IMG/VR virus record: IMGVR_UViG_3300043399_000297
Location: 62,001 to 126,000 of that record
Direction: 5' to 3' (one strand)
Length of the DNA: 64,000 nt
Shown in pieces: positions 1 through 64,000 of this stretch. The notes beneath the pieces were generated by a model. The model saw nothing but the letters and a program-made list of their open reading frames with translations. It did not search any database and was not told the origin of the DNA. The number at the start of each line of letters is the position of its first letter. Position 1 is the first letter of the stretch. A program made the translations under genes and the position numbers.

Positions 1-22
1 AGCCCCGGATACAGATTGGAAG

Positions 23-610
23 TTGCAGAATGATTGGCAAGTATACGAAGCTAGTCCATATGAATATACTATAAAACTAGAAGCTGATATGTATATTCCT
101 AGATCAATCGATTATTGGTGGGATATATTAAAGGATAGAGATTTAGTAGTATCAACCACTATTAGAAATTTTAAACAAGAGATTTCAGATATCAAAGCAT
201 ATCGCAGATTTATTATTGATAATAATTTGCCGGATACATATAATGCAATTACATATTTTCGTAAAAGCGAATTAGCAGAAAAATTCTTTAAGATTGTTAG
301 AGATGTGTTTGAGAATTGGGATGTATATAGAAGTTCTCTCAAATGCAATACAAATGAATTATGCACTACAGACTGGGCTTACGCTATTGCTAGTCATATA
401 TTAGGAGTTGAGAATACTACATTGCCTCCGTTTAAAGAAATGTCTATGGTTCATATGAAGCAGTTTATTAATAGTCTTCCAACTGAGAATTGGACAGATA
501 TATTCATTCACGAAATATTACCGCACACGTTTAGAATCAATACAATTGCACAGATGTATCCGGTTCATTACCATATCAAGAGTTTTGCTAAGGAAGCATT
601 AAATGGATGA
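23..610 (+). CDS. Glycosyltransferase-like protein (GT-A/GT8-like), 5'-truncated by the window edge
   Basis: Frame is open from the window start; SPYEYTIKLEADM resembles the DxD strand of GT8-like phage proteins. Confidence 0.5.
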   Translation: MQNDWQVYEASPYEYTIKLEADMYIPRSIDYWWDILKDRDLVVSTTIRNFKQEISDIKAYRRFIIDNNLPDTYNAITYFRKSELAEKFFKIVRDVFENWDVYRSSLKCNTNELCTTDWAYAIASHILGVENTTLPPFKEMSMVHMKQFINSLPTENWTDIFIHEILPHTFRINTIAQMYPVHYHIKSFAKEALNG

Positions 611-932
611 TCAAGAAGATTATGTAATCATTTGGGAACCGCCTGTTCTTGAAAAACCAGAGTTTCGTTTATACTATGACGACAGAGGTAATGTAATTAC
701 ATATACTTGCGAGAAGCTTGATGGCAATTATATCATCATTGATGCACTGACGTTTGCAGAAGCCAGACCCGACGTAAAAGTGGTAGATAATAAGTTAGTA
801 AAGATCGGTACCGGTTCTGTCATATCTCGTTTATTTTCATCCGACGAAGGTATTATGTGTGAAAAAGAAGACATAAGTATTGTTACTAATTCAGACGGAT
901 GCTTTTATAAACTAAGAGTAGTTAAAGTTTAA
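603..932 (+). CDS. Hypothetical protein
   Basis: 109-aa ORF overlapping the upstream stop, with AAGGA upstream. Confidence 0.6.
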   Translation: MDDQEDYVIIWEPPVLEKPEFRLYYDDRGNVITYTCEKLDGNYIIIDALTFAEARPDVKVVDNKLVKIGTGSVISRLFSSDEGIMCEKEDISIVTNSDGCFYKLRVVKV

Positions 933-1656
933 ACCCGCCGCTTATCTCAATTATTTGTGCGGTAATGTGTTTTCCTGCATTAGAGCAGAGTAGACTTGCC
1001 ATCTCCGCTATTTCTTCGGGTTTTCCCAATCTATTAAGCGCAGTAATACTTAACACTTCACTCAACATAGCCGGATCATTTGTTACGTATTCTGTTGTCT
1101 CACCGATAGTAAATCCTGGGCTTATTGAATTTACTGTTATCCCTCTGCTACCCAAGTCTGCTGCCATTACTCTAGTAAACGCATTCAATGCATTTTTGGC
1201 CATCGTATATACTATGATGTTTGGATCTGTTATTCTTGCGCCAGCAGATGAAATATTAATTACTCTACCTCCATCATTTATATTGTGATAAAAAGCGCGA
1301 GTCAAGAAGAACGCACTCTTGACATTATTGTTCATAATTTCATCGAAGAATTGTTCATCGGCTTTCAATATGTTACCATAATCACTGCCGCCTATATTGT
1401 TAACAAGTATGTCAATGTTATTGACTTTGTTTAATACAAGTGATGCTAGTTCCTCGGCATCTTTTTGTCCGGTTAATTTAATTTTAATTGCATCAGCTTG
1501 CCCGCCGTTTTTTATAATTTCTTCAACAGTATTCTTTGCAGCAACATCATTGTTAGCATAATTAATGATTACATTTATGCCCTGTTCAGCAAGTTTTAGT
1601 GCAATACTTTTTCCTATTCCGCGGCTTCCGCCGGTAATTAGTGCAGTTTTTGTCAT
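922..1656 (-). CDS. Short-chain dehydrogenase/reductase (FabG-like SDR)
   Basis: TGGSRGIG, NNIG (NNAG-like), NISS and YTMAK catalytic YxxxK motifs. Confidence 0.9.
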   Translation of the reverse strand: MTKTALITGGSRGIGKSIALKLAEQGINVIINYANNDVAAKNTVEEIIKNGGQADAIKIKLTGQKDAEELASLVLNKVNNIDILVNNIGGSDYGNILKADEQFFDEIMNNNVKSAFFLTRAFYHNINDGGRVINISSAGARITDPNIIVYTMAKNALNAFTRVMAADLGSRGITVNSISPGFTIGETTEYVTNDPAMLSEVLSITALNRLGKPEEIAEMASLLCSNAGKHITAQIIEISGGFKL

Positions 1657-1661
1657 AGAGA

Positions 1662-1697
1662 TATTTATTATTTACTATGTCAGAAGTAAAGTAAATA
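1662..1697. promoter_or_regulatory. Divergent pair of T4-like late promoter cores (TAAATA)
   Basis: TAAATA on - (1667-1662) and on + (1692-1697), each 5 nt before an ATG. Confidence 0.6.
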
Positions 1698-1702
1698 ATG
1701 CA

Positions 1703-2647
1703 ATGGACGACATTATTGATATTGCAGACTTAGACGTAATATACCTAAGCTATGACGAACCTCAAAAAGAAGAATTCTGGCTCAAGATTAAGAATATGGT
1801 GCCTTGGGCTGTCAGAGTAGATGGTGTTAAGGGAAGTGACGCTGCACATAAAGCAGCAGGGGAAGCATCATCTACTGAGAGATTCATTCTCATTGACGGT
1901 GACAACTTGCCCGATGAGAACTTCTTTAATTTACAATTAGACTTTACCGATAAAGACCCTAACTACAAGTTAGCGCAGTATCGTTGGAGAGCAGTCAATG
2001 CTATCAACGGGCTACGTTATGGCAACGGCGGTATGTCGTCCTGGACAAAAACTTATGTTGCCAATATGAAGACCCACGAAAGTAGTGACGGTAGTGATGC
2101 CACGACGGTTGACTTTTGTATGGATTCTTCAGATAATCTATACTGGGCAATGCACGATTGCTACTCTACTACGTATCCAAACTACACTCCCTTCCAAGCG
2201 TGGAGAGCAGGATTCCGTGAAGGTGTCAAGATGGTGCTTGATCGGGGTGCAAGGCCCAGTATAGACGATTTCAAAGAGAGAGTTGCTGGCCGCAATTTAG
2301 ATAATCTTAAAGTTTGGTTTAATGTCGGCGCAGACGCAGAGAACGGCTACTGGGCCATATATGGCGCAAGGCTCGGAACGTATATGACTATGCTTACTGA
2401 CTGGGACTATTTAGAAGTAGCGGACTTTGATACATTTGTTAAATTGTGGGAAGACCATAGATATAATTATCCTGAACAAGAAATTGAACGTCTTGGCAGA
2501 GAATTAGATAATAAATTAGGTCTCCCCGTCTGCTTACTCAGCCCGGAACAATCAAAGTTCTTCAAGCATTTTTACAACGCTGACAAACACAATCAAGGAC
2601 CATTGGTCAAGGAGATGGATGTGATTCGCCGCCTAGAGGGATGGTGA
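1703..2647 (+). CDS. GT-A-fold glycosyltransferase-like protein
   Basis: DVIYLSYDE, RVDGVKGSDAAHKAA, LIDGD (DxD) and WRAGFREGVK; start moved to the ATG at 1703 after TAAATA. Confidence 0.6.
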   Translation: MDDIIDIADLDVIYLSYDEPQKEEFWLKIKNMVPWAVRVDGVKGSDAAHKAAGEASSTERFILIDGDNLPDENFFNLQLDFTDKDPNYKLAQYRWRAVNAINGLRYGNGGMSSWTKTYVANMKTHESSDGSDATTVDFCMDSSDNLYWAMHDCYSTTYPNYTPFQAWRAGFREGVKMVLDRGARPSIDDFKERVAGRNLDNLKVWFNVGADAENGYWAIYGARLGTYMTMLTDWDYLEVADFDTFVKLWEDHRYNYPEQEIERLGRELDNKLGLPVCLLSPEQSKFFKHFYNADKHNQGPLVKEMDVIRRLEGW

Positions 2648-2648
2648 G

Positions 2649-3224
2649 TTACTTAAACTTACATTTATCGCCATGGTTCTTGGTATAGTTACTTGCCCCT
2701 TTACCTTCTTTCCCGCAATGTTCACACTTCCATTTGCGTTGAGAAGGATGTGTTCCAGCTTCAAGGGTTCTGCGATTCATTTCTCTTTGAATATTGCCAC
2801 CTAAGAACGGGTGCGTTCCGTTCTTAGCTCTTTCTCTTTGTAATTCTCCGCCTAGAAAATTATGAGTACCGTTCTTAACCCGCTCCTCGTTTATAGCCCG
2901 ACTGACTTCTCCGCCTAAGAAATGATGGGTCCCTGCGTTAACTAATTTTTTCTGAGTGTTTCTAGAAAGCATTGACAACTCATCAGGGGATAGCTGCATA
3001 TTATGAATAGCTATCTTGTAGCAGGCACCGTAGTCACCTTGAGCATAATGAATATTATAGTGTTCTTGAACAGAAAGAGCAACTAAATTAGATGGATGAT
3101 TGTTCTTGCGATTTCCATCAATATGATGCACTTCATAGGTGCGGCCGTCTGAATCTTTTGGAATAAACCCATAATGAGCTTCATAGATTTTTCGGTACTT
3201 AGTTGTACCGCAGTAAATACACAT
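2649..3224 (-). CDS. Free-standing HNH homing endonuclease
   Basis: YEVHHIDGNRKNNHPSNLVALSVQEH, repeated GTHxFLGG units and C-terminal CEHC; likely start MCIYCG at 3224. Confidence 0.85.
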   Translation of the reverse strand: MCIYCGTTKYRKIYEAHYGFIPKDSDGRTYEVHHIDGNRKNNHPSNLVALSVQEHYNIHYAQGDYGACYKIAIHNMQLSPDELSMLSRNTQKKLVNAGTHHFLGGEVSRAINEERVKNGTHNFLGGELQRERAKNGTHPFLGGNIQREMNRRTLEAGTHPSQRKWKCEHCGKEGKGASNYTKNHGDKCKFK

Positions 3225-3293
3225 AGCTGATAGTCCTTTCACGACTGTTAGAGTAGTTGGGAATCCCCATTCCGCGAACTACAACTTTATTTA
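3225..3293 (-). promoter_or_regulatory. Late promoter and structured 5' leader of the HNH gene
   Basis: Minus strand reads TAAATA..GTAGTT-cgc-GGAAT-gggg-ATTCC-c-AACTAC..AGTC-gtgaaag-GACT-atcagct-ATG; the second hairpin overlaps the AAGGA RBS. Confidence 0.55.
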
Positions 3294-3310
3294 TCTTAAA
3301 AGAGCAAAAA

Positions 3311-4723
3311 TTGTCAGAATCAGAAACCGACAGAATAAAAAGAATTCGTGACTACATTGATGTAGATGCTACGCCTACATTCTGTTTGGCCAAGTGGCAT
3401 CACGTTACGATGTATCTACAGTCAGGTGAAACACATAGTTGTTATCACCCTCAGCCGCATAAGATTCCACTAGAAGAACTGAAGGATAATCCCTCAGCAT
3501 TACATAATACAATGCATAAGAAATTAGAGCGCCAGCAAATGCTTAATGGTGAGAAACCGGTAGGTTGTCAATATTGCTGGAATATAGAAAGTATGGGACC
3601 GGACTATATAAGTGATAGACACATTAGAAATAGTTCCATATTTACGGAGGAACGTTATGTTCATACATCTAAAGGTCCATGGGATCAAAATATTAATCCT
3701 GAGTATTTGGAAATTAATTTCGGTAATGAGTGTAATTTTAAGTGCGGGTATTGTCATCCAAAATACTCTACTCGATTTTATAAAGAGATTGAAGACTTCG
3801 GGCCGGTAACAACCGTAAAGAACCATCGCTGTGATATTGACTGGATGAAACTATACCAGCGCGAAGAAGAAAATCCATATGTTGATGCATTCTGGAAGTG
3901 GTGGCCTGAACTACGCAAGACATTGAACATTATGCGTATTACTGGAGGTGAACCTACATTACACAAATCAACTTGGCAGATTCTTGACAGTATCGACGAG
4001 GACCCAATGCCATGGTTAGAACTTAATATTAATAGTAATTTTGGTACTAAGCATATATTGTTTGAAAGATTAAGTGAAAAAGTAAACAAACTAGTTAGCG
4101 AAAAGAAAATTAGAAATTTCAAGATGTTCACATCAATGGACACTTGGGGACCTAGAGCAGAATATATTCGCACTGGGTTAGACTTAACCGTTTGGGAAAA
4201 GAACTTTCACACTTATATGTCAAAGACAGGCTGTCCGGTCACATTTATGATCACATTTAATATTTTCAGTGTGACAAGCTTTAAGAGTTTACTTGAGAAG
4301 TTTTTAGAGTGGCGAAAGTTATATGGCTGGTATGATATTGAACAGTTATCCTACCCTATGCATAGAGTAAGATTTGATACGCCATATCTTCGTGACCCGA
4401 TTCAATATGATATGAACATTCTTCCAAAGGAAGAATTTATGCCCTATATGTATGACTCATTAAAGTTCATAGAAGACAACCTAGATGACACACGCCCGGA
4501 TGCGTTCACTACAATTGAATATGAAAAGTTCAAGAGAGTGGTTGACTATATGGCAGAAACAGTGTATAATGATGAGAAGTTGATTGAAGGTCGTAGAGAC
4601 TTTTATAATTGGTTTAATGAGCTAGATGATCGTCGTGAAAACGATATGTTATCTGTGTTCCCTGAAATGATGGATTTTTATAGATTATGTCAGCAAGCAA
4701 ATTTGACAAACCCTTTCTCTTAA
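3311..4723 (+). CDS. Radical SAM protein with N-terminal twitch/SPASM-like Cys domain
   Basis: CNFKCGYC, TGGEPT and N-terminal CLAKWHH..SCYH..CQYCW; probable TTG start at 3311. Confidence 0.85.
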   Translation: MSESETDRIKRIRDYIDVDATPTFCLAKWHHVTMYLQSGETHSCYHPQPHKIPLEELKDNPSALHNTMHKKLERQQMLNGEKPVGCQYCWNIESMGPDYISDRHIRNSSIFTEERYVHTSKGPWDQNINPEYLEINFGNECNFKCGYCHPKYSTRFYKEIEDFGPVTTVKNHRCDIDWMKLYQREEENPYVDAFWKWWPELRKTLNIMRITGGEPTLHKSTWQILDSIDEDPMPWLELNINSNFGTKHILFERLSEKVNKLVSEKKIRNFKMFTSMDTWGPRAEYIRTGLDLTVWEKNFHTYMSKTGCPVTFMITFNIFSVTSFKSLLEKFLEWRKLYGWYDIEQLSYPMHRVRFDTPYLRDPIQYDMNILPKEEFMPYMYDSLKFIEDNLDDTRPDAFTTIEYEKFKRVVDYMAETVYNDEKLIEGRRDFYNWFNELDDRRENDMLSVFPEMMDFYRLCQQANLTNPFS

Positions 4724-5931
4724 ACCAAAGTAAAACATTTTGTATGTTCCCGTGGTTGCATCTTAACGCTACACCTAAAGGAGATGTCTACCCTTGCTGC
4801 TCAAATAATTATTCAGAACCGTTCGGAAGTACTAAAGAGAATACTCTAGAGGAAATTTTTAACAGTCCAAAGATGAAGGAATTACGTTTGGATATGCTAA
4901 ACGAGCGTAAAAATAATATTTGTGACTTTTGTTATAAGCACGAAGAAGCAGGACCTCATAGTTTTAGAAGCTATAGTAAAACACATTTCAGTAAATATTT
5001 TGATGAAGTTGTTCCTACCACATTAGAGGACGGAACCGTCCCTGATTTCAAGATGCGGTATTTTGATATTCGCTTTAGTAATATTTGCAATTTTAAATGT
5101 CGTACTTGCGGTAGTGAATTCAGTAGTCAGTGGGCTACTGATATGCAAAAGCACTTTGATCCCTCACATCCAATTGTGATTCACGTTGATGATAATACAG
5201 GGAACGTTCTTGATGAGGTGTTAGAACACATTGATTATATTGATTTGGCATATTTCGCCGGCGGCGAACCCCTCATCACTGACGAGCATTATACAATGCT
5301 TGAAGCGATGATACGCAAGGGACGAACAGATATCACACTTAGGTATAATACTAATGCTAGTAATATCAAATATAAGAAACACGATATTCTAGAATTGTGG
5401 AAACACTTTAATAAGATAGAATTGAGTTGCAGCATTGACCATTATGGATCTAGGGCAGAATATATAAGAAAGGGAACCGATTGGGGTAAGGTAGAAAGTA
5501 ACCTTTTAACTTTTAGAGAACTAGACTACATTGATTTTCAAATTAATACAGTATTATCTATTTTTAACGTATTAACGTTAGATGATTTCTACACATATCT
5601 TTATTCAAAGGATATTATTAGAAAGCACGACTGGTACCATAGTTTATATCTAGCTGTTCATCCCAATTATTATTGTGCTAAAAGTTTACCCAAAGAACTT
5701 AAACTAATTGCTACCCAAAAACTTAACAGTTGGTATAATAATCATAAAGACGATGAAACTTGTGTTCCTAGATTAATGACTGAGGGTAATTCTTTTATGA
5801 ATGAAAGCCACAACTGGAGTCAATATAAAAATAAATTTTTTATGCATACTAACAGCATAGACAATATAAGAGGCGAAAGTTTGTGGGAAGTATTTCCCGA
5901 GTTAAGTAAATTACAAGATTTAGAGGAATAG
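4687..5931 (+). CDS. Twitch-domain radical SAM protein
   Basis: CMFPWLH..PCC..CDFC, CNFKCRTC, AGGEP. Confidence 0.88.
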   Translation: MSASKFDKPFLLNQSKTFCMFPWLHLNATPKGDVYPCCSNNYSEPFGSTKENTLEEIFNSPKMKELRLDMLNERKNNICDFCYKHEEAGPHSFRSYSKTHFSKYFDEVVPTTLEDGTVPDFKMRYFDIRFSNICNFKCRTCGSEFSSQWATDMQKHFDPSHPIVIHVDDNTGNVLDEVLEHIDYIDLAYFAGGEPLITDEHYTMLEAMIRKGRTDITLRYNTNASNIKYKKHDILELWKHFNKIELSCSIDHYGSRAEYIRKGTDWGKVESNLLTFRELDYIDFQINTVLSIFNVLTLDDFYTYLYSKDIIRKHDWYHSLYLAVHPNYYCAKSLPKELKLIATQKLNSWYNNHKDDETCVPRLMTEGNSFMNESHNWSQYKNKFFMHTNSIDNIRGESLWEVFPELSKLQDLEE

Positions 5932-5934
5932 ATA

Positions 5935-7212
5935 ATGCCTAATAGAGAGCAAGTAGAAAATCTAGTAAAGAACGGTAAGCATTTCTGTGTATTACCCTGG
6001 GTACATTTTCACGCCTGGCCTGACTCAAGAGTGATGCCTTGTTGTGTTGCTGATAGTGAATTGCCTGTTGCTAAGATTGAAGACGACCAATCAATTATTG
6101 ATTTAATGAACAGCGATAGGTATAAGGAAATACGCGCTGCTATGCTAAACGACGAACCGGTCAATGAGTGTAAGCGTTGTTTTGATATTGAGTTGATGGG
6201 CACCTGGACTATGAGACAGTCGCATAATACTAGACGAGGACTAGAGTATGTTGACTATATCACTAATAATACGCAAGAAGATGGGCATTTGAGTGAATTT
6301 GAGATGAAGTATATGGATATACGCTTTAGTAATCTATGTAATTTCAAGTGCCGTAGCTGCGGTCCTGCTTGCTCTTCCCAACACGCACAAGAATATATAG
6401 AAAATCAGGGCAAGGATAAGTATAAACAATATTTTAATACTGATAAAGTCATTATCAACAATAATGAAGAACAAAAGTTTATGCTCAAACTTAAGCCTTA
6501 TTTGGCCGATGTATTAGAAGTTTATTTCGCAGGTGGCGAAATTATCATTACTCCTGAGCATTATGAATGTCTTGACTATTGGATAGAGAACGGACAAGCT
6601 GATACTATTGAACTTAACTATACAACCAACTTTAGTACACTACACGGATACAAAGATAAAAATCTACTAGAATACTGGAAGAAGTTTAAGAATGTTCAAG
6701 TTTGGGCAAGTCTTGATGCTCACGGGCCTTTAGCAGAATGTATTCGCAAGGGTTCAGATTGGGAAAGAATCGAACAAAATATTAAGGATTTGAAAGCAGA
6801 AGTACCGCACGTTCAATTTCAAATTACTCCCACAATTAGTATTTGGAATATCTTTAAGTTTCCTGATTTCTTTGACTATATGGTACAAAACAACTATATT
6901 TCTACGGATTCTTGTCCTAGATTTAATCTGTTAACAAGCCCTTGGTTTGCTAATATTATGATTATGCCTAAGCACGTAAAGAATAGATTGATTGAATTAT
7001 ATAGAGTATACGCAAACAAGTATGGAAAACATAACGTAGATTTGCACAATGGATTCAAGATGATCATTTATAATCTTAGTGTGGGTGAAGAAAATAAGGG
7101 CGGCATTCAAGAATTTATGAAGTACAATGAAGAAATGGACAAGTGGAGAAAAGAAAAGTTCGAAGACCTTGTCCCAGAAATTAAGGAAGTTTATGAGTGG
7201 GCACAATCCTAA
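5935..7212 (+). CDS. Twitch-domain radical SAM protein
   Basis: CVLPWVH..PCC..CKRC, CNFKCRSC, AGGE. Confidence 0.88.
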   Translation: MPNREQVENLVKNGKHFCVLPWVHFHAWPDSRVMPCCVADSELPVAKIEDDQSIIDLMNSDRYKEIRAAMLNDEPVNECKRCFDIELMGTWTMRQSHNTRRGLEYVDYITNNTQEDGHLSEFEMKYMDIRFSNLCNFKCRSCGPACSSQHAQEYIENQGKDKYKQYFNTDKVIINNNEEQKFMLKLKPYLADVLEVYFAGGEIIITPEHYECLDYWIENGQADTIELNYTTNFSTLHGYKDKNLLEYWKKFKNVQVWASLDAHGPLAECIRKGSDWERIEQNIKDLKAEVPHVQFQITPTISIWNIFKFPDFFDYMVQNNYISTDSCPRFNLLTSPWFANIMIMPKHVKNRLIELYRVYANKYGKHNVDLHNGFKMIIYNLSVGEENKGGIQEFMKYNEEMDKWRKEKFEDLVPEIKEVYEWAQS

Positions 7213-7378
7213 TTGTAGACAGATTCTATTAGTAGAAAAGGTTCGGCAATTTGTTACTGAATACCAACATCACTACAATTTAGATCAAGTATACGGAATA
7301 GATATTGAAGCGTCATTGTTTCTTTTTGTAAAAGAATGTATTAAGGAATATAATGAAGCGAAACCTAATCGCAATTGA
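7193..7378 (+). CDS. Small hypothetical protein (61 aa)
   Basis: AAGGA RBS at about 7183 and ATG at 7193; fills the gap between two radical SAM genes and overlaps both. Confidence 0.55.
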   Translation: MSGHNPNCRQILLVEKVRQFVTEYQHHYNLDQVYGIDIEASLFLFVKECIKEYNEAKPNRN

Positions 7379-8312
7379 AGCACCAGAACCCTATTTAGCG
7401 GTTACTTGGCAAGTCAACAATTTCTGCAACTTTCGTTGCAGTTATTGTAACCCTGGTAACTGGGGCGGCGCCAATCCCAACAATGGCAATCTTGCTATCT
7501 ATATCAATAATCTAAAAGACATTATCGACAAATATACTAGTATAGGATACAAGAATTTTAAGTTCTTTTTTAGTGGTGGTGAACCTACAGCTTGGCGCAA
7601 CTTTATTCCCATATGTGAGTTTCTAAAAGAATATGTAACTTGTACATTAGCAGTCAATACCAATCTAAGTAGACCAATTGAGTGGTGGCAAAAGCATTAT
7701 CATCTGTTTGATGATATCGTTGCCAGCTTTCACGTAGAGTTTACAAAGAAAGAACGATATGAGGAAAATAACATCTTCTTGTGCGATAAGGTAAATTATC
7801 TGTCAACTAAGATGCTGTTGCACGATGAAAGATTTTGGGAAGTCGTAGAGTTTGGCAACTATCTAAAAACAGTGATGCCAAACTACTTTATTGAATGGAC
7901 ACCACTGTTTGATGAGATGACAACTAATGCAGGTCCGTGGAACTATACTGACCCATTGAAAGAACAGTTCATACACGAACATACTATCGAAATTAAGCAG
8001 TCATTACCTAAACCCAACAAAGCCGCAGAAACGTCTAGTTATAATAGATATGACAATGGTGACATTTGCCCTACTAATTCTAATCAGGTTATTGTCGATG
8101 GGGACAATTTCTTCACTGGTTGGAAATGTAATGTGGGAGATAGCATTTTCATAAGCCCAAACGGAGATGTATCGTTGGCAAGCTGCGGTCAAGGTGGTAT
8201 AGTAGGGCATATATTAGAAGATATCAGTCAGGTTGGCCCAAAACAAATAATCTGTCATAAAGATCATTGTCATTGCGGAACAGATATTATCATACCTAAA
8301 TTTATCGATTAA
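7353..8312 (+). CDS. Radical SAM protein with C-terminal Cys-rich (twitch-like) domain
   Basis: CNFRCSYC, SGGEPT, C-terminal C..C..CHKDHCHCGTD. Confidence 0.88.
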   Translation: MKRNLIAIEAPEPYLAVTWQVNNFCNFRCSYCNPGNWGGANPNNGNLAIYINNLKDIIDKYTSIGYKNFKFFFSGGEPTAWRNFIPICEFLKEYVTCTLAVNTNLSRPIEWWQKHYHLFDDIVASFHVEFTKKERYEENNIFLCDKVNYLSTKMLLHDERFWEVVEFGNYLKTVMPNYFIEWTPLFDEMTTNAGPWNYTDPLKEQFIHEHTIEIKQSLPKPNKAAETSSYNRYDNGDICPTNSNQVIVDGDNFFTGWKCNVGDSIFISPNGDVSLASCGQGGIVGHILEDISQVGPKQIICHKDHCHCGTDIIIPKFID

Positions 8313-8320
8313 ATATTCAA

Positions 8321-10243
8321 ATGAGAAAAAAGATAGTAAGTTTTGTGTGTCCTAATTTTCCTCAGGGACCTAAGGAATTTAATGCATACTACCTGCCTTA
8401 TAGTCCTGGCGTGATATGGAGTTATGCCAACCAATTCGATGTAGTTAGTGATAATTTCCAGCTTGGGGAGTTTATTTGGCGCAGAGATCCTATAGAAGAA
8501 GTAGTTGAACGTCTAAAAAATCACGATATCGTGGGTCTGTCTACTTACATATGGAACAGAAGTTATATAAACGTTTTGGGTAGAGAGCTTAAAAAAGCTA
8601 ATCCCGATATCTTTATATTTACCGGCGGGCCCGAACCTCCCATTACTGATAAAAACTTCTTCAAGCGTTTCCCTTATCTTGATATTTGCGTGAAGCAAGA
8701 AGGCGAGAAAGCACTTAAGAATATTCTTGAGAGGTTTGCAACTGACAAAGATTATACTGTTATAACAGGGTTATTAGTTAATAATAACGGAGAAGTGATC
8801 AACACTGGCGAACCAGATCGCATAAGTGATTTGGATAATATCCCTAGTCCTTATTTAACAGGGATATTTGACGATTTGATGAGGAAACATCCAGACGTTA
8901 CTTGGAATGCAATTATTGAAACCAACAGGGGTTGTCCATATATGTGCACCTTTTGCGATTGGGGAAGCCTGACATATAGTAAGGTAAAGAAGTTTAACTT
9001 AGAGCGCGTATTTGATGAGCTAGAATGGGTAGGCAAGAACAACTGCGACTTCATATCAGTTACTGACGCGAATTTCGGTATCTTCGGTGAACGAGATATG
9101 CTAATAGCAGATAAATTAATTGAAATACAGAAAAAATATAATAAGCCTACTGCCTACTCATTCGCTTGGGCTAAGAACCAGAAAAAAGAAGTAGTGGAAA
9201 TTGTAAAGAAGCTTATATATGAAGGCGGAAGTAAGATTGGTCTAAATCTCAGCGTTCAGAGTATGGACGAAAATACTTTAGAAATAATCAAACGCAAGAA
9301 CCTCGAAATGAATCGAATCAAAGAAGTGTTTGAGATGTGCGAAGAAAACAATATTCCGTTATTTACTGAATTGATTTTAGGATTACCGGGCGAAACGGTA
9401 GATACTTGGAAAAATAATTTTTACAAGTTATATGAAGCTGGCAATCATACTGGTATTACTATATACCAGGCGCAGTTGCTTGAAAATGCCGAAATGAATC
9501 TAACTCAGCGTGAAGCCTATGATCTTAAGGGAACGATAGTTTATGACTATATCGCCGGTACTTATAATGAACACGAAGTAAAAGAGGGTGTGGAAGTTGT
9601 GATTTCTACCCGAGACCTGCCTACTGAGAAGATGATAGAATGTCAGGTTTTCAGTTGGTTTCAAAACACGTTTCACATTAACGGTATTACTAACTATATT
9701 GCTAGGTATTTACATAAGATTGGCATTCCGTATAATGAATTTTACGAAACATTATTTGAAGTCATTAAGAACGATGAGTACTTCAAGGAAGAAATTGAGA
9801 GAATCAAACTTCACTATTCTAATTGGAGTAAATTTGGTAAGATTGACCATACTCCGATTCAAGGTATTGAAATACACGGATGGAATCTAATACACAGTAC
9901 AATTATTAATTTGGCAAGCTTAGATAAACACGATTATATGTTTAATCTACTTGAAGAATTTTTAAACAACAACTTTGATATACCTGAGGATATACTTGAA
10001 GATTTATTAACTATACAAAAGAATTATTTTATACGGTATACTGACATTAGTAGTTACCCCAAGACTGTCAATTTGAAGTATGATATTCTTGGATATGTGC
10101 AGAATGACACCGAACTAAATGTGAATTCTACTTATATTTTCGATTTCCCGGAAGATAAAGATATGTCACTTATTCGGTTCTGTGAACAAATATATTTTGC
10201 CCGCCGCCGAAATTTCGGTAAAGCCTGGATTTCAAAAGTATGA
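8321..10243 (+). CDS. Cobalamin-binding radical SAM protein (class B methylase-like)
   Basis: N-terminal B12-binding-like domain (GLSTYIWN..GGPE), ETNRGCPYMCTFCDW, DANF, LGLPGET. Confidence 0.88.
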   Translation: MRKKIVSFVCPNFPQGPKEFNAYYLPYSPGVIWSYANQFDVVSDNFQLGEFIWRRDPIEEVVERLKNHDIVGLSTYIWNRSYINVLGRELKKANPDIFIFTGGPEPPITDKNFFKRFPYLDICVKQEGEKALKNILERFATDKDYTVITGLLVNNNGEVINTGEPDRISDLDNIPSPYLTGIFDDLMRKHPDVTWNAIIETNRGCPYMCTFCDWGSLTYSKVKKFNLERVFDELEWVGKNNCDFISVTDANFGIFGERDMLIADKLIEIQKKYNKPTAYSFAWAKNQKKEVVEIVKKLIYEGGSKIGLNLSVQSMDENTLEIIKRKNLEMNRIKEVFEMCEENNIPLFTELILGLPGETVDTWKNNFYKLYEAGNHTGITIYQAQLLENAEMNLTQREAYDLKGTIVYDYIAGTYNEHEVKEGVEVVISTRDLPTEKMIECQVFSWFQNTFHINGITNYIARYLHKIGIPYNEFYETLFEVIKNDEYFKEEIERIKLHYSNWSKFGKIDHTPIQGIEIHGWNLIHSTIINLASLDKHDYMFNLLEEFLNNNFDIPEDILEDLLTIQKNYFIRYTDISSYPKTVNLKYDILGYVQNDTELNVNSTYIFDFPEDKDMSLIRFCEQIYFARRRNFGKAWISKV

Positions 10244-11349
10244 ATGTTTTAAACACCCAAGGTATTCCCTATTTCAGTAGTAATGGATTTGAATTGCGCG
10301 GGAGTGCAATTATTCATAACAATTTAGCTGACTTTGATGACTCTCCTATTTATTATGTGGAATTCTTTTCCGGTGAGGATATGCATATTTTCGAAACAGT
10401 TACCCCTCCGCATATTCTTGATAGTATCAGAAAGCGAGAAGTTACACTAGTTATTAACAACTCGCACGAAGCGTTTCATCACATCGTAGATCCTTTGTAT
10501 AGAATTTTATGTGTAGAGTTGAATTTGCCGCCGGAACAAATTGTTCTGTTGAGTGAATCTGCAATCATCAACCAAGAGATTGCTACTATAGCAAAAAAAT
10601 ATAACTTGCCTAGGATGCAGTCTAAGTGGATTAGAATCTGCGAACACAATATTAGAATTTCTAATACTACCGTTATTGATACTCTTGAACTTAAAGAATA
10701 CCCGAAAAAATATCTTAATTTTAACAGAAGATGGAGACCACACAGACCTGTTTTTGTTGGATTGTTAAAACTAAATAATTTATTAGATCAGGGGTATGTG
10801 AGTCTAGCTCCCAGTGACGATAATAGAAATTGGGAAAATTTTATAGACATATTAGGTACTTATGATCCTCAATTCATCGGCAGAGAGCAGGAGATATTAA
10901 ATACGGAACCTTTGTATCTAGATACTAAAGACCTACATATTAACCAGGCTATATTAACTGATAGCACTGATTTTTATTACAGTAACACATATTTCAGTGT
11001 AGTCAGTGAGACTAACTTTTATAAAGACTTTGGTGAGGGAGTGTTTCTTAGCGAAAAGGTGTTTAAACCCATCAAAAAGATGCACCCATTCATATTACTA
11101 AATAGGCCGTTTTCTTTGTCTGCTTTACGAAGTTTAGGTTATAAAACGTTCGGTAATGTTATAGATGAAAGATATGACATTCAAGAAGATGATCAAACAA
11201 GAATACGAATGATATTAGAGGAAACTCGTAGATTGTGCAACTTAAATATTAACGAACTTGAACATTTCTTAAACGAATGCAAAATAATATGTAGGTACAA
11301 TTATGATCTGCTGCACAGCAAAAAAACATTTTATACTATGCTAATATAA
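10240..11349 (+). CDS. Glycosyltransferase-like protein (NR..HR / ET..SEK / GYKTF family)
   Basis: NFNRRWRPHR, FSVVSET, FLSEKVFKP, HPFI, LGYKTF, DERYD; paralogous to 11366, 15422 and 21187. Confidence 0.55.
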   Translation: MNVLNTQGIPYFSSNGFELRGSAIIHNNLADFDDSPIYYVEFFSGEDMHIFETVTPPHILDSIRKREVTLVINNSHEAFHHIVDPLYRILCVELNLPPEQIVLLSESAIINQEIATIAKKYNLPRMQSKWIRICEHNIRISNTTVIDTLELKEYPKKYLNFNRRWRPHRPVFVGLLKLNNLLDQGYVSLAPSDDNRNWENFIDILGTYDPQFIGREQEILNTEPLYLDTKDLHINQAILTDSTDFYYSNTYFSVVSETNFYKDFGEGVFLSEKVFKPIKKMHPFILLNRPFSLSALRSLGYKTFGNVIDERYDIQEDDQTRIRMILEETRRLCNLNINELEHFLNECKIICRYNYDLLHSKKTFYTMLI

Positions 11350-11365
11350 AATAAAGGATTAGCTT

Positions 11366-13447
11366 ATGACTCACACCCTATACTATAATCAGCAGTTCGG
11401 GTTACCAGATCATACCAAAATTTTGTCAGATGTTTACTCTCAGTCTGCAAGCAGAGTAGTATTGTTATGCGAGCAAGAATGGGAAATTACAGGTTTAACT
11501 AAAGAATTTGTCGAGGAGTTGAATAAGAAGAACGTTCAATTAAAAATTGTCCACGGGTCCTTTAGAAATCAATACTATGAAGATTTCTATGCTGAGCTGG
11601 GGGTTCCTATCAATGATGTTGACTTTTGGGGTACCCATTGGATTAATGGAACATATTATGCCATCGATAATATATACAGACCTGAATTCTATGTTCCGAA
11701 TCCTAGCAAATTTAAGTATAAATTTATTAGCCTCAATAATCGAAGTCACCTTCATAGATGCGCCTTCATCGATGAAATGGCAGGACAAAATCAACTAGAT
11801 AAAGGCATTGTTACCTGGGTAAAACATTTGAATGAGAATAGTGATTATCCGTACAAATATTTTGACAATAGACAGGTGCTATTAGATGATGGTTTTGTAA
11901 CCAAACTTAATTCTTTTTTACTTCCCACTGAGTGGCACGAATCAGCATTGCACGTTGTAGTAGAAAGCACGACAATGGCTACCTTCATTACTGAAAAAAC
12001 TGCAATTCCTCTTTTACTCAAGAAGCCTTTCCTGGTGTTTGGTGCTATGGGATTCAACCAATGCTTACAGAAATTAGGCTTTGAATTGTATGATAATGTA
12101 TTTGATTATTCATTCGATTCTATTTCGGATACACACGAAAGAGCAAAATGTTTTGTTAATAACTTGCGCGTTCTAGAAAACTATAGTCCTCGCGAGATAT
12201 ATTCTGTTTTAATAGACAAAACAATTCGCAATTACAATCGTGCATTAGAAATTTTACTAGACAATAGCTTTATACCTGAATCAGTTATGGATTTCTATAA
12301 ATCCGGTATTAACAATGCAATATCTAGTAGAATAGGATCGTACTTAAATGTTAATATAAAAAAACTGAAATTTTATTCGGTTTGGGAAAACAATCCAGAC
12401 TATCTAACAGAAGTTAAAAATCAGGACACGAGAGAAGTTATTGTAGATAATACTGTTGAAACTAGGTACACCTCGCTGCAACATTCATCAGTGGGAGTTC
12501 AAAATCTAGCAACAGTATGCCATTCAGAAAATGTCCCTTTGACTTTATTGTCTGCTGGATATAGATTTAACAAAGAAATGCTTGATGATACTATTGCAGA
12601 ACGAATTAAAATTGTTGATCATAGTTGCTATTGGATAGCTATATATTTGGATATGTTAACTAATCAAACACACTATCAAGAAAACTTGAATCGCGGCTAC
12701 GACATTTTTGACAAAGATGTTGGGTTCGCTCAAGACATCGACTATCTTTATATCACTCTCAACAACATCGCTAAGTATCATCGCTGTGTTATGATGGATT
12801 TTCTTAGTAAATATGAACTAATTGATCAGGGAGCCATAGTATGGAGAGGTAAAAATAGGGGATATGATAATGTAAGAGAATCATTAGGTAACACTGATGA
12901 GAGTGGATATGATTTTAAATATTGGACTCCTACTAGGATGTTTCTGGACATACCCAATGATAACACTAGTACTGTAAATCAAAATCTAATACCTAATGAA
13001 TTCAAAAATTCCTTTATGCAGTTGGTTGCTGAGTCTGAACATAGGATGTTTTTTATTTCAGAGAAGACAGTGTTACCTATTATAGCTAACAAGCCCTTCT
13101 TAGTGGTGAGCGACAAAAATTTTCATAAAAATTTAAAAGAATTAGGTTTTGAGTTGTTTGATGAGTTGTTTGATTATTCTTTCGATAATATCGACGATGT
13201 TAAAGACAGAATTGAGAAACTTGTATTGAATGTGCATAGATATCGTAATCATAATAAAGAAGAATTGAGGGAACTTACTAATTTAGTAAAGCCCAAGTTA
13301 ATTCATAATAGAGAATGCGCAAAAACATACCTTAAAGAGATTATTGATATGTTCACTCCTTATATGTATAAACTAGCCTTTAGTAATATACATTCACGAT
13401 TGGAATTGCTAGCGAGGTGCGAAAAAAATGTTAATAGATTTTCCTAA
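11366..13447 (+). CDS. Glycosyltransferase-like protein with two tandem copies of the same domain
   Basis: The motif set LNN..HR, E(S)..FI(T/S)EKT..P...KPFL, LGFEL(Y/F)D..FDYSFD occurs twice. Confidence 0.55.
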   Translation: MTHTLYYNQQFGLPDHTKILSDVYSQSASRVVLLCEQEWEITGLTKEFVEELNKKNVQLKIVHGSFRNQYYEDFYAELGVPINDVDFWGTHWINGTYYAIDNIYRPEFYVPNPSKFKYKFISLNNRSHLHRCAFIDEMAGQNQLDKGIVTWVKHLNENSDYPYKYFDNRQVLLDDGFVTKLNSFLLPTEWHESALHVVVESTTMATFITEKTAIPLLLKKPFLVFGAMGFNQCLQKLGFELYDNVFDYSFDSISDTHERAKCFVNNLRVLENYSPREIYSVLIDKTIRNYNRALEILLDNSFIPESVMDFYKSGINNAISSRIGSYLNVNIKKLKFYSVWENNPDYLTEVKNQDTREVIVDNTVETRYTSLQHSSVGVQNLATVCHSENVPLTLLSAGYRFNKEMLDDTIAERIKIVDHSCYWIAIYLDMLTNQTHYQENLNRGYDIFDKDVGFAQDIDYLYITLNNIAKYHRCVMMDFLSKYELIDQGAIVWRGKNRGYDNVRESLGNTDESGYDFKYWTPTRMFLDIPNDNTSTVNQNLIPNEFKNSFMQLVAESEHRMFFISEKTVLPIIANKPFLVVSDKNFHKNLKELGFELFDELFDYSFDNIDDVKDRIEKLVLNVHRYRNHNKEELRELTNLVKPKLIHNRECAKTYLKEIIDMFTPYMYKLAFSNIHSRLELLARCEKNVNRFS

Positions 13448-14213
13448 GTATAAAAGGGCGTTTGCATTTGGTTGTAGTTTTACGAAATATGACTACCCAA
13501 CTTGGGCAGACCTAATGTTTGACCAATTGCCAAACATAGAATGTTATAACTTTGCATCGCCGGGCGGCGGGAACCAGTTTATATCTTCTAGAATTGCAGA
13601 AGCTAATGTTCGATTTAAGTTTTGTGAAACTGATTTGGTTATGGTAATGTATACTACGGTGCTTAGAGAAGATAGGTACATTGACGGCAGATGGCAAACA
13701 TTAGGAAACATATATAATCAACGATATTATGATACAAACTTTGTCAAAAATTATGTGGATCCGTTCGGTTTTGTATTAAGAGATTTAGCATTGATTGAAT
13801 TATCTATTAGGTATTTACAGTCGTTACCGTGTGATATCTTAAAGCTTAGAGCAGACAAGATTGAAAATGAAAAACCTTTGTTCGGCGACAAAGTTCAAGA
13901 GGCTATTGAGTTATACAAAGATTTAACTGATAGCTTTCCTCCCTCTCTAAAAGAAACATTATATAAGAATAATTGGGGTAAACAAATTATTACCCGAAAA
14001 GACGCCGCCGGCAAAGAATTTAAAGACGATCATCCGCTGACGATTGATTACTATAACTACTTGACCTATATAGGAGTCAATTTAAGCAATAAAGCGTATG
14101 CAGAAGAATCTACTGAAAGGATATTTTTACTTAAACCAGACCGAAGTAATGCAATGTCTTGTTTTCCTGTAGTTCAAAGCAGAAATTTTTTATCAAGCAC
14201 CAAAATGTTTTAA
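13428..14213 (+). CDS. SGNH/GDSL-like hydrolase or acyltransferase
   Basis: FAFGCSFT (block I), NFASPGGGN, C-terminal DDHP. Confidence 0.6.
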   Translation: MLIDFPKYKRAFAFGCSFTKYDYPTWADLMFDQLPNIECYNFASPGGGNQFISSRIAEANVRFKFCETDLVMVMYTTVLREDRYIDGRWQTLGNIYNQRYYDTNFVKNYVDPFGFVLRDLALIELSIRYLQSLPCDILKLRADKIENEKPLFGDKVQEAIELYKDLTDSFPPSLKETLYKNNWGKQIITRKDAAGKEFKDDHPLTIDYYNYLTYIGVNLSNKAYAEESTERIFLLKPDRSNAMSCFPVVQSRNFLSSTKMF

Positions 14214-14240
14214 ATAGAGCTATTATTAAAGAAGGATATT

Positions 14241-15425
14241 ATGACTAAAGTAGCAATGATTGGTGTTGGAAAGTTAGGACAAGATTGTGCCGAAATTATG
14301 GCAGAACAATATGATGTAGTGGGATACGATGTTCAACCTCGCTATCCTTCTTTTACTATGTGCAACTCGATTGAAGAAGCAGTAGAAGATAGGGACATTA
14401 TTTTTATTGCAGCTCCTACTCCTCACGACCCTATGTACGGAGGAGAGACACCTACTAGTCATCTTCCCAATAAAGATTTTGATTATACTATCGTAAGTGA
14501 TATTTTGGATGAAGTCAACAAGTATGTTAATCCTAAGCAGCTGGTGGTATTGATTTCTACAGTTTTACCCGGAACAGTTCGCAGTATTCTCCGTCCTAAA
14601 ATCACAAATGCAAGATTTGTTTATAACCCATATCTTATTGCAATGGGTACTATTAAGTGGGATATGGTCAACCCTGAGATGATCATCATTGGAACTGAAG
14701 ATGGTAGTCAAACCGGCGACGCCTTAGAACTAATTCAATTCTACAAGCCATTAATGAAGAACCATCCTAGGATAGAAGTTGGAACTTGGGACGAGGCAGA
14801 ATCAATTAAAATTTTTTATAATACTTTCATTAGCGCGAAAGTATCTATCGTGAATATGATTCAGGATGTAGCCGAACGAAACGGCAATATTAATGTAGAT
14901 GTAGTTACTAATGCGTTAGCTAAATCGTCGTATCGAATTACTGGTCCGGCATATATGACTGCTGGTATGGGTGATGGCGGCGCCTGTCACCCCAGGGATA
15001 ATATTGCTTTGCGTTATATGGCTGACCGCTTGGACTTGGGATATGATCTATTTGATGCTATAATGCGAGCTAGAGAAGTGCAAGCAGAGAATATGGCTAA
15101 AAAGATATTACAGCACGGAAAGAATGTAACAATTATAGGAAAAGCTTATAAGCCAGGAGTACATTATACAAACGGTAGTTCAAGTATGTTGGTCGGCTAT
15201 TATGTAGAGCAATTAGGCGGAAACGTTAATTATTACGATGTTCATACAGGCGATCTTGATCTAGCTGAAGATTGGACAGAAGTATATTTGATCGGTTATT
15301 GGGACAAGTATGTGCAAGACATAGAATTTAAGGCAGAAACCATTGCCACTATCATTGATCCTTGGAGAAAGTATACAAACGACAACTATTCAGGAACAGT
15401 CATTCACTATGGAAATTCTAGATGA
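14241..15425 (+). CDS. ugd: UDP-glucose/GDP-mannose dehydrogenase family protein
   Basis: GVGKLG, AAPTP, STVLPGT, AESIKIFYNTF, GGACHPRD, GKAYKP. Confidence 0.88.
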   Translation: MTKVAMIGVGKLGQDCAEIMAEQYDVVGYDVQPRYPSFTMCNSIEEAVEDRDIIFIAAPTPHDPMYGGETPTSHLPNKDFDYTIVSDILDEVNKYVNPKQLVVLISTVLPGTVRSILRPKITNARFVYNPYLIAMGTIKWDMVNPEMIIIGTEDGSQTGDALELIQFYKPLMKNHPRIEVGTWDEAESIKIFYNTFISAKVSIVNMIQDVAERNGNINVDVVTNALAKSSYRITGPAYMTAGMGDGGACHPRDNIALRYMADRLDLGYDLFDAIMRAREVQAENMAKKILQHGKNVTIIGKAYKPGVHYTNGSSSMLVGYYVEQLGGNVNYYDVHTGDLDLAEDWTEVYLIGYWDKYVQDIEFKAETIATIIDPWRKYTNDNYSGTVIHYGNSR

Positions 15426-16570
15426 GTAGACCCTATGATAGTGATTGGGCTAAGCAAGAACTATATTCAGTTTGGCCTGAACTAAAAAAGTTTGATGACT
15501 TTATATATTTGATATACGCAGCAAATAATCCAGACCACCCTTTTTGGAAAAGAACTGTCGAAGATTTATGCGATGAGATTACATTGAACTACAACTCAGG
15601 AAAAACTAGATTTCTTTTTGAGTGCTTCAGTGAGACAGTGATAACTGAACATCTATTAAAAATACACAATACTATTACTAAGGTTAAAGAGTTTGTGCCA
15701 CTAGCCAAATTCTATTTAATATCTGGTTCTCCGCAAGCTGAGTTAGCATATAAGCAATTTTGTGAGAGACTACAGGTTGAACCACTAATAGATATTCTTG
15801 CTTGCTATCATCAGGAGTTTTTGTATTCAAGAAAATATACGTATGACAAGATGTATACACCCGGGCCTAAAAGTAAAAAGTTTTTGTGCTTCAATCGAAT
15901 GTATAGACAACATAGAATAGATTTATTAGAAGAAATTATAAAGTATGATTTGTTAAAAGAATCGTATTATAGTTTTACCTTACCTGAGCATAAATTATTA
16001 GACTTAGAGAAATATTATAGCTCAGTTGAGCCACACCCTTATCAAAATGTCATATCTTTAAAAGATAGTTTTCCGTTAATACTTAACTTAACCGAAGATC
16101 GTCCTATGTTTGGGTTGGATATCATTGAGGATGATCTGAAATATTTTGAAAATTCTTATTTTAGTATTATCACTGAAACTGTTTTCTATGATATGCTGTC
16201 TAAACAATCAACGTTCTATTCCTTGTTATTAGATTCCGAACATTGCGTTTTCCCCACGGAGAAGACATATAAGGCTATAGGAATGAAGCACCCCTTTATT
16301 GTGGTAAGTACTGATGGGTTTTTAAAAGAAATAAGGAAACAAGGCTACAAAACGTTTAGTCCATACATTGATGAGTCATATGATACCATTGTAGATGATA
16401 AAGCAAGATTGGCTGCTATTGTAAATGAAGTTAAGCGATTAAGTTCTATGTCAGAGGAAGAGCTAATAGAATTAACACATTGCTTTAAAGATATCGTTGA
16501 ACACAACTATGACGTTTTTAAGAATCAGACAGATTTCCGTGCCACAAAAAATGTCGAAACACTTTTTTAA
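15422..16570 (+). CDS. Glycosyltransferase-like protein (same family as 10240)
   Basis: CFNRMYRQHR, FSIITET, PTEKTYK, HPFI, GYKTF, DESYD. Confidence 0.55.
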   Translation: MSRPYDSDWAKQELYSVWPELKKFDDFIYLIYAANNPDHPFWKRTVEDLCDEITLNYNSGKTRFLFECFSETVITEHLLKIHNTITKVKEFVPLAKFYLISGSPQAELAYKQFCERLQVEPLIDILACYHQEFLYSRKYTYDKMYTPGPKSKKFLCFNRMYRQHRIDLLEEIIKYDLLKESYYSFTLPEHKLLDLEKYYSSVEPHPYQNVISLKDSFPLILNLTEDRPMFGLDIIEDDLKYFENSYFSIITETVFYDMLSKQSTFYSLLLDSEHCVFPTEKTYKAIGMKHPFIVVSTDGFLKEIRKQGYKTFSPYIDESYDTIVDDKARLAAIVNEVKRLSSMSEEELIELTHCFKDIVEHNYDVFKNQTDFRATKNVETLF

Positions 16571-16590
16571 TAAGGCTGCACTATCCTTGG

Positions 16591-18855
16591 ATGGAATTTA
16601 TTTTGGATTTTAATTTAACTTCTTTGGCAAAAAAAGATTTAAAGCCAAATGAAAGGCCAACTGAAGATATAGCTGACGTTAGGCATAGAGCAATGATGGA
16701 TGCCATTGCTCCCTATGCTAAATCTACAGTGCAAAAGAACTTAACTCCGGTTTACGTAGATTACAAAACAAGAGAAACTACAATGGTTCTTGTATTGTGT
16801 CCCGAGTGGAGCCCTTATATGCCGCCGTTTAGTCTTGCTAGGCTAAGTGGTATTGCTAAAGCTGCGGGCTATGAAACACATATAATGGATTTGAATGTGA
16901 AGGCATATAATGCTTTCAAGAATGATTGGCAACCAAATAATAAATTGCCTTTTCGGTTGTGGTACCCCAGTTCTAGTTGGCATTGGCTAGGACAATCATA
17001 CATGAATGATATTCATCCTGTTTTGGAACCTATATTGAACGAGGCAGTAGATAAAATTATTGAAATGAATCCAACTGTAGTTGGCTTTAGTGTTTACTAT
17101 ATCAGTGAAGAACCCACTAAGTGGATGTGTCAGGAAATTAAAAGACGCAACCCAAACATTCTAATTGCAGTAGGCGGACCTAACGTTCATAACAGTTGGT
17201 TTCAAATTCATCCTTATTATGATTATGTTATAGTAGGAGAAGGGGAGCAAAATCTTCTTAAGATGCTTGATGAGATTGAAGAGGGATGGGTACCTACTAA
17301 AACTAAAGTGTTAACACAGCCTGAGAACGAGCGTATTAATATAAATGGTCTTCCTATGCCTGATTATGAAAGCATAGATTTTAGTGAGTATGAAATTCCA
17401 AATGGCATTAATAGCGAGATTAGCCGCGGGTGTACGGCCAAGTGTTCGTTCTGCGAAGAAACTCATTTTTGGAAGTATAGACAAAGACAAGCAGTTGATT
17501 TAATTACTGAGATAGAATGGCTTTATTATAATAAAGGAACAGATATTATTTGGTTCATTGATAGTCTTATCAATGGTAACATTAATGAGTTACGCGCATT
17601 TGCATTGGCACTAAAACAAAAGAATCTGCCTATTAGGTTTACTGGATATGCAAGACACGACGGTAGAATGGATTTAAATTACTTACAAGACCTCAAGGAC
17701 GGCGGCTGCATTATGTTTAATTTTGGGTGTGAATCAGCATCACAGAAAGTTCTTGACGATATGCACAAGGGTGTAACCATTCAAGAAATGGAACAGAACT
17801 TTATCGATTGTAAGAAGGTAGGCATCTATTGTGCTACTAATTGGATTGTAGGATTCCCTACAGAAGATTTTCAAGATTATAGCGATACTATGACTTTTAT
17901 GTGGCGTATGCGTAATAATAACATAAACAATATGGGATTAGGAGTAGGATATGGTTTAGGACCTGAAACGATTGTAGGTCAGAATCCACAAAGATTCAAT
18001 GTATCATATCACAAATATCAAAATCATTGGATTACTGCTGACTTAAAAATGGGAGGCCCGCATGTTATGACTCGCGTTAAAACTATACATATGTGGCTTG
18101 ATTTTTTCAAAGGTTGTACTGAAGTTCCGATCGGATATCCTGCTCGTTTCTTTCTTGAAAAAGAGCATTATAAAATTATATTAAATGATCCTACTGTGCA
18201 AAAAGAAATGTATTACGAAAAGTTCAATTATAATATCATTCCTCCTGTATCAGACGATAATCCTTTTGCTAATCAATTGATAAATGAAATGTGGCCCTTC
18301 TTTAGAAATCTTTGGAGAGCAAGAGGTGGGTATGAAGCAGAAGTATTGTTCAACCCTGAAATCGATTTGAAAGAATTTGGAACTCAGTATGGTCCGGGGC
18401 AGTATTGGGCGACATATAAGTTCAAGATTACTGACGAAGGACAGTGGGAAGCAGACTTTGATATCAAGTTTGAGCAAGTTGATAATCCGCTAGATGACCG
18501 CCCTTACCCGCCGGAGGGACGCAAGGGTCCTTTCTATGCTCAGGATTATAGTAGAGCGCAGACAAACACTGTTAAGCGGGCCCGAAAGTTAGCTAAGCCA
18601 ACTTGGAGTAATGAAACGGGCAGAGACGATAGTGAGTTTTGGGAACTTTTAGAAGAAGAAAGAAAGTTAAATGAAACAATTGACTTCTCGTTTCATACTC
18701 AATATACTGCAACTGGTGACTGGAGTGATATCGACAGATATAAAGTTGAGGTATCTAACCAAAAGAGAGCTTTATTACCCGAAAAGGATGTTGATATCGG
18801 TAGTGATGTAGTATCATCTATATCACTAGATAGTATTATAAAAAAGAAGAAATAA
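16591..18855 (+). CDS. Cobalamin-binding radical SAM protein with long C-terminal extension
   Basis: PPFSLARLSG, GFSVY, GGPN, GEGE, SRGCTAKCSFCEE, FGCESAS, IVGFPTE. Confidence 0.88.
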   Translation: MEFILDFNLTSLAKKDLKPNERPTEDIADVRHRAMMDAIAPYAKSTVQKNLTPVYVDYKTRETTMVLVLCPEWSPYMPPFSLARLSGIAKAAGYETHIMDLNVKAYNAFKNDWQPNNKLPFRLWYPSSSWHWLGQSYMNDIHPVLEPILNEAVDKIIEMNPTVVGFSVYYISEEPTKWMCQEIKRRNPNILIAVGGPNVHNSWFQIHPYYDYVIVGEGEQNLLKMLDEIEEGWVPTKTKVLTQPENERININGLPMPDYESIDFSEYEIPNGINSEISRGCTAKCSFCEETHFWKYRQRQAVDLITEIEWLYYNKGTDIIWFIDSLINGNINELRAFALALKQKNLPIRFTGYARHDGRMDLNYLQDLKDGGCIMFNFGCESASQKVLDDMHKGVTIQEMEQNFIDCKKVGIYCATNWIVGFPTEDFQDYSDTMTFMWRMRNNNINNMGLGVGYGLGPETIVGQNPQRFNVSYHKYQNHWITADLKMGGPHVMTRVKTIHMWLDFFKGCTEVPIGYPARFFLEKEHYKIILNDPTVQKEMYYEKFNYNIIPPVSDDNPFANQLINEMWPFFRNLWRARGGYEAEVLFNPEIDLKEFGTQYGPGQYWATYKFKITDEGQWEADFDIKFEQVDNPLDDRPYPPEGRKGPFYAQDYSRAQTNTVKRARKLAKPTWSNETGRDDSEFWELLEEERKLNETIDFSFHTQYTATGDWSDIDRYKVEVSNQKRALLPEKDVDIGSDVVSSISLDSIIKKKK

Positions 18856-19439
18856 TGGAAAAGGTTGCAGAACTTGAAAAGTTAATTGCAGACTATTATA
18901 ATGCACCATATGCCGTAGCAGTTGATTGTTGTACTCACGCAATTGAATTGTGTTTGCGCACACGAAAGACATTACTTGTCACCTGCCCCAAGAACACATA
19001 TGTTAGTGTTCCTATGACATTCAAGAAATTAGGACTTAACTGGAAGTTTCAAGAAGAACGATGGAATGACTATTATCTGATTGGTGGAACGAACATTATT
19101 GATGCTGCCGTATATTGGAAAGAAAACGGATATCTTCCTGGATCTATGATGTGTCTCAGTTTTCAATTTAAGAAACATCTCAATTTGGGCAGAGGAGGAA
19201 TGATCTTACTCGACAACTACGATCAATATCTTACCTTAAAGAAGATGAGGTATGATGGCAGAATTGATGGCATACCTTGGGCTGAACAAGATATCGACAC
19301 AGTGGGTTATCATTATTATATGACGCCTGAAACTGCACAGCTTGGTATATCTCGTTTTTCTATTGCAAAGACTACTGAACCTAAGCAGTGGTCTTATCTA
19401 GATTATCCTGACCTATCTAAGATGAAGGTGTTCTCCTGA
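18855..19439 (+). CDS. DegT/DnrJ/EryC1/StrS PLP aminotransferase (short form)
   Basis: AVAVDCCTHAIEL, IIDAA, SFQFKKHL (PLP Lys), GRGGM, GYHY. Confidence 0.85.
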   Translation: MEKVAELEKLIADYYNAPYAVAVDCCTHAIELCLRTRKTLLVTCPKNTYVSVPMTFKKLGLNWKFQEERWNDYYLIGGTNIIDAAVYWKENGYLPGSMMCLSFQFKKHLNLGRGGMILLDNYDQYLTLKKMRYDGRIDGIPWAEQDIDTVGYHYYMTPETAQLGISRFSIAKTTEPKQWSYLDYPDLSKMKVFS

Positions 19440-19449
19440 GATACCTTCG

Positions 19450-20190
19450 ATGAAGTTATTCATTTTGTCTTTTCCGCATCACGCAAAATTATCAAAATTA
19501 TGTGCAAAGTTTGCAATCAATAATGTTTTAGGAGTAACCGAAATAGTATATCTATGGGATGATTTTCATCTAACTGGACAACAACATCCATATGGTACTG
19601 GCGCAAATGTTATAAATTATAGCTATTTTAAACATACTAATTTAGCCACTAGTGGTTGGATTAGACAGCAATTTGTAAAGCTTCAGCTACATTTACTAAC
19701 AACTGATGAAGATTTTTATATTCTTGACGGTGATACTTTAGTTCGTAATCCAATAGACCTAAGGCCAAATAGAATGCTAACTTTTACAGAGCATCACTAT
19801 CCCTATTTTGAATTCATTGACAAAGCACTTAGATTACAAAAAAAGAATGACTTTAGTTTTATTTCTCCGCTAGTTAGATTCGAAAGAGAAGTATTAGTCG
19901 AATTAGAAAATTATTCAAATGCTATTAACGGGTGTGATCTTTTTGAGACATTTTTGCAATGCAACTATGATCCCAGTACATTGCCGATATCGGAATGCGA
20001 AATATACGGGACCTTTGCGACACAAATTTTAGGTAAAACTTTTGAATTCATATCCTCACCCTTTACAGAGTGTTCATTGGCTAAACCAAATGGAAATGAT
20101 TTTGAAGAATTATATTTCACGACTAACTGTGATTTAGTGTTGTCTGGCTCAGAATATTTTCTGAGTGATTATTTTTGGGATAATTGTTAG
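19450..20190 (+). CDS. Putative GT-A glycosyltransferase (DUF6492-like)
   Basis: GWIRQQFVKL, ILDGDT (DxD), SECEIYG. Confidence 0.5.
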   Translation: MKLFILSFPHHAKLSKLCAKFAINNVLGVTEIVYLWDDFHLTGQQHPYGTGANVINYSYFKHTNLATSGWIRQQFVKLQLHLLTTDEDFYILDGDTLVRNPIDLRPNRMLTFTEHHYPYFEFIDKALRLQKKNDFSFISPLVRFEREVLVELENYSNAINGCDLFETFLQCNYDPSTLPISECEIYGTFATQILGKTFEFISSPFTECSLAKPNGNDFEELYFTTNCDLVLSGSEYFLSDYFWDNC

Positions 20191-21165
20191 ATGCTTAGTA
20201 AAAATGAATGGGATCCCTTGAAAACTGTAATCGTGGGTATTGCAGATGATGCAAAAATTCCAAGAACTAATATAGGACTTAGAACAGTAAATTATGCCGA
20301 CTTAACTTTTAGTGAATACCTAAGGGTTAAGCACGGAAGATATCCAGATCAAGTTATAGAGGAAGCCAATGAAGACCTATCTATTCTATGTGAATTTTTA
20401 CGAGAACAAGATATTCAAGTTCTGCGCCCTCAAAGCAACGATCCTGACTATTATAACTATTGCCCTAGAGATACTGTATTAGTACACGATGATATTATAC
20501 TTGCAACTCCTACTGCACTATCCTGCAGGAGAGAGGAGTGGCGAGCAAATAAAGCACACTTTGATATAGACAGATTGATAGTAGCTCCTAAACCCGAACA
20601 CAGTGATACTTATAACTCAGGATGTGTAGGAAACCCTGATATATTAGCACTACGAGAATATGAACCAGTCTTTGATGCTGCAAACATTCTTAGATGTAAC
20701 GATGATTTGTTTTATCTCGTGAGCAATACCGGTAATAAGAAGGGTGCAGAATATTTACAAGAGATTGTAGGACCTAGCAAGCGAGTACACACTATTGAAA
20801 ACGTGTATAGCTATATTCATCTTGATAGCACTATAGCATTCTTGCGTGAAGGATTGGTGTTATTGAACCCTTCGCGAATTAAAAGCATAGATCAACTTCC
20901 TGAAGTATTACATAATTGGGATGTAATCTGGGCTCCTGAGCCATTCGACATTGGCCACTATCCGGGATACTGTAATGCAAGTAAATGGGTGAGCGTGAAC
21001 CTACTATCAGTTAATCCTAAGCTAGTTGTTCTAGAGGAACATCAACACGCCCTGTGTAAAGAATTAGAAAAATATAACATTGATTCGGCTATGCTTCCAA
21101 TGCGACACGCTCGTACTCTGGGAGGATGTTTTCACTGCGTTACCTTAGATTTAGAACGCAGATAA
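20191..21165 (+). CDS. Amidinotransferase (StrB1 inosamine-phosphate / glycine amidinotransferase family)
   Basis: NEWDPLKTVIVG, CPRD, FDAAN, HLDST, GGCFHCVTLD (catalytic Cys). Confidence 0.9.
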   Translation: MLSKNEWDPLKTVIVGIADDAKIPRTNIGLRTVNYADLTFSEYLRVKHGRYPDQVIEEANEDLSILCEFLREQDIQVLRPQSNDPDYYNYCPRDTVLVHDDIILATPTALSCRREEWRANKAHFDIDRLIVAPKPEHSDTYNSGCVGNPDILALREYEPVFDAANILRCNDDLFYLVSNTGNKKGAEYLQEIVGPSKRVHTIENVYSYIHLDSTIAFLREGLVLLNPSRIKSIDQLPEVLHNWDVIWAPEPFDIGHYPGYCNASKWVSVNLLSVNPKLVVLEEHQHALCKELEKYNIDSAMLPMRHARTLGGCFHCVTLDLERR

Positions 21166-21186
21166 ATTTAATACTTAAATACTCTT

Positions 21187-22908
21187 ATGAAACAAGCAAA
21201 AGTTGAAGTTGGTCATATGGGTAGATATTGGAACGATGATTTCAAAACTTTGCCATATGTGAAACAGGGTGTAACTAAAGAAGAAGTCGAAAACTGGGAG
21301 CGGTTGGGATATTCTGAAAATTTTGTAAAAAGCTACACTGGATCAATGTATGATCACAGTAATGTGATGCCTGAATGGATAGATAGATTTGAAAATGCGT
21401 TTGGTTTATATAAGCAATCCTACACGTTTTACTGTATGCAAACTTGTGAAATTATGCCGACGCACAGTGATCACTTCTCTACCTATTGCAAAATAAATAA
21501 CACCACGCCTGATAAAGTCTATAGGGCAATACTGATGTTAGAAGATTGGAAACCCGGCCACTATTTTGAACTCGACGGTGTTGGATATGTTAACTGGAAG
21601 GCAGGAGACTGGTTCAAATGGAGAGGAGATGTTCCGCATGCCGCAAGCAACATAGGAATAGAGCCTAGGTATACGCTACAAGTTACTGGTCTTGATTTTA
21701 GAGTCGGTCAGTTAAACAGACTGTTTTCATTTAATATACCGGACGTTGAGGAGGAGGATAATCATCCCTTACTAAAAGATATATCTAATAAGATACAAGA
21801 GTCTCATTATATGGTGTATTTAAATAACGGATATATAACTGAGCTTGATTCTATTAACCACTCTCAGGATGTTCAAGAATTATTGAATAAAGAAGGATTG
21901 CATATCTATATGTATGAACCGCTGTGTAGTTATAGAATGCAGCAGGATAATCATACTCAAGGGTTTTATTCAGAATTTGATGATATATCACCTTATGATT
22001 TGCAAGCTGAAGAACTTGATAGCATATATGTTTATGTTAGAAGAAATAATTTGAACAATGTTACTGTTCATACAGGTGATTATAATGCAGGAGATTGGTA
22101 TAAAGATTACACTGATCGAATGAATTTGATATGTGACGATTTGTTTTTGAAAACACAAAAAACAATAGTTAACATACGGGAAACACCTAGTAATGAATTC
22201 ATTTATAATTTTATATGTTTAAACTGGCGCTTTACTAAACATAGACAATTAGTTGCTACTTATCTTGCTGGGCAGTCAGGACATTTGAGTTGGCATTTCA
22301 AATCAAAGTTTGATGTACTAGGAAAAGATTTGTTTTTTGATTTAGCCGAGTGGAAAGAGAAATATCCCACAATATATCAGAGGTTAGAACAAGGATGTGA
22401 CTATATTAGTCAGCATTCACCGTTATGCCTAGACAAAAGATCAAATCGTGCAATAGAAGTGTTAGATCCTAAATATGTAGAAATGTGGCCAGATTCAAAT
22501 GAATATGAACCAGGTGTCACGCCTTCACTGTACAATCAGGTATCCAATAACTTGTCCGATTATTATTTCCACGTGTTTTTGGATGTAGTAAACGAAACTC
22601 GGTTTGCACAACCGACTGCTAACATCAGTGAGAAGACTTTCCAGCCTATGCAATATTTTAAACCCTTTGTGCTAGTTGCCCCACCTAAGTCCCTTGAATA
22701 CGTCAAATCACTCGGTTTTAAAACCTTCAGTGATTTTTGGGATGAGAGCTATGATAACGAGTTTGATCACGGGGAGAGATTAGTTAAGATTTTTCAATTA
22801 TTAGATAAGTTGTTTGCAATGTCTAATCAAGAGCAACGTGACCTTTATAATAAGATGTTGCCTGTATTGCAACATAATTTTGACAGGTATAAGGATTTTG
22901 TGTTATGA
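21187..22908 (+). CDS. Cupin/2OG-Fe(II) oxygenase-like domain fused to a glycosyltransferase-like domain
   Basis: N-terminal PTHSD..DWKPGH..PHAASN..RYTLQVTG; C-terminal LNWRFTKHR..NET..SEKTFQP..KPF..LGFKTF..DESYD. Confidence 0.65.
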   Translation: MKQAKVEVGHMGRYWNDDFKTLPYVKQGVTKEEVENWERLGYSENFVKSYTGSMYDHSNVMPEWIDRFENAFGLYKQSYTFYCMQTCEIMPTHSDHFSTYCKINNTTPDKVYRAILMLEDWKPGHYFELDGVGYVNWKAGDWFKWRGDVPHAASNIGIEPRYTLQVTGLDFRVGQLNRLFSFNIPDVEEEDNHPLLKDISNKIQESHYMVYLNNGYITELDSINHSQDVQELLNKEGLHIYMYEPLCSYRMQQDNHTQGFYSEFDDISPYDLQAEELDSIYVYVRRNNLNNVTVHTGDYNAGDWYKDYTDRMNLICDDLFLKTQKTIVNIRETPSNEFIYNFICLNWRFTKHRQLVATYLAGQSGHLSWHFKSKFDVLGKDLFFDLAEWKEKYPTIYQRLEQGCDYISQHSPLCLDKRSNRAIEVLDPKYVEMWPDSNEYEPGVTPSLYNQVSNNLSDYYFHVFLDVVNETRFAQPTANISEKTFQPMQYFKPFVLVAPPKSLEYVKSLGFKTFSDFWDESYDNEFDHGERLVKIFQLLDKLFAMSNQEQRDLYNKMLPVLQHNFDRYKDFVL

Positions 22909-23651
22909 AAAAGATAGGTTTGGTAGCTGGATGCAGCCATTCGGCAGGCTCAGAAATGGATGGAACAGAGGATAGTTATTATAATCGTCAAAATGCATTT
23001 GGCTCATTATTGTGCAAAAGCCTAGGGTACGAACCAATAAACATTGCATTGGGCGGCGCGGCAAATAGCGGCATCGCAAGAAGTATTTTGTTGTGGTTTG
23101 ATGAGTTTTATAAAAAAGATGAGATGGATGTGTTTGTTGTTATCGGGTGGACTGAAAGCTCAAGACTTGAAGTTCCGGCAGAATCTAGGCTTTGTTATTA
23201 CAACGAAGCTAATAGCAGTGCAGATTGGTATGACGCTTCTGCTAACTATTTTCATAGAATAAACTTTGGGTGGATGGGAGCAACCGAAGAAGAACAGATT
23301 ATGATTCCTATATATCAAAACTTTATGGCAAATAATCCTTCAATTCTAGAAAATTGGTCAGCAACTAGCGTTTTGCAAATTCAATACTTTTTAAAATCGT
23401 TGAATGTTAAGTATGTAATGAGCAATACTATGCATATGTTTCAACCAGACAATGATTTTACTAAGTTCTTGATTAGTCAAATAGATAAAACAAGATATTT
23501 TAATTTACTTACTGATCAAAATATGTCGTTCTATTGGAAGTATGCAAATCTAGGATATGAAAATAAGAAAGCTACATATTGGCATCACGATGAAGAACCT
23601 CACCGGTTGTATGCAGAAGAACTTCTTAAGTTTCTAGAAGACGTAGAATGA
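22905..23651 (+). CDS. SGNH/GDSL-like protein
   Basis: VAGCSHSAG, NIALGGAANSGI, IGWT...R, WHHDEEPH. Confidence 0.55.
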   Translation: MKKIGLVAGCSHSAGSEMDGTEDSYYNRQNAFGSLLCKSLGYEPINIALGGAANSGIARSILLWFDEFYKKDEMDVFVVIGWTESSRLEVPAESRLCYYNEANSSADWYDASANYFHRINFGWMGATEEEQIMIPIYQNFMANNPSILENWSATSVLQIQYFLKSLNVKYVMSNTMHMFQPDNDFTKFLISQIDKTRYFNLLTDQNMSFYWKYANLGYENKKATYWHHDEEPHRLYAEELLKFLEDVE

Positions 23652-24478
23652 TTTTGTACTGTAATGGAGACAGTTTTGTAGCGGGAGTCGAATTGGGGGA
23701 TGATATTTTACCTGAATATCCCGGCACACAAGACTTTGATGCTCCCACTAGTGTAATAAATCTGGCAAAAGAGTGGATATTAAAAACACAGAATCACACA
23801 CATCCGTGGGCGGCTATGCGACAAGAGCTATTCACACAAATTTTTGATATCGAACGCAGTAGAGCTTTCCCTAACAAGATTAGTAAATTACTTAATCTTC
23901 CTGTAATCAATAACGCATTAGGAGGTTCTAGTATGGATAGAATAGCAAGAACTACTATTGATAGCTTAATTGAATTAAAGAGAGAAAATGAGGATATTAT
24001 TGCTATAATAGGAATAACTGAGGCTAGTAGATCAGAACTTGCTAACTTCAATGAGTGTTACAATAACGAGTATTCAACTAGATGGGTAGATATGTCATTG
24101 GGTTATGTTAATGAAGGGGTAAAGCCACTAGAAGCAGTCAGAAACTACAAACTGCGTTATGAAACGGATTATCACTGTCAAATAAATTTCTACAAGAATG
24201 TTATTCTTTTACAAGATTTCTGTAAAGTAAATCATATTCCCTTGTTTTGGGTAAACCCGGGTTTTACTAATCTATCTAACTCGCACCCTGATACTGATTT
24301 GCTAAATATGAAGAATTATGCAAATCTTACTTGTATTGTAGATATGGTAGAGATTGCAAGAAAAATTAATGTTAACGTTAGGTGTCCATCGGGGCATCAT
24401 TCGGAAGTAGTTCACGATGAAGTGGCAAAAATAATTGCCTCGATATTACAGGAGAGCAGCTATGTTCAAATTCATTAA
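23648..24478 (+). CDS. SGNH/GDSL-like protein
   Basis: YCNGDSFVAG, NNALGGSSMDRI, SGHHSEVVH. Confidence 0.6.
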   Translation: MILYCNGDSFVAGVELGDDILPEYPGTQDFDAPTSVINLAKEWILKTQNHTHPWAAMRQELFTQIFDIERSRAFPNKISKLLNLPVINNALGGSSMDRIARTTIDSLIELKRENEDIIAIIGITEASRSELANFNECYNNEYSTRWVDMSLGYVNEGVKPLEAVRNYKLRYETDYHCQINFYKNVILLQDFCKVNHIPLFWVNPGFTNLSNSHPDTDLLNMKNYANLTCIVDMVEIARKINVNVRCPSGHHSEVVHDEVAKIIASILQESSYVQIH

Positions 24479-24566
24479 AAAAATTGTCAACAAGATTAAA
24501 CGAGAGATTACATACCGCAAGCGTGTCAAAGAACTACGCAAAAGAGATCCGTTCATTTACAAATGA
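24462..24566 (+). CDS. 34-aa basic peptide MFKFIKKIVNKIKREITYRKRVKELRKRDPFIYK (not in the ORF track)
   Basis: GGAG RBS upstream; the stop overlaps the carbamoyltransferase start (ATGA); fills the intergenic gap exactly. Confidence 0.75.
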   Translation: MFKFIKKIVNKIKREITYRKRVKELRKRDPFIYK

Positions 24567-26047
24567 GTTATCTAGGCATTAGCTGCGGCTTTCACGATGC
24601 TGCTGTCAGTGTAGTTGACAGTGTTGGCAATATCACCTTCGCCGGACATAGCGAACGTTATAGTAAGAAAAAACACGATGAAAACTTATCTGTTGATCTA
24701 GTCAAAGATGCACTAACGCATTCATATGGCTCTATGGAACTACACTATTATGAGAGACCATACATTAAGGCTATCAGGCAATGGCAAGCTGGACAAGATA
24801 TCGGGCCATTGAACGTTAAAGATATAATTGGCTCAGATGTATTAGATACTCTAAAAATGTATGATAGTAAGATTCATACACACAATCATCATCTTTGTCA
24901 CGCCGCAGCCGGCTTTCAAACAAGCCCATTCAATGATGCTACTGTAGTTGTCATTGATGCGATAGGGGAATTAGATACTATTAGTATTTGGCACGCCACT
25001 TATAATAAGAAAGGTAGAGCGAAGTATAAGAAGCTTTGGGGAAAGAAATATCCTAATTCAATAGGACTAATGTATTCAGCTATGACACAGAGAGTAGGTC
25101 TTAGACCATTAGACGAAGAATACATATTGATGGGTATGGCAGCATATGGCAAACCTAAATATTTTGATTTATTAAATGATACCTTTTTGTCTAATCCTGC
25201 GTATATTGATTTTAGGCAGAACTTGCATACAGGAGTAGATCAAAGTTTCTTGTCCGGTGCAGATGATATGGATATTGCTAGTTCTGCGCAAGCGTTGGCA
25301 GAAGTATTGATTCGAATTGTATTGTTAAAGGCGATGCATCTGGGAAGAAGTAGTAACCTAGTATATAGCGGAGGAGTAGCACTCAACTGTGCAGCCAATA
25401 GATATCTAGGAAGCTATTTCAAAAATATGTGGATTATGCCTAACCCAGGTGATGCAGGCAATAGTCTTGGTGCAGCAGCATTAGGGTACGGTAAGAAATT
25501 AAATTGGACTAATGCATTCTTGGGTTATGAAATCAAAGGCGATTATCCGGTTGACAATCTCATAAAAGAGTTGCATAGTAATAAGATCGTAGGAGTAGCT
25601 AGTGGTAGAGCAGAGTTCGGTCCAAGAGCATTGGGTAATCGTAGTCTGTTAGCAGACCCACGCGGCCCTAATATTAAGGATAAGGTTAATGAGATTAAGC
25701 GAAGACAAAAGTTCAGACCATTTGCGCCGATCGTTTTGGAGGAGTTGGTTACTGATTACTTTGATATGCCTACTGGTTGGACTGACTCTAGGTATATGCA
25801 AGTCGTCGCTATTTGTAGGCATCCTGGTTTATTTCCTGCTATCGTTCACGCTGACGGGACTAGTCGTGTTCAGACTGTTCCTAAAGATGAATCAGGAATC
25901 AGAAAGCTTTTAGAAGTTTGGTACGAACAGACCGGCTGCCCTATGCTTCTTAATACATCACTGAATATTCGCGGTGAACCCATGGTCAACGATAGAAATG
26001 ATGCTGACCGCTTTGAAAAACTCTATGGAGTAAAAGTATATTCATAA
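24563..26047 (+). CDS. O-carbamoyltransferase (NodU/CmcH/TobZ family)
   Basis: HDAA, ERYS, HHLCHA, MGMAAYG, GGVALN, PGDAG, EFGPRALGNRS, FRPFAP, NTSLN. Confidence 0.93.
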   Translation: MSYLGISCGFHDAAVSVVDSVGNITFAGHSERYSKKKHDENLSVDLVKDALTHSYGSMELHYYERPYIKAIRQWQAGQDIGPLNVKDIIGSDVLDTLKMYDSKIHTHNHHLCHAAAGFQTSPFNDATVVVIDAIGELDTISIWHATYNKKGRAKYKKLWGKKYPNSIGLMYSAMTQRVGLRPLDEEYILMGMAAYGKPKYFDLLNDTFLSNPAYIDFRQNLHTGVDQSFLSGADDMDIASSAQALAEVLIRIVLLKAMHLGRSSNLVYSGGVALNCAANRYLGSYFKNMWIMPNPGDAGNSLGAAALGYGKKLNWTNAFLGYEIKGDYPVDNLIKELHSNKIVGVASGRAEFGPRALGNRSLLADPRGPNIKDKVNEIKRRQKFRPFAPIVLEELVTDYFDMPTGWTDSRYMQVVAICRHPGLFPAIVHADGTSRVQTVPKDESGIRKLLEVWYEQTGCPMLLNTSLNIRGEPMVNDRNDADRFEKLYGVKVYS

Positions 26048-26056
26048 GTAGTTATT

Positions 26057-29000
26057 ATGCTACGTGATGTATTTTACTATGGACAGAAACCAAACGTTCA
26101 TCCGAGAGAACAGTTTGCTAAAGATTTAGAAGATGCTAGGAATAAAGCGACTACTCGTGACTTTTGGATAATCAACGAATTCTGCGATTATCGTAATTTT
26201 AATTGGGATTTCGATTTTGAGTTTCTCCCAGATGAAGATGTATGGGCAGAAGATCATAACAATGTATGGCCTAGCCAACATCAAAAAGATTCAGGAACCT
26301 GGTTATGCCCCAAACAGCATAGTGACTTAATTATATATCGGTGTGATGTTGATCCTATCTGGCGCAAGAACGAAAAGCAAAGTGTTAATTGGGTTGAATT
26401 AGATTTAATTGACCATACTAAGTTTGACTTTAGTTGGCATCCTGATCCTACTGATCCTCCTTATATCTATAAGTGGGGATGCAAATATTATCCTGCTCAA
26501 ATCAAGCACGTATTAGAATATCGTGTTCCGGGCTCAACTCAAGAAAAATTTATGGATATTTCTGCGGAACTTTTGCCTGACTGGGATAAATGGGTAATAC
26601 CTGACAGTATAAATAAATCCGGGTTTGATTTTTCTTGGAGACCCAGTCCTCTTGACCCGCCGCTTATATATGAATTTGGAACGCAATGGCAAAAGGATGG
26701 TGGACCGATTTATGTTGCTAGTGGAGCAACTAAAAGGAAGTATATCAATGATCAAAAAGCTACGAGGATTGCTTCAAACGAAAATTGGACGATTCCTGAC
26801 AATATTGATATTGCTGGATTTGATTTATCATGGCATCCAGATAATATTAGTCCTCCTTATATCTATGTATTTGCTACTCAGTGGGCACTCAGTGGCGGAC
26901 CTGTTTACACAGTTCCTGGCGCAACTGAAATCAAATATGTAGACGCTCAGGTAGCTACTGCACTCCCCGATAAAACAAATTGGATATACAACGAAGAAGA
27001 AATTGACGTTTCTAGTTTTGACTTCAGTTGGCATCCCTTTTCAGGGGACGACCCTTTCATCTATCAGTTTGGTACTCAATGGCAAAAGACTGGAGGTCCG
27101 AAATATATTACTCCGGGCGCGGATGAATCAAGCCCGATCAAGTATGTTGATACTCGTATTATCAAAGCTACTCACCTGCCTGACAAAAACAAGTTCATTG
27201 TATTGGGAAACAATGCTGTTCAGGAGTTTGATTATAGTTGGCATCCAGATGATACAGAAGATCCATATATCTATGTGTTTGGCAATCAATGGCATACAGC
27301 AGAAGTTATGCCAACCATTGAATACAGGATGACTGGCGCAACCCAATACAAGTATATAAATGATACTATTGCTATTCTTGGTCCTAATATGACACATTGG
27401 TTTTACGACTCAAACGAGATAGATGTTTCTGATTTTGATTTTAGTTGGTGTCCTAATCCCGGAGAACCTGAATTAATTTATGAGTTTGCTACTCAGTGGC
27501 AAAAGACTGGTGGTCCTAGATATATTGTGCCGGGTGCTACTGACGTAAAGTATTTAGACTTTCAAAAAGCAAGAGCATTGCCTTCTGAAAAAAATTGGAC
27601 AGTTCCTAGCAATATTGATGCAACGTTGTTTGACTTCAGTTGGCATCCTGATGCGACTAGCCCTCCTTATATCTATGTATTTGCTACTCAGTGGGCACTC
27701 AGTGGCGGACCTATATATACTGTACCGAACGCAACCGAATACAAATATGTCGATGAACAGATAGCTACTGCATTACCTGATATGACCAATTGGGTATATG
27801 ACGAAACAAAGATTGATGTTGAAAGTTTTGACTTCAGTTGGCATCCATATGTTGAAGATCAGCCATATATCTATCAGTTCGGTACACAATGGTGGCCAAC
27901 TGGTGGACCAAAATATATTGCACCGGGGGCAACAAGCGCAAGCCCAGTAAAATACATTGATACACGTATCATTAAAGCTAATACAATACCGGGTCTTGAA
28001 AATTGGGAAATTCCGGACGAGGTAGATAAAAGTAAGTTTGATTTTACTTGGATCCCTCATCCAGAAGACCCTCCCTATATATATGTGTTCGGCAATCAGT
28101 GGTTTAGTGCAGAAAAAATGCCCACTGTAAGATATATTGTTGAAGGTGCAACTGAAATTAAGTATGTTCGCGATATCATTGCTACAATAAAACCAAACAA
28201 AGACAATTGGACAATAGCTAATAATATAGTAGTGAAAGAGTTTGATTTTAGTTGGATACCAGATCCTCATTCTCCTCCTTATATCTATGTGTTCGGTAAT
28301 CAATGGTATTCAGCAGAAGAAATGTCAACTGTAGAATATCACACTCTTGGTGCTACTGAAAGAAAATATATTAATGATATTAGGGTTGTGTTAGACAAAA
28401 ACTTTACGAATTGGGAAATACCAAAAGGAATCGATGTTTCGCGATTTGATTTTAGTTGGATCCCTCATCCTAAAGCACCTCCATATATCTACCAGTTCGG
28501 CACCTTAAAGGATCCGTTGGATGGACCTAGATATATTACTCCAGGCAACAATGGAGAAATAGTTCGTGTACCAAGAATAGAACTTGATGAAATTGAATTT
28601 ATGCCTATCAATAGATATTATATTGAAACTACGTTGGATGACTTGATTATTAAACATCCAGATGAAATGTTCTGGGCGCTGAATAAAGAAATAGATTATT
28701 CTACATTTAACTTTGACTGGACCCCTTCATTGGACCAAGCAGATTATATTCAGGTATTCGGTCAAAGCTCAAGTATAAAAACTCAAACTTATTTGATCAA
28801 TTCTACATTGTGGACTAAAGGGTTGCGAGAGTTTAATTATGTAGAAGAACAAGAGAAAAAGACTGTTTCTGATTTGGATATCTTTTTTGTGGACAAAGGA
28901 AACTCAGAAGCTAATGAAAGATTCCATATACTAAAAAACAAGTTCGGCTCAAAGATTCAAAAGACACGATATCTCAACAGTTGGGTAGACACAATTAATC

Positions 29001-30604
29001 GCTGTATTAATCGTGCTACAAGTAATCTAATTTGGATTCTTAACAGCGAATTAGATTATTCTAACTTTGACTTTACTTATTACCCTAACCCTTGGCAGAT
29101 GAAGATGGTTCACGTATTTGGAACACAACATAGTCATTGGGGAACAACTTTTATGGTCAATCGCGAAACGTTTCCCGAAGATACAAAGTATATTAAAATC
29201 ATTGAACATTTGTCAAATCTAAACTTTGTCAAGGACATTAGAGCCAAAGCAACTGAATGTGTATATGATATTGTCATTATAGACCACAATAATATAGAAA
29301 GCTTATCAGTTACAGAAACGATGAAAAGAGTTTGGGCTCCTAATAGGAATGTTACTACTATAAAATATGAGGATAGTTATCTAAACACAATTCGTAACTA
29401 TGTAAAGAAGTTACCTGACAAAAAAGAACATTATCTTTGGATTTGCTCAAGCGTATGCGACTATACTAACTTTGACTTTAGTTATATATGTGATCCCTTT
29501 GCTAAAGATAATCTACACGTATTTCCCAGCAATAATCAAAAGTTTGGGGACACGTTCTTGTTGGATGTAAACAAGACTAAAGAAATCATAGATGATCTAG
29601 AAAAACTTGAAGATTATAATAAGGTGAGCTATAACAGTGCTACGAAGGCGAATAGATTGTTGCCACCAATCATCGTCACAGAAAATGATACGCATACCAA
29701 TTCATTAGAAACTATTACAGGATTTCCTTATGCAAGACTGATTACTAAGGACAACTTGAATGTTGAAGTTCCTGAGATTGAACCTATGAATCTATGGTCA
29801 CCTGAAACTAAGAACATTCAGGTACTAAGCACCGGTGCAACTCATATTGTAGCTCCTATAGAAATTAAAGATTATGTCAAGAAAGAACTATACGAATATC
29901 CATATATTAAACGCGCTCCAAAGTTAGCATTGTCTAATCCTATTGATATCGTGTTCTTGAGCAACGGTGAAATTGGTGCAGAAGAAAACTATGAACATCT
30001 ATTGAATATCACTAAGAACTTGAAGAACCGTGTAGTGAGAGTAGATGGGGTGAACGGTCGTGTTGCAGCATATCATAAAGCAGCAGAAGCTAGCGAAACG
30101 CCGTGGTTCTTCACGGTGTTTGCTAAGTTGAAGGTTAGTCCCAAATTTGATTTTAACTGGCAACCTGACAGAATGCAAATCCCCAAGCACTACATCTTCC
30201 ACGCAAAGAATCCTGTCAATGGGTTGACATATGGTCACCAGGCAATGATTGCATACAACAAAAAGCTTACTCTTGCTAATGAGGGATATGGACTAGACTT
30301 TACATTAGATGACGAACACGAGGTTGTGCCACTTATCTCTGGTACCGCACATTATAATACAGATGAATTTTCTACTTGGAGAACAGCATTTAGAGAGGTA
30401 ATCAAGCTTAAAGCAGACATTAGTGATATAGCCAAAGATAGACTTGATGTATGGTTGAATAAAGCAGAAGGTGACTTTGCTCAATATAGCATTAAGGGTG
30501 CATTGGATGCTGATGAATATTATGATGAAGTCAATGGCGAGTTTGACAAACTCAAGCTAAGCTATGAATGGGATTGGCTACGCAAAAAGTTTGGGGAAAT
30601 GTGA
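26057..30604 (+). CDS. 1515-aa protein with tandem FDFSWxP/PYIY repeats and degenerate GT-A-like domains
   Basis: 11 internal repeats of about 65 aa; C-terminal domain homologous to ORF 1703 (DIVFLS, RVDGVNG, WRTAFREVIK). Confidence 0.75.
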   Translation: MLRDVFYYGQKPNVHPREQFAKDLEDARNKATTRDFWIINEFCDYRNFNWDFDFEFLPDEDVWAEDHNNVWPSQHQKDSGTWLCPKQHSDLIIYRCDVDPIWRKNEKQSVNWVELDLIDHTKFDFSWHPDPTDPPYIYKWGCKYYPAQIKHVLEYRVPGSTQEKFMDISAELLPDWDKWVIPDSINKSGFDFSWRPSPLDPPLIYEFGTQWQKDGGPIYVASGATKRKYINDQKATRIASNENWTIPDNIDIAGFDLSWHPDNISPPYIYVFATQWALSGGPVYTVPGATEIKYVDAQVATALPDKTNWIYNEEEIDVSSFDFSWHPFSGDDPFIYQFGTQWQKTGGPKYITPGADESSPIKYVDTRIIKATHLPDKNKFIVLGNNAVQEFDYSWHPDDTEDPYIYVFGNQWHTAEVMPTIEYRMTGATQYKYINDTIAILGPNMTHWFYDSNEIDVSDFDFSWCPNPGEPELIYEFATQWQKTGGPRYIVPGATDVKYLDFQKARALPSEKNWTVPSNIDATLFDFSWHPDATSPPYIYVFATQWALSGGPIYTVPNATEYKYVDEQIATALPDMTNWVYDETKIDVESFDFSWHPYVEDQPYIYQFGTQWWPTGGPKYIAPGATSASPVKYIDTRIIKANTIPGLENWEIPDEVDKSKFDFTWIPHPEDPPYIYVFGNQWFSAEKMPTVRYIVEGATEIKYVRDIIATIKPNKDNWTIANNIVVKEFDFSWIPDPHSPPYIYVFGNQWYSAEEMSTVEYHTLGATERKYINDIRVVLDKNFTNWEIPKGIDVSRFDFSWIPHPKAPPYIYQFGTLKDPLDGPRYITPGNNGEIVRVPRIELDEIEFMPINRYYIETTLDDLIIKHPDEMFWALNKEIDYSTFNFDWTPSLDQADYIQVFGQSSSIKTQTYLINSTLWTKGLREFNYVEEQEKKTVSDLDIFFVDKGNSEANERFHILKNKFGSKIQKTRYLNSWVDTINRCINRATSNLIWILNSELDYSNFDFTYYPNPWQMKMVHVFGTQHSHWGTTFMVNRETFPEDTKYIKIIEHLSNLNFVKDIRAKATECVYDIVIIDHNNIESLSVTETMKRVWAPNRNVTTIKYEDSYLNTIRNYVKKLPDKKEHYLWICSSVCDYTNFDFSYICDPFAKDNLHVFPSNNQKFGDTFLLDVNKTKEIIDDLEKLEDYNKVSYNSATKANRLLPPIIVTENDTHTNSLETITGFPYARLITKDNLNVEVPEIEPMNLWSPETKNIQVLSTGATHIVAPIEIKDYVKKELYEYPYIKRAPKLALSNPIDIVFLSNGEIGAEENYEHLLNITKNLKNRVVRVDGVNGRVAAYHKAAEASETPWFFTVFAKLKVSPKFDFNWQPDRMQIPKHYIFHAKNPVNGLTYGHQAMIAYNKKLTLANEGYGLDFTLDDEHEVVPLISGTAHYNTDEFSTWRTAFREVIKLKADISDIAKDRLDVWLNKAEGDFAQYSIKGALDADEYYDEVNGEFDKLKLSYEWDWLRKKFGEM
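26385..28560 (+). repeat. Coding tandem repeat array (11 units of about 200 bp) with an 810-bp higher-order duplication
   Basis: Unit is NW...ID...FDFSWxP...PYIYxFGxQW...Y..PGAT..KY; 51 bp are identical at 26852-26902 and 27662-27712. Confidence 0.85.
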
Positions 30605-30613
30605 TTATTTCAC

Positions 30614-30642
30614 TTGACAATATGGTATAAGATAAGTATATT
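30614..30642 (+). promoter_or_regulatory. sigma70-type promoter
   Basis: TTGACA-17-TATATT. Confidence 0.7.
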
Positions 30643-30677
30643 AGAACATAGTTCAATTTATCTTGAAGGATATTAAA

Positions 30678-31055
30678 ATGAAGAAGATTGTGTCAGCTAT
30701 TGCCCTCGCTACAGTGCTTTTTTCTAGCACTGCTGCTCTTGCAGACGGTCGCGATTATCGCTGGGGAGTAGACAGCAATCGTCATAGCCCATATTACGGT
30801 AGAAATTATGATCGTGGATATGATCGCAATTATGATAGGCATCGTGATGGTGGTGTAAGCACAGGAGGTGCTGTTGCAATTGGGCTTGGGGCATTGATCG
30901 TTGGTGCATTGATTGCTAATGGTAATAGGAATAATCGCAACACCTATCAGGATCAGCAGCAGTATTATCAGCCACAGCAGGTTTGTGAAGATATCATCAA
31001 GTATGACTATTACAATAACCCCTATGTTGCTGGTAGAAATTGCTGGTATAGATAA
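30678..31055 (+). CDS. Secreted/membrane protein with signal peptide and glycine-zipper helix
   Basis: MKKIVSAIALATVLFSSTAALA signal, RxYD repeats, GGAVAIGLGALIVGALIA. Confidence 0.65.
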   Translation: MKKIVSAIALATVLFSSTAALADGRDYRWGVDSNRHSPYYGRNYDRGYDRNYDRHRDGGVSTGGAVAIGLGALIVGALIANGNRNNRNTYQDQQQYYQPQQVCEDIIKYDYYNNPYVAGRNCWYR

Positions 31056-31058
31056 AGA

Positions 31059-31087
31059 TTGACATTTATATCACATTGTGATATATA
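31059..31087 (+). promoter_or_regulatory. sigma70 promoter of the tmRNA with a palindromic spacer
   Basis: TTGACA-17-TATATA, containing TATATCACA-T-TGTGATATA. Confidence 0.75.
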
Positions 31088-31093
31088 AAGTTA

Positions 31094-31446
31094 TCAGTTG
31101 TTGATACAATCTGATGTTTGTGCAGGACCCGGGGGCGGTACCCGGCAGGTCCACCATCAACCTTGTCACTGTAGCTAGTGAAAGCTGACTAGTGAAAAAG
31201 GATAAACCTGTCGAAGGAGGATAAGCTCTCCGGGGGACGGGGGAATGGCCCGCTCGACATGCGGGAGGACAAGGTTGTTGATGGGCCTGAAACAGGATCG
31301 ACTGCAAGGCGGAGGTGAGAGTAGACTGATTGGTTGGTCGCATATAGACCAAAATAAACAACTGCAAATGATAATGACTTTGCATTTGAATTGGCTCTAG
31401 CAGCCTGATTCATTGGGTATGGCTCCACCCCGAAACAGAACGGGCC
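31094..31446 (+). ncRNA. ssrA: Circularly permuted two-piece tmRNA (alphaproteobacterial type)
   Basis: Acceptor piece ends GGACCCGGG-GGCGGTA-CCCGGCAGGTCCACCA (31156). Coding piece starts GGGCCTG (31283), giving a 7-bp acceptor stem with a G3.U70 pair. Tag ORF 31364-31408 reads ANDNDFAFELALAA*. Outer ends are approximate. Confidence 0.93.
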
Positions 31447-31470
31447 TCTTTCCATACAGATAAATACAGT

Positions 31471-33999
31471 ATGGACATTTCAGAACTCGCCAATTTCAAT
31501 TTAAGTGATGCAGTATCTTTTCACGAGGAACTAAACCCACAGCTTTGGGAAGACCACAAATTAGACAGAGAAGTTCGTGATCAGTTATTGTTGATTGCAG
31601 AAGACTTTGTAGAATATCTTGGTATTGGTACACTTAAAGTAAAAGATGTTACTATCAGTGGTAGTAACGCTGCATATTCATATACTCCCCACAGTGATTT
31701 AGATTTGCATATCATAGTAGATTTTAATGATCTACCTAACGATCCAGTGTACCAAGAACTATTCACTGCTAAAAAAACAATATATAATGAAATGCACGAT
31801 ATAACGGTTCATAGTGTTCCTGTAGAATTATATGTGCAAGATATTAATCAACCTGTGCAGTCATTGGGTGAATATAGTATTGTTCACAACAAGTGGATTC
31901 GTATTCCTAAAAAGCGTAGAGCTAACTTTGACGAAGTTGCTACTAAAGCCAAATATGATAAACTAGCTGACTTGATTGAACTTACATTGAAGTCAAAAGA
32001 CTATAATAAAGTGAAAAATACACTTGATTTGCTCAAGCGTTATCGTAAAGCTGGGTTGGAAAAAGAAGGTGAGTTTGGTCCTGAAAATCTCGCATACAAG
32101 GCTCTTAGGAAGCAAGGTGCTGTAAAAGATTTGTTTGATCTTAAAGCTAGGCTTCACGCTGAACGGTTGAGTATTGAAGAAGATTCAAAATTACTTGACA
32201 AGCCGGAAATGACTATAGCACAGTTAGCAGAGAAGCACGGTGTATCTCGTATGGAAATTGCAACGCAGTTGGACAAAGGCATTAAGGTTGAACTTGAACA
32301 CACTAGTCATAAAAATGTAGCTCGTGAGATTGCATTAGACCATATTGCTGAGGATCCAAAATACTATGATAAATTATCTAAGGCTGAGTTGGAAGAAGAG
32401 ATTGTAGATGAAACCGCAGAAGAAAATCAAATAATTAGCTTGATAGCTAAACACGCGGCTGATAATATCGTAGACATAATGCAAGTTAAAGAAAATGCAT
32501 TTTTATCATTTATACAAGCAGGTATGACTCCCAAACACAATCTTACAGTGTTTGGTGTCAAAATCAAAGATTTAGGTATTCCTAAAGTCAAGGATCCCAC
32601 ATTAGCAAAATTGTTAAAAACTATGGAAATCAAGGTTAAAACTTCTAAAAATTGGGAAAATGATGAGGGTATAAAAACGCACGGTAGTTATTATCCCGGA
32701 GAAAATTATATTGAACTTTATTTTCCGGCTCACGAGTTCACTGCTAAAAAAAGAGATTCATCATTGCAAGTAGAAATAGCAGACACACTTGCTCACGAAA
32801 TACAACACGCATTGGATGACTTTAAAAGTAAAGGAAACGCATTTAAAGATTTAGCATCTTATTCAGGTGGTAAAGATTATGAATCATACTTAAAACTTCC
32901 ATATGAAGTAAATGCTAGATTCCAGCAAGCAACTATGGATATAGCAAAGTATATAGCTACACCGAAAAAAGATGGATCAAGAACTACACAAAAAGATTTG
33001 CCCGAATTGATTAGATATGCGTTTGAGAAAAATCAATTAAACAATATATATAGAAAGAACCAAGCAGAATATAAGCGATTACTCACTAGAGCATATAAAT
33101 TTTTTCAAGCAGAATTAAATGCTCCCAAGAAAGCAACGCCTCAGAATATAGTAAGTAGGGCAGTCAATTGGATATTAGGAAAGCCTACTACACAGGTTAA
33201 GGAAGCATCAGGATATATCCCCAGAAAAAAAGAAAATAACTATTTAGGCTGGGAATTCACAAAACCAAAACCTGATTATTGGATGATGCAAGAAGCGGTT
33301 GAAGAATATTACAAGAAAGATGGTAAATGGTTTCCCCACAGAACACACGGAATTCATCAATTGGTCACTAGACAGGAATTACGTGAATCTATGCAAGATG
33401 AAGTCAAAGAATTCTGGAACCAAATGATTCGTTTAGACGGTCGTAAAGAAGTAAAATTAAAGCCCGGTAGTTCAGTTAGTGTCATACAATGTTGGTCTCA
33501 TCCTTATGATTCTATATTTGAGTTGAGGGGCAACTTAAACCCTAAAAAAATAGCAGATGTATATTATGAGGATGGAGGATCAATCAGTTATATACAATTT
33601 GAAGACGGATCAACATTCCCGGACAAATCATTTCTAGACCGAGGACAAGGCGGAGAATTGGATGGTATCATAACTACTTTCTTTCCGTCTAAGCAAGCAG
33701 CCGAACATATGTTGACTGCTTTACGGTTAGTTGTTCCTGCTGGATGGAAATTAAGCACCGCTAACTTAAACGAATCTTCGTTGAATGAAGCCTCGGGATA
33801 TATTCCAAGTAAAAAAGAAAAGAACGACCCTCGCTTCAAGACTGCCCTCACTGTAGATGTAAAGCCAGACAGCATCAAAAAGAATGCTAATGCGTTCAAC
33901 TGGAAAACATCGCGGGCCGGCATTCCTCCCCAGGCTAGATCAGATGGCAAACTAGCAGAAGATTTGATGAAAGAGTTTAAAAACTTTTTGGGTAAGTAA
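31471..33999 (+). CDS. Modular protein: Pol-beta-type nucleotidyltransferase, small helical domain, HExxH zincin-like domain and unknown modules
   Basis: ISGSNAAYSYTPHSDLDLH..VELYVQD; GIKVELEHT..IALDHIAEDPKYYDKL; LAHEIQHALD..EVNARF; duplicated EASGYIP. Confidence 0.7.
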   Translation: MDISELANFNLSDAVSFHEELNPQLWEDHKLDREVRDQLLLIAEDFVEYLGIGTLKVKDVTISGSNAAYSYTPHSDLDLHIIVDFNDLPNDPVYQELFTAKKTIYNEMHDITVHSVPVELYVQDINQPVQSLGEYSIVHNKWIRIPKKRRANFDEVATKAKYDKLADLIELTLKSKDYNKVKNTLDLLKRYRKAGLEKEGEFGPENLAYKALRKQGAVKDLFDLKARLHAERLSIEEDSKLLDKPEMTIAQLAEKHGVSRMEIATQLDKGIKVELEHTSHKNVAREIALDHIAEDPKYYDKLSKAELEEEIVDETAEENQIISLIAKHAADNIVDIMQVKENAFLSFIQAGMTPKHNLTVFGVKIKDLGIPKVKDPTLAKLLKTMEIKVKTSKNWENDEGIKTHGSYYPGENYIELYFPAHEFTAKKRDSSLQVEIADTLAHEIQHALDDFKSKGNAFKDLASYSGGKDYESYLKLPYEVNARFQQATMDIAKYIATPKKDGSRTTQKDLPELIRYAFEKNQLNNIYRKNQAEYKRLLTRAYKFFQAELNAPKKATPQNIVSRAVNWILGKPTTQVKEASGYIPRKKENNYLGWEFTKPKPDYWMMQEAVEEYYKKDGKWFPHRTHGIHQLVTRQELRESMQDEVKEFWNQMIRLDGRKEVKLKPGSSVSVIQCWSHPYDSIFELRGNLNPKKIADVYYEDGGSISYIQFEDGSTFPDKSFLDRGQGGELDGIITTFFPSKQAAEHMLTALRLVVPAGWKLSTANLNESSLNEASGYIPSKKEKNDPRFKTALTVDVKPDSIKKNANAFNWKTSRAGIPPQARSDGKLAEDLMKEFKNFLGK

Positions 34000-34010
34000 T
34001 ACAAAATCGG

Positions 34011-34039
34011 TTGACATTTACTCAAAATCATTGTAGTGT
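34011..34039 (+). promoter_or_regulatory. Early sigma70 promoter (leaderless arrangement)
   Basis: GGTTGACA-17-TAGTGT, then 6 nt to the ATG. Confidence 0.7.
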
Positions 34040-34045
34040 GAGAAT

Positions 34046-34318
34046 ATGACTAAGACATTCAACACCGCAGAAGAAGCTAGGTCCATAATGTATGACATTA
34101 ACACCGAGCTAGGTCGTCTCCCTTATAACCCAGACTTGAGTAAGTTTTGCTATAACATCTGCGATATGGTGACAGAACTTAGTCGCCTCGAGGTATACAC
34201 CCGTCGCACTCCTCCCCGTTCTAGATATCATATTGAATATAATAAGAAGCGCGAAACCATTCGCGATGCCATCAAGCATCTAGAGAACCTAGTCCTCATG
34301 GCTAGGTTGATGGCATAA
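34046..34318 (+). CDS. Hypothetical early protein
   Basis: 90-aa ORF directly behind a promoter. Confidence 0.7.
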   Translation: MTKTFNTAEEARSIMYDINTELGRLPYNPDLSKFCYNICDMVTELSRLEVYTRRTPPRSRYHIEYNKKRETIRDAIKHLENLVLMARLMA

Positions 34319-34579
34319 AAAATATCCACTTAGGCAAAAAAGTGGTTGACATTTGCCCAAAACCTCTGTATATATAGTATATCAAAAGCGAAAAAGGAAC
34401 TTGATATGACTGATCGTGAACTGTTTGATGCAATCATCGTCGCTTACAATGCTAATCCTTCTTATGAGCTTGAAGAACGCCTCCAGATTCTCTGGACCGC
34501 AACTCGTGCCCAGCTCGTTGAACTATACAACGAACTTTGTGCATAAAAAATATCCACTTAGGCAAAAAAGTGGTTGACA
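34313..34579 (+). repeat. Perfect 39-bp direct repeat (34313-34351, 34541-34579) carrying a stop codon, a hairpin and a -35 box
   Basis: GCATAAAAAATATCCACTTAGGCAAAAAAGTGGTTGACA twice; each copy is followed 17 nt later by a -10 box (TATATA, TATAAC). Confidence 0.92.
34406..34546 (+). CDS. 46-aa early hypothetical protein
   Basis: AAGGA RBS, ATG at 34406, own promoter, bracketed by the 39-bp repeats. Confidence 0.7.
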   Translation: MTDRELFDAIIVAYNANPSYELEERLQILWTATRAQLVELYNELCA

Positions 34580-34660
34580 CTAACATCAAGATAGCGTATA
34601 ACGAGACTATAGAGAGCAAGAAAGTAAATCTCTCTACTAACTTAAACTAGGAGCTAATTT

Positions 34661-35761
34661 ATGTCTCAAATGTCTGATACCCTCACTGTTACTTCGATCC
34701 AGGCGCGCAAGGCTATTCTTGCTGCTTTCAAGGCAAAGCGTCCTGTCTTCCTCTGGGGCCCTCCGGGCATCGGTAAGTCGGAAGTCGTTCAGGAAATTAC
34801 TGAGGAACTCGGTGGTTATATGGTCGATCTGCGTATGGCGCAGATGGAACCCACTGATATTCGTGGTATCCCCTACTACAACAAGGACCTCGGCAAGATG
34901 GATTGGGCCGAGCCCGTCGATCTTCCCAGCGCAGAACTTGCTGCTGAATACCCCATCGTTGTTCTCTTCCTTGACGAAATGAACTCTGCTCCCCCGGCTG
35001 TTCAGGCTGCTGGTTATCAGCTTATTCTGAACCGTCGTGTTGGTAAGTATAAGCTGCCCGATAATGTTGTTATCGTTGCTGCTGGTAACCGTGACAGCGA
35101 CAAGGGCGTTACTTATCGTATGCCGATGCCGCTTGCTAATCGTTTCGTTCACCTTGAAATGCGTCCCGACTTCAATGCTTGGCAGCAGTGGGCTGTTCAC
35201 AAGGCTGTTCACAAGGACATTGTTGGTTATCTCTCGTTCGCTAAGCAGGATATGTATGACTTTGATGCAAAGTCTTCTTCTCGTGCTTTTGCTACCCCGC
35301 GTTCGTGGGTGTTCGTGAGCGACCTGCTCGTTGACGAGGACAATGTTGACAACGATACACTGTTCAATCTTGTTGCAGGTTCTGTCGGTGACGGTCTTGC
35401 TACTAAGTTTATGGCACATCGTCGTGTTGCTGGTCAGATGCCTGAGCCGATCGACATTCTCGACGGTAAGGTAAAGGACCTCAAGGTCAAGGAAATCTCT
35501 GCGATGTACTCGCTCACGATTTCTATGTGCTACGAACTCAAGGACGCACTTGATAACAAGCGTGTTGACAACAAGCAGTTCCACGTGATGGCTGACAATT
35601 TCTTCGAATACATCATGAAGAACTTCGAAACTGAACTGGTTGTGATGGGTGCGAAGATTGCGCTCAAGACTTATCGTCTGCCGATTGAGCCCTCGCAGCT
35701 TTCTAATTTTGACGAGTTCCACAAGAAGTACAGTAAGTATATCGTGGAAGCTGGCAACTAA
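34661..35761 (+). CDS. MoxR-type AAA+ ATPase
   Basis: GPPGIGKS, LFLDEMN, AAGN, LANRF, TPRSW. Confidence 0.9.
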   Translation: MSQMSDTLTVTSIQARKAILAAFKAKRPVFLWGPPGIGKSEVVQEITEELGGYMVDLRMAQMEPTDIRGIPYYNKDLGKMDWAEPVDLPSAELAAEYPIVVLFLDEMNSAPPAVQAAGYQLILNRRVGKYKLPDNVVIVAAGNRDSDKGVTYRMPMPLANRFVHLEMRPDFNAWQQWAVHKAVHKDIVGYLSFAKQDMYDFDAKSSSRAFATPRSWVFVSDLLVDEDNVDNDTLFNLVAGSVGDGLATKFMAHRRVAGQMPEPIDILDGKVKDLKVKEISAMYSLTISMCYELKDALDNKRVDNKQFHVMADNFFEYIMKNFETELVVMGAKIALKTYRLPIEPSQLSNFDEFHKKYSKYIVEAGN

Positions 35762-35774
35762 GCTAGCGGCTCCT

Positions 35775-35809
35775 GGGGAGAGGTTCGAGACAGCCTCTCC
35801 CCTTTTTTT
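35775..35809 (+). terminator. Rho-independent terminator
   Basis: GGGGAGAGGT..GCCTCTCCCC followed by T7. Confidence 0.85.
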
Positions 35810-35812
35810 CGG

Positions 35813-35841
35813 TTGACATTCCCTTCAAGGTTTGTTATATT
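35813..35841 (+). promoter_or_regulatory. Early sigma70 promoter
   Basis: CGGTTGACA-17-TATATT. Confidence 0.75.
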
Positions 35842-35866
35842 GTCTCTATAAAGCAAGGAGATTTTT

Positions 35867-37177
35867 ATGAGTCAAGTTATTCCCGGTACTGCGACTAAGC
35901 CCAAGAAGGGTAAGCGCACTCGCAGCCAAAAGTTTGAAAATCTGATCGGTCCGACTGATCCTAAGATTGACCACGAAGCTCGTGAACGTCTGATCACTGC
36001 TCGTATTGGTCTCCTTCTTCGTCATAGCTTTTTCGGCAACCTCGCTACTCGTCTCCAGCTTGTAAATGCTGACGAGTGGTGCTCCACTGCTGCTACTGAC
36101 GGTCTTCGTTTTTATTACAACAGTCGTTTTATCAAGATGCTTAAGACTAAGGAGGTTGAATTCCTCGTTGGTCACGAAGTGCTTCACGTAGTCTACGATC
36201 ACCTTGGTCGTCGTGACAGTCGTGATCCTGAAATCTGGAACATCGCTAACGACTATGCTGTTAACGCTGACCTTAAGCGTCACAAGGTCGGTGAAATGAT
36301 CACTACTGTTCCTGCTCTCTTTGAGCCTAAGTATGATGGTAAGGCTTCTGAGGAAATCTATGATGACCTTATGAAGAATGTCAAGTATATTGACATTGAT
36401 GAACTCCTTGACAAGATGCTTGACGATCACCTTGAAGACGAGGGTCAGGGTATGGGTGATGAAGACGGTGATGAAAATGGTCAGAAGGGTAATGGCAAGC
36501 GTCCTAAGATGAGTCCTGAGGAGCGTGAGCGCGCCCGTCAGGAGATGAAGCAGGCTATCATCAATGCTGCACAGAGTGCCGAAGCTGGTTCTATCCCGGC
36601 TGGCGTTCAGCGTATGATCAAGCAGCTTACTGATCCTGTTATGCCCTGGCGTGAACTGATCCAGACGAACCTTACTTCGTCTATCAAGAGCGATTACACT
36701 TGGATGCGTCCTTCTCGTCGTTCTTGGCATATGGATGCTGTTATGCCCGGTATGAACCCGGGTGAAGAAATCGATGTTGATATCTATATCGATATGTCGG
36801 GTTCTATCTCTAACAAGCAGGGTATGGCATTTCTTTCGGAAGTCGCCGGTATGATGGAAGCGTTCGATGGTTATTCGCTTCGTGTCACTTGCTTTGATAC
36901 TCGCTGCTATAACACACAGGAGTATACTAGCGAGAATATGGAGAATATCGAGGAGTATGAGCTTGCAGGTGGCGGCGGTACTGACTTCGACTGCATCTTT
37001 GACGACCTTAAGGAAGCAGGACGTGTCCCGGTTCGCTTGATCGTATTCACTGACGGTTATCCTTGCGGTAGCTGGGGTGATGAGGATTACTGTGATACGA
37101 CTTGGATCATTCACGGTGATCCCAATCCGAACCCGCCCTTCGGTACGTATGCTATCTATGACGACCACAGAAAGTAA
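35867..37177 (+). CDS. Metallopeptidase-like plus VWA domain protein (DUF2201-type), partner of MoxR
   Basis: TAATDG, HEVLH, WNIANDYAVN, DMSGS (MIDAS), GGGGTDF, FTDG. Confidence 0.88.
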   Translation: MSQVIPGTATKPKKGKRTRSQKFENLIGPTDPKIDHEARERLITARIGLLLRHSFFGNLATRLQLVNADEWCSTAATDGLRFYYNSRFIKMLKTKEVEFLVGHEVLHVVYDHLGRRDSRDPEIWNIANDYAVNADLKRHKVGEMITTVPALFEPKYDGKASEEIYDDLMKNVKYIDIDELLDKMLDDHLEDEGQGMGDEDGDENGQKGNGKRPKMSPEERERARQEMKQAIINAAQSAEAGSIPAGVQRMIKQLTDPVMPWRELIQTNLTSSIKSDYTWMRPSRRSWHMDAVMPGMNPGEEIDVDIYIDMSGSISNKQGMAFLSEVAGMMEAFDGYSLRVTCFDTRCYNTQEYTSENMENIEEYELAGGGGTDFDCIFDDLKEAGRVPVRLIVFTDGYPCGSWGDEDYCDTTWIIHGDPNPNPPFGTYAIYDDHRK

Positions 37178-37199
37178 GACATTAGCAAAAGTGGGGGCT

Positions 37200-37433
37200 A
37201 TGATATATGAGTCCCCGGACGGCGGAAAGACGATCTATGCCAGAGAGCGTAGATCGTCTATTCGCAAGTTAGTCAGTGAAGAGGATGCAGAAACTGTTAG
37301 ATCAATCGCATTAGGTAAATGGCAACTTCTTATTACAAAGATTGTTCCATTGTCATACACAGTTCCGGCATTAGCTGATCAATTGGAAAAGCTTAAAGAA
37401 CTATATCTATTGGTGAAAAATGAAGACGATTGA
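37200..37433 (+). CDS. Hypothetical phage protein
   Basis: MIYESPDGGKTIYAR N-terminus; GGGG RBS. Confidence 0.6.
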   Translation: MIYESPDGGKTIYARERRSSIRKLVSEEDAETVRSIALGKWQLLITKIVPLSYTVPALADQLEKLKELYLLVKNEDD

Positions 37434-37662
37434 TGATATAAATCTATACACTTGGTTCAGTGAGAGGGAACTTAATTTCGCTCCTGAACATTTCGTGTCT
37501 TCCAAAACATCATTAACTGATGAATCAAAAGCGTGGATTCTTGAAAAGCTTACTGGGCGTTTTGCTGTTATTCCCAACCAAAATTTTTTTACAGCAGGTA
37601 ATACAGAAGTAGCGTTTGAAGATCCTAAAGAAGCATTGTTTTATGAACTTACGTGGGGCTAA
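37420..37662 (+). CDS. Small hypothetical protein (C-terminal F.D.K....F/Y.L.W motif)
   Basis: Shares its C-terminal motif with the next ORF. Confidence 0.6.
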   Translation: MKTIDDINLYTWFSERELNFAPEHFVSSKTSLTDESKAWILEKLTGRFAVIPNQNFFTAGNTEVAFEDPKEALFYELTWG

Positions 37663-37948
37663 TCACACCATAGCATTATTTGATGAATTTGCTCCGGCCC
37701 ACCGGCGTATAGCCACCTTCTCTAGGGAAAGCAAAATCTTTCATCAAACACATTATTATGCCAATCCAATAATGTATTCGTTTGCAGAGATGGAAGAAAT
37801 GGCGTATTGGTGCCACGATACATTTGGTCCTCGAGGGTTCAATCCAAACAACACACCGACTGGATGGGACTTTCAGAACGACCCAGACTATATCTTTTGG
37901 TTCAGCGACGAAAAGAACCTTACGTTGTTCGTCCTTCGCTGGTCATAA
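37643..37948 (+). CDS. Small hypothetical protein (C-terminal FVLRWS motif)
   Basis: WC..TFG..W..FWFSDEKNLTLFVLRWS. Confidence 0.6.
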   Translation: MNLRGANHTIALFDEFAPAHRRIATFSRESKIFHQTHYYANPIMYSFAEMEEMAYWCHDTFGPRGFNPNNTPTGWDFQNDPDYIFWFSDEKNLTLFVLRWS

Positions 37949-38004
37949 AAATATTTTATTAATATTTTCTCTATTAAATAATACAGATTTAAGGAGAAAA
38001 TCAA

Positions 38005-38748
38005 ATGGCTTTTTTAAGACACGTTGGTAAGCACGGTGATCGCAAAGTTGCAGTCGTATTCCGTGAAGTACCCGGCGAGCCGCATATGTGTTTAGTAGTA
38101 TACACTGAAATACTCAACAGAAATATTCACGATCCACTTATTAAGTGCATCGAAAGCGATATTGGTCAGAACAGCAAGAACTTAGCTGACGCACTAAATC
38201 GCACTCACACCGTCGACGGTCACATCATTCTACAGAAGCTTCACGCAGAAGGAATGCTCAAGAAGGTTCAGACTGAACTTATCGTAATGACTCCCGCTCC
38301 TAATACACAGATTAAGCTTAGCGAACTCAACCAGATTCTTGACGAAATGGAGAAGGGCGAAGCAGCAGTGCAAAAGCTTGCTGAAATGGATAAGCAGATG
38401 GGTATGCAGGATCCAGTTCAAGTTGCTAAGCGTATGCGAGGAGATCGTGATGCTTACACCCCTGAGACGATCCCTCAAGCACCGTCTGGAATACAAGCAG
38501 GCAGTGATGCGTTAGGTGATAATGCTATCGCAAACAACCTGCGTCAGCAGGCATTGAAAATGTCAGCAGAAGCAAAGGGTCTACTAGCCGAAGCAGATAG
38601 ACTATTGCAGGAAGCAGCAAGTTTAGATCCAGCTACACCCAGTCCTACTATTACTGTCGGGCCGACAGCTTCTATAACTCCTGTCATTGATGGGACAGGG
38701 ATTAAGCGTAGTCGAGGAAGACCAAAGAAGGTAGCAAACCCAGTTTAA
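38005..38748 (+). CDS. Phage protein with C-terminal AT-hook
   Basis: TAAATA at 37975, AAGGAG RBS, KRSRGRPKK. Confidence 0.65.
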   Translation: MAFLRHVGKHGDRKVAVVFREVPGEPHMCLVVYTEILNRNIHDPLIKCIESDIGQNSKNLADALNRTHTVDGHIILQKLHAEGMLKKVQTELIVMTPAPNTQIKLSELNQILDEMEKGEAAVQKLAEMDKQMGMQDPVQVAKRMRGDRDAYTPETIPQAPSGIQAGSDALGDNAIANNLRQQALKMSAEAKGLLAEADRLLQEAASLDPATPSPTITVGPTASITPVIDGTGIKRSRGRPKKVANPV

Positions 38749-38758
38749 GGTAACATAA

Positions 38759-39055
38759 ATGTCCCCTGAGTTTTTTGAAAAATGGGAAAAGTTACTGGAA
38801 GGTGTTGATAAACAAAAGATACCTATTGAGTTTATTAAAAAGCTTGTTATAAGATTGCGCGGCAAACGCCAACAAACTATTAACATTGAAAAGTTAATCA
38901 AGCAAGGACTGGACCCCGACGAAATAGAAGAAGTGATATCCGGAAGACTAATAGAATTAGATGAATTAGTTTTGGGTATTGAATTTATTCTAAATGTAGA
39001 AACAATTGCTGACATTGTTCAGCCAGAAACAGATAGATTATTGAATAAGTTATGA
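38759..39055 (+). CDS. Hypothetical protein
   Basis: 98-aa ORF coupled to DHFR. Confidence 0.65.
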   Translation: MSPEFFEKWEKLLEGVDKQKIPIEFIKKLVIRLRGKRQQTINIEKLIKQGLDPDEIEEVISGRLIELDELVLGIEFILNVETIADIVQPETDRLLNKL

Positions 39056-39522
39056 AGTTAATTATTGCTTGTGACTCTGAAGGGGGAATAGGCTATCAGA
39101 ACAAGTTGCCCTGGACTAATATCCAGGGCGATTTGCCAAGATTTAAACGTCTTACAGAAAATAAAACTGTCATAATGGGACGCAATACTTGGGATAGCTT
39201 ACCAAAGAAACCATTGCCCGGTAGAATCAACGTTGTCATAACTTCTAGACCACTAGAACCGGAACACGACTACACCGACACATTAAGATTTTCGGAACTT
39301 AACAATTGGAATAGACCAGATGATGTAGATTTTTGGCTTATCGGCGGAGCAAAGCTAATCGAAGGATATTGGAAAGAGATTGACGAAATTCATCTAACTA
39401 AAGTATATGACCATTATACTTGCGATACCTTCATAGATTTGTTATATATAGAAAATAACTATAACAGGATTTTTAGTGAAGTGTTCCCTGACCATAGATA
39501 TGAAATTTGGAAAAGAAAATGA
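39052..39522 (+). CDS. folA: Dihydrofolate reductase
   Basis: GIG..NKLPW, DL.RFK, VIMGRNTWDSL, PLPGRINVV, IGGA, CDTF. Confidence 0.95.
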   Translation: MKLIIACDSEGGIGYQNKLPWTNIQGDLPRFKRLTENKTVIMGRNTWDSLPKKPLPGRINVVITSRPLEPEHDYTDTLRFSELNNWNRPDDVDFWLIGGAKLIEGYWKEIDEIHLTKVYDHYTCDTFIDLLYIENNYNRIFSEVFPDHRYEIWKRK

Positions 39523-40418
39523 GGCAATATCTAGAACTATTACAAGACATACTAAATAACGGTATAGAGAAAGAAGATAGAACAGGTGTAGGGACAATTA
39601 GTGTCTTCGGTCGACAACTTAGGTTCGACTTAGCAGAAGGCTTCCCGGCTGTTACAACTAAAAGACTTGCGTTCAAGTCGGTTGTAAGCGAACTATTGTG
39701 GTTTATAGAAGGGAGTAATGATGAGAGAAGACTTAGAGAAATTTTATACGGACGACCAGATTCAGAACGTAATACGATATGGACAGGAAATGCTGAGGCA
39801 GCTTATTGGCGAGACAAAGCATTATACCCCGGTGATTTGGGACGAGTATACGGAGTGCAGTGGAGACACTGGAACAAGTATATTGAGCGAAAAGACTTTG
39901 GACCAGCACACTTAGGAGGAAATAGAGTAGCGGCTGATAAGGTTGAAGTTGATCAATTAACCAACCTGATTGAAGGGATTAAGACTGATCCTAATGGTCG
40001 TAGACATATATTGACTGCTTGGAACGTGGCAGAGTTGGATCAAATGGCTTTGCCACCCTGCCATGTCCTTGCTCAATTCTATGTTAGTAAGGGCAAGCTA
40101 AGCTGCCATATGTATCAGCGTAGTGTTGATGTATTTCTTGGTTTGCCCTTTAATATTGCAAGCTATGCATTACTTACGCATTTAATTGCTAGAGAATGTG
40201 ACCTAGAAGCCGGTGAGCTTATCATTTCTACTGGTGATACGCATCTTTATACTAACCACTTAAAGCAAGTAGAACAACAATTATCCCGCAGCCCAACAAA
40301 GTTACCCAAGCTTTGGCTCAATCCTAATATCAAGAAAGTCACTGACTTTACAATGGAAACTATTGAGTTGGATGATTACTTTAGTCACGAACCAATTAAA
40401 GCGGAGATGGCAGTGTGA
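39519..40418 (+). CDS. thyA: Thymidylate synthase
   Basis: DRTGVGT, ELLWF, YGVQWR, MALPPCH, YQRSVDVFLGLPFNIASY, HLY. Confidence 0.97.
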   Translation: MRQYLELLQDILNNGIEKEDRTGVGTISVFGRQLRFDLAEGFPAVTTKRLAFKSVVSELLWFIEGSNDERRLREILYGRPDSERNTIWTGNAEAAYWRDKALYPGDLGRVYGVQWRHWNKYIERKDFGPAHLGGNRVAADKVEVDQLTNLIEGIKTDPNGRRHILTAWNVAELDQMALPPCHVLAQFYVSKGKLSCHMYQRSVDVFLGLPFNIASYALLTHLIARECDLEAGELIISTGDTHLYTNHLKQVEQQLSRSPTKLPKLWLNPNIKKVTDFTMETIELDDYFSHEPIKAEMAV

Positions 40419-41203
40419 CTAGAGAACAAATCATTAATAATATGTGTCTCACCTTTCGTCACGATTATGGACTTGAAATCAGCGAAGACGATAAGATGTA
40501 TACGCTTATGTCAGGTATGACAAAGAGAGAGCGTGAATCATTGTACCGTAATATGGCACAAATTTTTGACAATGACATTGCTCCATATATGACATTTATA
40601 GACAAACCTGATTATTTTTTTACTGGCGATTATTTTTCTGCTTGGAAATCTCAGTGGGACCAGTATAAGGAATATCTTGTCGGTACATTTAGTAAAGATT
40701 TAATTTGTGTAGAAGCAGGAACTTACGAGGCTATGTCAGCATTGTATATGCTTGACAATATGGTAGGTGAAACCGGGCATTTGTATACAGTTGATTGTTT
40801 TTTGTTAGAACACACTAAAAATATTTGCCACTATAATATTGATCTTAATCCTAAAAAGGAACAAGTCACCGTAATTGAAGGTTCATCTTTAACTGAACTT
40901 CCTAAATTATTAGACACTTTGGAAGAGAAAGTTCATTTCATTTATATTGATGCAGGTAAAACTGCTATGGATAATATATGCAACCTGGCTATTGCAGAAA
41001 GGTTATTGGCTGTTAACGGAATGCTCGTCATAGATGATTATAAGTGGGGCGAAGGGAAGCAGGTTGAGCCTGCTAAAACTCCTAAACCAGCTGTTGATTA
41101 TTTTATGGAAAACTCATTATTATGCGAAACGTTTCAGGTTGGATACCAAGTTGCTTTCGTGAAGCGTAACACCAACCGCTCATTGATACTTACCAACCAA
41201 TAA
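40415..41203 (+). CDS. Class I SAM methyltransferase (Methyltransf_24-like) with an extra N-terminal domain
   Basis: VEAGTYEAMS, TVD, GSS, FIYIDAG, GMLVIDDY. Confidence 0.7.
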   Translation: MTREQIINNMCLTFRHDYGLEISEDDKMYTLMSGMTKRERESLYRNMAQIFDNDIAPYMTFIDKPDYFFTGDYFSAWKSQWDQYKEYLVGTFSKDLICVEAGTYEAMSALYMLDNMVGETGHLYTVDCFLLEHTKNICHYNIDLNPKKEQVTVIEGSSLTELPKLLDTLEEKVHFIYIDAGKTAMDNICNLAIAERLLAVNGMLVIDDYKWGEGKQVEPAKTPKPAVDYFMENSLLCETFQVGYQVAFVKRNTNRSLILTNQ

Positions 41204-41204
41204 T

Positions 41205-42167
41205 ATGCGCATACTCGTAACCGGCGGTCTGGGTTTTATAGGACATAATGTTGTATCTCAGCTAGAAGAATTAAAGCACGAAGTTACAATAGTTGATAAC
41301 TTTACTGATTATGGAATCATTCCTAGTGAAGAATTGAATGCTCTAATGCTTGAGAGGCAGAAAGAGATTTATTCTGTAAACTATGTCTATGACATTGCAG
41401 AACCTGCATTAGAAGCTGCATTTATGGCAAATAGACCAGAGATTGTAATCCATCTTGCTAGCTTCCCTAGGCAGAAAGTAGTGAACAGTAATCCTGTATT
41501 AGCTGCCGACACGATGATGAAGGGCCTGCTAAACGTATGTGAACTAAGTTGTGAATATAAGGTTAAGAAGTTTGTCTATATCAGTAGCAGTATGGTCTAT
41601 GGTAATTATATAGAAGGTACAGATGAATATTCCTTCTGCAAACCGCAAGGACAATATGCTATTATGAAACTTGCAGGAGAACATCTTGTGAGAGATTATG
41701 GGCATAAGGGCTGTTTTGATTACACTATTCTCAGGCCTAGTGCAGTTTATGGTCCTCGTGATGTTGAGGATCGTGTTATCTCAAAGTTCTTTATGGCGGC
41801 GATGCGTGATGAAGACCTAGTAGTAAAAGGCAAAGATGAGAAGCTTGACTTCACATATGTAACAGACACCGCCTCAGGCATCGTGCAAGCGGCCCTCAGC
41901 GACAATACAGTATACAGAACATACAATATCACGCGAGGAAAAGCATTCACCTTGTTAGAAGCAGCAGAACTAGTGACTAAGATTGTTGGAAAGGGTCACA
42001 TCAAGATAACTTACCGAGATGAGGATTATCCGAGCAGGGGTGCGTTAAATATTAATGCTGCCAAACGAGATTTTAATTTTGATCCCAAGATAGACCTTGA
42101 AGAGGGTTTAAATAGATATTATGAATACTTACAAAATTCCCCACTTTGGTCTCAAAAGACAGTATAA
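41205..42167 (+). CDS. NAD-dependent nucleotide-sugar epimerase/dehydratase
   Basis: TGGLGFIG, HLAS, SSSMVYG, YAIMK, VYGP. Confidence 0.92.
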   Translation: MRILVTGGLGFIGHNVVSQLEELKHEVTIVDNFTDYGIIPSEELNALMLERQKEIYSVNYVYDIAEPALEAAFMANRPEIVIHLASFPRQKVVNSNPVLAADTMMKGLLNVCELSCEYKVKKFVYISSSMVYGNYIEGTDEYSFCKPQGQYAIMKLAGEHLVRDYGHKGCFDYTILRPSAVYGPRDVEDRVISKFFMAAMRDEDLVVKGKDEKLDFTYVTDTASGIVQAALSDNTVYRTYNITRGKAFTLLEAAELVTKIVGKGHIKITYRDEDYPSRGALNINAAKRDFNFDPKIDLEEGLNRYYEYLQNSPLWSQKTV

Positions 42168-43176
42168 AAATCTAAAAAGTGAATTACTAGAGGCAACCGA
42201 CTTAGCTATTAGGGACGGTATACTTGTTGATGGGCCATATAGTAAGAAATTCAATGAATGGTTGTGTAAAAAGACTGGGGCAACATATGCAGTATTAGTG
42301 CATTCCGGCACTCAGGCACTAGAACTGATAGCACTATATTGGTATATTATAGCAAAAAATTATGATATTGAAACACCTACAATCAATATCCCGAACTTAA
42401 CTTATGTAGCTACATTCAATGCCTTTCACAAGGTGGGATTCAATATCAATTTAGTTGATACAGACAAGAACGGCATATTTAAAATAGATACCTGTCCTCC
42501 CTCTGATTTTGATTGTTATGTGGGTTTATATGGCGCACATCCGCTTAAACATACCAAGAATGTTATAGTAGACGGTGCCCAACATTGGTTAGTAGCTGAA
42601 ACAATTGGTGAAGCAATGGCAATTAGTTTTGACCCTACTAAAAATCTTAATGCTACTGGTAACGGTGGAGCTATAGTAACTAACAACAAATATTTATTTG
42701 ACTTTGTAACCGAAACAAGAAACAATGGTAACCCTAATAATAATGTCTGGGGAACGAATTCAAAATTAAGTGAACTAGATTGTAGTCATCTATTAGTGAG
42801 AACAAAATATATTGACAGTTGGCAAAAAAGACGCAGAGAGATTAGAGACTTCTACATAGATCAGTTTAACGACTTACCAATCAGATGTTTGAGTAAGGGT
42901 ATTCAAACTCACAGTGATCAAAAGTTTGTAGTCTATAGTGATAACCGAAATGGGTTGAAAGCACATTTAGAAAAGAACTCAATTGAAACCAAAATTCATT
43001 ATGAACTTGCACTAAGTGAATTACCAATAGCTAAGATAAATGTATCAGTCAAGCCAGACTTGATGAGTAATAGTATCTTGTTATCTAGGGGAGTATTAAG
43101 CTTGCCTATATATCCAGAACTAACCGACAACGAAGTTGAATATATAGCAAGTAAAGTTAAGGATTTCCATAACTAG
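42121..43176 (+). CDS. DegT/DnrJ/EryC1/StrS aminotransferase
   Basis: SGTQALEL, DGAQ, SFDPTKNL, GNGGA, NSKLSE, LSLPIYP. Confidence 0.9.
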   Translation: MNTYKIPHFGLKRQYKNLKSELLEATDLAIRDGILVDGPYSKKFNEWLCKKTGATYAVLVHSGTQALELIALYWYIIAKNYDIETPTINIPNLTYVATFNAFHKVGFNINLVDTDKNGIFKIDTCPPSDFDCYVGLYGAHPLKHTKNVIVDGAQHWLVAETIGEAMAISFDPTKNLNATGNGGAIVTNNKYLFDFVTETRNNGNPNNNVWGTNSKLSELDCSHLLVRTKYIDSWQKRRREIRDFYIDQFNDLPIRCLSKGIQTHSDQKFVVYSDNRNGLKAHLEKNSIETKIHYELALSELPIAKINVSVKPDLMSNSILLSRGVLSLPIYPELTDNEVEYIASKVKDFHN

Positions 43177-43192
43177 TATAAATAATAGTGCT

Positions 43193-43654
43193 ATGTCACT
43201 ATATTGGATCTTAACTTTTGTTCCTGAATTAGTAATTCATTTAGTTTTGGTTATTGGCCTCATTGGGTTGTTTGTAGCAGCATTTGTTCAAGCAGTGCCC
43301 TTCATTAACCAATATAAGTTTCCTATTCAAATTATAGCATTGATATTATGCTTGACCGGTGTCTATTTTGAGGGTGCATTAGGATATAAAAATAGCGTTG
43401 CCATAGAAGTGGCCGAGCTGAAACAAAAATTGGCCGAAGCAGAAGCTAAGGGTGCAAAAGTCAACACTGAAATAGTTGAAAAGATAGTCAAAGATACTCA
43501 GGTAATACGCCAAAAGGGCCAGACTATCACTGAATATGTAGACCGCGAAGTAGTCAAGCACGATCAAGATTGCACTATCCCCAAAGAAGTCATCAACGCA
43601 CACAATGCAGCAGCTACGATGGATATTAGTAAACTAGATGGAGCAACTAAGTGA
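43193..43654 (+). CDS. Putative inner-membrane spanin (Rz-like)
   Basis: N-terminal TM segments, coiled coil and C-terminal Cys; overlaps a lipoprotein gene. Confidence 0.6.
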   Translation: MSLYWILTFVPELVIHLVLVIGLIGLFVAAFVQAVPFINQYKFPIQIIALILCLTGVYFEGALGYKNSVAIEVAELKQKLAEAEAKGAKVNTEIVEKIVKDTQVIRQKGQTITEYVDREVVKHDQDCTIPKEVINAHNAAATMDISKLDGATK

Positions 43655-43917
43655 AGAAACTTATCTTGTTACCAATGTTTATGTTAGTAGGCTGTGTTCA
43701 CGCAGAACCAGTCACTGTTAAATTCCCAGAAGCGCCTGCAACATTACAAGAAAAGTGCGCCAAGCTCAAAGAAGCTACTGAAGGTATGTCTCTCAGTGAA
43801 TTCACTAAGACTGTAGTTGAAAATTATATTTTATACCACGAATGCGAACGCAAAGTTGAAGGCTGGAACGAGTGGTATAATAAACAAAAAGAAATCTTTG
43901 AAAAGGCAACCAAATAA
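43651..43917 (+). CDS. Putative outer-membrane spanin lipoprotein (Rz1-like)
   Basis: Lipobox LVGC, Pro-containing segment, two further Cys. Confidence 0.6.
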   Translation: MKKLILLPMFMLVGCVHAEPVTVKFPEAPATLQEKCAKLKEATEGMSLSEFTKTVVENYILYHECERKVEGWNEWYNKQKEIFEKATK

Positions 43918-43965
43918 CATTCTAGTCTACGTTGTGATAAATACATTATAAGACGGAAGAATGTT

Positions 43966-44520
43966 ATGACTACTACTTTGTATTCTCAGGAAATTATTAA
44001 TGTAGGCGCCAATCCTAATGACGGACAGGGTGATCCATTACGCACTGCGTTTCAAAAGATCAACAACAACTTTAGTAATCTCTTCCAAACTTTCGTAAAC
44101 TCAACAGTATCATATTCATTTGGAGATGCCCCCGGTCAAGTTATTTTCGAGACAGATGCAGCTACTTTTACATTAGGTCAGTTTTTTATTAAATCAACGA
44201 ATGGAAATACTGCAAATAGTCAAAGTATTGAATTGTTTGCACAAATAAACAATAGTCACGATGACGTTAAATTCACTGGTTATGGCAGCACATTCTTTGG
44301 TGATCCATTAACACGTTATGATATGGATTATGATAGTATTAGTGGTAATGTAAGAATTCTAGTAAATCCACTTATCAATGACGATCTAACACATTATATT
44401 GCAAGTTCTATTATGTATTCAGGTCCAGATGTTCCTGGAATGTATATTGGATTTGATGGATATGACGATAGTGCAATGTCTACAGAAACTGAGATTCCAG
44501 TCACAACCGAGCAACCATAA
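43966..44520 (+). CDS. Virion tail/baseplate-associated protein
   Basis: INVGANPNDGQGDPLRTAFQKINNNF is a T4 gp9/gp10-like N-terminal motif; TAAATA at 43938. Confidence 0.65.
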   Translation: MTTTLYSQEIINVGANPNDGQGDPLRTAFQKINNNFSNLFQTFVNSTVSYSFGDAPGQVIFETDAATFTLGQFFIKSTNGNTANSQSIELFAQINNSHDDVKFTGYGSTFFGDPLTRYDMDYDSISGNVRILVNPLINDDLTHYIASSIMYSGPDVPGMYIGFDGYDDSAMSTETEIPVTTEQP

Positions 44521-44930
44521 TGAGAGCATATGAATTCATTACAGAATCAAATGATCCCAATGATAGGGAAAACGGATTGCAATTAGCAGCTAGACCTTTG
44601 CCAAATACATACATTATCAATGATTTAAAAAATCAAGATTTTTATGAAATCTATCGATTTGGTCTAGCTATTGCCGATGTTCGTGGGCAAGGTGGTCAAG
44701 ATGATGGGGTGCAAAATAAAAAGTATCAAGTGCCATTTGAAGCAGAGACTTCTTGGGGAGAACACGAAGTTGTAACTAGTTTTGACCCCAACATCGGTAA
44801 GGTAATAGACCAAGCACTAAAAAAAGTTAACAAGAGTGGCAAAAAGCTCGCTAGTACACCTACTAGCGAGGAGCAAGCAGATGTTGAGAAAACTTCTCCC
44901 ATCAAAGCTTTTAAAGGCTATAAAAGATGA
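44520..44930 (+). CDS. Putative internal head protein
   Basis: N-terminus MRAYEFITE resembles the T4 capsid-targeting sequence. Confidence 0.5.
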   Translation: MRAYEFITESNDPNDRENGLQLAARPLPNTYIINDLKNQDFYEIYRFGLAIADVRGQGGQDDGVQNKKYQVPFEAETSWGEHEVVTSFDPNIGKVIDQALKKVNKSGKKLASTPTSEEQADVEKTSPIKAFKGYKR

Positions 44931-45307
44931 GAGCAAGTGAATTCATCAATGAAAGCTATGATGCAGCCAAACCCACAAAAAGACAGCATTATGCATCAAA
45001 GGGTATGCACAAGTTTCGTGATCCTCAAGGATATGATCGCACATATGAAATGAACCGCATTGGTATGGCTCTTGCTTGCACTGACGGAGAAATTGAGCCT
45101 GATGTAGATCAAGAATCTTGGGCTGGAAGATTCAATACTTCCCACCCGTATACTGACATAGAGCAAAAGATGCTACAAAAGGCTTATAAGGCAATGGGAT
45201 CAGCATATCAAGATTTAAATCACGGTGATTTAAAAAGTGATGAATTAGACGGTACTAACAGTGTCAGCCCTGTAATAGCAAACAAAAGAAACTACAGAAA
45301 AAAATAA
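44927..45307 (+). CDS. Putative internal head protein, paralog of 44520
   Basis: MRASEFINE; shares YE..R.G.A.A and C-terminal SP motifs with 44520. Confidence 0.5.
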   Translation: MRASEFINESYDAAKPTKRQHYASKGMHKFRDPQGYDRTYEMNRIGMALACTDGEIEPDVDQESWAGRFNTSHPYTDIEQKMLQKAYKAMGSAYQDLNHGDLKSDELDGTNSVSPVIANKRNYRKK

Positions 45308-45337
45308 TGACATACTAATTACTGAATAAGTAATTTT

Positions 45338-46054
45338 ATGGACAACTTAATAGATATCAATCAAACCCTCGACCTAATCAAGCTAAAGTTTTATAATGAA
45401 TGGCTTTATACTGCCCACATTCACGATGAAGGCGAAAGTCAATTACATAAAGTTTTAAGTAAGCAAGCAATAGAAACTTATGTGGATCCCTTAAACTTAC
45501 CCAAAGACGCACATATTCTTGATCTTGGATGCGGACCTGGTTATTTCCTTGACGAAATGAAGGATAGGGGATATACCAATCTGATTGGAGTCACGTTAAG
45601 TCCAGGGGATATTAAAACTTGCGAAGACAAAGGTCACACTATTAAGAAGTATGATTTGAGCTTTTTACCACAGAAGGATGGATATTACGACGAGTCAGTA
45701 GACTTTATCTTTATTCGTCAAGCATTAGAACACAGCCCGTATCCCATTTTTAGTCTAATGGAATACAATCGTATTTTAAAACAAGGCTCTTATATTTACA
45801 TTGAAGTTCCTGCTCCCGACTGCGAGAGAGGTCACGAGTTCAATCCCAATCATTATAGTATTATGGGGTCCAATCAGTTGGGTGCATTACTAGTAAGAAC
45901 TGGATTTGATGTTATAGAATTCAATAATTTAGAGTTTGATGCACAAGGGCCGGATCCAAAAGCCGACGATCCGGCTACTGCCCCGCTAGTCTCATTTAAA
46001 GAAAAGTTCTATTGCATTTTAGCTAAAAAAGCAAGACCATTAGATATCAAGTAA
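45338..46054 (+). CDS. Class I SAM-dependent methyltransferase
   Basis: ILDLGCGPG, ALEHS, RILKQG..IEVP. Confidence 0.85.
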   Translation: MDNLIDINQTLDLIKLKFYNEWLYTAHIHDEGESQLHKVLSKQAIETYVDPLNLPKDAHILDLGCGPGYFLDEMKDRGYTNLIGVTLSPGDIKTCEDKGHTIKKYDLSFLPQKDGYYDESVDFIFIRQALEHSPYPIFSLMEYNRILKQGSYIYIEVPAPDCERGHEFNPNHYSIMGSNQLGALLVRTGFDVIEFNNLEFDAQGPDPKADDPATAPLVSFKEKFYCILAKKARPLDIK

Positions 46055-46060
46055 GAAATA

Positions 46061-46084
46061 GAAAAGACCCGTACGGGTCTTTTC
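46061..46084. terminator. Probable bidirectional terminator hairpin
   Basis: GAAAAGACCC-GTAC-GGGTCTTTTC. Confidence 0.65.
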
Positions 46085-46125
46085 TTGTATGAAGTATGAT
46101 AAATACTTTAAAGGATTAAAGATCA

Positions 46126-46413
46126 ATGGCTTCATACATTCAAACAGCTTCTGGAAATACTGCAAGTATAGGCCCAATTGCTACTGATAAAGTTCGTATA
46201 GCTGCTATTTCATCAATTGCTGTAGCAGTAGGAAATTCCAGTGTAGCCGCTAACACGACTGCTTGTGAAGTCATCCCGTCTGGAACAGTAGAACGTAGCT
46301 TTGTCGTGGGGCAGGGCAATTATTTAGCATATATTGGAATTGGAACAGGATCACATCAACCGTTTTCTGTAACTGAATTAGGTATGCCACACGAAGATAC
46401 AGGAACTGAATAA
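46126..46413 (+). CDS. Small virion structural protein (putative)
   Basis: TAAATA at 46100, RBS, Ala/Gly/Ser/Thr-rich beta-type sequence. Confidence 0.5.
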   Translation: MASYIQTASGNTASIGPIATDKVRIAAISSIAVAVGNSSVAANTTACEVIPSGTVERSFVVGQGNYLAYIGIGTGSHQPFSVTELGMPHEDTGTE

Positions 46414-48035
46414 TGTCTGAACCAAATCCAAGTAATGTAGCGCCGTGGTACTTACGTAATATCACACAAGCACTAGAGCTTGATTCTGTAACTGGACAGG
46501 TTCATGTTCGTTCAAGTATAGTAGGCGGCAACGTTACTATCGCAGGTAATATTATTGTCAGCGAAGTAGGTGTTAATGCTTTAGGCAACGTTGACATTTC
46601 CGGTAATACGTTACCTGTCAGCGGCAATATCAACATAGATGCAGGTAATGTTACTGTATTTCAAGGCACTGATCCTTGGATGGTTGAAGGTAATGTTAAC
46701 GCAAATGTTACTGGTAATATAAACATTGATAACAGTGTTGAAGTCACTCAAGGCACTGATCCTTGGATGGTTGAAGGTAATGTTGCTATTACTGGAACAG
46801 CCGAAGTAGCATTCGCCGCAGAAGCAACAGACGCATTCGGTAGACTTAGGGTAAGCAATCCATACACACTGTTTGATACACAAGCACGATATTATGATCA
46901 TAAACAATTTAGTAATAATATCAACGGTACCGCAGATGTTCAATATGATGCTGATTCAGGTTCATATGAACTTACTGTGGGTCAAAGTGTAGGAGACAGT
47001 GTATTAAGAGAAACAACTAAGACCTTCCCATATCAGCCGGGAAAGAGTTTGTTGATTCTTTCTTCATTCTCTATGAGTCAACCTAAAGTAAATCTTCGTC
47101 AAAGAATAGGATATTTCGGAGCACAGAACGGAATATTTTTTGAAGTTAATGGCACTACATTGAATATGGTTATCAGAAGTAGTAGCACAGGTACACTCGT
47201 AGAAGATAGAATTCCACAAAGTCAATGGAACGGTGATAGACTAACTGGACTAGGCGGCGCCAACAATCCAAGTGGAATTGAATTAGACCCCGCATTAGAC
47301 CAGATTTTTTGGATAGATGTCGAATGGTTGGGGGTTGGCAGTGTTAGAGTAGGTTTCATCATCGATGGGACGTATATTACTTGCCATACATTTAATCACG
47401 CAAACACAATAAGCACCCCAACTACTGACAACACTACTACATATATGACAACTGCTACATTGCCATTGCGTTGTGAACTTACTAATACTGGTGCAACTGC
47501 AAGTCCAAGTTTGATGAGACAGATTTGTGCTAGTGTTATTAGTGAAGGTGGATTCCAAATATCAGGCTCAGGTAATCCAAGAGCCGCCGCACATACACTT
47601 GCTGCTCCTGTAAGACTTAATAACGACCAAAGCTTTAAGCCAGTAATAGCAATAAGATTGAAAAGCACAACATTAGATGCTGTAGTTTGTCCCACAGCAT
47701 ATTCATTAATCCCTAAAGGTCAGAGTATATTCCAATATCGTATATACAAAAGGGCTATTACATCAGGTGGCTCGTGGGTAAGTTCGGCTGCTGATAGTTC
47801 AGTGGAATACAATCTATCTCCTACTACATTAGTAAGTGGAGACATTGCAGAACAAACATTCCTTAACTCTAGCAATCAATCTAGCAGTGCAGCTTCACAG
47901 CTTCCTTTTGAGTTTCAGTATCAACTTGAAAGAGAACCATTTACTAGTGTTGCGTATGAATATGTCATCACGATGGCAACTATCGGCACAAATGAAGACA
48001 TATATGCAAGCTTAGAATGGCAAGAGATAACCTAA
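46413..48035 (+). CDS. Virion structural/fibre protein (putative)
   Basis: GN-rich stalk with a QGTDPWMVEGNV repeat (37 bp identical at 46661-46697 and 46748-46784), DAFGRLRVS and a beta-rich body. Confidence 0.55.
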   Translation: MSEPNPSNVAPWYLRNITQALELDSVTGQVHVRSSIVGGNVTIAGNIIVSEVGVNALGNVDISGNTLPVSGNINIDAGNVTVFQGTDPWMVEGNVNANVTGNINIDNSVEVTQGTDPWMVEGNVAITGTAEVAFAAEATDAFGRLRVSNPYTLFDTQARYYDHKQFSNNINGTADVQYDADSGSYELTVGQSVGDSVLRETTKTFPYQPGKSLLILSSFSMSQPKVNLRQRIGYFGAQNGIFFEVNGTTLNMVIRSSSTGTLVEDRIPQSQWNGDRLTGLGGANNPSGIELDPALDQIFWIDVEWLGVGSVRVGFIIDGTYITCHTFNHANTISTPTTDNTTTYMTTATLPLRCELTNTGATASPSLMRQICASVISEGGFQISGSGNPRAAAHTLAAPVRLNNDQSFKPVIAIRLKSTTLDAVVCPTAYSLIPKGQSIFQYRIYKRAITSGGSWVSSAADSSVEYNLSPTTLVSGDIAEQTFLNSSNQSSSAASQLPFEFQYQLEREPFTSVAYEYVITMATIGTNEDIYASLEWQEIT

Positions 48036-48053
48036 TATTAACTAAATAGTTTT

Positions 48054-49601
48054 ATGGCGAACACAGCATCATTAGTTAAGGATCCATATAAGAAAACCGT
48101 CTTCAAGAACCAAAAGGAGATTGAGGACTTTATCAAGTGTTGTGATCCAGACACTGGTTATCTATACTTTATGGATAACTTCTTTATGATTCAGCATCCC
48201 ACACAAGGTGCTATGAATTATCACCCTTGGGACTATCAAAAAAAATTAATCGAAACATATCACAAATATCGTTTTAGTATTAGTTTGATGCCTAGACAGT
48301 CAGGTAAGAGTACCTCAGCAGCAGGATATTTGCTTTGGTATGCGATGTTCGTACCTGACAGCACTATTCTAATTGCAGCACACAAGTATACCGGTGCACA
48401 AGAAATTATGCAGCGTATACGATATGCATATGAAAACTGTCCAGACCATATCAAAGCAGGGGTGACCACTTATAATAAAGGCTCGCTTGATTTTGAGAAC
48501 GGATCACGCATTGTGTCTGCAACTACTACTGAAAATACCGGTCGTGGTATGTCTATCTCATTACTATATCTTGACGAGTTCGCCTTCGTTAGACCCTCAA
48601 TCGCAACTGAATTCTGGACTTCTATCACACCAACATTAGCAACAGGTGGTAAGGCAATTATCACTTCTACTCCAAACAGTGACGAAGATCAATTTGCTCT
48701 TATTTGGAAGATGGCTAACAAAACCGAAGATGAATTTGGAAACACTACTGAGCTAGGTGTAAATGGATTCAGATCGTATCGCGCATATTGGAATGAACAG
48801 CCCGGAAGAGATGAAAAATGGGCTAGAGAAATGCGCGCCCAATTAGGTGAAGATCGCTTTAATCGTGAAATTGGTTGTGAATTCATTATCGCAGATGAAA
48901 CGTTGATCAATCCAAACACATTGTTCAAACTTGAGGGGGTAGAACCAACAGCAAGAATGGGACAAGTTCGTTGGTACAAGAAGCCCGAAAAGGGCAATTT
49001 ATATGTAGTCGGTCTTGATCCAAGTTTGGGTACGGGCGGTGACCCTGCTGCTATACAAGTATTTGAAGCTAATACAACTACACAAATCGGTGAGTGGAAA
49101 CATAATAAAACAGATATTCCTAGTCAAATTAAACTATTAGCTGAAATCTGCAAGTATATCGCAGAGTGTACCGGTGAACCAAACAGTATCTATTACTCAG
49201 TAGAAAACAATAGTATCGGTGAAGCAAGTCTTATCTCATTAAACGAGTTTGGTGAGAGCAATATTCCTGGCATATTCTTAAGCGAAAACGGAAAAAAACG
49301 TAAAGGCTTTAATACAACACAGAAGCCTAAACTTGCTGCCTGCGCAAAGTTCAAGACATTACTTGAATCAGGAAAGATGACGATTTATAGCAAGTCATTG
49401 ATAACAGAGTTAAAAGCCTTCGTAGCAAGTGCAGGTAGTTATGCAGCTAAGATAGGTGACACAGACGATTTGGTAATGGCTTCGTTATTATCTGTCAGAA
49501 TTATGCAGCAATTAGCTGACTATCACGGTGACTTAGAAAGTCATATTCGTGATCACGATGAAATCATAGCACCACTTCCATTCTTTGCCGTCATTAACTA
49601 A
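48054..49601 (+). CDS. terL: Terminase large subunit (T4 gp17-like)
   Basis: PRQSGKS, LYLDEFAF, ITSTPN, GLDPS, VENN, DDLVMA. Confidence 0.95.
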   Translation: MANTASLVKDPYKKTVFKNQKEIEDFIKCCDPDTGYLYFMDNFFMIQHPTQGAMNYHPWDYQKKLIETYHKYRFSISLMPRQSGKSTSAAGYLLWYAMFVPDSTILIAAHKYTGAQEIMQRIRYAYENCPDHIKAGVTTYNKGSLDFENGSRIVSATTTENTGRGMSISLLYLDEFAFVRPSIATEFWTSITPTLATGGKAIITSTPNSDEDQFALIWKMANKTEDEFGNTTELGVNGFRSYRAYWNEQPGRDEKWAREMRAQLGEDRFNREIGCEFIIADETLINPNTLFKLEGVEPTARMGQVRWYKKPEKGNLYVVGLDPSLGTGGDPAAIQVFEANTTTQIGEWKHNKTDIPSQIKLLAEICKYIAECTGEPNSIYYSVENNSIGEASLISLNEFGESNIPGIFLSENGKKRKGFNTTQKPKLAACAKFKTLLESGKMTIYSKSLITELKAFVASAGSYAAKIGDTDDLVMASLLSVRIMQQLADYHGDLESHIRDHDEIIAPLPFFAVIN

Positions 49602-49619
49602 TTTGGCATAAATATTGTT

Positions 49620-51431
49620 ATGGCAAAAAACGTAAAATCAATTCAGCAGGATCTATTTAACATTCTCCGTACGCGAGGATTTGATCCAGTATCCGCTAAA
49701 GTAGGCGACAAAACTGTTCCAGTACCGCAAGAAGCTGATATCATACGATTCACTTTTAAGAAAGATGGAAAATCGTATGGAGATGCGTGGGCTACTATTG
49801 ACGATGATAAAAAATTGATTGTTTATTACGATAAGGAACAGCAGGAAAGTCCCAACGAAAGAACATCGGGAATTGAATACGATGATACTTGGTATGGATT
49901 TCTTGGATTTTTAAAAGATTTTGCTCAACAGAACGTCTTGAAGTTTCAAACTGACTATCACGACAAGAAAAACTACGATTTGGCTCAAAGGAAGTATAAC
50001 GAAATGCAAGAGAAATTAGGCGAAAGCTACCATCCAATGGGACGCAAAGCAAGTTATAATGATGCTGTTCCTAATGTGAAGATCATTCTACAGCACAATC
50101 GTAGCCTTGAAGAAGGTGAAGCACGTTTTCGTAATGTAGCTCGTATCTTCTTAGAAAATATGGATGGTGAAAGATTCCTAGCTCCAACTACTCGCCCTGG
50201 CCTTGCTCGTGTATATGCTCGTCATATCGCAGAAGGCGGTGTACCAAATGATGACAAGTGGAATCATATTAAGTCAATCTGTGAAGATTATGGCAAGCTA
50301 GCTGGATTTGTTCGCGCAACAAAGAACAATCAGTTTAACGAATCAGCACAAGAGTTAGTGAATGAGGGAATCAATCATTATAATAACTTGCGTGAAACAT
50401 TACACAAGTTAACTACACATAAAGGATATCAGAACTATTTTGAAAGTTATACTCCCACACTAATGGAAGGTGATGGAGAAGATATCAGCGAAATGTTTAT
50501 GTCAAGCTCAATGGATCCGAGAATTGAAGCTGCTATGCCTATCTTATCAAGACTCAAGAAGCCAGTCACTGAAATGGAAGAAGTTGATAGTTTAGCAGAG
50601 TGGGCAGACGATATCATTAATGAGAAATTAGAACTTGATGAGATTTCGGATAAAACAAAGCTAGGATATGTATCTACGGCTACTAAAAATATCCCTCAAC
50701 TTCAGGGTAAAAAAGGTAAAATTGCTCGTGATACATATTATAACTGGCACAGTAGTGATGACGACCGTGCCGATGCTGACAAAAAGACGGCTGCATTAGA
50801 CAAGAAAATTGCAAATCGTAAGCAAGGAATCGAACGGGCTACTGGAGAAGAATCACTTGATGAAATTGATGAATCCTTGTTAGGTGCAGCCGCAATAGGC
50901 GGAGCAGCAGCAGCGTTAGGATCAAAATTAAAAGACAAGATAGCTGACCGTAAATCACAGCCTGGTCCTAGAACTGGTGATCCGCATAGAACTGGAAAAA
51001 AGCAAGTAGGTGAAATGGATAAGAGCCAGGGCTCACGCCGTGACTTTGACAACGCAAGAGGTCCGGATAAAACTGCTAAACCAATTTCACCTGAACAGAT
51101 GGTTAAGGGTGCAAAAAACAAACTGAATAAATTACTAAACAAGGCACATAAAGCAGAAAAGCTTGATGAAGTTAACAAAGAACTACAGTCATATGTTGAC
51201 CAAACACACGAATACAAGAATCAAGGCGAAGAGCTGGCGAACGCTGAAATAAATCAACCTAAACCTACTAACGAAACTCTTTCTAAAGAACAACGCAAGG
51301 TTGGTCAACTTGGTCCTACTGAAAAAATTACTAAGAAGAATCCTCTCAGAGGAAAGTTAGTGGGAGCTAACGAAAGTAAAGAATATGCTGAATTACAACT
51401 GATACTAAAATATTCTGGTCTTGATAAATAA
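49620..51431 (+). CDS. Probable head-associated/core protein with many (L/I)xE sites
   Basis: Follows the terminase, has its own TAAATA, charged C-terminal half with LDE/IDE/LGE/ANE junctions. Confidence 0.5.
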   Translation: MAKNVKSIQQDLFNILRTRGFDPVSAKVGDKTVPVPQEADIIRFTFKKDGKSYGDAWATIDDDKKLIVYYDKEQQESPNERTSGIEYDDTWYGFLGFLKDFAQQNVLKFQTDYHDKKNYDLAQRKYNEMQEKLGESYHPMGRKASYNDAVPNVKIILQHNRSLEEGEARFRNVARIFLENMDGERFLAPTTRPGLARVYARHIAEGGVPNDDKWNHIKSICEDYGKLAGFVRATKNNQFNESAQELVNEGINHYNNLRETLHKLTTHKGYQNYFESYTPTLMEGDGEDISEMFMSSSMDPRIEAAMPILSRLKKPVTEMEEVDSLAEWADDIINEKLELDEISDKTKLGYVSTATKNIPQLQGKKGKIARDTYYNWHSSDDDRADADKKTAALDKKIANRKQGIERATGEESLDEIDESLLGAAAIGGAAAALGSKLKDKIADRKSQPGPRTGDPHRTGKKQVGEMDKSQGSRRDFDNARGPDKTAKPISPEQMVKGAKNKLNKLLNKAHKAEKLDEVNKELQSYVDQTHEYKNQGEELANAEINQPKPTNETLSKEQRKVGQLGPTEKITKKNPLRGKLVGANESKEYAELQLILKYSGLDK

Positions 51432-51455
51432 TTTGATAACAAAAGGATAATCACA

Positions 51456-51974
51456 ATGGCAGAATCCAGCACAGTAGCTTCAGAAAAAAATACTCCGGCA
51501 TCTTTTGCAAAGGGGCAAGAAGGAATTGCATCTATTAAAAACTTTTTGAAGGGTGTCAAGTTTCCTCCCACTACTGCTGAGGATAGAGCTAAACTGAAAG
51601 CTGCAATTGAAGCATACCGCGCTCAAATAAAGAAGACTTTACAAACCTCTGCCAGTCAAGCTAATAGCAGAAATAATCCAGCATCACTTTTAGCCGCACA
51701 AACTAAAACAATTAAAGATGCGATTGCAAGTATTAAAGATTATCTTCCTGCAGGAACCAATTTAGATACAACATCATTTGATGCTGCACTTAAATCAATG
51801 GAAAATACTATTAATAAAATTACAGAATTAGCAAAAAAACCAGCGGTAGATAGCAATACTCCTCCTCCTCCTCCAGGTCAACCTCTCCCTAAGCCGCAAG
51901 TTCTTCCAAAAGGAGCCATTGATAATCTACCAGTAAAAGCAATGGAATCAACTAAACCTACCTCTGCTCAATAA
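51456..51974 (+). CDS. Hypothetical Ala/Lys/Pro-rich protein
   Basis: TAAATA at 51425, AAGGA RBS, poly-Pro tract. Confidence 0.6.
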   Translation: MAESSTVASEKNTPASFAKGQEGIASIKNFLKGVKFPPTTAEDRAKLKAAIEAYRAQIKKTLQTSASQANSRNNPASLLAAQTKTIKDAIASIKDYLPAGTNLDTTSFDAALKSMENTINKITELAKKPAVDSNTPPPPPGQPLPKPQVLPKGAIDNLPVKAMESTKPTSAQ

Positions 51975-52020
51975 TTGGGTATATAGTGTAATATAATAAT
52001 ATATTATGCACCCAATACTA

Positions 52021-52063
52021 TTGTAAATATATTACACATAAGTTATAACATAACTTATGTGTA
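52021..52063 (+). promoter_or_regulatory. sigma70-like promoter of the SSB gene overlapped by a perfect 14-bp inverted repeat
   Basis: TTGTAA-17-TATAAC; TACACATAAGTTAT-aac-ATAACTTATGTGTA at 52033-52063. Confidence 0.6.
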
Positions 52064-52136
52064 GTTGTCTCCAAACAACGAAACATAAAAACACTTTTAG
52101 GCTCAACTTAGGCACATTTAAAAAGGAGAAAACAAA

Positions 52137-53126
52137 ATGGCAAGTCTAGCAGAAATCCGGGCTCGTTTGGCAGCCCAAGAAAATAAGAATCAGAACAACG
52201 GTCCTCGCACTCAGTCTGATAACGCAATTTACCCACATTGGAATATGGCAGAAGGAACGACTGTAACTACTCGTTTCCTCCCCGACGCCGACAACACTAA
52301 CGACTTTTTCTGGGTTGAACGCCAGATCATCAAGCTTCCATTCAATGGCATCAAGGGTCAGCCCGAAGCCAAGCAAGTAATCGTTCAGGTTCCTTGTGTA
52401 GAAATGTATGGGGACAACTGCCCCGTTCTTGCAGAAGTTCGTCCTTGGTACAAGGATGACACTCTTAAGGACCTCGCTAATAAGTATTGGAAGAAGCGTT
52501 CTTATCTCTATCAGGGATTTGTTCGTGCTAATCCACTCGGTGATGATCAGACCCCAGCTAACCCCATTCGTCGCTTCGTAATCAGTCCTCAGATTCAGAC
52601 TGTTATCAAGGCATCATTGATGGATCCTGAGTTGGAAGAACTGCCAACTGATTATCTTCGTGGTCTTGACTTCAATATTAAGAAGACTAGTAAGGGTGGT
52701 TATGCTGACTATTCTACTAGTAACTGGGCCCGTAAGGAAAGCCCATTGACTGAGGCAGAAATGGCTGCTATTGAGGCACATGGTCTTTTCAATCTTAAGG
52801 ACTTCTTGCCCAAGAAGCCCAGCGAAGCAGAACTTCGTGTTATCAAGGAAATGTTTGAAGCAAGTGTCGATGGTCGTCCATATGATCCTGACAAGTTTGG
52901 TGCTTACTATCGTCCATATGGACTTGAGGCGCCTGCAGGAGCAGCACAGGACGAAACTACAGTGACTGCTGAAACCAGCACTACCCCGGCTGCTTCTGTT
53001 TCAACAGATACACCTGAAGTTCCTTGGGAAGCCGATGAACCAGTAGTTGTTCCGAGCAATAACACTTCTAGCGATAAGGCGCAGGATATTTTACAGATGA
53101 TCCGCGCTCGTCAGAACAAGTCCTAA
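52137..53126 (+). CDS. Single-stranded DNA-binding protein (T4 gp32-like)
   Basis: RFLPD, C.E..G..CPV, YWKKRSY, G.DF.IKK..KGGYADYSTS, acidic tail. Confidence 0.88.
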   Translation: MASLAEIRARLAAQENKNQNNGPRTQSDNAIYPHWNMAEGTTVTTRFLPDADNTNDFFWVERQIIKLPFNGIKGQPEAKQVIVQVPCVEMYGDNCPVLAEVRPWYKDDTLKDLANKYWKKRSYLYQGFVRANPLGDDQTPANPIRRFVISPQIQTVIKASLMDPELEELPTDYLRGLDFNIKKTSKGGYADYSTSNWARKESPLTEAEMAAIEAHGLFNLKDFLPKKPSEAELRVIKEMFEASVDGRPYDPDKFGAYYRPYGLEAPAGAAQDETTVTAETSTTPAASVSTDTPEVPWEADEPVVVPSNNTSSDKAQDILQMIRARQNKS

Positions 53127-53135
53127 ACTTGTCTA

Positions 53136-53160
53136 GGGGAGGGAGAAATCCCTCCCCATT
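53136..53160 (+). terminator. Hairpin/terminator after SSB
   Basis: GGGGAGGGA-gaaa-TCCCTCCCC-attt. Confidence 0.7.
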
Positions 53161-53178
53161 TATCGTATAGGAGGTTTT

Positions 53179-53409
53179 ATGAATAAACCAGAAGAAAGAT
53201 ATAGAGCCTTGAAGCAAAGCAGAAAACTGCTTGAAGAACTTTGCGATCCAGGCAAAACTCCAAGAGTTCCTAGTATTATTAGAGATAGAGCAAGAACAAT
53301 TCTTCGTCATTATCCTACAGATTATGACATTGAATGCCTGGCTGATAATAGTCCCGAACTTCTTGAAAAAAATTCAAATACTGATAAGATCAAGCAGATT
53401 GTAAGATAA
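53179..53409 (+). CDS. Small conserved protein (BPSL0761-like)
   Basis: P.ERYRA..PRVP..IR..A..ILRHYP. Confidence 0.55.
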   Translation: MNKPEERYRALKQSRKLLEELCDPGKTPRVPSIIRDRARTILRHYPTDYDIECLADNSPELLEKNSNTDKIKQIVR

Positions 53410-53419
53410 GGAAAAAACA

Positions 53420-54484
53420 TTGGCAAAACCGTTCGATATTAGTAGGTTCCGAAAGGACATTACTAAGGCAATTGATGGCCTTAGTATAGGATTTAACGAT
53501 CCGACAGATTGGGTGTCAACTGGAAATTATGCGTTAAATTATAGAATTAGTGGCGATTTTAATAAAGGCATACCTCTTGGAAAGGTTACTGTCTTTGCCG
53601 GAGAAAGTGGCTCAGGAAAGAGTTACATTTGTTCGGGAAACTTGGTTCGTCACGCTCAAGAGCAGGGTATCTATGTGGTACTCATTGACAGTGAAAACGC
53701 ACTTGACGAAGCTTGGCTTCACGCATTAGGCGTTGACACTAGCGAGGACAAGCTCCTCAAGTTAAATATGGCAATGATTGATGATGTTGCTAAGACTATC
53801 AGTGAATTTATGAAGGGCTATAAGGCAATGTCAGAAGATGACAAGCCCAAGGTTCTTTTTGTTATTGACAGTCTTGGTATGTTACTGACTCCTACTGATG
53901 TTAATCAGTTTGAAGCAGGTGATATGAAGGGTGATATGGGTCGTAAGCCCAAGGCTCTTACTTCGTTGGTTCGTAACTGTGTGAATATGTTTGGTTCACA
54001 TAATGTAGGTCTTGTAGCAACTAATCACACTTATGCGTCACAGGATATGTTTGATCCTGACGATAAGATTAGTGGTGGTCAGGGCTTCATCTATGCATCA
54101 AGTATTGTTGTGGCTATGAAGAAGCTTAAGCTTAAAGAAGACGAAGACGGCAACAAGATTAGTCAGGTTCGCGGCATTCGTAGTGCTATCAAGGTAATGA
54201 AGACTCGTTATGCAAAGCCCTTCGAAAGTGTTCAGGTCAAGATTCCATATGACAGGGGAATGTCACCTACATCAGGTCTTGTGGATCTTTTTGAATCAAG
54301 CGGTTGGTTAACCAAAGAGGGAAATAGTTTAGTGTATACTAAAGCAGACGGTGCCGTTATTAAGAAATTCCGAAAAGCTTGGGAAGCTAACGATGATGCG
54401 TGTCTTCATATCGTAATGGATGAAATAATGTCTGGCAAGAAAAAAGTAGATACTAAAATAGATGATAGCTTAATTGAGGAATAA
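53420..54484 (+). CDS. uvsX: RecA-like recombinase UvsX
   Basis: GESGSGKS, IDSENA, VIDSLG, TNHTY, SGG; TTG start. Confidence 0.93.
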   Translation: MAKPFDISRFRKDITKAIDGLSIGFNDPTDWVSTGNYALNYRISGDFNKGIPLGKVTVFAGESGSGKSYICSGNLVRHAQEQGIYVVLIDSENALDEAWLHALGVDTSEDKLLKLNMAMIDDVAKTISEFMKGYKAMSEDDKPKVLFVIDSLGMLLTPTDVNQFEAGDMKGDMGRKPKALTSLVRNCVNMFGSHNVGLVATNHTYASQDMFDPDDKISGGQGFIYASSIVVAMKKLKLKEDEDGNKISQVRGIRSAIKVMKTRYAKPFESVQVKIPYDRGMSPTSGLVDLFESSGWLTKEGNSLVYTKADGAVIKKFRKAWEANDDACLHIVMDEIMSGKKKVDTKIDDSLIEE

Positions 54485-54519
54485 TATGGATACATAGCGG
54501 TTCAATATAAATACATTAT

Positions 54520-55236
54520 ATGGAGCCGCTAATGTATTATGTTTATGCGTTGATTGATGTGAGAACTGAATTACCATTCTATATAGGTAAAGGTAAAGAA
54601 GGAAACAACCGCCACTTGGATCATTTTTGTGAGTCAATTGAAAACACGGATAACCGACAGAAAGTATATAAAATACAATATTTGTTGCTTGAGTTTGGTG
54701 ACGTTCCGGTATTAATATTAGATTCAGGAATAAAAAATGAAGATTCTGCTTACGACCTCGAAACATTTTTCATTAAAAAATATGGAAGAATAAACATTGA
54801 TCCAGGAGGGATACTTACTAATATTTTGATAGATAAGCGTCCCCCCAACCACACAGGCAGAAAACAGTCATTAGATCACATTAATAAGAGAATGTCAAGC
54901 AGAAAACACACTGCTGATACAATAGGCATAAAACCTTGTAGTCCTGAGTCTAACAAAAAGAAGGGCCGATCCGGTATTGAAAATGGATTCTATGGTAAAA
55001 AACACACTGAAAAAAATAAAAATGATCACTCAATGAGAATGAAGGGTAACAAAAACAATATTAAAACTTACGAGTTTACTGATCCAAAAGGAATATCACA
55101 CATTGTGGATGGGTTTTATGCTTTTTGTGAAGATAACCACTTAGTAGTACCTACACTAGAAAAGGCATTGAAAAACGGTACAGCAGTATACTCAGGAAAG
55201 TGTAAAGGATGGAAAGTCAGAAGGTTAAGTAAATGA
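54520..55236 (+). CDS. GIY-YIG homing endonuclease with NUMOD3-like repeats
   Basis: YYVYALID..PFYIGKG..R..H, E..FIKKYG..G.LTN, GRKQS, FYGKKHT; TATAAATA at 54506. Confidence 0.8.
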   Translation: MEPLMYYVYALIDVRTELPFYIGKGKEGNNRHLDHFCESIENTDNRQKVYKIQYLLLEFGDVPVLILDSGIKNEDSAYDLETFFIKKYGRINIDPGGILTNILIDKRPPNHTGRKQSLDHINKRMSSRKHTADTIGIKPCSPESNKKKGRSGIENGFYGKKHTEKNKNDHSMRMKGNKNNIKTYEFTDPKGISHIVDGFYAFCEDNHLVVPTLEKALKNGTAVYSGKCKGWKVRRLSK

Positions 55237-55421
55237 AAATAACAATTACAAAGCGCGATCCTAGCTATTCGTGGTTTGACATTTATGTCGACGGTGAGTG
55301 GCTTATGAGCAAAGAAAAAGCAAATGTCTACCACGTGGAAGATTACATTGACTTTTTAAGTAATCTTGAAGGCACTGGAAAGATCCAATTTAATGTATTT
55401 GACGGGGAGACTGTAGAATGA
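55233..55421 (+). CDS. Hypothetical protein
   Basis: 62 aa, ATGA-coupled at both ends. Confidence 0.6.
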   Translation: MKITITKRDPSYSWFDIYVDGEWLMSKEKANVYHVEDYIDFLSNLEGTGKIQFNVFDGETVE

Positions 55422-55999
55422 AAATTAAGGATTTGATGGAAGCCTTTCAAGTTGGAAAGTTTCCAGAAACTCCTGAAACTTCTAAAGAATTCCGGGCAGA
55501 GTATGAGAAATTATTAACTAACGCATCCAAAATTGCAGATGTGAGAAAAGATTATACTTTGTATAAGTATAATGATATTTTTATGCTTGCAAAACAAGAT
55601 AAAACTATTGTCGGAATGCTTAAATTATCCAATGCTGTGGTTTCTGGAAAAGATTATTTAGAAGTAGCCGGAATTTATGTACCAATTCAATTTAGAAAAA
55701 GTACCGCCTTATATTGGTTGTTATATGCAGTGAAAGAAACTGTAAATAAAGATGTAATCGCAGACGGTGCCATTTTTGATGACGGGCAAGCACTAGTTGA
55801 TGTAATACAAAAGCATCATATCTTTTATGTATTTGATCTAAATAAAGAAACAGGCGAGGTTAGTGAAGTAACCCGTCCTATAAACTCAATAGATCACTGC
55901 TATTTGCTTAGGACTACTAAATTAGGTTTCGGTGAACAAATATTTACTGAGGGTATGGAGTTTACTTGGTACCCGTTATTTGGGGAGATTGTAGAATGA
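55418..55999 (+). CDS. Possible GNAT-like protein with a capsid-targeting-like N-terminus
   Basis: MKIKDLME; IVGMLKL..LEVAGIYVPIQFRKS resembles GNAT motif A. Confidence 0.4.
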   Translation: MKIKDLMEAFQVGKFPETPETSKEFRAEYEKLLTNASKIADVRKDYTLYKYNDIFMLAKQDKTIVGMLKLSNAVVSGKDYLEVAGIYVPIQFRKSTALYWLLYAVKETVNKDVIADGAIFDDGQALVDVIQKHHIFYVFDLNKETGEVSEVTRPINSIDHCYLLRTTKLGFGEQIFTEGMEFTWYPLFGEIVE

Positions 56000-56274
56000 G
56001 TTTAAGTCTTATTAATGAAGTGTGGAAGTTGCTCAAGCCAAGCATTGAACACGGTGATGTTGATGAAGCAGCAGAAACATTGGTTAATTTCTTAGTTGAT
56101 GAAGCTTATGCTTCTACTCACGAGATTAAGAATGCATTTAGGGGTGATAAGGAGATCAAGGAAGCACTTGATTATTATCTAGAAACTCCAGAGTCCGGTC
56201 ATTATCACGACTATGAAGATGACGAGGATATTTACGACGATTATCACAATGATTATGATGACGATTACGAATGA
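55996..56274 (+). CDS. Hypothetical protein with acidic tail
   Basis: ATGA-coupled, D/E/Y-rich C-terminus, directly upstream of uvsY. Confidence 0.65.
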   Translation: MSLSLINEVWKLLKPSIEHGDVDEAAETLVNFLVDEAYASTHEIKNAFRGDKEIKEALDYYLETPESGHYHDYEDDEDIYDDYHNDYDDDYE

Positions 56275-56729
56275 CCTGGTACAGCAAAATCACTCAGGAT
56301 TTAAGTCATATTCCTGACTTTATTGCTCACTATGAGAATGAGTTGATTTCGTCAAAAAATGATGTAAAGGTGTACGGCAATGTTGAAAAGAACATTGCCG
56401 CACTACCCGGAGTAACCGAATATCGCTTCAATCAACTACAAGAGATTGAAGCGGTATTGAACTATCTACAGATTCAGCTTAAAAAACTAAAAAGAACCTA
56501 CTTTAAAAAATATCTAGAAAACTATAACAGACAATTACAGCCTCGTGATGCTGAAAAGTATGCAGAAGGTGAAGATGAAGTAATTGACTTTGAGATTTTG
56601 GTTAATGAAGTAGCACTATTAAGAAACAAATACCTCGGCATTATGAAGGGCCTAGACAGTAAACAGTGGCAATTGGGCCACATTGTTCGTCTACGCACAG
56701 CAGGTATGGAAGATATATCAATTGGGTAA
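56271..56729 (+). CDS. uvsY: Recombination mediator UvsY-like protein
   Basis: Helical 152 aa ending KGLDSKQWQLGHIVRLRTAG; located between uvsX and uvsW. Confidence 0.7.
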   Translation: MTWYSKITQDLSHIPDFIAHYENELISSKNDVKVYGNVEKNIAALPGVTEYRFNQLQEIEAVLNYLQIQLKKLKRTYFKKYLENYNRQLQPRDAEKYAEGEDEVIDFEILVNEVALLRNKYLGIMKGLDSKQWQLGHIVRLRTAGMEDISIG

Positions 56730-56783
56730 CAACAATGTTGCTTTATTTTACAACTTATAGTAGTGTGAATCTAGAGGAAAATT

Positions 56784-57509
56784 ATGAAACTTGCCAACGC
56801 AACCAAAGCCATACATTTTAATATAAGCTTTAGCTCAGAAGATAATAGAATCATCAATTTTGTTGAGGATCCTTTGCTTCTTAGCTGCACACTATATAGG
56901 CTAAACAAGATGCCGGAAACTACAGTAAACAAAGATCAGACATATTATGTAGTCCGTGCTTGGTCAATTGAAAGTGATGCCAGTAAGATTGCTGCAAGGA
57001 TCACACAAGAAGATAGGATCTTTGCTGAACTTGTTAAGCGATATTACAGAGGCAAGTTACTAGCAGCTAAATTGCGCGGCGACGAATTTACCAAATATAG
57101 AACTGAATTGTTAGAATATCTAACGCACGGTACTAATAGCGTATCTGTTAAGTTCGTTGGTATGCTATACAAGCTTCCATATTTCTATGAGTATGATATT
57201 AAGCTTACGGAAGAAGTATTCAGTGGTGAATATTTCCAATCAGAAGGCTTCGGTGTAGTTAAGGAATCTAGGAATCTTAAGTTTATTTCTAAACTTGATG
57301 CTTATAAGAAGCGTAAGGTTGTGTATGAATATTGGTTCAGTGATGATCAGGACAATCGGGTATTAGTTGAAGTTGATAAGAATAATCCACTGTTGAAGTT
57401 GTGGGACATTGCTATCAACAACGACATTGAAATTAAAGCCAAGTTTGAAAAGAAGCGTAAGGACAATTGGGTTTATTATAACGCAACTGGATGGAAAATA
57501 AATGGCTAA
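56784..57509 (+). CDS. Hypothetical protein
   Basis: Promoter TTGCTT-17-TAGTGT (56738-56766), GAGG RBS. Confidence 0.7.
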   Translation: MKLANATKAIHFNISFSSEDNRIINFVEDPLLLSCTLYRLNKMPETTVNKDQTYYVVRAWSIESDASKIAARITQEDRIFAELVKRYYRGKLLAAKLRGDEFTKYRTELLEYLTHGTNSVSVKFVGMLYKLPYFYEYDIKLTEEVFSGEYFQSEGFGVVKESRNLKFISKLDAYKKRKVVYEYWFSDDQDNRVLVEVDKNNPLLKLWDIAINNDIEIKAKFEKKRKDNWVYYNATGWKING

Positions 57510-57945
57510 CACTATTGAAATTAAAGACTTGCCGGAAGTTATAACCGGCTCTATGTCTAGGTCCAATAAGGTAATAATTTGTCCTCGCTGTCAGGGCTAT
57601 GGTTTTCAGTCAAAGGAAGAATGCACTAGTTACCACAAAGGTGAATACACCACTTCTAGATCGCATTGCTTGCACTGCGAAGGTGACGGTAGATTGATTG
57701 AAACTACTGAGCATATGTCATTCAATTTAGGCAAGGACAAAGTGCAAACTATGCCATACATTTCCTTCAAGGACATTGTTGATCCACATGGATATGAAAA
57801 TCGTTGGTTTAGATATCGTTTGGATTTAACCGATCGTAATCTAGAACAAAAGTATCCCGAACTTGCTGCTATTTCATATGAAAAATATGATGAAATGGTA
57901 GAGAAATATAGAACACTTGAAATGTTAAAAAAGGACTATAAATGA
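57502..57945 (+). CDS. DnaJ-type zinc-finger protein
   Basis: CPRCQGYG and CLHCEGDG. Confidence 0.65.
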   Translation: MANTIEIKDLPEVITGSMSRSNKVIICPRCQGYGFQSKEECTSYHKGEYTTSRSHCLHCEGDGRLIETTEHMSFNLGKDKVQTMPYISFKDIVDPHGYENRWFRYRLDLTDRNLEQKYPELAAISYEKYDEMVEKYRTLEMLKKDYK

Positions 57946-58118
57946 ACGGTGATAAGTTGAAGTTGCACATTATTGAATTGAAGCACAAGCACCACAATAT
58001 TGAACTTGAAATCAATGATCTAATTAATAGTCACGGAGACGATATTAAGATACAAACACTTAAGAAGCAGAAACTTAAGTTAAAGGAAGAGATTGTTCAA
58101 CACGAAAACCAACTTTAA
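57942..58118 (+). CDS. DUF465/YdcH-like coiled-coil protein, 58 aa (not in the ORF track)
   Basis: MNGDKLKLHIIELKHKHHNIELEINDL..DDIKIQTLKKQKLKLKEEI; AAGGA RBS and ATGA overlap. Confidence 0.7.
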   Translation: MNGDKLKLHIIELKHKHHNIELEINDLINSHGDDIKIQTLKKQKLKLKEEIVQHENQL

Positions 58119-58139
58119 TCTAATGATGCGTTTTTTCGG

Positions 58140-58168
58140 TTGACACTGACTACCTAACTTGCTATTGT
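58140..58168 (+). promoter_or_regulatory. Early sigma70 promoter
   Basis: TTTTTTCGGTTGACA-17-TATTGT. Confidence 0.72.
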
Positions 58169-58197
58169 TAGTTATAGACAGAAGAAAGGTGAAGCAG

Positions 58198-58644
58198 ATG
58201 AAAAAGGGTGAACTTCTCGGTAAAGTATTAGTTCTCGCTACTAACGCTCACGCAGGACAGTTTGACAGGGGCAACAACCCCTACATTCTCCACCCCCTCA
58301 AAGTGATGCACTATCTCAAGACCGACGATGAAGAACTACAGTGCATTGCACTTCTTCACGATGTAATTGAAGATACTAAGACGACTTGGAAAGACCTAGA
58401 AGAAATTGGTTGTACCGAGCGTGTTCTGAAAGCTGTTAAGGCACTCACAAAAATGCCCGGACAGACCTATGATGAATATCAGGAAATTGTGTTCGCTAAC
58501 GAAGATGCAATGCGTGTTAAGCTTTGTGATCTTCGTCATAACACTGATATCCGTCGTCTCAAGGGTGTCACTCAGAAGGACATTGATCGTGTTGCAAAAT
58601 ACAATCGTTTCTTTCTTGAGATTCAGGCTCGTTTGAACGCATAA
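58198..58644 (+). CDS. HD-domain small alarmone hydrolase (SpoT/Mesh1-like (p)ppGpp hydrolase)
   Basis: AHAGQFDRGNNPYILHP, ALLHDVIEDT, LTK, VKLCDLRHN. Confidence 0.82.
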   Translation: MKKGELLGKVLVLATNAHAGQFDRGNNPYILHPLKVMHYLKTDDEELQCIALLHDVIEDTKTTWKDLEEIGCTERVLKAVKALTKMPGQTYDEYQEIVFANEDAMRVKLCDLRHNTDIRRLKGVTQKDIDRVAKYNRFFLEIQARLNA

Positions 58645-58670
58645 AAATCGCATCCGAGGTCATTTTTCGG

Positions 58671-58699
58671 TTGACATTGCTTGCCCATTTTGTTATAAC
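58671..58699 (+). promoter_or_regulatory. Early sigma70 promoter
   Basis: TTTTTCGGTTGACA-17-TATAAC. Confidence 0.75.
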
Positions 58700-58731
58700 T
58701 AATATATCAAGACAGCAAAGAAGGAATGAAT

Positions 58732-59736
58732 ATGTCTCGCATTCTTATCAAGAACGGTGAATATCGCAATAACCCGGTCGTCAACAGCCAGTTTACCCTT
58801 GTCAAGGGCTTTCAGACTGGTAAGAAGGGTACTTATGTGACTGTCAAGAACGACGGTGTTTTCCCCGTCAACATTGACGAAGTCCGTATCAAGGTCAACA
58901 ACCTTGACGATGTTGAGTTTCTTGACGGTGATGCTCCTACTGCTACTGTCACTGAAACTGACGAGGAAGCGATGGATCGTATCGCTAGTCGTTTTGAGAT
59001 CCTTGACGAAATGAGTGCTGCTTGTATCAAGGGCGATGTTCGTGCAATGATCGTTTCGGGTCCTCCGGGTGTTGGCAAGAGCTTTGGTGTTGAACAGCAG
59101 CTTGAAAAGGCTTCATTGTTTGACAAGCTTGCTAACAAGCGTCAGCGTTACGAAGTTGTCAAGGGTGCCATGACTGCTCTTGGTCTCTATGCCCAGCTGT
59201 ATCGTTACAGCGACAAGGGTAATATCCTCGTGTTTGACGATTGCGATAGCGTGTTTGGTGACGAACTTGCTCTGAACATTCTCAAGGCTGCTCTTGACAG
59301 CGGTAAGCGTAGGCGTATCTGCTGGAACAGCGACAGTCGCCTTCTGCGTGAAGAGGGTATCCCGAATAGCTTCAACTTCAATGGTTCTGCTATCTTCATC
59401 ACGAACCTCAAGTTTGAGAATGTTCGTAGCAAGAAGTTGCAGGATCACCTTGAGGCTTTGGAGTCGCGTTGTCACTTCATCGATCTGACCATCGACACTC
59501 AGCGTGACAAGATGCTGCGTATCCGTCAGGTTGATCGTGATGCTGATGGTGGATTGTTTGCTGATTACAACTTCACTAACAACGAGGGTGCAGAGGTTCT
59601 TGACTTTATGCAGACCAATCAGAAGAAGCTTCGCGAAATGTCAATTCGTATGGCTCTCAAGCTTGCTGATCTTATCAAGATTTCCCCCAAGAACTGGAAG
59701 GCGCTTGCTGAAAGCACTTGTATGAAGCGGGGATAA
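58732..59736 (+). CDS. Phage AAA+ ATPase
   Basis: GPPGVGKS, VFDDCD, ITN, ALESRC. Confidence 0.85.
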   Translation: MSRILIKNGEYRNNPVVNSQFTLVKGFQTGKKGTYVTVKNDGVFPVNIDEVRIKVNNLDDVEFLDGDAPTATVTETDEEAMDRIASRFEILDEMSAACIKGDVRAMIVSGPPGVGKSFGVEQQLEKASLFDKLANKRQRYEVVKGAMTALGLYAQLYRYSDKGNILVFDDCDSVFGDELALNILKAALDSGKRRRICWNSDSRLLREEGIPNSFNFNGSAIFITNLKFENVRSKKLQDHLEALESRCHFIDLTIDTQRDKMLRIRQVDRDADGGLFADYNFTNNEGAEVLDFMQTNQKKLREMSIRMALKLADLIKISPKNWKALAESTCMKRG

Positions 59737-59770
59737 AAGAACTCATTGTGAGTACGGTAGTCACAAACTT

Positions 59771-59797
59771 ACAGGGACTTCGGTCCCTGTCTTTTTT
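59771..59797 (+). terminator. Rho-independent terminator with UUCG loop
   Basis: ACAGGGAC-TTCG-GTCCCTGT-CTTTTTT. Confidence 0.88.
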
Positions 59798-59840
59798 CCA
59801 ATGTACTTGATAATTTAACTGATGGTGATATAGTATGGAT

Positions 59841-60842
59841 ATGAACAATAAGGAACAAGTATTATATTTCTTCCTTCAGGGGAAAATAAGTCTTAGCCAG
59901 TATGACTACAAGTTCATGGCCAACCTGCAAACGATGATACAGAATAAGAATCGTGTCACTACCAATCAGGCAGAATTGTTCGATCATCTTATTAGCAAGT
60001 ATAAGAAACAGCTTACTAAGAATGGGTATGACAAGGACACATTGAAGTCTCTTTCTTGGAAGACTATGGTTGTAGAAAGCACCAGTGATTACACTGGAGC
60101 TACCGTCTCTATGCTCAATGACGATATCATTATTCGTGTGCCATTCAACAAGGGCTTCATTACTGCTTTCAGAAATAGTGTGTTCAACAACCCATATGAT
60201 TGGAACAATGAGTTAAAGTTGTATAAGGCTAAGTTTTCAACTACTGCGTTGAAAATTGCTGCCACCTTTTTACCGCACTATTTCTCTACAGTGAAGTATT
60301 GTGACGAAATTGAAAAGATATTGAATGATCTAGAAAACTTTAACGCTAAGGTATATAACCCAACACTGTTCAACATAAATGATAGGTTGGTAGTAGGAGC
60401 CTGCAACTATGTGTTAGGCGAGATAGTTCAAAATATGAACCTTAACCTAGACGCCAAAACATTGTTCAAAATGTCACAATTAGGCATCACTGTTGATGAA
60501 TCTGTATACAAGAATGATCCTAGACTAGAGTTTGCAAGCAAGCGTGTCTATGAAGCGGAGATCACACAACTAGAAACTGTGTTATCTTATATGAAGGATG
60601 TTGGCTGCGGTAATGTCATCATTGGTCGTGGATTGAGAAATATTCTTAATCAAAATGCGATAGACGAACTAATTGCAATGCGAGGTATGCAGCCTATGGG
60701 ACCTATGAGTTTTGGAACTCTACCTGATGGCGTCAACATACTTATACAGCATACTACTAGCGTAGATGTTACCAAAGCTTTCTCTGGTAAGCTAAGTAAA
60801 ATTGTCGTGCTAAAAGATAGCCGACCTATTGAGGTTAAATGA
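59841..60842 (+). CDS. Hypothetical protein upstream of uvsW
   Basis: Long ORF; TTGATA-16-TATAGT-6 nt-ATG favours a start at 59841 over 59835. Confidence 0.65.
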   Translation: MNNKEQVLYFFLQGKISLSQYDYKFMANLQTMIQNKNRVTTNQAELFDHLISKYKKQLTKNGYDKDTLKSLSWKTMVVESTSDYTGATVSMLNDDIIIRVPFNKGFITAFRNSVFNNPYDWNNELKLYKAKFSTTALKIAATFLPHYFSTVKYCDEIEKILNDLENFNAKVYNPTLFNINDRLVVGACNYVLGEIVQNMNLNLDAKTLFKMSQLGITVDESVYKNDPRLEFASKRVYEAEITQLETVLSYMKDVGCGNVIIGRGLRNILNQNAIDELIAMRGMQPMGPMSFGTLPDGVNILIQHTTSVDVTKAFSGKLSKIVVLKDSRPIEVK

Positions 60843-62296
60843 ACGAAGCAAAAATAATCATCAAGGATGAAGTTAATGTGCGAATTGAAAATTTGTCATT
60901 AGTTGATCGTAAAACATTGAATAATAAATTCTCCTACGAAAAGCCCGGTGCAAGATATTTGCCCTCGGTTCGTTTAGGTCGTTGGAATGGCAAGATAAGC
61001 TATTTCTCATTAGCCGGCAGCACCTATTTGAACTTGCTGGAAGATGTTATAACATATCTTTATGATAAAAATTATGACATTGAACTAGTAGATAACAGAC
61101 AGAATCACGGTAATATAACGTTTGAACCTATCAAAGAAGATAGTTTCAGTGACAAGGTCTGGCCAGACAAGCATCCCAATGCCGGCGAACCTATTATGTT
61201 ACGAGACTATCAGGTTGAGATTGTAAATAACTTCCTATCCAACCCTCAGAGCTTGCAGGAAGTCGCTACGGGGGCAGGCAAGACACTGATGACTGCTGCT
61301 CTATCTAAGAGTGTAGAGCATCTAGGACGCTCTATAGTGATCGTCCCCAACAAGAGTCTAGTTGTGCAGACAGAAGCAGACTACATTAACTTAGGATTGG
61401 ACGTAGGGGTTTATTTCGGTGATCGTAAGGAGTATGGAAAGACTCATACTATCTGCACTTGGCAATCATTGAATAACCTATTCAAGAATGTTGCTGACGC
61501 CGGAGAAGACGCCGAGCTAGCAGAATTCTTCTTTGACGGTGTTGTCTGTGTTATGGTTGACGAAGTGCATATGGCTAAGGCTGATGTTCTCAAGACAATG
61601 CTAACTGGCGTGTTCAGTGATATTCCTATTCGCTGGGGATTGACCGGAACGATTCCTAAAGCTGAAATGGACCGTGTATCCTTGCTTGTTTCACTTGGTC
61701 CTGTTATAGGGCAGTTGTCTGCTAGTGAACTACAAGATAGAGGTGTATTAGCTAACTGCCACGTTAATATCATTCAGATGAAAGATAATAAAGAGTTTGC
61801 TAATTACCAAAGCGAATTGAAGCATCTACTTGAAGACGAAGCTAGACTAGATAGGATAGCTGAATTAATTACAAAGGTCAATGAGACTGGAAATACATTG
61901 GTGCTTGTTGATAGAGTCAACGCAGGCAAAGAGTTGGTAAGTAGACTGAATAACGCAGTGTTTGTTAATGGTTCTGTTAAGGTTAAGGATAGACTAGAAG
62001 AATATGATGAGGTTGCAATAAGCGATGACAAGATTATCGTGGCCACGTATGGTGTTGCAGCAGTAGGCATTAATATTCCTAGAATTTTCAATCTTGTTCT
62101 TATTGAGCCTGGTAAGAGCTTTGTTCGTGTTATTCAGTCAATAGGTAGAGGCATTCGTAAAGCAGAGGATAAGGACCACGTGGAAATCTGGGATATCACA
62201 AGCACTTGTAAGTTTGCAAAACGACATTTGACTCAGCGCAAACAATTCTACAAAGAAGCTAATTATCCCTTCAGTTTGGAGAAATTAGATTATTAA
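60839..62296 (+). CDS. uvsW: SF2 DNA helicase UvsW
   Basis: LRDYQ, ATGAGKT, DEVH, GLTGT, GINIP, QSIGRGIR. Confidence 0.92.
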   Translation: MNEAKIIIKDEVNVRIENLSLVDRKTLNNKFSYEKPGARYLPSVRLGRWNGKISYFSLAGSTYLNLLEDVITYLYDKNYDIELVDNRQNHGNITFEPIKEDSFSDKVWPDKHPNAGEPIMLRDYQVEIVNNFLSNPQSLQEVATGAGKTLMTAALSKSVEHLGRSIVIVPNKSLVVQTEADYINLGLDVGVYFGDRKEYGKTHTICTWQSLNNLFKNVADAGEDAELAEFFFDGVVCVMVDEVHMAKADVLKTMLTGVFSDIPIRWGLTGTIPKAEMDRVSLLVSLGPVIGQLSASELQDRGVLANCHVNIIQMKDNKEFANYQSELKHLLEDEARLDRIAELITKVNETGNTLVLVDRVNAGKELVSRLNNAVFVNGSVKVKDRLEEYDEVAISDDKIIVATYGVAAVGINIPRIFNLVLIEPGKSFVRVIQSIGRGIRKAEDKDHVEIWDITSTCKFAKRHLTQRKQFYKEANYPFSLEKLDY

Positions 62297-62335
62297 TTTC
62301 TTGACTTGTTATAATATTGTTGCTATGATACTAAT

Positions 62336-62836
62336 ATGCGAATACTAACATTAGAAAATACAAATTATAACCTAGAGACACTTCCTGAGGAAATTGATGA
62401 CCTTAGGTTTGCTATTCTAGATAACTCTACTCCTTCAAATGTAGACTATCATTTTATTCCATTGATCTTTTTGGAATCATTTAATAGTCCTGCACTTGTA
62501 TTGAAAATAGCAAATAAAATTATCAAGATGCCTATTGATTGGCAAGTATTGATAGGAGAGCAAGAACACGGTGATTTAGAATCATTGCCACTATCAAGTC
62601 TTAATGACAGAGGGTTTAATGTTTTTGAGTTTAATCCACTAACTTCGTATGCTCCGGGATTTCTACCTATTGAGATACTAGACATATATCCAGAAGTAAC
62701 TTGGTATGCACCTAGATTAAAGAATGGACAATTTTTAGCCGTACCTATAGATGAAGGAGAAAAGCCAAGATGCGTTTACTTTGTTAAAGAAGTCAGTAGA
62801 AATTGTGAAGTAGTTGACTATAGCCAAGTATATTAA
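62336..62836 (+). CDS. Hypothetical beta-rich protein
   Basis: Promoter TTGACT-17-TATGAT-6 nt-ATG (62301-62329). Confidence 0.7.
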   Translation: MRILTLENTNYNLETLPEEIDDLRFAILDNSTPSNVDYHFIPLIFLESFNSPALVLKIANKIIKMPIDWQVLIGEQEHGDLESLPLSSLNDRGFNVFEFNPLTSYAPGFLPIEILDIYPEVTWYAPRLKNGQFLAVPIDEGEKPRCVYFVKEVSRNCEVVDYSQVY

Positions 62837-62846
62837 GGAGAAGACA

Positions 62847-62978
62847 ATGACTAGTGTAATTGAATCCTATAAGAAGCAGAGTAAGAAGAAAGAGGGCGAT
62901 GTAATGGGAGTAATTCGCACACTTTTCCCTGACATTGAAGTTGAAACCTTTTTGCAAAATAGGAATAAAAATGTCTAG
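62847..62978 (+). CDS. 43-aa hypothetical protein (not in the ORF track)
   Basis: TAAGGAG RBS; MTSVIESYKKQSKKKEGDVMGVIRTLFPDIEVETFLQNRNKNV. Confidence 0.55.
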   Translation: MTSVIESYKKQSKKKEGDVMGVIRTLFPDIEVETFLQNRNKNV

Positions 62979-63402
62979 TGGAAAAACTATCGCTAATTCA
63001 CAACACGCCAAAGTAATTAATGTTACGAGTAAAACTTGGACATTGCCGAACCCTGCGACAGTTCCGGCAGGAAAGATTCAAGTATATTATGATAATACAA
63101 CGAAGAAGGAAAAGAAGATGGGTTGGTTTAGAAGAAAGTTTATGGAGTGGTCTCAGCGAGCCTGGGAAGACGGTAAGAAAGAACTGCATCATTTAAATGA
63201 AGTCAGACCTCACGAAGGCGTTAGTGGAAAGTCTAGTGTTCGTTTCACCGTTTATGCTGCGTCAGGAGGACATATCATTGAATATTACAAGCAAGATCGC
63301 TATAGAGATAGTGAAGGTCCTGAACTTGTTATCGTCAGTACCGGTGATAGCCTCGGTACAGCAGTTGAGCATATTCTTACACTAGAGGCACTAAAGTCCT
63401 AA
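62971..63402 (+). CDS. Hypothetical protein
   Basis: AGGA RBS before the ATG at 62971; start uncertain. Confidence 0.55.
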   Translation: MSSGKTIANSQHAKVINVTSKTWTLPNPATVPAGKIQVYYDNTTKKEKKMGWFRRKFMEWSQRAWEDGKKELHHLNEVRPHEGVSGKSSVRFTVYAASGGHIIEYYKQDRYRDSEGPELVIVSTGDSLGTAVEHILTLEALKS

Positions 63403-63989
63403 TGGCTAAAGATAAACTATCAGTAGATGAAAAGTTTGAGAAGGTTGAGTTTGACCTTTTTGAAGCACTTGCGGCTATTGATAGGAAAGACTACGACTAT
63501 TATGATAGGTTAACTACAGAACAACAGCGTAAGTTTGTTCCTTTTATGCTAATTCATTGGGTCAGTGCTATCAAGGGTAGCAAGGATTTACAGTCATATT
63601 ATCTTCGAAGCACTGACTATCACGCTAATAGATATTTGTTCAATGAGTATGTGCAGAAAAATCCTAAACTACAATGGCTGATGCTATGTGCAGCAAGTCC
63701 GAATCGAGGAAAACAGTTCCATCAATGGATCCCGCACATAAAAGAACGTGTATCTAAACTGAAGGAATCACCCAAGAGTAGTGACATAAAGGAATATTTT
63801 AAAAAGGTATATCCAAAAGCATCTAGTTCAGATTTGTCATTAGTCACTGAGGTTTTTGTTGATAGTCATAGAAAAAAGATGTATATTGCAAACAAGTTTC
63901 CTGAACTTAAATATGATGAGATAGAGCTATTAAGTGACCTTATTACGAACGAAGATATCCAAGACTACGAAAAAGCCTCAGGTAACTAA
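63402..63989 (+). CDS. Probable clamp-loader small subunit (gp62-like)
   Basis: L.AID..Y..F.PFML..W.S..N..LQW..QFHQW pattern; replication-gene context. Confidence 0.5.
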   Translation: MAKDKLSVDEKFEKVEFDLFEALAAIDRKDYDYYDRLTTEQQRKFVPFMLIHWVSAIKGSKDLQSYYLRSTDYHANRYLFNEYVQKNPKLQWLMLCAASPNRGKQFHQWIPHIKERVSKLKESPKSSDIKEYFKKVYPKASSSDLSLVTEVFVDSHRKKMYIANKFPELKYDEIELLSDLITNEDIQDYEKASGN

Positions 63990-64000
63990 AACAGAATTTC

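Follow-up and report, generated by a model that had tools for sequence, protein, structure and literature searches.

Large variable regions next to tail-fibre genes have been described in aquatic T4-type phages as the host recognition cluster or hypervariable island of pelagimyophages and cyanomyophages (Zaragoza-Solas et al. 2020, PMC7029224). These regions are rich in glycosyltransferases, GT8 being the commonest, in UDP-glucose 6-dehydrogenase and in radical SAM cassettes that come and go between relatives, and were proposed, by inference, to change the host surface so as to exclude other phages. Virion glycosylation by virus-encoded transferases is represented by chlorovirus PBCV-1 A64R and the mycobacteriophage Che8 type (Freeman et al. 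2023, as cited in PMC12619734), in which cytoplasmic GT-A transferases with no lipid carrier glycosylate capsid or tail proteins; those systems use 1-6 transferases and little tailoring. Amidino, carbamoyl and radical SAM chemistry is found among the aminoglycoside/aminocyclitol tailoring enzymes (StrB1, TobZ, NovN, BtrN and GenK).

Here, a window of 64,000 nucleotides (positions 62,001 to 126,000 of IMG/VR record IMGVR_UViG_3300043399_000297) was analysed. Window positions 1-30604 form a co-oriented block in a 244-kb contig of an uncultivated jumbo phage related to PA5oct, Atu_ph07, GAP32 and RsoM2USA. Like the pelagimyophage islands, the block lies next to fibre genes, varies in content among relatives and holds GT, UGDH-like and radical SAM genes; the amidinotransferase, carbamoyltransferase, B12 radical SAM enzymes, mini DegT, F1 and F2 families and giant repeat protein described below are not mentioned in that study. 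Relative to the virion glycosylation systems, at least 9 transferase domains are accompanied by radical SAM, amidino and carbamoyl chemistry, and homology is at fold level only (about 15% identity). Relative to the aminoglycoside enzymes, the amidinotransferase family aligns full-length to StrB1, the carbamoyltransferase to NovN and TobZ, and the twitch domain to that of BtrN, but the twitch domain is N-terminal rather than C-terminal and the context is a phage structural region.

Gene content of the island

A sequence-only reading had described at least 22 co-oriented, mostly translationally coupled genes in this block, with an aminoglycoside-style sugar-tailoring inventory under late promoters. 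The observation held: about 22 plus-strand genes fill 23-30604, most starts overlapping or lying within about 20 nt of the previous stop, interrupted by two minus-strand genes. The gene at 1703 starts there and not at the first ATG of its ORF (1565), and the island continues left of base 1. The features are as follows.

23..610 (+), C-terminal 195 aa of a 249-aa GT8-like putative glycosyltransferase whose gene starts 139 nt left of the window (5175-5924 of locus L002)
603..932 (+), conserved 109-aa protein with no Pfam or PHROG hit
922..1656 (-), FabG-like short-chain dehydrogenase (SDR), an antisense insertion
1692..1697 (+), TAAATA motif 11 nt before the 1703 start (others at 8310, 14211 and 21176; TAAGTA at 26045)
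1703..2647 (+), F1 family, GT-A-like putative glycosyltransferase with a DGD motif
2649..3242 (-), HNH homing-endonuclease-like insertion
3257..4723 (+), radical SAM enzyme with an N-terminal twitch domain, paralog 1, ortholog of RsoM2USA gene 349
4687..5931 (+), radical SAM enzyme with an N-terminal twitch domain, paralog 2
5935..7212 (+), radical SAM enzyme with an N-terminal twitch domain, paralog 3
7353..8312 (+), radical SAM enzyme with a C-terminal five-Cys auxiliary-cluster-like region
8321..10243 (+), B12-binding radical SAM enzyme (class B, probable methyltransferase)
10240..11349 (+), F2 family GT-B glycosyltransferase
11366..13447 (+), two tandem F2 GT-B domains
13428..14213 (+), SGNH-like protein (motif level)
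14241..15425 (+), putative NDP-sugar 6-dehydrogenase
15422..16570 (+), F2 family GT-B glycosyltransferase (the modelled member)
16591..18855 (+), B12-binding radical SAM enzyme, 754 aa
18855..19439 (+), mini DegT-like aminotransferase, 194 aa
19450..20190 (+), possible GT-A-like protein with a DGD motif, an insertion specific to this phage
20191..21165 (+), StrB1-like amidinotransferase
21187..22908 (+), cupin-like N-terminal domain (motif level) fused to an F2 GT-B domain
22905..23651 (+), SGNH-like protein (motif level)
23648..24478 (+), SGNH-like paralog with a classical GDS motif (motif level)
24563..26047 (+), O-carbamoyltransferase (NodU/CmcH/TobZ type)
26057..30604 (+), 1515-aa protein with 11 tandem 65-70-aa FDFSW repeats and a C-terminal F1-like domain (residues 1296-1482) without DxD

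Six radical SAM enzymes were confirmed. Pfam Radical_SAM hit all six; three of these hits (3257, 5935 and one marginal) fell below the gathering score but were rescued by NF033640 (N_Twi_rSAM), for which 3257, 4687 and 5935 scored 306, 377 and 357 bits against a cut-off of 170. The CxxxCxxC motif was present in 3257 (CNFKCGYC), 4687, 5935 and 7353, and the N-terminal domain of 4687 aligned to the BtrN twitch domain. Gene 7353 (Radical_SAM E 8e-8) scored only 27 bits on NF033640 and is not a member, but C259, C278, C301, C306 and C308 were invariant across 18 homologs. Genes 8321 and 16591 had B12-binding and Radical_SAM domains above Pfam thresholds. Neither reached a specific KedN5/GenK-type C-methyltransferase family: 8321 matched KedN5 partially (240 bits, cut-off 700), and the best hit of 16591, a RiPP C-methyltransferase subfamily, scored 104 bits against 282.

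The radical SAM enzymes have no demonstrated link to sugars and are tied to them only by position. N-twitch arrays occur in Vibrio phage K566 without any of these transferases, a homolog in Paenibacillus sits beside ketosynthases, and related families also modify peptides. One alternative, which appears unlikely, is that the six enzymes methylate, epimerise or cross-link a phage protein, for example the FDFSW-repeat protein or the 109-aa product of 603, while the transferases add only simple sugars. The best hit of 16591 is consistent with this, twitch/SPASM enzymes commonly act on peptides, and the minimal core in RsoM2USA pairs one N-twitch enzyme with F1 and F1b. However, the NCBIfam scores bearing on this reading are all far below family cut-offs, no leader-peptide-like gene or RiPP recognition element was seen, and BtrN and viperin, the nearest solved relatives, act on a cyclitol and a nucleotide.

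The 20191 family profile matched StrB1 (1bwd) at E 1.3e-83 over positions 4-320, followed by AGAT, HsvA and SxtG; the Cys of GGCFHC aligned with that of StrB1, and His and Asp residues were invariant in the family. Gene 24563 matched Carbam_trans_N and Carbam_trans_C (E 2e-35 and 2e-48; 123 and 165 bits, cut-offs 24 and 27), its best solved relatives being NovN (E 4e-43), GdmN and TobZ, although it did not reach the NodU equivalog (125 against 1000). The DegT protein passed the Pfam threshold (46.8 bits against 19.8) and retained the SFQxxK and DAA motifs, with D83, A85, S102 and K107 invariant across 22 homologs, but all 22 are of the same 194-aa length, against about 360 aa for the family, and lack the small domain. 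For 14241, the N-terminal and central UDPG_MGDP_dh domains passed (E 1e-16) and GxGxxG (GVGKLG) and GGACHPRD motifs were present, but the C-terminal domain scored 18.8 against 30 and TIGR03026 154 against 190.

Five domains belong to a new GT-B family, F2: 10240, 11366 (two), 15422 and the C-terminus of 21187. The 10240 family aligned to the 15422 family with 100% hhalign probability (HMM E 1e-147), hits of the F2 family HMMs A2 and A3 fell in each half of 11366, where motifs were also seen by eye, and the F2 HMM covered residues 293-572 of 21187 (E 1e-28). The AF2 model of 15422 (pLDDT 89.3) returned GT-B glycosyltransferases as nearly all of the top 50 Foldseek PDB hits (best E 4e-4); GT10 membership is only a lead (Atlas score 0.79), and structural neighbours of F2 are fused to NDP-sugar epimerase domains. 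T4 beta-glucosyltransferase was among the fold hits, and phage transferases can hypermodify DNA (cited in PMC12619734). Decoration of modified bases of the phage genome nevertheless seems improbable: no base-modifying starter enzyme was found in the window, a DHFR and a full-length match to the Pfam thymidylate synthase family (which does not distinguish ThyA from hydroxymethylase relatives) are present, the upstream motif is late-type, and the neighbours are fibres rather than replication genes.

The F1 family occurs in 1703 and in the C-terminus of 26057 (BLASTP to 1703, E 1e-13). The AF2 model of 1703 (pLDDT 85.7) gave the PBCV-1 capsid glycosyltransferase A64R (2p6w) as top Foldseek PDB hit (E 4e-4), nearly all listed hits had the GT-A-type nucleotide-sugar fold, and the Che8 transferase was among the viral fold hits; these matches are weak, however (TM 0.2-0.4, E 1e-3 to 1e-4). 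F1 is fused to GT1/GT28 domains in other proteins. For gene 23, every top PDB hit of the family profile (A10) was glycogenin, again weakly (E 0.005-0.05), in an alignment spanning the LDAD motif. Gene 19450 had only a weak DUF6492 hit (E 0.003) and no homolog in related loci.

The three SGNH-like proteins and the cupin rest on motifs and sub-threshold hits only. Invariant residues were G15-C16-S17, N49 and D200-x-H202 in 13428, weakly linked to the 22905 family by hhalign (E 0.001), and G9, S11, G15 and H233 in 22905, which had a sub-threshold DUF6071 hit (E 7e-4) and no PDB hit. The GDS motif of 23648 was found by inspection; its family HMM score (E 2e-59) is partly circular, since this ORF is one of the 24 rows from which the HMM was built. 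In the N-terminus of 21187 the PxHxDH and PHAASN motifs were invariant, without a database hit.

The inventory of the sequence-only reading was thus essentially right, but "aminoglycoside-style" is an analogy of enzyme classes and not membership. The classes resemble StrB1, TobZ/NovN, BtrN, GenK and StsC, yet no cyclitol synthase, kinase, phosphatase, exporter or self-resistance gene was found among the ORFs scanned. A soluble aminoglycoside-like or guanidino-sugar inhibitor made by the phage is therefore considered very unlikely, nine or more transferases being far more than such pathways use, and the giant repeat protein and fibre context also arguing against it.

Distribution and genomic neighbourhood

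Co-occurrence of the genes across relatives, a condition set beforehand, was borne out: more than 150 viral contigs carry the island, with conserved arms and a variable middle. The GT8-like gene is syntenic in 66 loci, the 603 product was found in 48 related loci (median identity 51%), F1 in 76 (median 71%) and 16591 in 30+ (63-84%). All three genes of the amidino cassette (18855, 20191 and 21187) are present in 34 loci and none in 16. The carbamoyltransferase immediately precedes the giant gene in almost all relatives. In contrast, the short-chain dehydrogenase (adh_short_C2 E 7e-54) was absent from the first 79 related loci, with a later single 30% match in locus L131, and the HNH gene (HNH_3 E 1e-11) was seen in only one relative, L019. 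The N-twitch query matched only four records in the phage collection searched: RsoM2USA, Vibrio phages K566/K567 and one marine single-cell virus.

The island starts left of the window, directly after Ser/Thr/Asn-rich tail-fibre-like genes, one product having an IMC/Peptidase_G2 C-terminus, which are syntenic in 43-51 relatives. Consistent with this adjacency, a minimal core lies beside the tail module of the cultured Ralstonia phage RsoM2USA (MG752970, genes 348-355), in the same order of fibre-like, GT8, GT8, small protein, F1, N-twitch radical SAM and F1b genes at 23-39% identity (36% for 3257). All of these genes are annotated hypothetical. They lie next to ORF356, ORF359 and ORF361, which were matched by mass spectrometry to protein bands from purified virions (PMC8504454). 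This core spans only about 7 kb and has no B12 radical SAM enzyme, amidino cassette, carbamoyltransferase, F2 transferase or FDFSW repeats.

No island protein has a predicted membrane segment, and no initiating phosphoglycosyltransferase, flippase, polymerase or ABC exporter of an Und-P-dependent O-antigen or capsule locus was found. The sequence-only reading had left open decoration of either virion proteins or the host envelope; the former gains support from the tail-fibre-like neighbours and from the position of the minimal core beside the RsoM2USA tail module, and the latter is disfavoured by the lack of membrane segments. Soluble transferases could still act on the host's lipid-linked O-antigen or capsule units, with export by host flippases, and many O-antigen transferases are soluble or peripheral; the GT8, UGDH and radical SAM cassettes of fibre-adjacent islands were read in this way (PMC7029224). 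This alternative is regarded as unlikely, given also that exclusion is of little use shortly before lysis if the late-type motif is taken at face value, and that the core is linked to fibre and tail genes even in a distant cultured phage.

Proposed glycan assembly

The interpretation of the sequence-only reading was partly supported. The explanation we favour, at roughly even confidence, is that the block is the variable glycan island of a T4-superfamily jumbo phage, probably switched on late, which assembles and tailors an oligosaccharide in the cytoplasm on a phage-made protein, most likely the fibre-like proteins encoded just upstream or the giant FDFSW-repeat protein. The enzyme identities (within the limits given above for each), the conserved arms and variable middle, the adjacency to fibre genes, the lack of membrane segments and the shared upstream motif were established by the analysis, whereas the glycan, its acceptor, its transcription and each step below are inferred, and every link to the virion is by gene neighbourhood.

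In this model, host NDP-sugars would be the feedstock and the 14241 dehydrogenase would make a uronic acid. The amidino cassette would make an amino sugar (mini DegT) and convert the amine to a guanidine with arginine as donor (amidinotransferase), the GT-B half of 21187 would transfer it, and the cupin half may isomerise or oxidise the sugar. The GT8-like, F1 and F2 transferases would build the chain, the carbamoyltransferase would add an O-carbamoyl group, the two B12 enzymes would C-methylate, the four twitch-type radical SAM enzymes would carry out further radical chemistry such as epimerisation, oxidation or dehydration, and the SGNH-like proteins would add or remove O-acyl groups. The variable middle would give each relative a different glycan, as expected for a surface structure under selection.

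The claim of an undescribed system was overstated, since glycosyltransferase- and radical-SAM-rich hypervariable islands next to tail fibres were described in pelagimyophages (PMC7029224); these are the closest published kind. A more far-reaching possibility, held only tentatively, is that a whole clade of environmental jumbo phages makes a protein-linked glycan carrying guanidino, carbamoyl and radical-SAM-installed groups, with the giant protein as a length-variable, self-decorating glycan carrier on the virion; this would be a viral glycoprotein coat with chemistry so far known only from antibiotic pathways. Relatives of the giant protein are 841-3089 aa long with 5-35 repeat motifs. As it lacks DxD, it may not be an enzyme; a possible second, degenerate F1-like module (about residues 940-1040) was seen by eye only.

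Upstream motif and right boundary

TAAATA or TAAGTA cores were present at all five sites named in the sequence-only reading (genes 1703, 8321, 14241, 21187 and 26057). TAAATA was the most enriched hexamer 6-20 nt before starts, 9 of 36 occurrences falling in about 1.4% of the sequence. The same motif and spacing occur at the terminase (48054) and a virion-like gene (49620), whereas SSB and UvsX have Shine-Dalgarno-type leaders. "Late promoter" remains an inference, as the motif sits only 4-6 nt before ATG and could instead be a start-site or translation signal. The full T4-type late octamer TATAAATA occurs only three times on the plus strand, two of them upstream of genes and none in the island. 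Before the giant gene, CATAAGTA or TAAATA lies about 12 nt upstream in 38 of 42 relatives. Right after the island, a sigma70-like promoter starts.

Gene content and predicted enzymes of the island

The window covers bases about 62001-126000 of a 244-kb JGI metagenome contig (3300043399 Ga0451681_0000007), which is that of a phage. The large terminase at 48054 was 50% identical to those of the jumbo phages PA5oct, Phosso and Atu_ph07, and a gp32-like SSB, UvsX, a helicase and virion proteins lie downstream, whereas no phage in the GenBank collection matched at the nucleotide level. The sequence-only reading had described a 30-kb island of at least 22 co-oriented, mostly coupled genes, and this observation was confirmed: ORF listing and inspection of stops and starts gave about 22 co-oriented genes from 23 to 30604, most of them overlapping or nearly abutting. 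The genes, named by their start coordinates, and the two minus-strand genes that interrupt them are as follows.

23: end of a GT8-like protein
922-1656, minus strand: FabG-like SDR
1703: F1 family, GT-A-like
2649-3242, minus strand: HNH endonuclease
3257, 4687 and 5935: radical SAM enzymes with an N-terminal twitch domain
7353: fourth radical SAM enzyme, with C-terminal cysteines
8321 and 16591: B12-binding radical SAM enzymes
10240 and 15422: F2 family, GT-B-like
11366: two F2 domains
13428, 22905 and 23648: SGNH-like proteins, at motif level
14241: predicted NDP-sugar 6-dehydrogenase
18855: 194-aa DegT relative
19450: insertion absent from relatives
20191: amidinotransferase
21187: cupin-like half, at motif level, and C-terminal F2 half
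24563: O-carbamoyltransferase
26057: 1515-aa repeat protein

The antisense HNH endonuclease and SDR are absent from nearly all relatives and so look like recent insertions. A small ORF at 7127-7378, between the third twitch radical SAM gene and 7353, coincides with a 61-aa gene called by JGI.

Three radical SAM enzymes (3257, 4687 and 5935) passed NCBIfam NF033640, the family with a twitch domain at the N-terminus, at 306-377 bits against a cut-off of 170. A profile of this family aligned its N-terminal domain to the twitch domain of BtrN and its core to viperin. Gene 7353 encodes a fourth radical SAM enzyme with five invariant C-terminal cysteines. Genes 8321 and 16591 have B12-binding plus radical SAM domains, but neither reached the cut-off of any specific methyltransferase family. 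Read-through or recoding was considered because the only two TAG stops of the island (5929-5931 and 20188-20190) are each followed in frame by the next gene. This was rejected, as the N-terminal Cys-rich domain is a genuine N-terminus in three paralogs and matches the twitch domain of BtrN, and 19450 is an insertion absent from relatives; there was no need to invoke either process.

The amidinotransferase was missed by Pfam. However, a profile of 21 homologs of gene 20191 matched StrB1 (1bwd) at E 1.3e-83 over its full length, with the GGxFHC cysteine aligned. Gene 24563 encodes a two-domain O-carbamoyltransferase whose nearest solved relatives are NovN, GdmN and TobZ. Gene 14241 carries the GxGxxG and GGACHPRD motifs of a predicted NDP-sugar 6-dehydrogenase. 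The DegT relative encoded by 18855 keeps the PLP-lysine and aspartate motifs and has the same short length in 22 relatives.

Genes 10240 and 15422 were identified as paralogs (hhalign probability 100%), and an AlphaFold model of 15422 (pLDDT 89.3) matched almost only GT-B glycosyltransferases. HMMs of this family (F2) found five domains: 10240, 15422, two in 11366 and the C-terminal half of 21187. The gene that starts at 1703 (F1) gave a model of pLDDT 85.7, the N-terminal half of which matched GT-A enzymes, first the PBCV-1 capsid glycosyltransferase. Elsewhere, F1 is fused to GT1/GT28 domains or to Sel1 repeats, and it is homologous to residues 1296-1482 of the 1515-aa protein (E 1e-13). Gene 23 is the end of a 249-aa GT8-like protein whose profile hit only glycogenins (E 0.005-0.05). 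The three SGNH-like proteins and the cupin half of 21187 have conserved motifs but no significant database match.

The giant protein encoded by 26057 contains 11 regular repeats of 65-70 aa with the consensus NW..ID..FDFSWHPD..PPYIYxFGTQW..GGPxY..PGAT..KY. Its C-terminus holds an F1-like domain that lacks DxD; a second, degenerate module was seen by eye only and its BLAST match was not significant. Relatives range from 841 to 3089 aa, with 5 to 35 repeat motifs.

Database searches offered little further guidance. PDB profile searches returned nothing significant for F1, F2, the 21187 family, the SGNH-like family or the repeat unit, the only lead being a weak resemblance of the repeat to a beta-propeller blade motif of soluble glucose dehydrogenase (sGDH; E 0.55). 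Searches of the ESM Atlas returned only uncharacterised viral clusters, plus a GT10 lead for F2. Of ten island proteins scanned against PHROGs, nine had no hit and gene 23 had one weak hit to a family of unknown function.

Related loci, boundaries and genomic context

Two scans of IMG/VR returned more than 150 related loci. The left arm, consisting of the GT8-like gene, a 109-aa protein, F1, three to five N-twitch radical SAM genes and 7353, is conserved at 55-85% identity. The right arm, consisting of the B12 radical SAM enzyme 16591, the SGNH-like 22905, the carbamoyltransferase and the giant protein, is also conserved, whereas the middle is variable. The mini DegT, the amidinotransferase and the cupin-GT behave as one amidino cassette, with all three present in 34 loci and none present in 16, although the related loci are not independent lineages and these co-occurrence counts therefore overstate the support. 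Minimal versions, found in the related loci L131, L140 and L147, keep only GT8, the small protein, F1, one radical SAM gene and the giant protein.

To the left, the island continues beyond the window with a second GT8-like gene, preceded by three fibre-like genes rich in Ser, Thr and Asn, one with a Peptidase_G2/IMC C-terminus typical of tail fibres and spikes; they are syntenic in 43-51 relatives. A fibre-like protein upstream of the island (317-1783 of L002, the locus record carrying the sequence left of the window) has TTAAQPNITSxGTL repeats and a weak, sub-threshold match to the chlorovirus glycoprotein repeat (E 7e-4). To the right, a sigma70-like promoter (30614-30642) begins 10 nt after the stop at 30604. 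Inside the island, scans for sigma70 promoters and terminators gave results not above those of shuffled sequence.

The cultured Ralstonia phage RsoM2USA has the same order of fibre-like, GT8, GT8, small protein, F1, N-twitch rSAM and F1b genes (genes 355-348). These lie beside ORF356, ORF359 and ORF361, which were matched by the authors of that study to protein bands from purified virions by mass spectrometry (PMC8504454). The bacterial contexts of N-twitch radical SAM homologs were uninformative, comprising a ketosynthase-SDR-GT2 neighbourhood in Paenibacillus and unrelated genes in Ancylomarina. The SDR of the window was only 26% identical to the Paenibacillus SDR, so no link was drawn between them. 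The moraphage paper (PMC12619734) appears to describe a different lineage.

The upstream TAAATA motif

TAAATA occurs 36 times on the plus strand, and 15 of these lie within 45 nt upstream of a start, a zone covering 4.3% of the sequence. It is the top hexamer at 6-20 nt before starts. The motif sits 4-6 nt before ATG at 1703, 8321 and 21187, and also at the terminase gene (48054) and a virion-like gene (49620); the copies with this close spacing begin at 1692, 8310, 21176, 31461, 42109, 48043, 49609 and 54508. The SSB and UvsX genes instead have Shine-Dalgarno-type leaders. Either CATAAGTA or TAAATA lies about 12 nt before the giant gene in 38 of 42 distinct relatives. T4 late promoters are TATAAATA, and the core here is shorter. 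The motif is so close to ATG that it implies either leaderless late mRNAs or a translation signal; if it is a -10 element, the late mRNAs would be leaderless or nearly so.

Inferred role of the island and the genes that follow it

No island protein has a predicted membrane segment. The usual lipid-carrier route to the cell surface is therefore not encoded, and a cytoplasmic acceptor is favoured. Adjacency to fibre genes conserved as far as RsoM2USA, the motif shared with structural genes, and the variable middle point to a phage protein, probably a fibre or the giant repeat protein, as that acceptor. The analysis establishes gene content, synteny and the shared motif, whereas late expression, the glycan and its acceptor are inferred from sequence and gene neighbourhood alone. 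The chemical steps are likewise inferred from enzyme class; they would be uronic acid formation, amination, amidination to a guanidine, carbamoylation, C-methylation, other radical steps and acylation. This reading is held with moderate confidence, and remodelling of the host surface, the strongest of the alternatives, is considered unlikely.

The sequence-only interpretation of an aminoglycoside-style toolkit was supported only in part: the resemblance is real at the level of single enzymes, but the defining cyclitol synthase and the export or resistance genes were not found among the ORFs scanned. A soluble natural product is the least likely of the alternatives. Tailoring of peptides rather than sugars by the radical SAM set is also unlikely, though slightly less so than the remaining alternatives other than host-surface remodelling. 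The cultured Vibrio phage K566 carries four N-terminal-twitch radical SAM paralogs in a row (13944-20713) without any F1, F2 or GT8 gene, and these enzymes therefore also work outside this island.

The closest published system is the host recognition cluster of pelagimyophages, a hypervariable, fibre-adjacent region rich in GT8 transferases, UDP-glucose dehydrogenase and radical SAM cassettes, which was read there, without experimental testing, as O-antigen modification (PMC7029224). A marine T4-like genome with 12 radical SAM genes has also been noted (PMC5332604). The amidino cassette, the carbamoyltransferase paired with a giant repeat protein, the B12 radical SAM enzymes and the F1 and F2 families were not found described in any phage in our literature searches. 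If the proposed reading is right, phages outside the mycobacteriophages glycosylate their particles, and do so with far richer chemistry than any known viral glycan. The N-terminal-twitch radical SAM enzymes, the F1 and F2 transferases, the mini DegT and the FDFSW repeat would gain a first functional context, and the variable middle would be a natural library of glycan-tailoring enzymes. One island gene alone has thousands of environmental homologs (4167 clusters; 1638 for F1), and the minimal core in RsoM2USA brings the question within reach of a cultured phage.

The region to the right of the island contains the following features.

30663-31055: small protein with a signal peptide, YDR/NYDR repeats and one membrane segment, behind the sigma70-like promoter at 30614-30642
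31055-31449, plus strand: permuted (two-piece) tmRNA of the alphaproteobacterial type, with tag ANDNDFAFELALAA
34326-34345 and 34554-34573, minus strand: two identical 20-nt hairpins (CCACTTTTTTGCCTAAGTGG), 228 nt apart, in the gap between genes 34046 and 34661
34661-37177: MoxR-type AAA ATPase and VWA/DUF2201 metallopeptidase-like pair, 62-95% identical in relatives
35775-35802: strong terminator between the two genes of this pair
35813-35841: sigma70-like promoter, also between these two genes
39052-40418: dihydrofolate reductase and full-length thymidylate synthase family gene (Pfam E 1e-105)
40415-43176 and 45338-46054: second sugar-tailoring cluster, with a methyltransferase, an NDP-sugar epimerase/dehydratase and a full-length 351-aa DegT aminotransferase; a gp9/10-like baseplate gene (43966) and another methyltransferase follow

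The tmRNA hints at an alphaproteobacterial host, and the short ORFs listed across it are probably spurious. Modification of the phage DNA is a very unlikely alternative; the thymidylate synthase family gene suggests ordinary thymidine in the DNA, although the match does not separate it from hydroxymethylase relatives. The second sugar-tailoring cluster lies outside the island and could supply it with amino-deoxy sugars.

What the first reader, a model, noticed from the sequence alone, without database searches (positions are those of the whole stretch)
1657..62336. Pervasive leaderless gene architecture for late and some early promoters
Seen: TAAATA/TAAGTA lies 4-8 nt (mostly 5) before the ATG, leaving no room for an SD, at genes 1656(-), 1703, 8321, 21187, 26057, 31471, 43193, 45338, 48054, 49620 and 54520. 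Sigma70 -10 boxes lie 6 nt before the ATG at 34046, 59841 and 62336. Known: T4 late transcripts start a few nt after TATAAATA, and alphaproteobacteria translate many leaderless mRNAs. Inference: much of the late programme, including terminase, uses leaderless initiation, which could bypass shut-off of SD-led translation.
Basis: partly seen in the sequence, partly recalled or inferred. Interest (0 to 1): 0.65.

Follow-up and report, generated by a model that had tools for sequence, protein, structure and literature searches.

The report
Promoters fused to start codons
In this uncultured freshwater jumbo phage, about one gene in eight has a promoter element placed so close to its ATG that the mRNA should begin at the start codon, with no ribosome-binding site; hundreds of related phages keep this layout, but no RNA data exist to prove it.

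Summary
All 14 quoted sites exist as described.

- **Spacing.** Across the 244-kb contig, the distance from TAAATA to the start codon has two peaks: 18 genes at 4-6 nt and 30 genes at 16-25 nt, with almost nothing between. Shuffles give 1.4±1.1 at 4-6 nt.
- **No SD in the close class.** These genes lack a Shine-Dalgarno (SD) sequence and always start with ATG. The far class has an SD between motif and ATG.
- **Geometry fits T4.** The phage encodes a gp55-like late sigma factor. By the T4 rule (TATAAATA at -13 to -6), a 5-nt spacer puts the A of ATG at +1.
- **Second promoter class.** Six σ70-type promoters (TTGACA-N17-TAnnnT) sit 6-7 nt before an ATG.
- **Conservation.** In IMG/VR relatives the flanks diverge but the geometry holds: terminase 60 of 64 distinct upstream sequences, the 62336 gene 32 of 34. 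Terminators often lie directly upstream.
- **Clade-specific.** Cultured relatives PA5oct and Atu_ph07 use the same late motif but with leaders and SD.

Leaderless expression is therefore well supported by inference, though no transcription start site (TSS) was measured. The "bypass of SD shut-off" idea is not supported, because the major capsid gene is strongly SD-led. This is a new variant of a known kind.

The parts
1654..1667 (-). TAAATA-N5-ATG of a FabG-like short-chain dehydrogenase gene (922-1656). It is one half of a back-to-back promoter pair in a 46-nt divergent intergenic region.
1692..1705 (+). TAAATA-N5-ATG of gene 1703-2647. In-frame ATGs at 1565 and 1577 exist but overlap the divergent gene.
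8310..8323 (+). TAAATA-N5-ATG of a radical-SAM/B12-binding protein gene. The TAA is also the stop codon of the upstream gene.
21176..21189 (+). TAAATA-N5-ATG of a 573-aa gene of unknown function.
26045..26059 (+). TAAGTA-N6-ATG of a 1515-aa gene. This is the weakest late site: it has the variant motif, and its TAA is the upstream stop codon.
31055..31449 (+). Permuted (two-piece) alphaproteobacterial-type tmRNA, lying directly upstream of the 31471 promoter.
31461..31473 (+). GATAAATA-N4-ATG of an 842-aa gene (DUF5661). There is no same-strand gene for 405 nt upstream.
34011..34048 (+). σ70-type promoter TTGACA-N17-TAGTGT-N6-ATG of a 90-aa gene. The geometry is the same in all 6 relatives found.
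43177..43195 (+). Perfect TATAAATA-N8-ATG of a 153-aa gene, which predicts a leader of about 2-3 nt. Relatives have N8 (14 distinct sequences) or N5 (11).
45327..45340 (+). TAAGTA-N5-ATG of a methyltransferase gene. Relatives keep TAAGTA: it is leaderless in 8 distinct upstream sequences (2 more carry TAAATA-N5) and followed by a leader with AGGA in 39.
48043..48056 (+). CTAAATA-N5-ATG of the terminase large subunit gene (48054-49601).
49609..49622 (+). ATAAATA-N5-ATG of a 603-aa virion structural protein gene. Of 59 distinct relative sequences, 51 have TAAATA at N4-6.
54506..54522 (+). TATAAATA-N6-ATG of a GIY-YIG homing-endonuclease-like gene. This site is ambiguous, because the ATG at 54532 is preceded by GGAG.
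59771..59843 (+). Intrinsic terminator hairpin plus T-run (59771-59799), then TTGATA-N16-(TG)ATATAGT-N6-ATG of gene 59841-60842.
62301..62338 (+). σ70-type promoter TTGACT-N17-TATGAT-N6-ATG of a 166-aa gene (phrog_11279).
46100..46128 (+). Contrast case: the same late motif (GATAAATAC) followed by a 20-nt spacer holding an SD (AAAGGA) before the ATG at 46126. Other examples: 43938-43968, 51425-51458, 37975-38007.

Best explanation
The phage uses two promoter classes: a T4-type late promoter ((A)TAAATA(C), read by its own gp55-like sigma factor) and host σ70-type promoters (TTGACA-N17-(TGn)TAnnAT).

For a subset of genes, the -10-like element sits exactly one discriminator length (4-6 nt or 6-7 nt) before the ATG. 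RNA polymerase should then start at the A of the start codon. The resulting leaderless mRNA would be translated without an SD, presumably by direct binding of 70S ribosomes to the 5'-terminal AUG.

The other promoter-proximal genes carry spacers of about 16-30 nt with a normal SD. Spacers of intermediate length, which would work in neither mode, are avoided.

What is shown: the sequence geometry, its statistics, its conservation and the presence of the late sigma factor. What is inferred: the TSS position and the mode of translation.

Because σ70-type, probably early or middle, genes are built the same way, the unknown host's ribosomes must handle leaderless mRNAs unaided. The trait therefore most likely reflects host translation biology. 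It may also set expression levels gene by gene.
For: 1. **Two-peaked spacing.** TAAATA-to-start spacing gives 18 genes at 4-6 nt, 5 at 7-15 nt and 30 at 16-25 nt. Across 594 distinct ORF starts in relatives the counts are 152 at 4-8 nt, 3 at 9-17 nt and 47 at 21-25 nt.
2. **SD content.** The close class lacks an SD while the far class has one between motif and ATG. Both classes share the consensus (g)ATAAATAc.tT and have no -35.
3. **T4 geometry.** T4's TATAAATA spans -13 to -6 (PMC2988020), so an N5 spacer places the A of ATG at +1. The base before the ATG is T in 15 of the 18 TAAATA N4-6 sites.
4. **Late sigma factor.** A gp55-like gene lies at G000:C1:21214-22065 (phrog_12791, E = 1.7e-72; phrog_234, E = 1.8e-22).
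5. **Conservation of late sites.** Terminase has 64 distinct upstream sequences, 60 with TAAATA at N4-6, while the flanks diverge. Two exceptions instead carry a leader with an SD-like stretch. The 49620 orthologue keeps N4-6 in 51 of 59.
6. **Terminators.** Intrinsic terminators lie directly upstream of TAAATA in several relatives and at two sites of this contig outside the window. One also precedes the 59807 promoter. This leaves no room for any other promoter or leader.
7. **σ70 class.** Six sites have N6-7 and the rest have spacers of at least 10 nt. Geometry is conserved in 32 of 34 (62336), 22 of 27 (59841) and 6 of 6 (34046) distinct relatives.
8. **Start codon.** All 17 such starts here are ATG and 139 of 143 in relatives, against about 27% non-ATG at SD-led starts (Fisher p = 0.013). 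This matches the experimental rules for leaderless mRNAs in Caulobacter: AUG is required and short leaders inhibit (PMC8459731).
9. **True N-termini.** Family profiles align from residues 1-10 of the predicted proteins.
Against: - No TSS or ribosome data exist. Only two DNA metagenome runs hold this sequence.
- Start-site selection by this gp55-like holoenzyme is assumed from T4.
- N4 and N8 spacers imply flexible start sites or 1-3-nt leaders.
- Many close-class genes lie 1-25 nt behind a same-strand gene, so read-through transcripts with coupled translation could also express them. In 3 of 22, the TAA is the upstream stop codon.
- Two close-class genes (42121 and window 124930) have SD-like runs further upstream, and 54520 has an alternative SD-led start.
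- The 5' ends are only weakly less structured than in other genes (p = 0.03-0.10).
- gp33 and gp45 homologues were not detected. The contig is estimated to be about 71% complete.
Confidence: 0.75

Rival explanations
1. The genes are expressed from polycistronic read-through transcripts and translated by termination-reinitiation (coupling) without an SD. On this view TAAATA near the ATG is just a TAA stop codon plus AT-rich intergenic sequence.
For: Most close-class genes lie 1-25 nt after a same-strand gene. In 8321, 26057 and window 178779 the TAA is the upstream stop codon.
Against: - Only 3 of 22 motifs use the TAA as a stop codon.
- Seven of 22 have no same-strand gene within 50 nt.
- The full hexamer and the exact spacing are conserved in relatives while the position of the upstream stop varies.
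- Terminators sit between the upstream gene and the motif in several relatives.
- The same motif occurs 16-25 nt upstream of SD-led genes.
- The σ70-type cases carry complete -35/-10 promoters.
Confidence: 0.1
2. TAAATA at -11 to -6 is a non-SD ribosome-binding or A/U-rich translation enhancer on leadered mRNAs (GeneMarkS-2 'group B' style), not a promoter.
For: A/U-rich elements can aid initiation, and the motif occupies the place where an SD would sit.
Against: - The same motif with the same flanks occurs at 16-25 nt followed by a real SD.
- The phage encodes a gp55-like sigma factor whose T4 homologue reads TATAAATA.
- The motif was already predicted as the late promoter in relatives CBB and GAP32 (PMC5259590).
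- Terminators directly upstream leave no other promoter.
- σ70-type promoters show the same fused geometry.
Confidence: 0.07
3. Start-codon misassignment: the true starts lie downstream or upstream with ordinary SDs, and the TAAATA-ATG juxtapositions come from choosing the first ATG.
For: 54520 has an ATG four codons downstream with GGAG. 1703 and 42121 have other in-frame candidates. Starts came from a simple home-made caller.
Against: - For most sites the ATG is the first start after an in-frame stop 9-45 nt upstream, and the next candidate is more than 24 nt away without an SD.
- Protein similarity to relatives starts at residue 1, and similarity ends exactly at the ATG.
- Profile matches begin at residues 1-10.
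- The enrichment is also seen without gene calls.
Confidence: 0.05

Closest known systems
Thermus phages phiYS40 and Lalka27a (mostly leaderless middle and late transcripts)
   Same: These are large lytic phages whose mapped transcripts mostly begin at the A or G of the start codon, from promoters with a distinctive -10 element and no -35 (bioRxiv 10.64898/2026.04.20.719267).
   Different: - Their host phylum (Deinococcus-Thermus) is known to favour leaderless mRNAs.
- Their late -10 element is TAGGGT, not the T4-type TAAATA, and is not known to depend on gp55.
- Their TSSs were measured. Here only sequence inference exists, and only about a third of late promoters are of this type.
T4-type late promoters (TATAAATA, gp55/gp33/gp45) and the predicted ATAAATA late promoters of Rak2-like jumbo phages (CBB, GAP32)
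   Same: The motif is the same, there is no -35, the downstream spacer is AT-rich, and a gp55-like sigma factor is encoded.
   Different: - No report of the motif fused to the start codon was found in the held library.
- In the stretches of relatives PA5oct and Atu_ph07 examined, the motif is followed by a leader with SD. None of about 77 annotated starts there has TAAATA at N4-6.
- Here 22 genes have the motif 4-8 nt before the ATG.
GeneMarkS-2 'group C' genomes (Pribnow box 6-8 nt before the gene start; Actinobacteria, Deinococcus-Thermus)
   Same: The sequence signature is the same, and so is the mix of leaderless first genes with SD-led other genes (PMC6028130).
   Different: - This is a phage genome with two promoter classes showing the signature.
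- Its relatives infect Proteobacteria, where group C is rare (5.6%).
Leaderless mRNAs of Caulobacter crescentus and classic phage cases such as lambda cI (the latter from my own knowledge)
   Same: A 5'-terminal AUG is required, short leaders inhibit, and AUG is strongly preferred (PMC8459731). All three rules are mirrored in the sequence statistics here.
   Different: Those were shown experimentally. Here the host is unknown and nothing has been measured.

Membership tests
T4-type (gp55-dependent) late promoter | -10-like TATAAATA-type element without a conserved -35 element | tested here: met
   Consensus (g)ATAAATAc, with no information content upstream, in 18 close-spaced and 33 far-spaced sites. 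The T4 definition is from PMC2988020.
T4-type (gp55-dependent) late promoter | Phage-encoded gp55-like sigma factor | tested here: met
   G000:C1:21214-22065 (-): phrog_12791 E = 1.7e-72 and phrog_234 E = 1.8e-22.
T4-type (gp55-dependent) late promoter | gp33 co-activator and gp45 sliding clamp | tested here: inconclusive
   No match to PF16805 or PF02916. The contig is about 71% complete and these proteins diverge fast. CBB also lacked detectable homologues.
T4-type (gp55-dependent) late promoter | Late timing and a TSS about 6 nt after the motif | not testable with these tools
   No RNA run holds this sequence.
Leaderless mRNA | Transcription starts at, or within about 3 nt of, the start codon | not testable with these tools
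   Inferred only from promoter geometry. No 5'-end data exist.
Leaderless mRNA | No SD upstream of the start codon | tested here: met
   Median anti-SD duplex energy +0.2 against -5.6 and -4.35 kcal/mol, p = 2.4e-7.
Leaderless mRNA | Strong preference for AUG and avoidance of short leaders | tested here: met
   17 of 17 starts here and 139 of 143 in relatives are ATG. There is a gap at spacings 7-15 nt here and 9-17 nt in relatives.
Leaderless mRNA | Unstructured 5' end | tested here: inconclusive
   Minimum folding energy of the first 30 nt is -0.98 against -1.76 (p = 0.10); for the first 45 nt, p = 0.03.
σ70-type promoter | -35 TTGACA, 16-18-nt spacer, -10 TAnnnT (often with TGn), conserved across relatives | tested here: met

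The most novel reading that the evidence does not exclude
An abundant clade of uncultured freshwater jumbo phages has turned about a third of its gp55-type late promoters, and a similar share of its σ70-type promoters, into promoter-start-codon fusions. This would create a leaderless 'translational regulon' running alongside SD-led genes. The phage could use the two initiation modes to set protein stoichiometry or timing, for example enzymes such as terminase against the capsid protein. The layout would also mark a host, possibly a low-GC alphaproteobacterium, whose ribosomes are unusually good at leaderless initiation.
Probability: 0.2. Interest if true: 0.75.

Novelty: new variant of a known kind. 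Interest (0 to 1): 0.55.

Why it matters
- **Transcription.** If confirmed, it shows that T4-type late promoters can drive leaderless mRNAs. That combination is absent from the stretches of cultured relatives examined and from the literature I could search.
- **Evolution.** The leadered or leaderless state of a gene can flip within a phage clade: the methyltransferase is leaderless in 10 distinct relatives and leadered in 39.
- **Annotation.** Gene callers that expect an SD will misplace these starts.
- **Host clue.** The host ribosomes must be competent for leaderless initiation, which narrows the search for the host of a very abundant lake phage group (more than 600 IMG/VR hits).
- **Testability.** Each site gives a compact, testable promoter-start-codon unit.

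Tried and rejected
- **Phage factors that might shift translation mode.** No ribosomal protein S21 and no IF3 were found on the contig.
- **gp33 and gp45.** No Pfam match. This is inconclusive on a contig that is about 71% complete.
- **Ancestral trait?** I checked whether cultured relatives share the trait. The PA5oct terminase region and 45 kb of Atu_ph07 have the late motif, but always with a leader and SD. The trait is therefore clade-specific, and a simple 'alphaproteobacterial host explains it' reading is weakened.
- **5' structure.** The difference is small and gives only weak support.
- **Stop-codon artefact.** This explains only 3 of 22 sites.
- **Literature.** No paper in the held library links the ATAAATA late promoter with leaderless mRNAs. 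The PA5oct omics paper does not mention leaderless transcripts.
- **Host identity.** It could not be settled.


Full report
**What the window is.** The window is bases 62001-126000 of a single 244,022-bp viral contig. The contig has 38.8% GC and CheckV estimates it to be about 71% complete. It comes from a freshwater metagenome: only two DNA runs from one sample hold it, and no RNA run does. Its proteins are most similar to jumbo myoviruses of the PA5oct / Atu_ph07 / Rak2-GAP32 group. An ssb-like protein is about 49% identical to that of PA5oct, and the terminase DNA is about 66% identical.

**Check of the observation.** Counting without any gene model, TAAATA is followed by ATG at a 5-nt spacing 17 times among 229 occurrences, against about 4-5 at neighbouring spacings. 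Control hexamers of the same composition show no such peak.

I called 240 genes on the contig with a codon-usage ORF caller, covering 95% of the sequence. With these genes:
- TAAATA ends 4-6 nt before 18 starts. 1000 dinucleotide shuffles give 1.4±1.1, maximum 6.
- TAAATA is the single commonest hexamer in that position, ahead of GGAGAA.

**The key pattern: two peaks.** The spacing from TAAATA to the start codon has 18 genes at 4-6 nt, 5 across 7-15 nt, and 30 at 16-25 nt.

I split the genes by spacing. The close class holds 22 genes with TAA(A/G)TA at 4-8 nt. It has essentially no SD: median duplex energy with the anti-SD is +0.2 kcal/mol. The far class holds 36 genes with the motif at 12-30 nt. 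It has an SD between motif and ATG (median -5.6). The remaining genes have a median of -4.35 (Mann-Whitney p = 2.4e-7).

Both classes share the extended consensus (g)ATAAATAc.tT and lack any -35 signal, so they are one promoter type. The same two peaks are stronger in 80 related loci. Of 594 distinct ORF starts, 152 have TAAATA at 4-8 nt, 3 at 9-17 nt and 47 at 21-25 nt.

**Why this reads as a promoter fused to the start codon.**
- The contig encodes a gp55-like late sigma factor.
- ATAAATA was already predicted as the late promoter of relatives CBB and GAP32 (PMC5259590).
- In T4 the TATAAATA box spans -13 to -6 (PMC2988020). A 5-nt spacer therefore puts the A of ATG at +1.
- The spacers are T-rich, and the base before the ATG is T in 15 of the 18 TAAATA N4-6 sites, the usual pyrimidine(-1)/purine(+1) start context.
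- Avoidance of intermediate spacings matches experiments in Caulobacter, where each extra 5' nucleotide roughly halves leaderless translation and AUG is strongly preferred (PMC8459731).
- All 17 such starts here are ATG, and 139 of 143 in relatives. My estimate for SD-led starts is about 27% GTG/TTG (Fisher p = 0.013).

**Comparative evidence for late sites.** More than 600 IMG/VR stretches encode a terminase at least 82% identical to this one. Among the 80 fetched loci there are 64 distinct upstream sequences, and 60 keep TAAATA at N4-6 (32 at N5, 24 at N6, 4 at N4). Meanwhile the surrounding sequence is largely unalignable.

In several relatives a hairpin plus T-run terminator sits directly before the motif. 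The same occurs at two sites of this contig outside the window, at window coordinates 76531 and 88306. This leaves no room for another promoter or for a leader.

Two natural exceptions (L004, L055) instead have a roughly 20-nt spacer with an SD-like stretch. Other genes in the same loci behave as follows:
- The gene after terminase (49620) keeps N4-6 in 51 of 59 distinct relatives.
- 43193 has N8 or N5.
- The methyltransferase 45338 keeps its TAAGTA variant, but it is leaderless in 8 distinct sequences (plus 2 with TAAATA) and leadered with AGGA in 39.

**σ70-type sites.** A strict scan (TTGACN-N16-18-TAnnnT) finds five promoters exactly 6 nt, and one 7 nt, before the ATG of an ORF. All other promoter-to-gene spacers are 10 nt or more; those at gene starts are 25-35 nt and several carry an SD.

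Three of the six leaderless-type genes encode DNA-metabolism functions, which fits early or middle expression: a dNMP kinase, a Pol III alpha-like fragment and a UvdE-like endonuclease. Profile matches start at residues 1-10.

The geometry is conserved in relatives. The 62336 gene keeps it in 32 of 34 distinct sequences, 30 with an extended TGn -10. 59841 keeps it in 22 of 27, and 34046 in 6 of 6. The 59807 promoter is itself preceded by a terminator at 59771-59799.

**What is not supported.**
- The gp23-like major capsid gene (G000:C1:2032-3195, minus strand) has AGGAG (-7.3 kcal/mol). It lies in a run of SD-led minus-strand genes downstream of a leadered late promoter, and many other late genes are SD-led.
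- No S21 or IF3 gene was found.

The 'alphaproteobacteria' link rests on a real feature: a permuted alpha-type tmRNA at 31055-31449 (RF01849 83 bits, RF04321 93.5 bits). However, Atu_ph07, which infects Agrobacterium, shows only leadered late promoters in 45 kb. So does the PA5oct terminase region. The trait is specific to this freshwater clade, and the host remains unknown.

**Weak points.**
- No TSS was measured.
- Gene starts are my own calls.
- 26057 (variant motif, and its TAA is a stop codon), 54520 (alternative SD-led ATG at 54532), 1703 and 42121 are uncertain individually.
- Three of 22 motifs double as stop codons.
- Many of these genes could also be reached by read-through transcripts.
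- gp33 and gp45 were not found.

**Comparison with what is known.** Leaderless mRNAs and their sequence signature (a Pribnow box 6-8 nt before the start) are well known in Actinobacteria and Deinococcus-Thermus (PMC6028130). Largely leaderless phage transcriptomes were mapped in Thermus phages phiYS40 and Lalka27a. I found no report that links the T4-type ATAAATA late promoter with leaderless mRNAs.

I therefore rate this a new variant of a known kind. It is well supported by sequence statistics and conservation, and it awaits 5'-end mapping.

Noticed in passing
window 31055-31449 (+): A permuted (two-piece) alphaproteobacterial-type tmRNA is encoded by the phage, with tag peptide ANDNDFAFELALAA. 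It ends about 10 nt before the leaderless-type promoter of gene 31471.
   Followed up: partly
G000:C1:34949 onward (outside the window, window coordinate -27051): An ORF of 6752 aa starts with TAAATA-N6-ATG. ARAGORN also calls a tRNA-Phe on the opposite strand at 34946-35027, overlapping this start; I did not check that call.
   Followed up: no
window ~52095-52136, upstream of 52137 (ssb-like gene): A box TTAGGCACATTT just upstream of the SD recurs in the relatives' upstream sequences shown, out of 38 distinct. It could be a middle promoter or a translational operator.
   Followed up: no
L-series relatives upstream of the 46413 orthologue; Atu_ph07 locus L165 upstream of gp110 (locus 26740, minus strand): A late motif is followed by a stable hairpin and a U-run that ends directly at an ATG, with no SD. 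This is a third start-region layout, of unknown meaning.
   Followed up: no
window 45327-45340 and relatives: The methyltransferase gene keeps the TAAGTA promoter variant. It is leaderless in some relatives and leadered with AGGA in most, an evolutionary switch between initiation modes.
   Followed up: partly
window 54520-55236 and 35867-37177: Homing-endonuclease-like genes sit among the structural and replication genes: a GIY-YIG type at 54520 and an HNH type at 35867.
   Followed up: no
IMG/VR loci L004-L164: The clade is very abundant in metagenomes. More than 600 stretches have a terminase at least 82% identical, and contigs reach 524 kb, so this 244-kb contig is probably a fragment of a larger genome.
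   Followed up: partly
window 922-1656 (-) and 8321-10243 (+): Two metabolic-type genes (a FabG-like short-chain dehydrogenase and a radical-SAM/B12-binding protein) sit behind late-type leaderless promoters.
   Followed up: no

What the first reader, a model, noticed from the sequence alone, without database searches (positions are those of the whole stretch)
18855..21165. Aminotransferase-GT-amidinotransferase submodule: possible guanidino-sugar synthesis
Seen: a short 194-aa DegT protein with its PLP lysine intact, a DxD GT-like gene and a complete amidinotransferase lie adjacent. Known: DegT-type transamination followed by StrB1 amidination makes streptidine guanidino groups. Inference: the phage makes a guanidinylated sugar or cyclitol. 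The DegT is about half the usual length, so it is a minimal or atypical enzyme.
Basis: partly seen in the sequence, partly recalled or inferred. Interest (0 to 1): 0.6.

Follow-up and report, generated by a model that had tools for sequence, protein, structure and literature searches.

The report
Phage half-size aminotransferase–amidinotransferase sugar module
A freshwater jumbo phage carries a half-length sugar aminotransferase next to a streptomycin-type amidinotransferase inside a large sugar-tailoring gene island; the pair recurs in many uncultured phages and in Bdellovibrio, and probably turns an amino sugar into a guanidino sugar, a product nobody has demonstrated.

Summary
Three abutting + strand genes lie at exactly 18855-21165.

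- **Gene 1 (194 aa)** is a DegT-family protein with the PLP lysine (K107) and the cofactor aspartate (D83) intact.
- **Gene 2 (246 aa)** is a DUF6492 protein with a GT-A fold and an invariant DGD motif.
- **Gene 3 (324 aa)** is a full-length homologue of StrB1 with the Cys-His-Asp triad intact.

The short DegT is not a remnant. It belongs to a family of about 194-207 aa with at least 8000 sequence clusters, and it folds confidently as a trimmed PLP-binding domain.

It is short DegT, amidinotransferase and a small 2OG/Fe oxygenase, which here forms the N-terminus of the next gene. DegT abuts the amidinotransferase in 40 of 58 related loci. The GT-A gene is a sub-lineage insertion at that junction.

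The surrounding genes point to sugar chemistry. No cyclitol-forming enzyme was found in the 244-kb record. The guanidino-sugar reading is therefore plausible (about 0.5), the cyclitol reading is weak, and the acceptor and product remain untested.

One 2025 cyanophage paper lists the two enzyme types by annotation only.

The parts
18855..19439 (+). Short ('mini') DegT-family PLP aminotransferase, 194 aa. It is a trimmed large domain only; K107 is the PLP lysine and D83 the cofactor aspartate.
   Evidence: Pfam PF01041 at 3.2e-12. Alignment to solved DegTs. Invariant residues in A1. AF2 model with pLDDT 96. Foldseek best hits are GDP-perosamine synthase, AtS13, CalS13, ArnB and WbpE, TM about 0.7 by the query. 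hhalign to the window's own full-length DegT gives 97% probability.
19450..20190 (+). DUF6492-family GT-A glycosyltransferase-like protein, 246 aa, with invariant DD (37-38) and DGD (93-95). It is a sub-lineage insertion between DegT and the amidinotransferase.
   Evidence: 17 homologues, several carrying PF20102. Alignment A2. AF2 model with pLDDT 94.8. Foldseek hits are GT6 blood-group transferases and CpsY. Absent from the related viral loci. The same arrangement occurs in L176.
20191..21165 (+). StrB1-type L-arginine amidinotransferase, 324 aa, with catalytic residues C316, H210 and D162 and guanidinium-binding residues D94 and D212.
   Evidence: PDB sequence search: 1bwd StrB1 1.5e-64, HsvA 1.5e-38, AGAT about 1e-35, SxtG 7e-34. 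Invariant residues in A4. phrog_25854 at 1e-25.
21187..22908 (+). 573-aa fusion. Residues 1-170 are a small cupin 2OG/Fe(II) oxygenase (H93-x-D95...H151, R161). The C-terminal half is a paralogue of the 369-aa and 382-aa proteins and is possibly GT10-like.
   Evidence: The cupin lies adjacent to the amidinotransferase in 57 of 58 related loci, plus the S-SCSM2R locus L001. Alignment A5. 15 of 17 members hit PF05118, best E 9e-6. Paralogy shown. The Atlas lead to GT10 scores 0.78.
16591..18855 (+). B12-binding radical SAM enzyme, 754 aa, probably a methyltransferase, directly upstream of DegT.
   Evidence: Pfam Radical_SAM and B12-binding. NCBIfam B12-rSAM methyltransferase families, all below their cut-offs. 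Syntenic in 32 loci.
14241..15425 (+). Nucleotide-sugar 6-dehydrogenase (UGDH family), 394 aa, with the GGACHPRD cysteine motif present.
   Evidence: Pfam UDPG_MGDP_dh N-terminal and central domains. TIGR03026 at 3.7e-45, below its cut-off. phrog_9148 at 6e-98. Sequence read.
15422..16570 (+). 382-aa paralogue of the possibly GT10-like family.
24563..26047 (+). NodU/Nol-type O-carbamoyltransferase, 494 aa.
   Evidence: Pfam Carbam_trans_N and Carbam_trans_C. phrog_1601 at 1e-94. NodU at 4e-36.
3257..7212 (+). Three tandem radical SAM enzymes with an N-terminal twitch domain (488, 414 and 425 aa).
   Evidence: NCBIfam NF033640 at 306, 377 and 357 bits against a cut-off of 170. Pfam SPASM and Radical_SAM.
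7353..11349 (+). A 319-aa radical SAM enzyme, a KedN5-like B12 radical SAM C-methyltransferase (640 aa), and the 369-aa possibly GT10-like paralogue.
   Evidence: (KedN5 at 240 bits, below its cut-off of 700).
13428..14213 (+). 261-aa conserved protein with an SGNH-like N-terminal G-C-S motif. This is a motif-level reading only.
   Evidence: Sequence. Syntenic in 26 loci. No family hit.
22905..24478 (+). Two DUF6071-like proteins (248 and 276 aa). The first has an SGNH-like G-C-S-H-S motif (motif-level reading only).
   Evidence: Weak PF19547 hits. Sequence.
26057..30604 (+). 1515-aa protein with 11 tandem repeats of about 65-70 aa (FDFSW...PPYIYxFGxQW). It follows the carbamoyltransferase in the conserved order. 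Its function is unknown.
   Evidence: No Pfam or PHROG hit. The Atlas lead to GT2 for the C-terminus scores 0.86. Synteny.

Best explanation
The region belongs to a sugar-tailoring island of about 27 kb (window about 3.2-30.6 kb) in a freshwater jumbo phage.

Proposed mechanism. Each step is marked as shown or inferred.
1. A host nucleotide sugar is oxidised by the phage NDP-sugar 6-dehydrogenase. A keto group is then made on that sugar, or on a sugar already in a glycan, by one of the radical SAM enzymes or another oxidoreductase. This step is inferred. BtrN followed by BtrS in butirosin synthesis, and Ugd-ArnA-ArnB in Ara4N synthesis, are precedents recalled from my own knowledge.
2. The 194-aa mini-DegT transaminates the keto group to an amine using PLP bound at K107. 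Family membership, cofactor residues and fold are shown. The substrate is inferred.
3. The StrB1-type amidinotransferase transfers the amidino group of L-arginine through a C316 thiouronium intermediate onto that amine. This gives a guanidino sugar and ornithine. The catalytic apparatus is shown. The acceptor is inferred.
4. The small 2OG/Fe oxygenase, the GT-A (DUF6492) and possibly GT10-like transferases, the B12 radical SAM methyltransferases and the carbamoyltransferase hydroxylate, transfer, methylate and carbamoylate the sugar or glycan. These steps are inferred.

The destination of the glycan is not known. It could be the virion, the host envelope or a free product.
For: - Family, residues and fold of the three proteins.
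- Tight, widespread coupling: the short DegT is found in 56 of 58 loci picked by the amidinotransferase, abutting in 40. The cupin oxygenase is next to the amidinotransferase in 57 of 58.
- Asymmetry: of the 80 best viral loci picked by the short DegT, 59 have the amidinotransferase. The others keep the UGDH-like dehydrogenase, an SDR or twitch radical SAM enzymes. Most of the 31 genome loci have DegT without the amidinotransferase but with SDR epimerase/dehydratases nearby.
- Carbohydrate context: NDP-sugar dehydrogenase, KedN5-like C-methyltransferase, NodU-like carbamoyltransferase and twitch radical SAM enzymes. There is an NDP-sugar 4,6-dehydratase/epimerase in locus L039 and GT10-like and GT-A proteins.
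- The same set (amidinotransferase, UGDH, twitch radical SAM enzymes, short DegT) lies in a Bdellovibrio chromosome, 10-18 kb from 5 of its 11 GT2 genes.
- No cyclitol-forming enzymes in the record.
Against: - No substrate, product or activity has been measured.
- The closest characterised amidinotransferase (StrB1) acts on a phosphorylated aminocyclitol, not a sugar.
- No guanidino-sugar glycan came up in my literature searches.
- The mini-DegT lacks the C-terminal domain and about 60 residues of the large domain, so its competence as a transaminase is unproven.
- The best NCBIfam hit for the adjacent B12 radical SAM enzyme is a RiPP C-methyltransferase family, and PF05118 oxygenases include protein hydroxylases. 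A peptide target is therefore not excluded.
- The GT10-like assignment is only an Atlas lead (score 0.78).
- The record is about 71% complete, so absences are soft.
Confidence: 0.5

Rival explanations
1. Aminocyclitol or aminoglycoside-like small molecule. The pair makes a streptidine- or bluensidine-like guanidino (and carbamoyl) cyclitol that is glycosylated into a diffusible antibiotic-like product, as the S-SCSM2R authors suggested when they called these 'antibiotic synthesis genes'.
For: - StrB1 is by far the best characterised match (221.8 bits, against 136 for HsvA and 125 for AGAT).
- The DegT family includes the inosose aminotransferases, and bluensidine carries both a guanidino and a carbamoyl group (my own knowledge).
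- B12 radical SAM, twitch radical SAM and carbamoyltransferase enzymes are typical aminoglycoside tailoring enzymes.
- PMC12801897 gives this annotation.
Against: - The 244-kb record has no GFO/IDH/MocA inositol dehydrogenase, no inositol-phosphate synthase and no DOI/DHQ synthase.
- No kinase was recognised in the cluster, and StrB1 needs a phosphorylated acceptor.
- An NDP-sugar 6-dehydrogenase and SDR enzymes are the recurrent neighbours of the short DegT.
- The Bdellovibrio copy lies by a GT2-rich region.
- No resistance or export genes were seen.
Confidence: 0.12
2. Non-sugar acceptor. The amidinotransferase guanidinylates an amino acid, a polyamine, or a lysine or ornithine side chain of a peptide or protein. 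The radical SAM enzymes and the oxygenase would then act on the same peptide or protein.
For: - HsvA, solved as PDB 5wpi (a polyamine amidinotransferase, from my own knowledge), and AGAT are clear homologues.
- Most cupin members hit PF05118, the Asp/Asn hydroxylase family.
- The best NCBIfam hit of the B12 radical SAM enzyme is a RiPP C-methyltransferase family, and SPASM/twitch enzymes often mature peptides.
- A 1515-aa repeat protein follows the cluster.
Against: - Coupling to a DegT-family enzyme whose best structural matches are all NDP-sugar aminotransferases.
- Recurrent NDP-sugar dehydrogenase and SDR neighbours.
- No precursor-peptide gene was noticed.
- All radical SAM family hits other than the twitch family are below their cut-offs.
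Confidence: 0.12
3. The mini-DegT is not a transaminase. It is an inactive scaffold, a PLP enzyme of another reaction type, or a subunit that needs a partner, and the amidinotransferase takes an amine made elsewhere.
For: It lacks the whole C-terminal domain and an internal segment. The phage has a separate full-length DegT at 42121-43176 next to an SDR.
Against: - K107, D83, S102, T48/Y49 and the GYHYYMTPE block are invariant across 42 sequences down to 36% identity.
- At least 8000 clusters keep the 194-207 aa length.
- The fold is confident.
- In this family a lysine at this position marks aminotransferases, whereas the dehydratase members carry histidine (my own knowledge).
Confidence: 0.08
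4. DNA hypermodification. The island decorates a modified base, for example a glycosylated hydroxymethyl pyrimidine, and the guanidino group ends up on DNA.
For: Phage base-hypermodification pathways use PLP enzymes, radical SAM enzymes, 2OG oxygenases and glycosyltransferases (my own knowledge). A thymidylate-synthase-family gene lies at 39507-40418.
Against: - That gene scores 352 bits on the canonical family model, so it looks like an ordinary ThyA.
- No base-modifying enzyme was identified in the island.
- The same module lies in a bacterial chromosome beside GT2 genes.
- The carbamoyltransferase and NDP-sugar dehydrogenase are of the glycan type.
Confidence: 0.06

Closest known systems
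StrB1, L-arginine:inosamine-phosphate amidinotransferase of Streptomyces griseus (PDB 1bwd)
   Same: The alignment covers the full length (residues 4-323 against 7-339, E 1.5e-64). The catalytic Cys-His-Asp and the two guanidinium-binding aspartates are at equivalent positions and are invariant in the phage family.
   Different: The phage protein is 324 aa against 348. It lies with nucleotide-sugar and glycan genes, not with cyclitol-forming genes, and no kinase was seen. The acceptor is unknown.
DegT/DnrJ/EryC1/StrS sugar aminotransferases (GDP-perosamine synthase 3dr4, ArnB, WbpE, QdtB, CalS13)
   Same: It passes the Pfam cut-off. The SFxxxK lysine and the (I/V)xD(A/G)A aspartate are present, and the PLP-domain fold matches at TM about 0.7 by the query.
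   Different: It is half the size. It lacks about 30-40 N-terminal residues, an internal segment (about 31 residues against the window's own 351-aa DegT, about 57 against a 372-aa solved one) and the whole C-terminal domain. The family length of 194-207 aa is conserved.
Synechococcus phage S-SCSM2R ORF305-ORF309 (PQ898602.1; PMC12801897)
   Same: It has a short DegT (59% identity, annotated as AHBA synthase), a radical SAM enzyme, a GT, a small 2OG oxygenase and an 'inosamine amidinotransferase' (54% identity) in one block.
   Different: It is a T4-like marine cyanophage with other neighbours (GT2, GT25, several 2OG oxygenases). The authors list the genes as 'antibiotic synthesis genes' by annotation only. 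It has no UGDH, B12 radical SAM enzyme or carbamoyltransferase in the block.
Ugd-ArnA-ArnB (UDP-L-Ara4N) and WbpA-WbpB-WbpE (UDP-diamino uronic acid) pathways
   Same: An NDP-sugar 6-dehydrogenase is followed by keto formation and DegT transamination. UGDH-like and SDR genes are the commonest neighbours of the short DegT, and ArnB and WbpE are among the structural matches.
   Different: No ArnA- or WbpB-type enzyme sits next to the pair in this window; radical SAM enzymes do. Those pathways end in formylation or acetylation, not amidination (my own knowledge).
Campylobacter phage CP220-group 'possible glycine amidinotransferase'
   Same: It is a phage-encoded member of the same superfamily, matched over 98-100% of the query length.
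   Different: It shares only 23-26% identity. No short DegT match was found in those phages. Its function is also unknown.

Membership tests
DegT/DnrJ/EryC1/StrS aminotransferase (PF01041) | Match to the family model above the curated cut-off | tested here: met
   46.8 bits against a cut-off of 19.8, E 3.2e-12.
DegT/DnrJ/EryC1/StrS aminotransferase (PF01041) | Schiff-base lysine in the SFxxxK motif (lysine, not the histidine of the dehydratase members) | tested here: met
   K107 aligns with the lysine of 4zwv and 4lc3 and is invariant in A1.
DegT/DnrJ/EryC1/StrS aminotransferase (PF01041) | Aspartate that pairs with the pyridine nitrogen | tested here: met
   D83 in IIDAA aligns with the D of IVDGA in the window's full-length DegT and is invariant. 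The contact with the cofactor was not checked in three dimensions.
DegT/DnrJ/EryC1/StrS aminotransferase (PF01041) | Two-domain architecture of about 360-400 aa with a C-terminal small domain | tested here: not met
   194 aa. Profile positions 1-30, about 98-162 and 236-360 are not matched. The model is a single domain.
DegT/DnrJ/EryC1/StrS aminotransferase (PF01041) | Homodimer with a shared active site, and transaminase activity | not testable with these tools
   Needs protein work. No homodimer prediction was run.
Amidinotransferase (StrB1/AGAT branch of the guanidino-group-modifying superfamily) | Full-length similarity to characterised amidinotransferases | tested here: met
   1bwd 1.5e-64, 5wpi 1.5e-38, AGAT about 1e-35, SxtG 7e-34, all over residues 3-324. 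Pfam itself gave no hit.
Amidinotransferase (StrB1/AGAT branch of the guanidino-group-modifying superfamily) | Cys-His-Asp catalytic triad and the two guanidinium-binding aspartates | tested here: met
   C316, H210, D162, D94 and D212 align with StrB1 C332, H227, D179, D108 and D229 and are invariant in A4.
Amidinotransferase (StrB1/AGAT branch of the guanidino-group-modifying superfamily) | Open StrB1-type rather than narrow AGAT-type acceptor channel | tested here: inconclusive
   The aligned span is 13 residues shorter than in StrB1 and about 26 shorter than in AGAT. Where the deletions fall was not mapped on a structure.
Amidinotransferase (StrB1/AGAT branch of the guanidino-group-modifying superfamily) | Acceptor specificity | not testable with these tools
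   Needs an enzyme assay.
Streptidine-type aminocyclitol pathway | Cyclitol supply and activation: inositol dehydrogenase (GFO/IDH/MocA), inositol-phosphate or DOI synthase, inosamine kinase | tested here: not met
   The 244-kb record has no PF01408, PF07994 or PF01761 match, and no kinase was recognised in the cluster. The record is about 71% complete, and host enzymes could substitute.
GT-A glycosyltransferase (DUF6492, PF20102) | GT-A fold | tested here: met
   Model pLDDT 94.8. Foldseek probability 1.0 to GT6 enzymes and CpsY, TM about 0.5.
GT-A glycosyltransferase (DUF6492, PF20102) | DxD metal and nucleotide-sugar motif | tested here: met
   D93-G94-D95 is invariant in 18 sequences.
GT-A glycosyltransferase (DUF6492, PF20102) | Match to PF20102 above the cut-off | tested here: not met
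   17 bits against a cut-off of 22.9 for this protein. Eight of its 17 homologues carry PF20102 in precomputed annotation.

The most novel reading that the evidence does not exclude
The roughly 195-aa mini-DegT is a previously undescribed half-size class of fold-type-I PLP aminotransferase. Its stripped-down, open active site would work together with an open StrB1-type amidinotransferase on sugars already built into a glycan. The result would be guanidinium groups on phage or host surface glycans, a natural guanidino-glycan found in hundreds of uncultured phages and in Bdellovibrio.
Probability: 0.2. Interest if true: 0.75.

Novelty: new variant of a known kind. Interest (0 to 1): 0.55.

Why it matters
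If the pair makes a guanidino sugar, that would add a strongly cationic building block to natural glycans. It would appear on phages or on the cells they infect, where surface charge affects adsorption, exclusion of competing phages and predator-prey contact (Bdellovibrio).

The mini-DegT is of interest to enzymologists independently of the product. It is a very abundant family (at least 8000 clusters at 90% identity and at least 591 viral contigs) that keeps the PLP residues in half the usual size.

The module can be tested now, because a cultured cyanophage (S-SCSM2R) and a cultured Bdellovibrio strain both carry it.

Tried and rejected
- **Complex prediction.** Prediction of an amidinotransferase-mini-DegT complex gave no support (score 0.00, controls not run). 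This is not evidence for or against binding.
- **Pfam, PHROGs, NCBIfam.** They gave nothing useful for the 369-, 382-, 573-, 261-, 693-, 360- and 1515-aa proteins.
- **PDB sequence and profile searches.** They gave nothing for the 382-aa and 573-aa proteins or for the A3 family. The cupin gave only a marginal AtsK hit.
- **DNA search.** Megablast of the region against deposited phages found nothing.
- **UGDH stopping at the aldehyde.** I considered that the UGDH-like enzyme might stop at the aldehyde, which would give a 6-amino sugar. I rejected this because the catalytic cysteine motif is present.
- **GT-A gene unique to this genome.** I considered this and rejected it: L176 has the same three-gene order at 65-74% identity.
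- **Other dead ends.** Promoter and terminator scans were at chance level. No RNA run holds the region, so expression could not be assessed and no reads were laid. Literature searches found no described guanidino-sugar glycan and no study of this module beyond annotation.
- **Host placement.** There is no psbA and no bS21 in the record, so it could not be placed with cyanophages or with the bS21 lake phages.

Full report
**Observation**

The window is part of a 244-kb IMG/VR virus record estimated at 71% complete. It comes from a freshwater metagenome. It encodes a T4-type large terminase, UvsW- and RecA-like proteins and other phage genes.

At 18855-21165 there are exactly three + strand ORFs of 194, 246 and 324 aa, packed end to end. 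All three have many homologues, so they are genes and not chance ORFs.

**Gene 1: a half-size DegT**

It passes the Pfam DegT_DnrJ_EryC1 cut-off, but only in two stretches, profile positions 31-97 and 163-235 of 360.

- In alignments to solved sugar aminotransferases, K107 of SFQFKKHLNLGRGG falls on the Schiff-base lysine.
- A profile comparison with the window's own full-length DegT (42121-43176) gives 97% probability. It aligns IIDAA with IVDGA, which places D83 on the cofactor aspartate.
- The same comparison shows that about 37 N-terminal residues, about 31 internal residues and the whole C-terminal part are missing.
- K107, D83, S102, T48, Y49 and a GYHYYMTPE block are invariant or nearly so in 42 sequences.

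The word search returned 8000 scored clusters, all with E <= 0.001 (the limit of the search). The best 120 are 194-207 aa long. That search cannot see proteins longer than 340 aa, so it says nothing about full-length relatives.

AlphaFold2 gives a confident single domain (pLDDT 96). Its best structural matches are GDP-perosamine synthase, AtS13/CalS13, ArnB, WbpE and QdtB, at TM about 0.7 by the query and about 0.4 by the target. So this is a conserved minimal form of the PLP-binding domain, not a truncated remnant.

**Gene 3: a StrB1-type amidinotransferase**

Pfam finds nothing. A search of PDB sequences gives StrB1 at 1.5e-64 over the whole length, then HsvA, AGAT and SxtG at 1e-38 to 1e-33. 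The catalytic Cys, His and Asp and the two guanidinium-binding aspartates are in place and invariant in 35 homologues. The family has more than 5000 clusters.

**Gene 2: a GT-A protein**

It belongs to DUF6492, has invariant DD and DGD motifs, and folds as a GT-A glycosyltransferase resembling GT6 enzymes and CpsY.

It has no homologue in the 58 loci picked by the amidinotransferase, nor in the 80 picked by the short DegT. More distant homologues sit in unrelated phage contexts. One short contig (L176) has the same DegT-DUF6492-amidinotransferase order at 65-74% identity. So this gene is a retained insertion of a sub-lineage.

Other lineages carry other genes at the same junction. Examples are a methyltransferase-like gene in L008, L009 and L056, and the cupin in L048.

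**The conserved unit**

- In 58 related loci (55 IMG/VR and 3 NCBI metagenome), the short DegT is present in 56. The two exceptions are contigs cut close to the gene.
- It abuts the amidinotransferase in 40 of the 58.
- A small domain of about 165 aa, with invariant H-x-D...H and an arginine, lies next to the amidinotransferase in 57 of the 58. It is free-standing or, as here, fused to the N-terminus of the next protein.
- Most members of that domain family hit the Asp/Asn-hydroxylase family of 2OG oxygenases.
- The coupling is one-sided. At least 591 viral contigs carry the short DegT.
- Among the 80 best of these, 59 have the amidinotransferase. The rest keep the UGDH-like dehydrogenase, an SDR or twitch radical SAM enzymes.
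- Most of the 31 loci from bacterial and archaeal assemblies have the short DegT with SDR epimerase/dehydratases but no amidinotransferase.

This pattern is what one expects if the DegT makes an amine that the amidinotransferase optionally converts further.

**Context**

The common gene order is:
- a possibly GT10-like protein and an SGNH-like protein;
- the NDP-sugar 6-dehydrogenase and a second GT10-like paralogue;
- the B12 radical SAM enzyme, the short DegT and the amidinotransferase;
- the cupin-GT fusion and the DUF6071 protein(s);
- the carbamoyltransferase and a large repeat protein.

In this window three twitch-domain radical SAM enzymes and a KedN5-like B12 radical SAM enzyme lie upstream.

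- The dehydrogenase keeps its catalytic cysteine motif.
- Locus L039 has an NDP-sugar 4,6-dehydratase/epimerase in the block.
- The GT10 assignment is only an Atlas lead, and the SGNH reading rests on motifs.
- A Bdellovibrio isolate chromosome and three Pseudobdellovibrionaceae MAG contigs carry the amidinotransferase (46-51% identity) and the short DegT; all but one also carry the UGDH-like gene and a twitch radical SAM enzyme.
- In the isolate, 5 of its 11 GT2 genes lie 10-18 kb from the module.
- The phage record has no inositol dehydrogenase family member, no inositol-phosphate synthase, no DOI/DHQ synthase and no sugar nucleotidyltransferase. It would have to draw on host nucleotide sugars.

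**Mechanism and rivals**

I rate a sugar route at about 0.5: keto sugar, then amine by the mini-DegT, then guanidine by arginine-dependent amidino transfer, followed by transfer and further tailoring.

Family membership, cofactor and catalytic residues, fold and synteny are shown here. The substrate, the order of steps and the product are inferred.

| Rival | Confidence | Main weakness |
|---|---|---|
| Streptidine/bluensidine-like cyclitol product | 0.12 | No cyclitol enzymes found |
| Non-sugar acceptor such as a peptide, amino acid or polyamine | 0.12 | Carbohydrate neighbours |
| Mini-DegT that is not a transaminase | 0.08 | Strict conservation of the PLP residues |
| DNA hypermodification | 0.06 | No base-modifying enzyme found; bacterial chromosomal copy lies beside GT2 genes |

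**Comparison with what is known**

Synechococcus phage S-SCSM2R has the short DegT (59% identity), a radical SAM enzyme, a GT, the small oxygenase and the amidinotransferase (54% identity) in one block. Its authors listed three of them as 'antibiotic synthesis genes' never before reported in cyanophages, on annotation alone.

Campylobacter phages have a distant amidinotransferase without a short DegT match. Large lake phages are known to carry many sugar and LPS genes, including DegT.

I found no description of the half-size DegT family, of the conserved triad, or of a natural guanidino-sugar glycan. I therefore class it as a new variant of known kinds.

**Verdict**

It is right about the aminotransferase-amidinotransferase link and about the atypical DegT. 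It is wrong about the GT being part of the core, and weak on the cyclitol option. Interest is 0.55.

Noticed in passing
window 31055-31449 (+): A permuted, alphaproteobacterial-type tmRNA gene sits in the phage: Rfam alpha_tmRNA at 83 bits and tmRNA_permuted at 93.5 bits, with ARAGORN tag ANDNDFAFELALAA. This hints at an alphaproteobacterial host.
   Followed up: partly
window 39507-43654 (+): There is a second, canonical amino-sugar set: a thymidylate-synthase-family gene (39507-40418), an SDR epimerase/dehydratase (41205-42167) and a full-length QdtB-like DegT (42121-43176). The phage therefore has both a normal and a half-size DegT.
   Followed up: partly
window 26057-30604 (+): A 1515-aa protein has 11 tandem repeats of about 65-70 aa marked by FDFSW...PPYIYxFGxQW and no family hit. 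It always follows the carbamoyltransferase in related loci. It could be a target or a giant enzyme.
   Followed up: partly
window 10240-11349, 15422-16570, 22200-22908 (+): Three paralogous domains share a conserved E...SEK...PF...G(Y/F)KTF...DESYD C-terminal half. They occur almost only in viruses, and the nearest named Atlas cluster is GT10 fucosyltransferase (score 0.78, a lead only). In some phages the domain is fused to an NDP-sugar epimerase/dehydratase.
   Followed up: partly
L008 6805-7650, L009 5906-6750, L056 9163-10010: In these relatives a 282-aa class-I SAM methyltransferase-like gene (DLGAGTGVLG motif) occupies the DegT/amidinotransferase junction where this window has the GT-A gene. 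The junction looks like an insertion hot spot.
   Followed up: no
L037 8299-9285 and 12007-12993; L015 4383-5438 (-) and 10001-10981: Some phage loci carry two amidinotransferase genes, either about 60% identical copies or a 351-aa paralogue at about 40% identity. This suggests two amidination steps or two acceptors.
   Followed up: no
L091 (Bdellovibrio sp. HCB2-146, contig 1, 1858429-1875004): A cultured predatory bacterium carries the amidinotransferase (48% identity), a UGDH-like gene, twitch radical SAM enzymes, the short DegT (43% identity) and an SDR together, near a GT2-rich region. It is a tractable cellular model for the module.
   Followed up: partly
window 3257-7212 (+): Three tandem paralogous radical SAM enzymes with an N-terminal twitch domain match NCBIfam NF033640 well above its cut-off. 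Their substrates are unknown.
   Followed up: no
window 34661-37177 (+): A MoxR/CobS-like AAA ATPase and a DUF2201 metallopeptidase/VWA protein lie in a stretch with clearly higher G+C (0.44-0.46 against about 0.36 around it).
   Followed up: no
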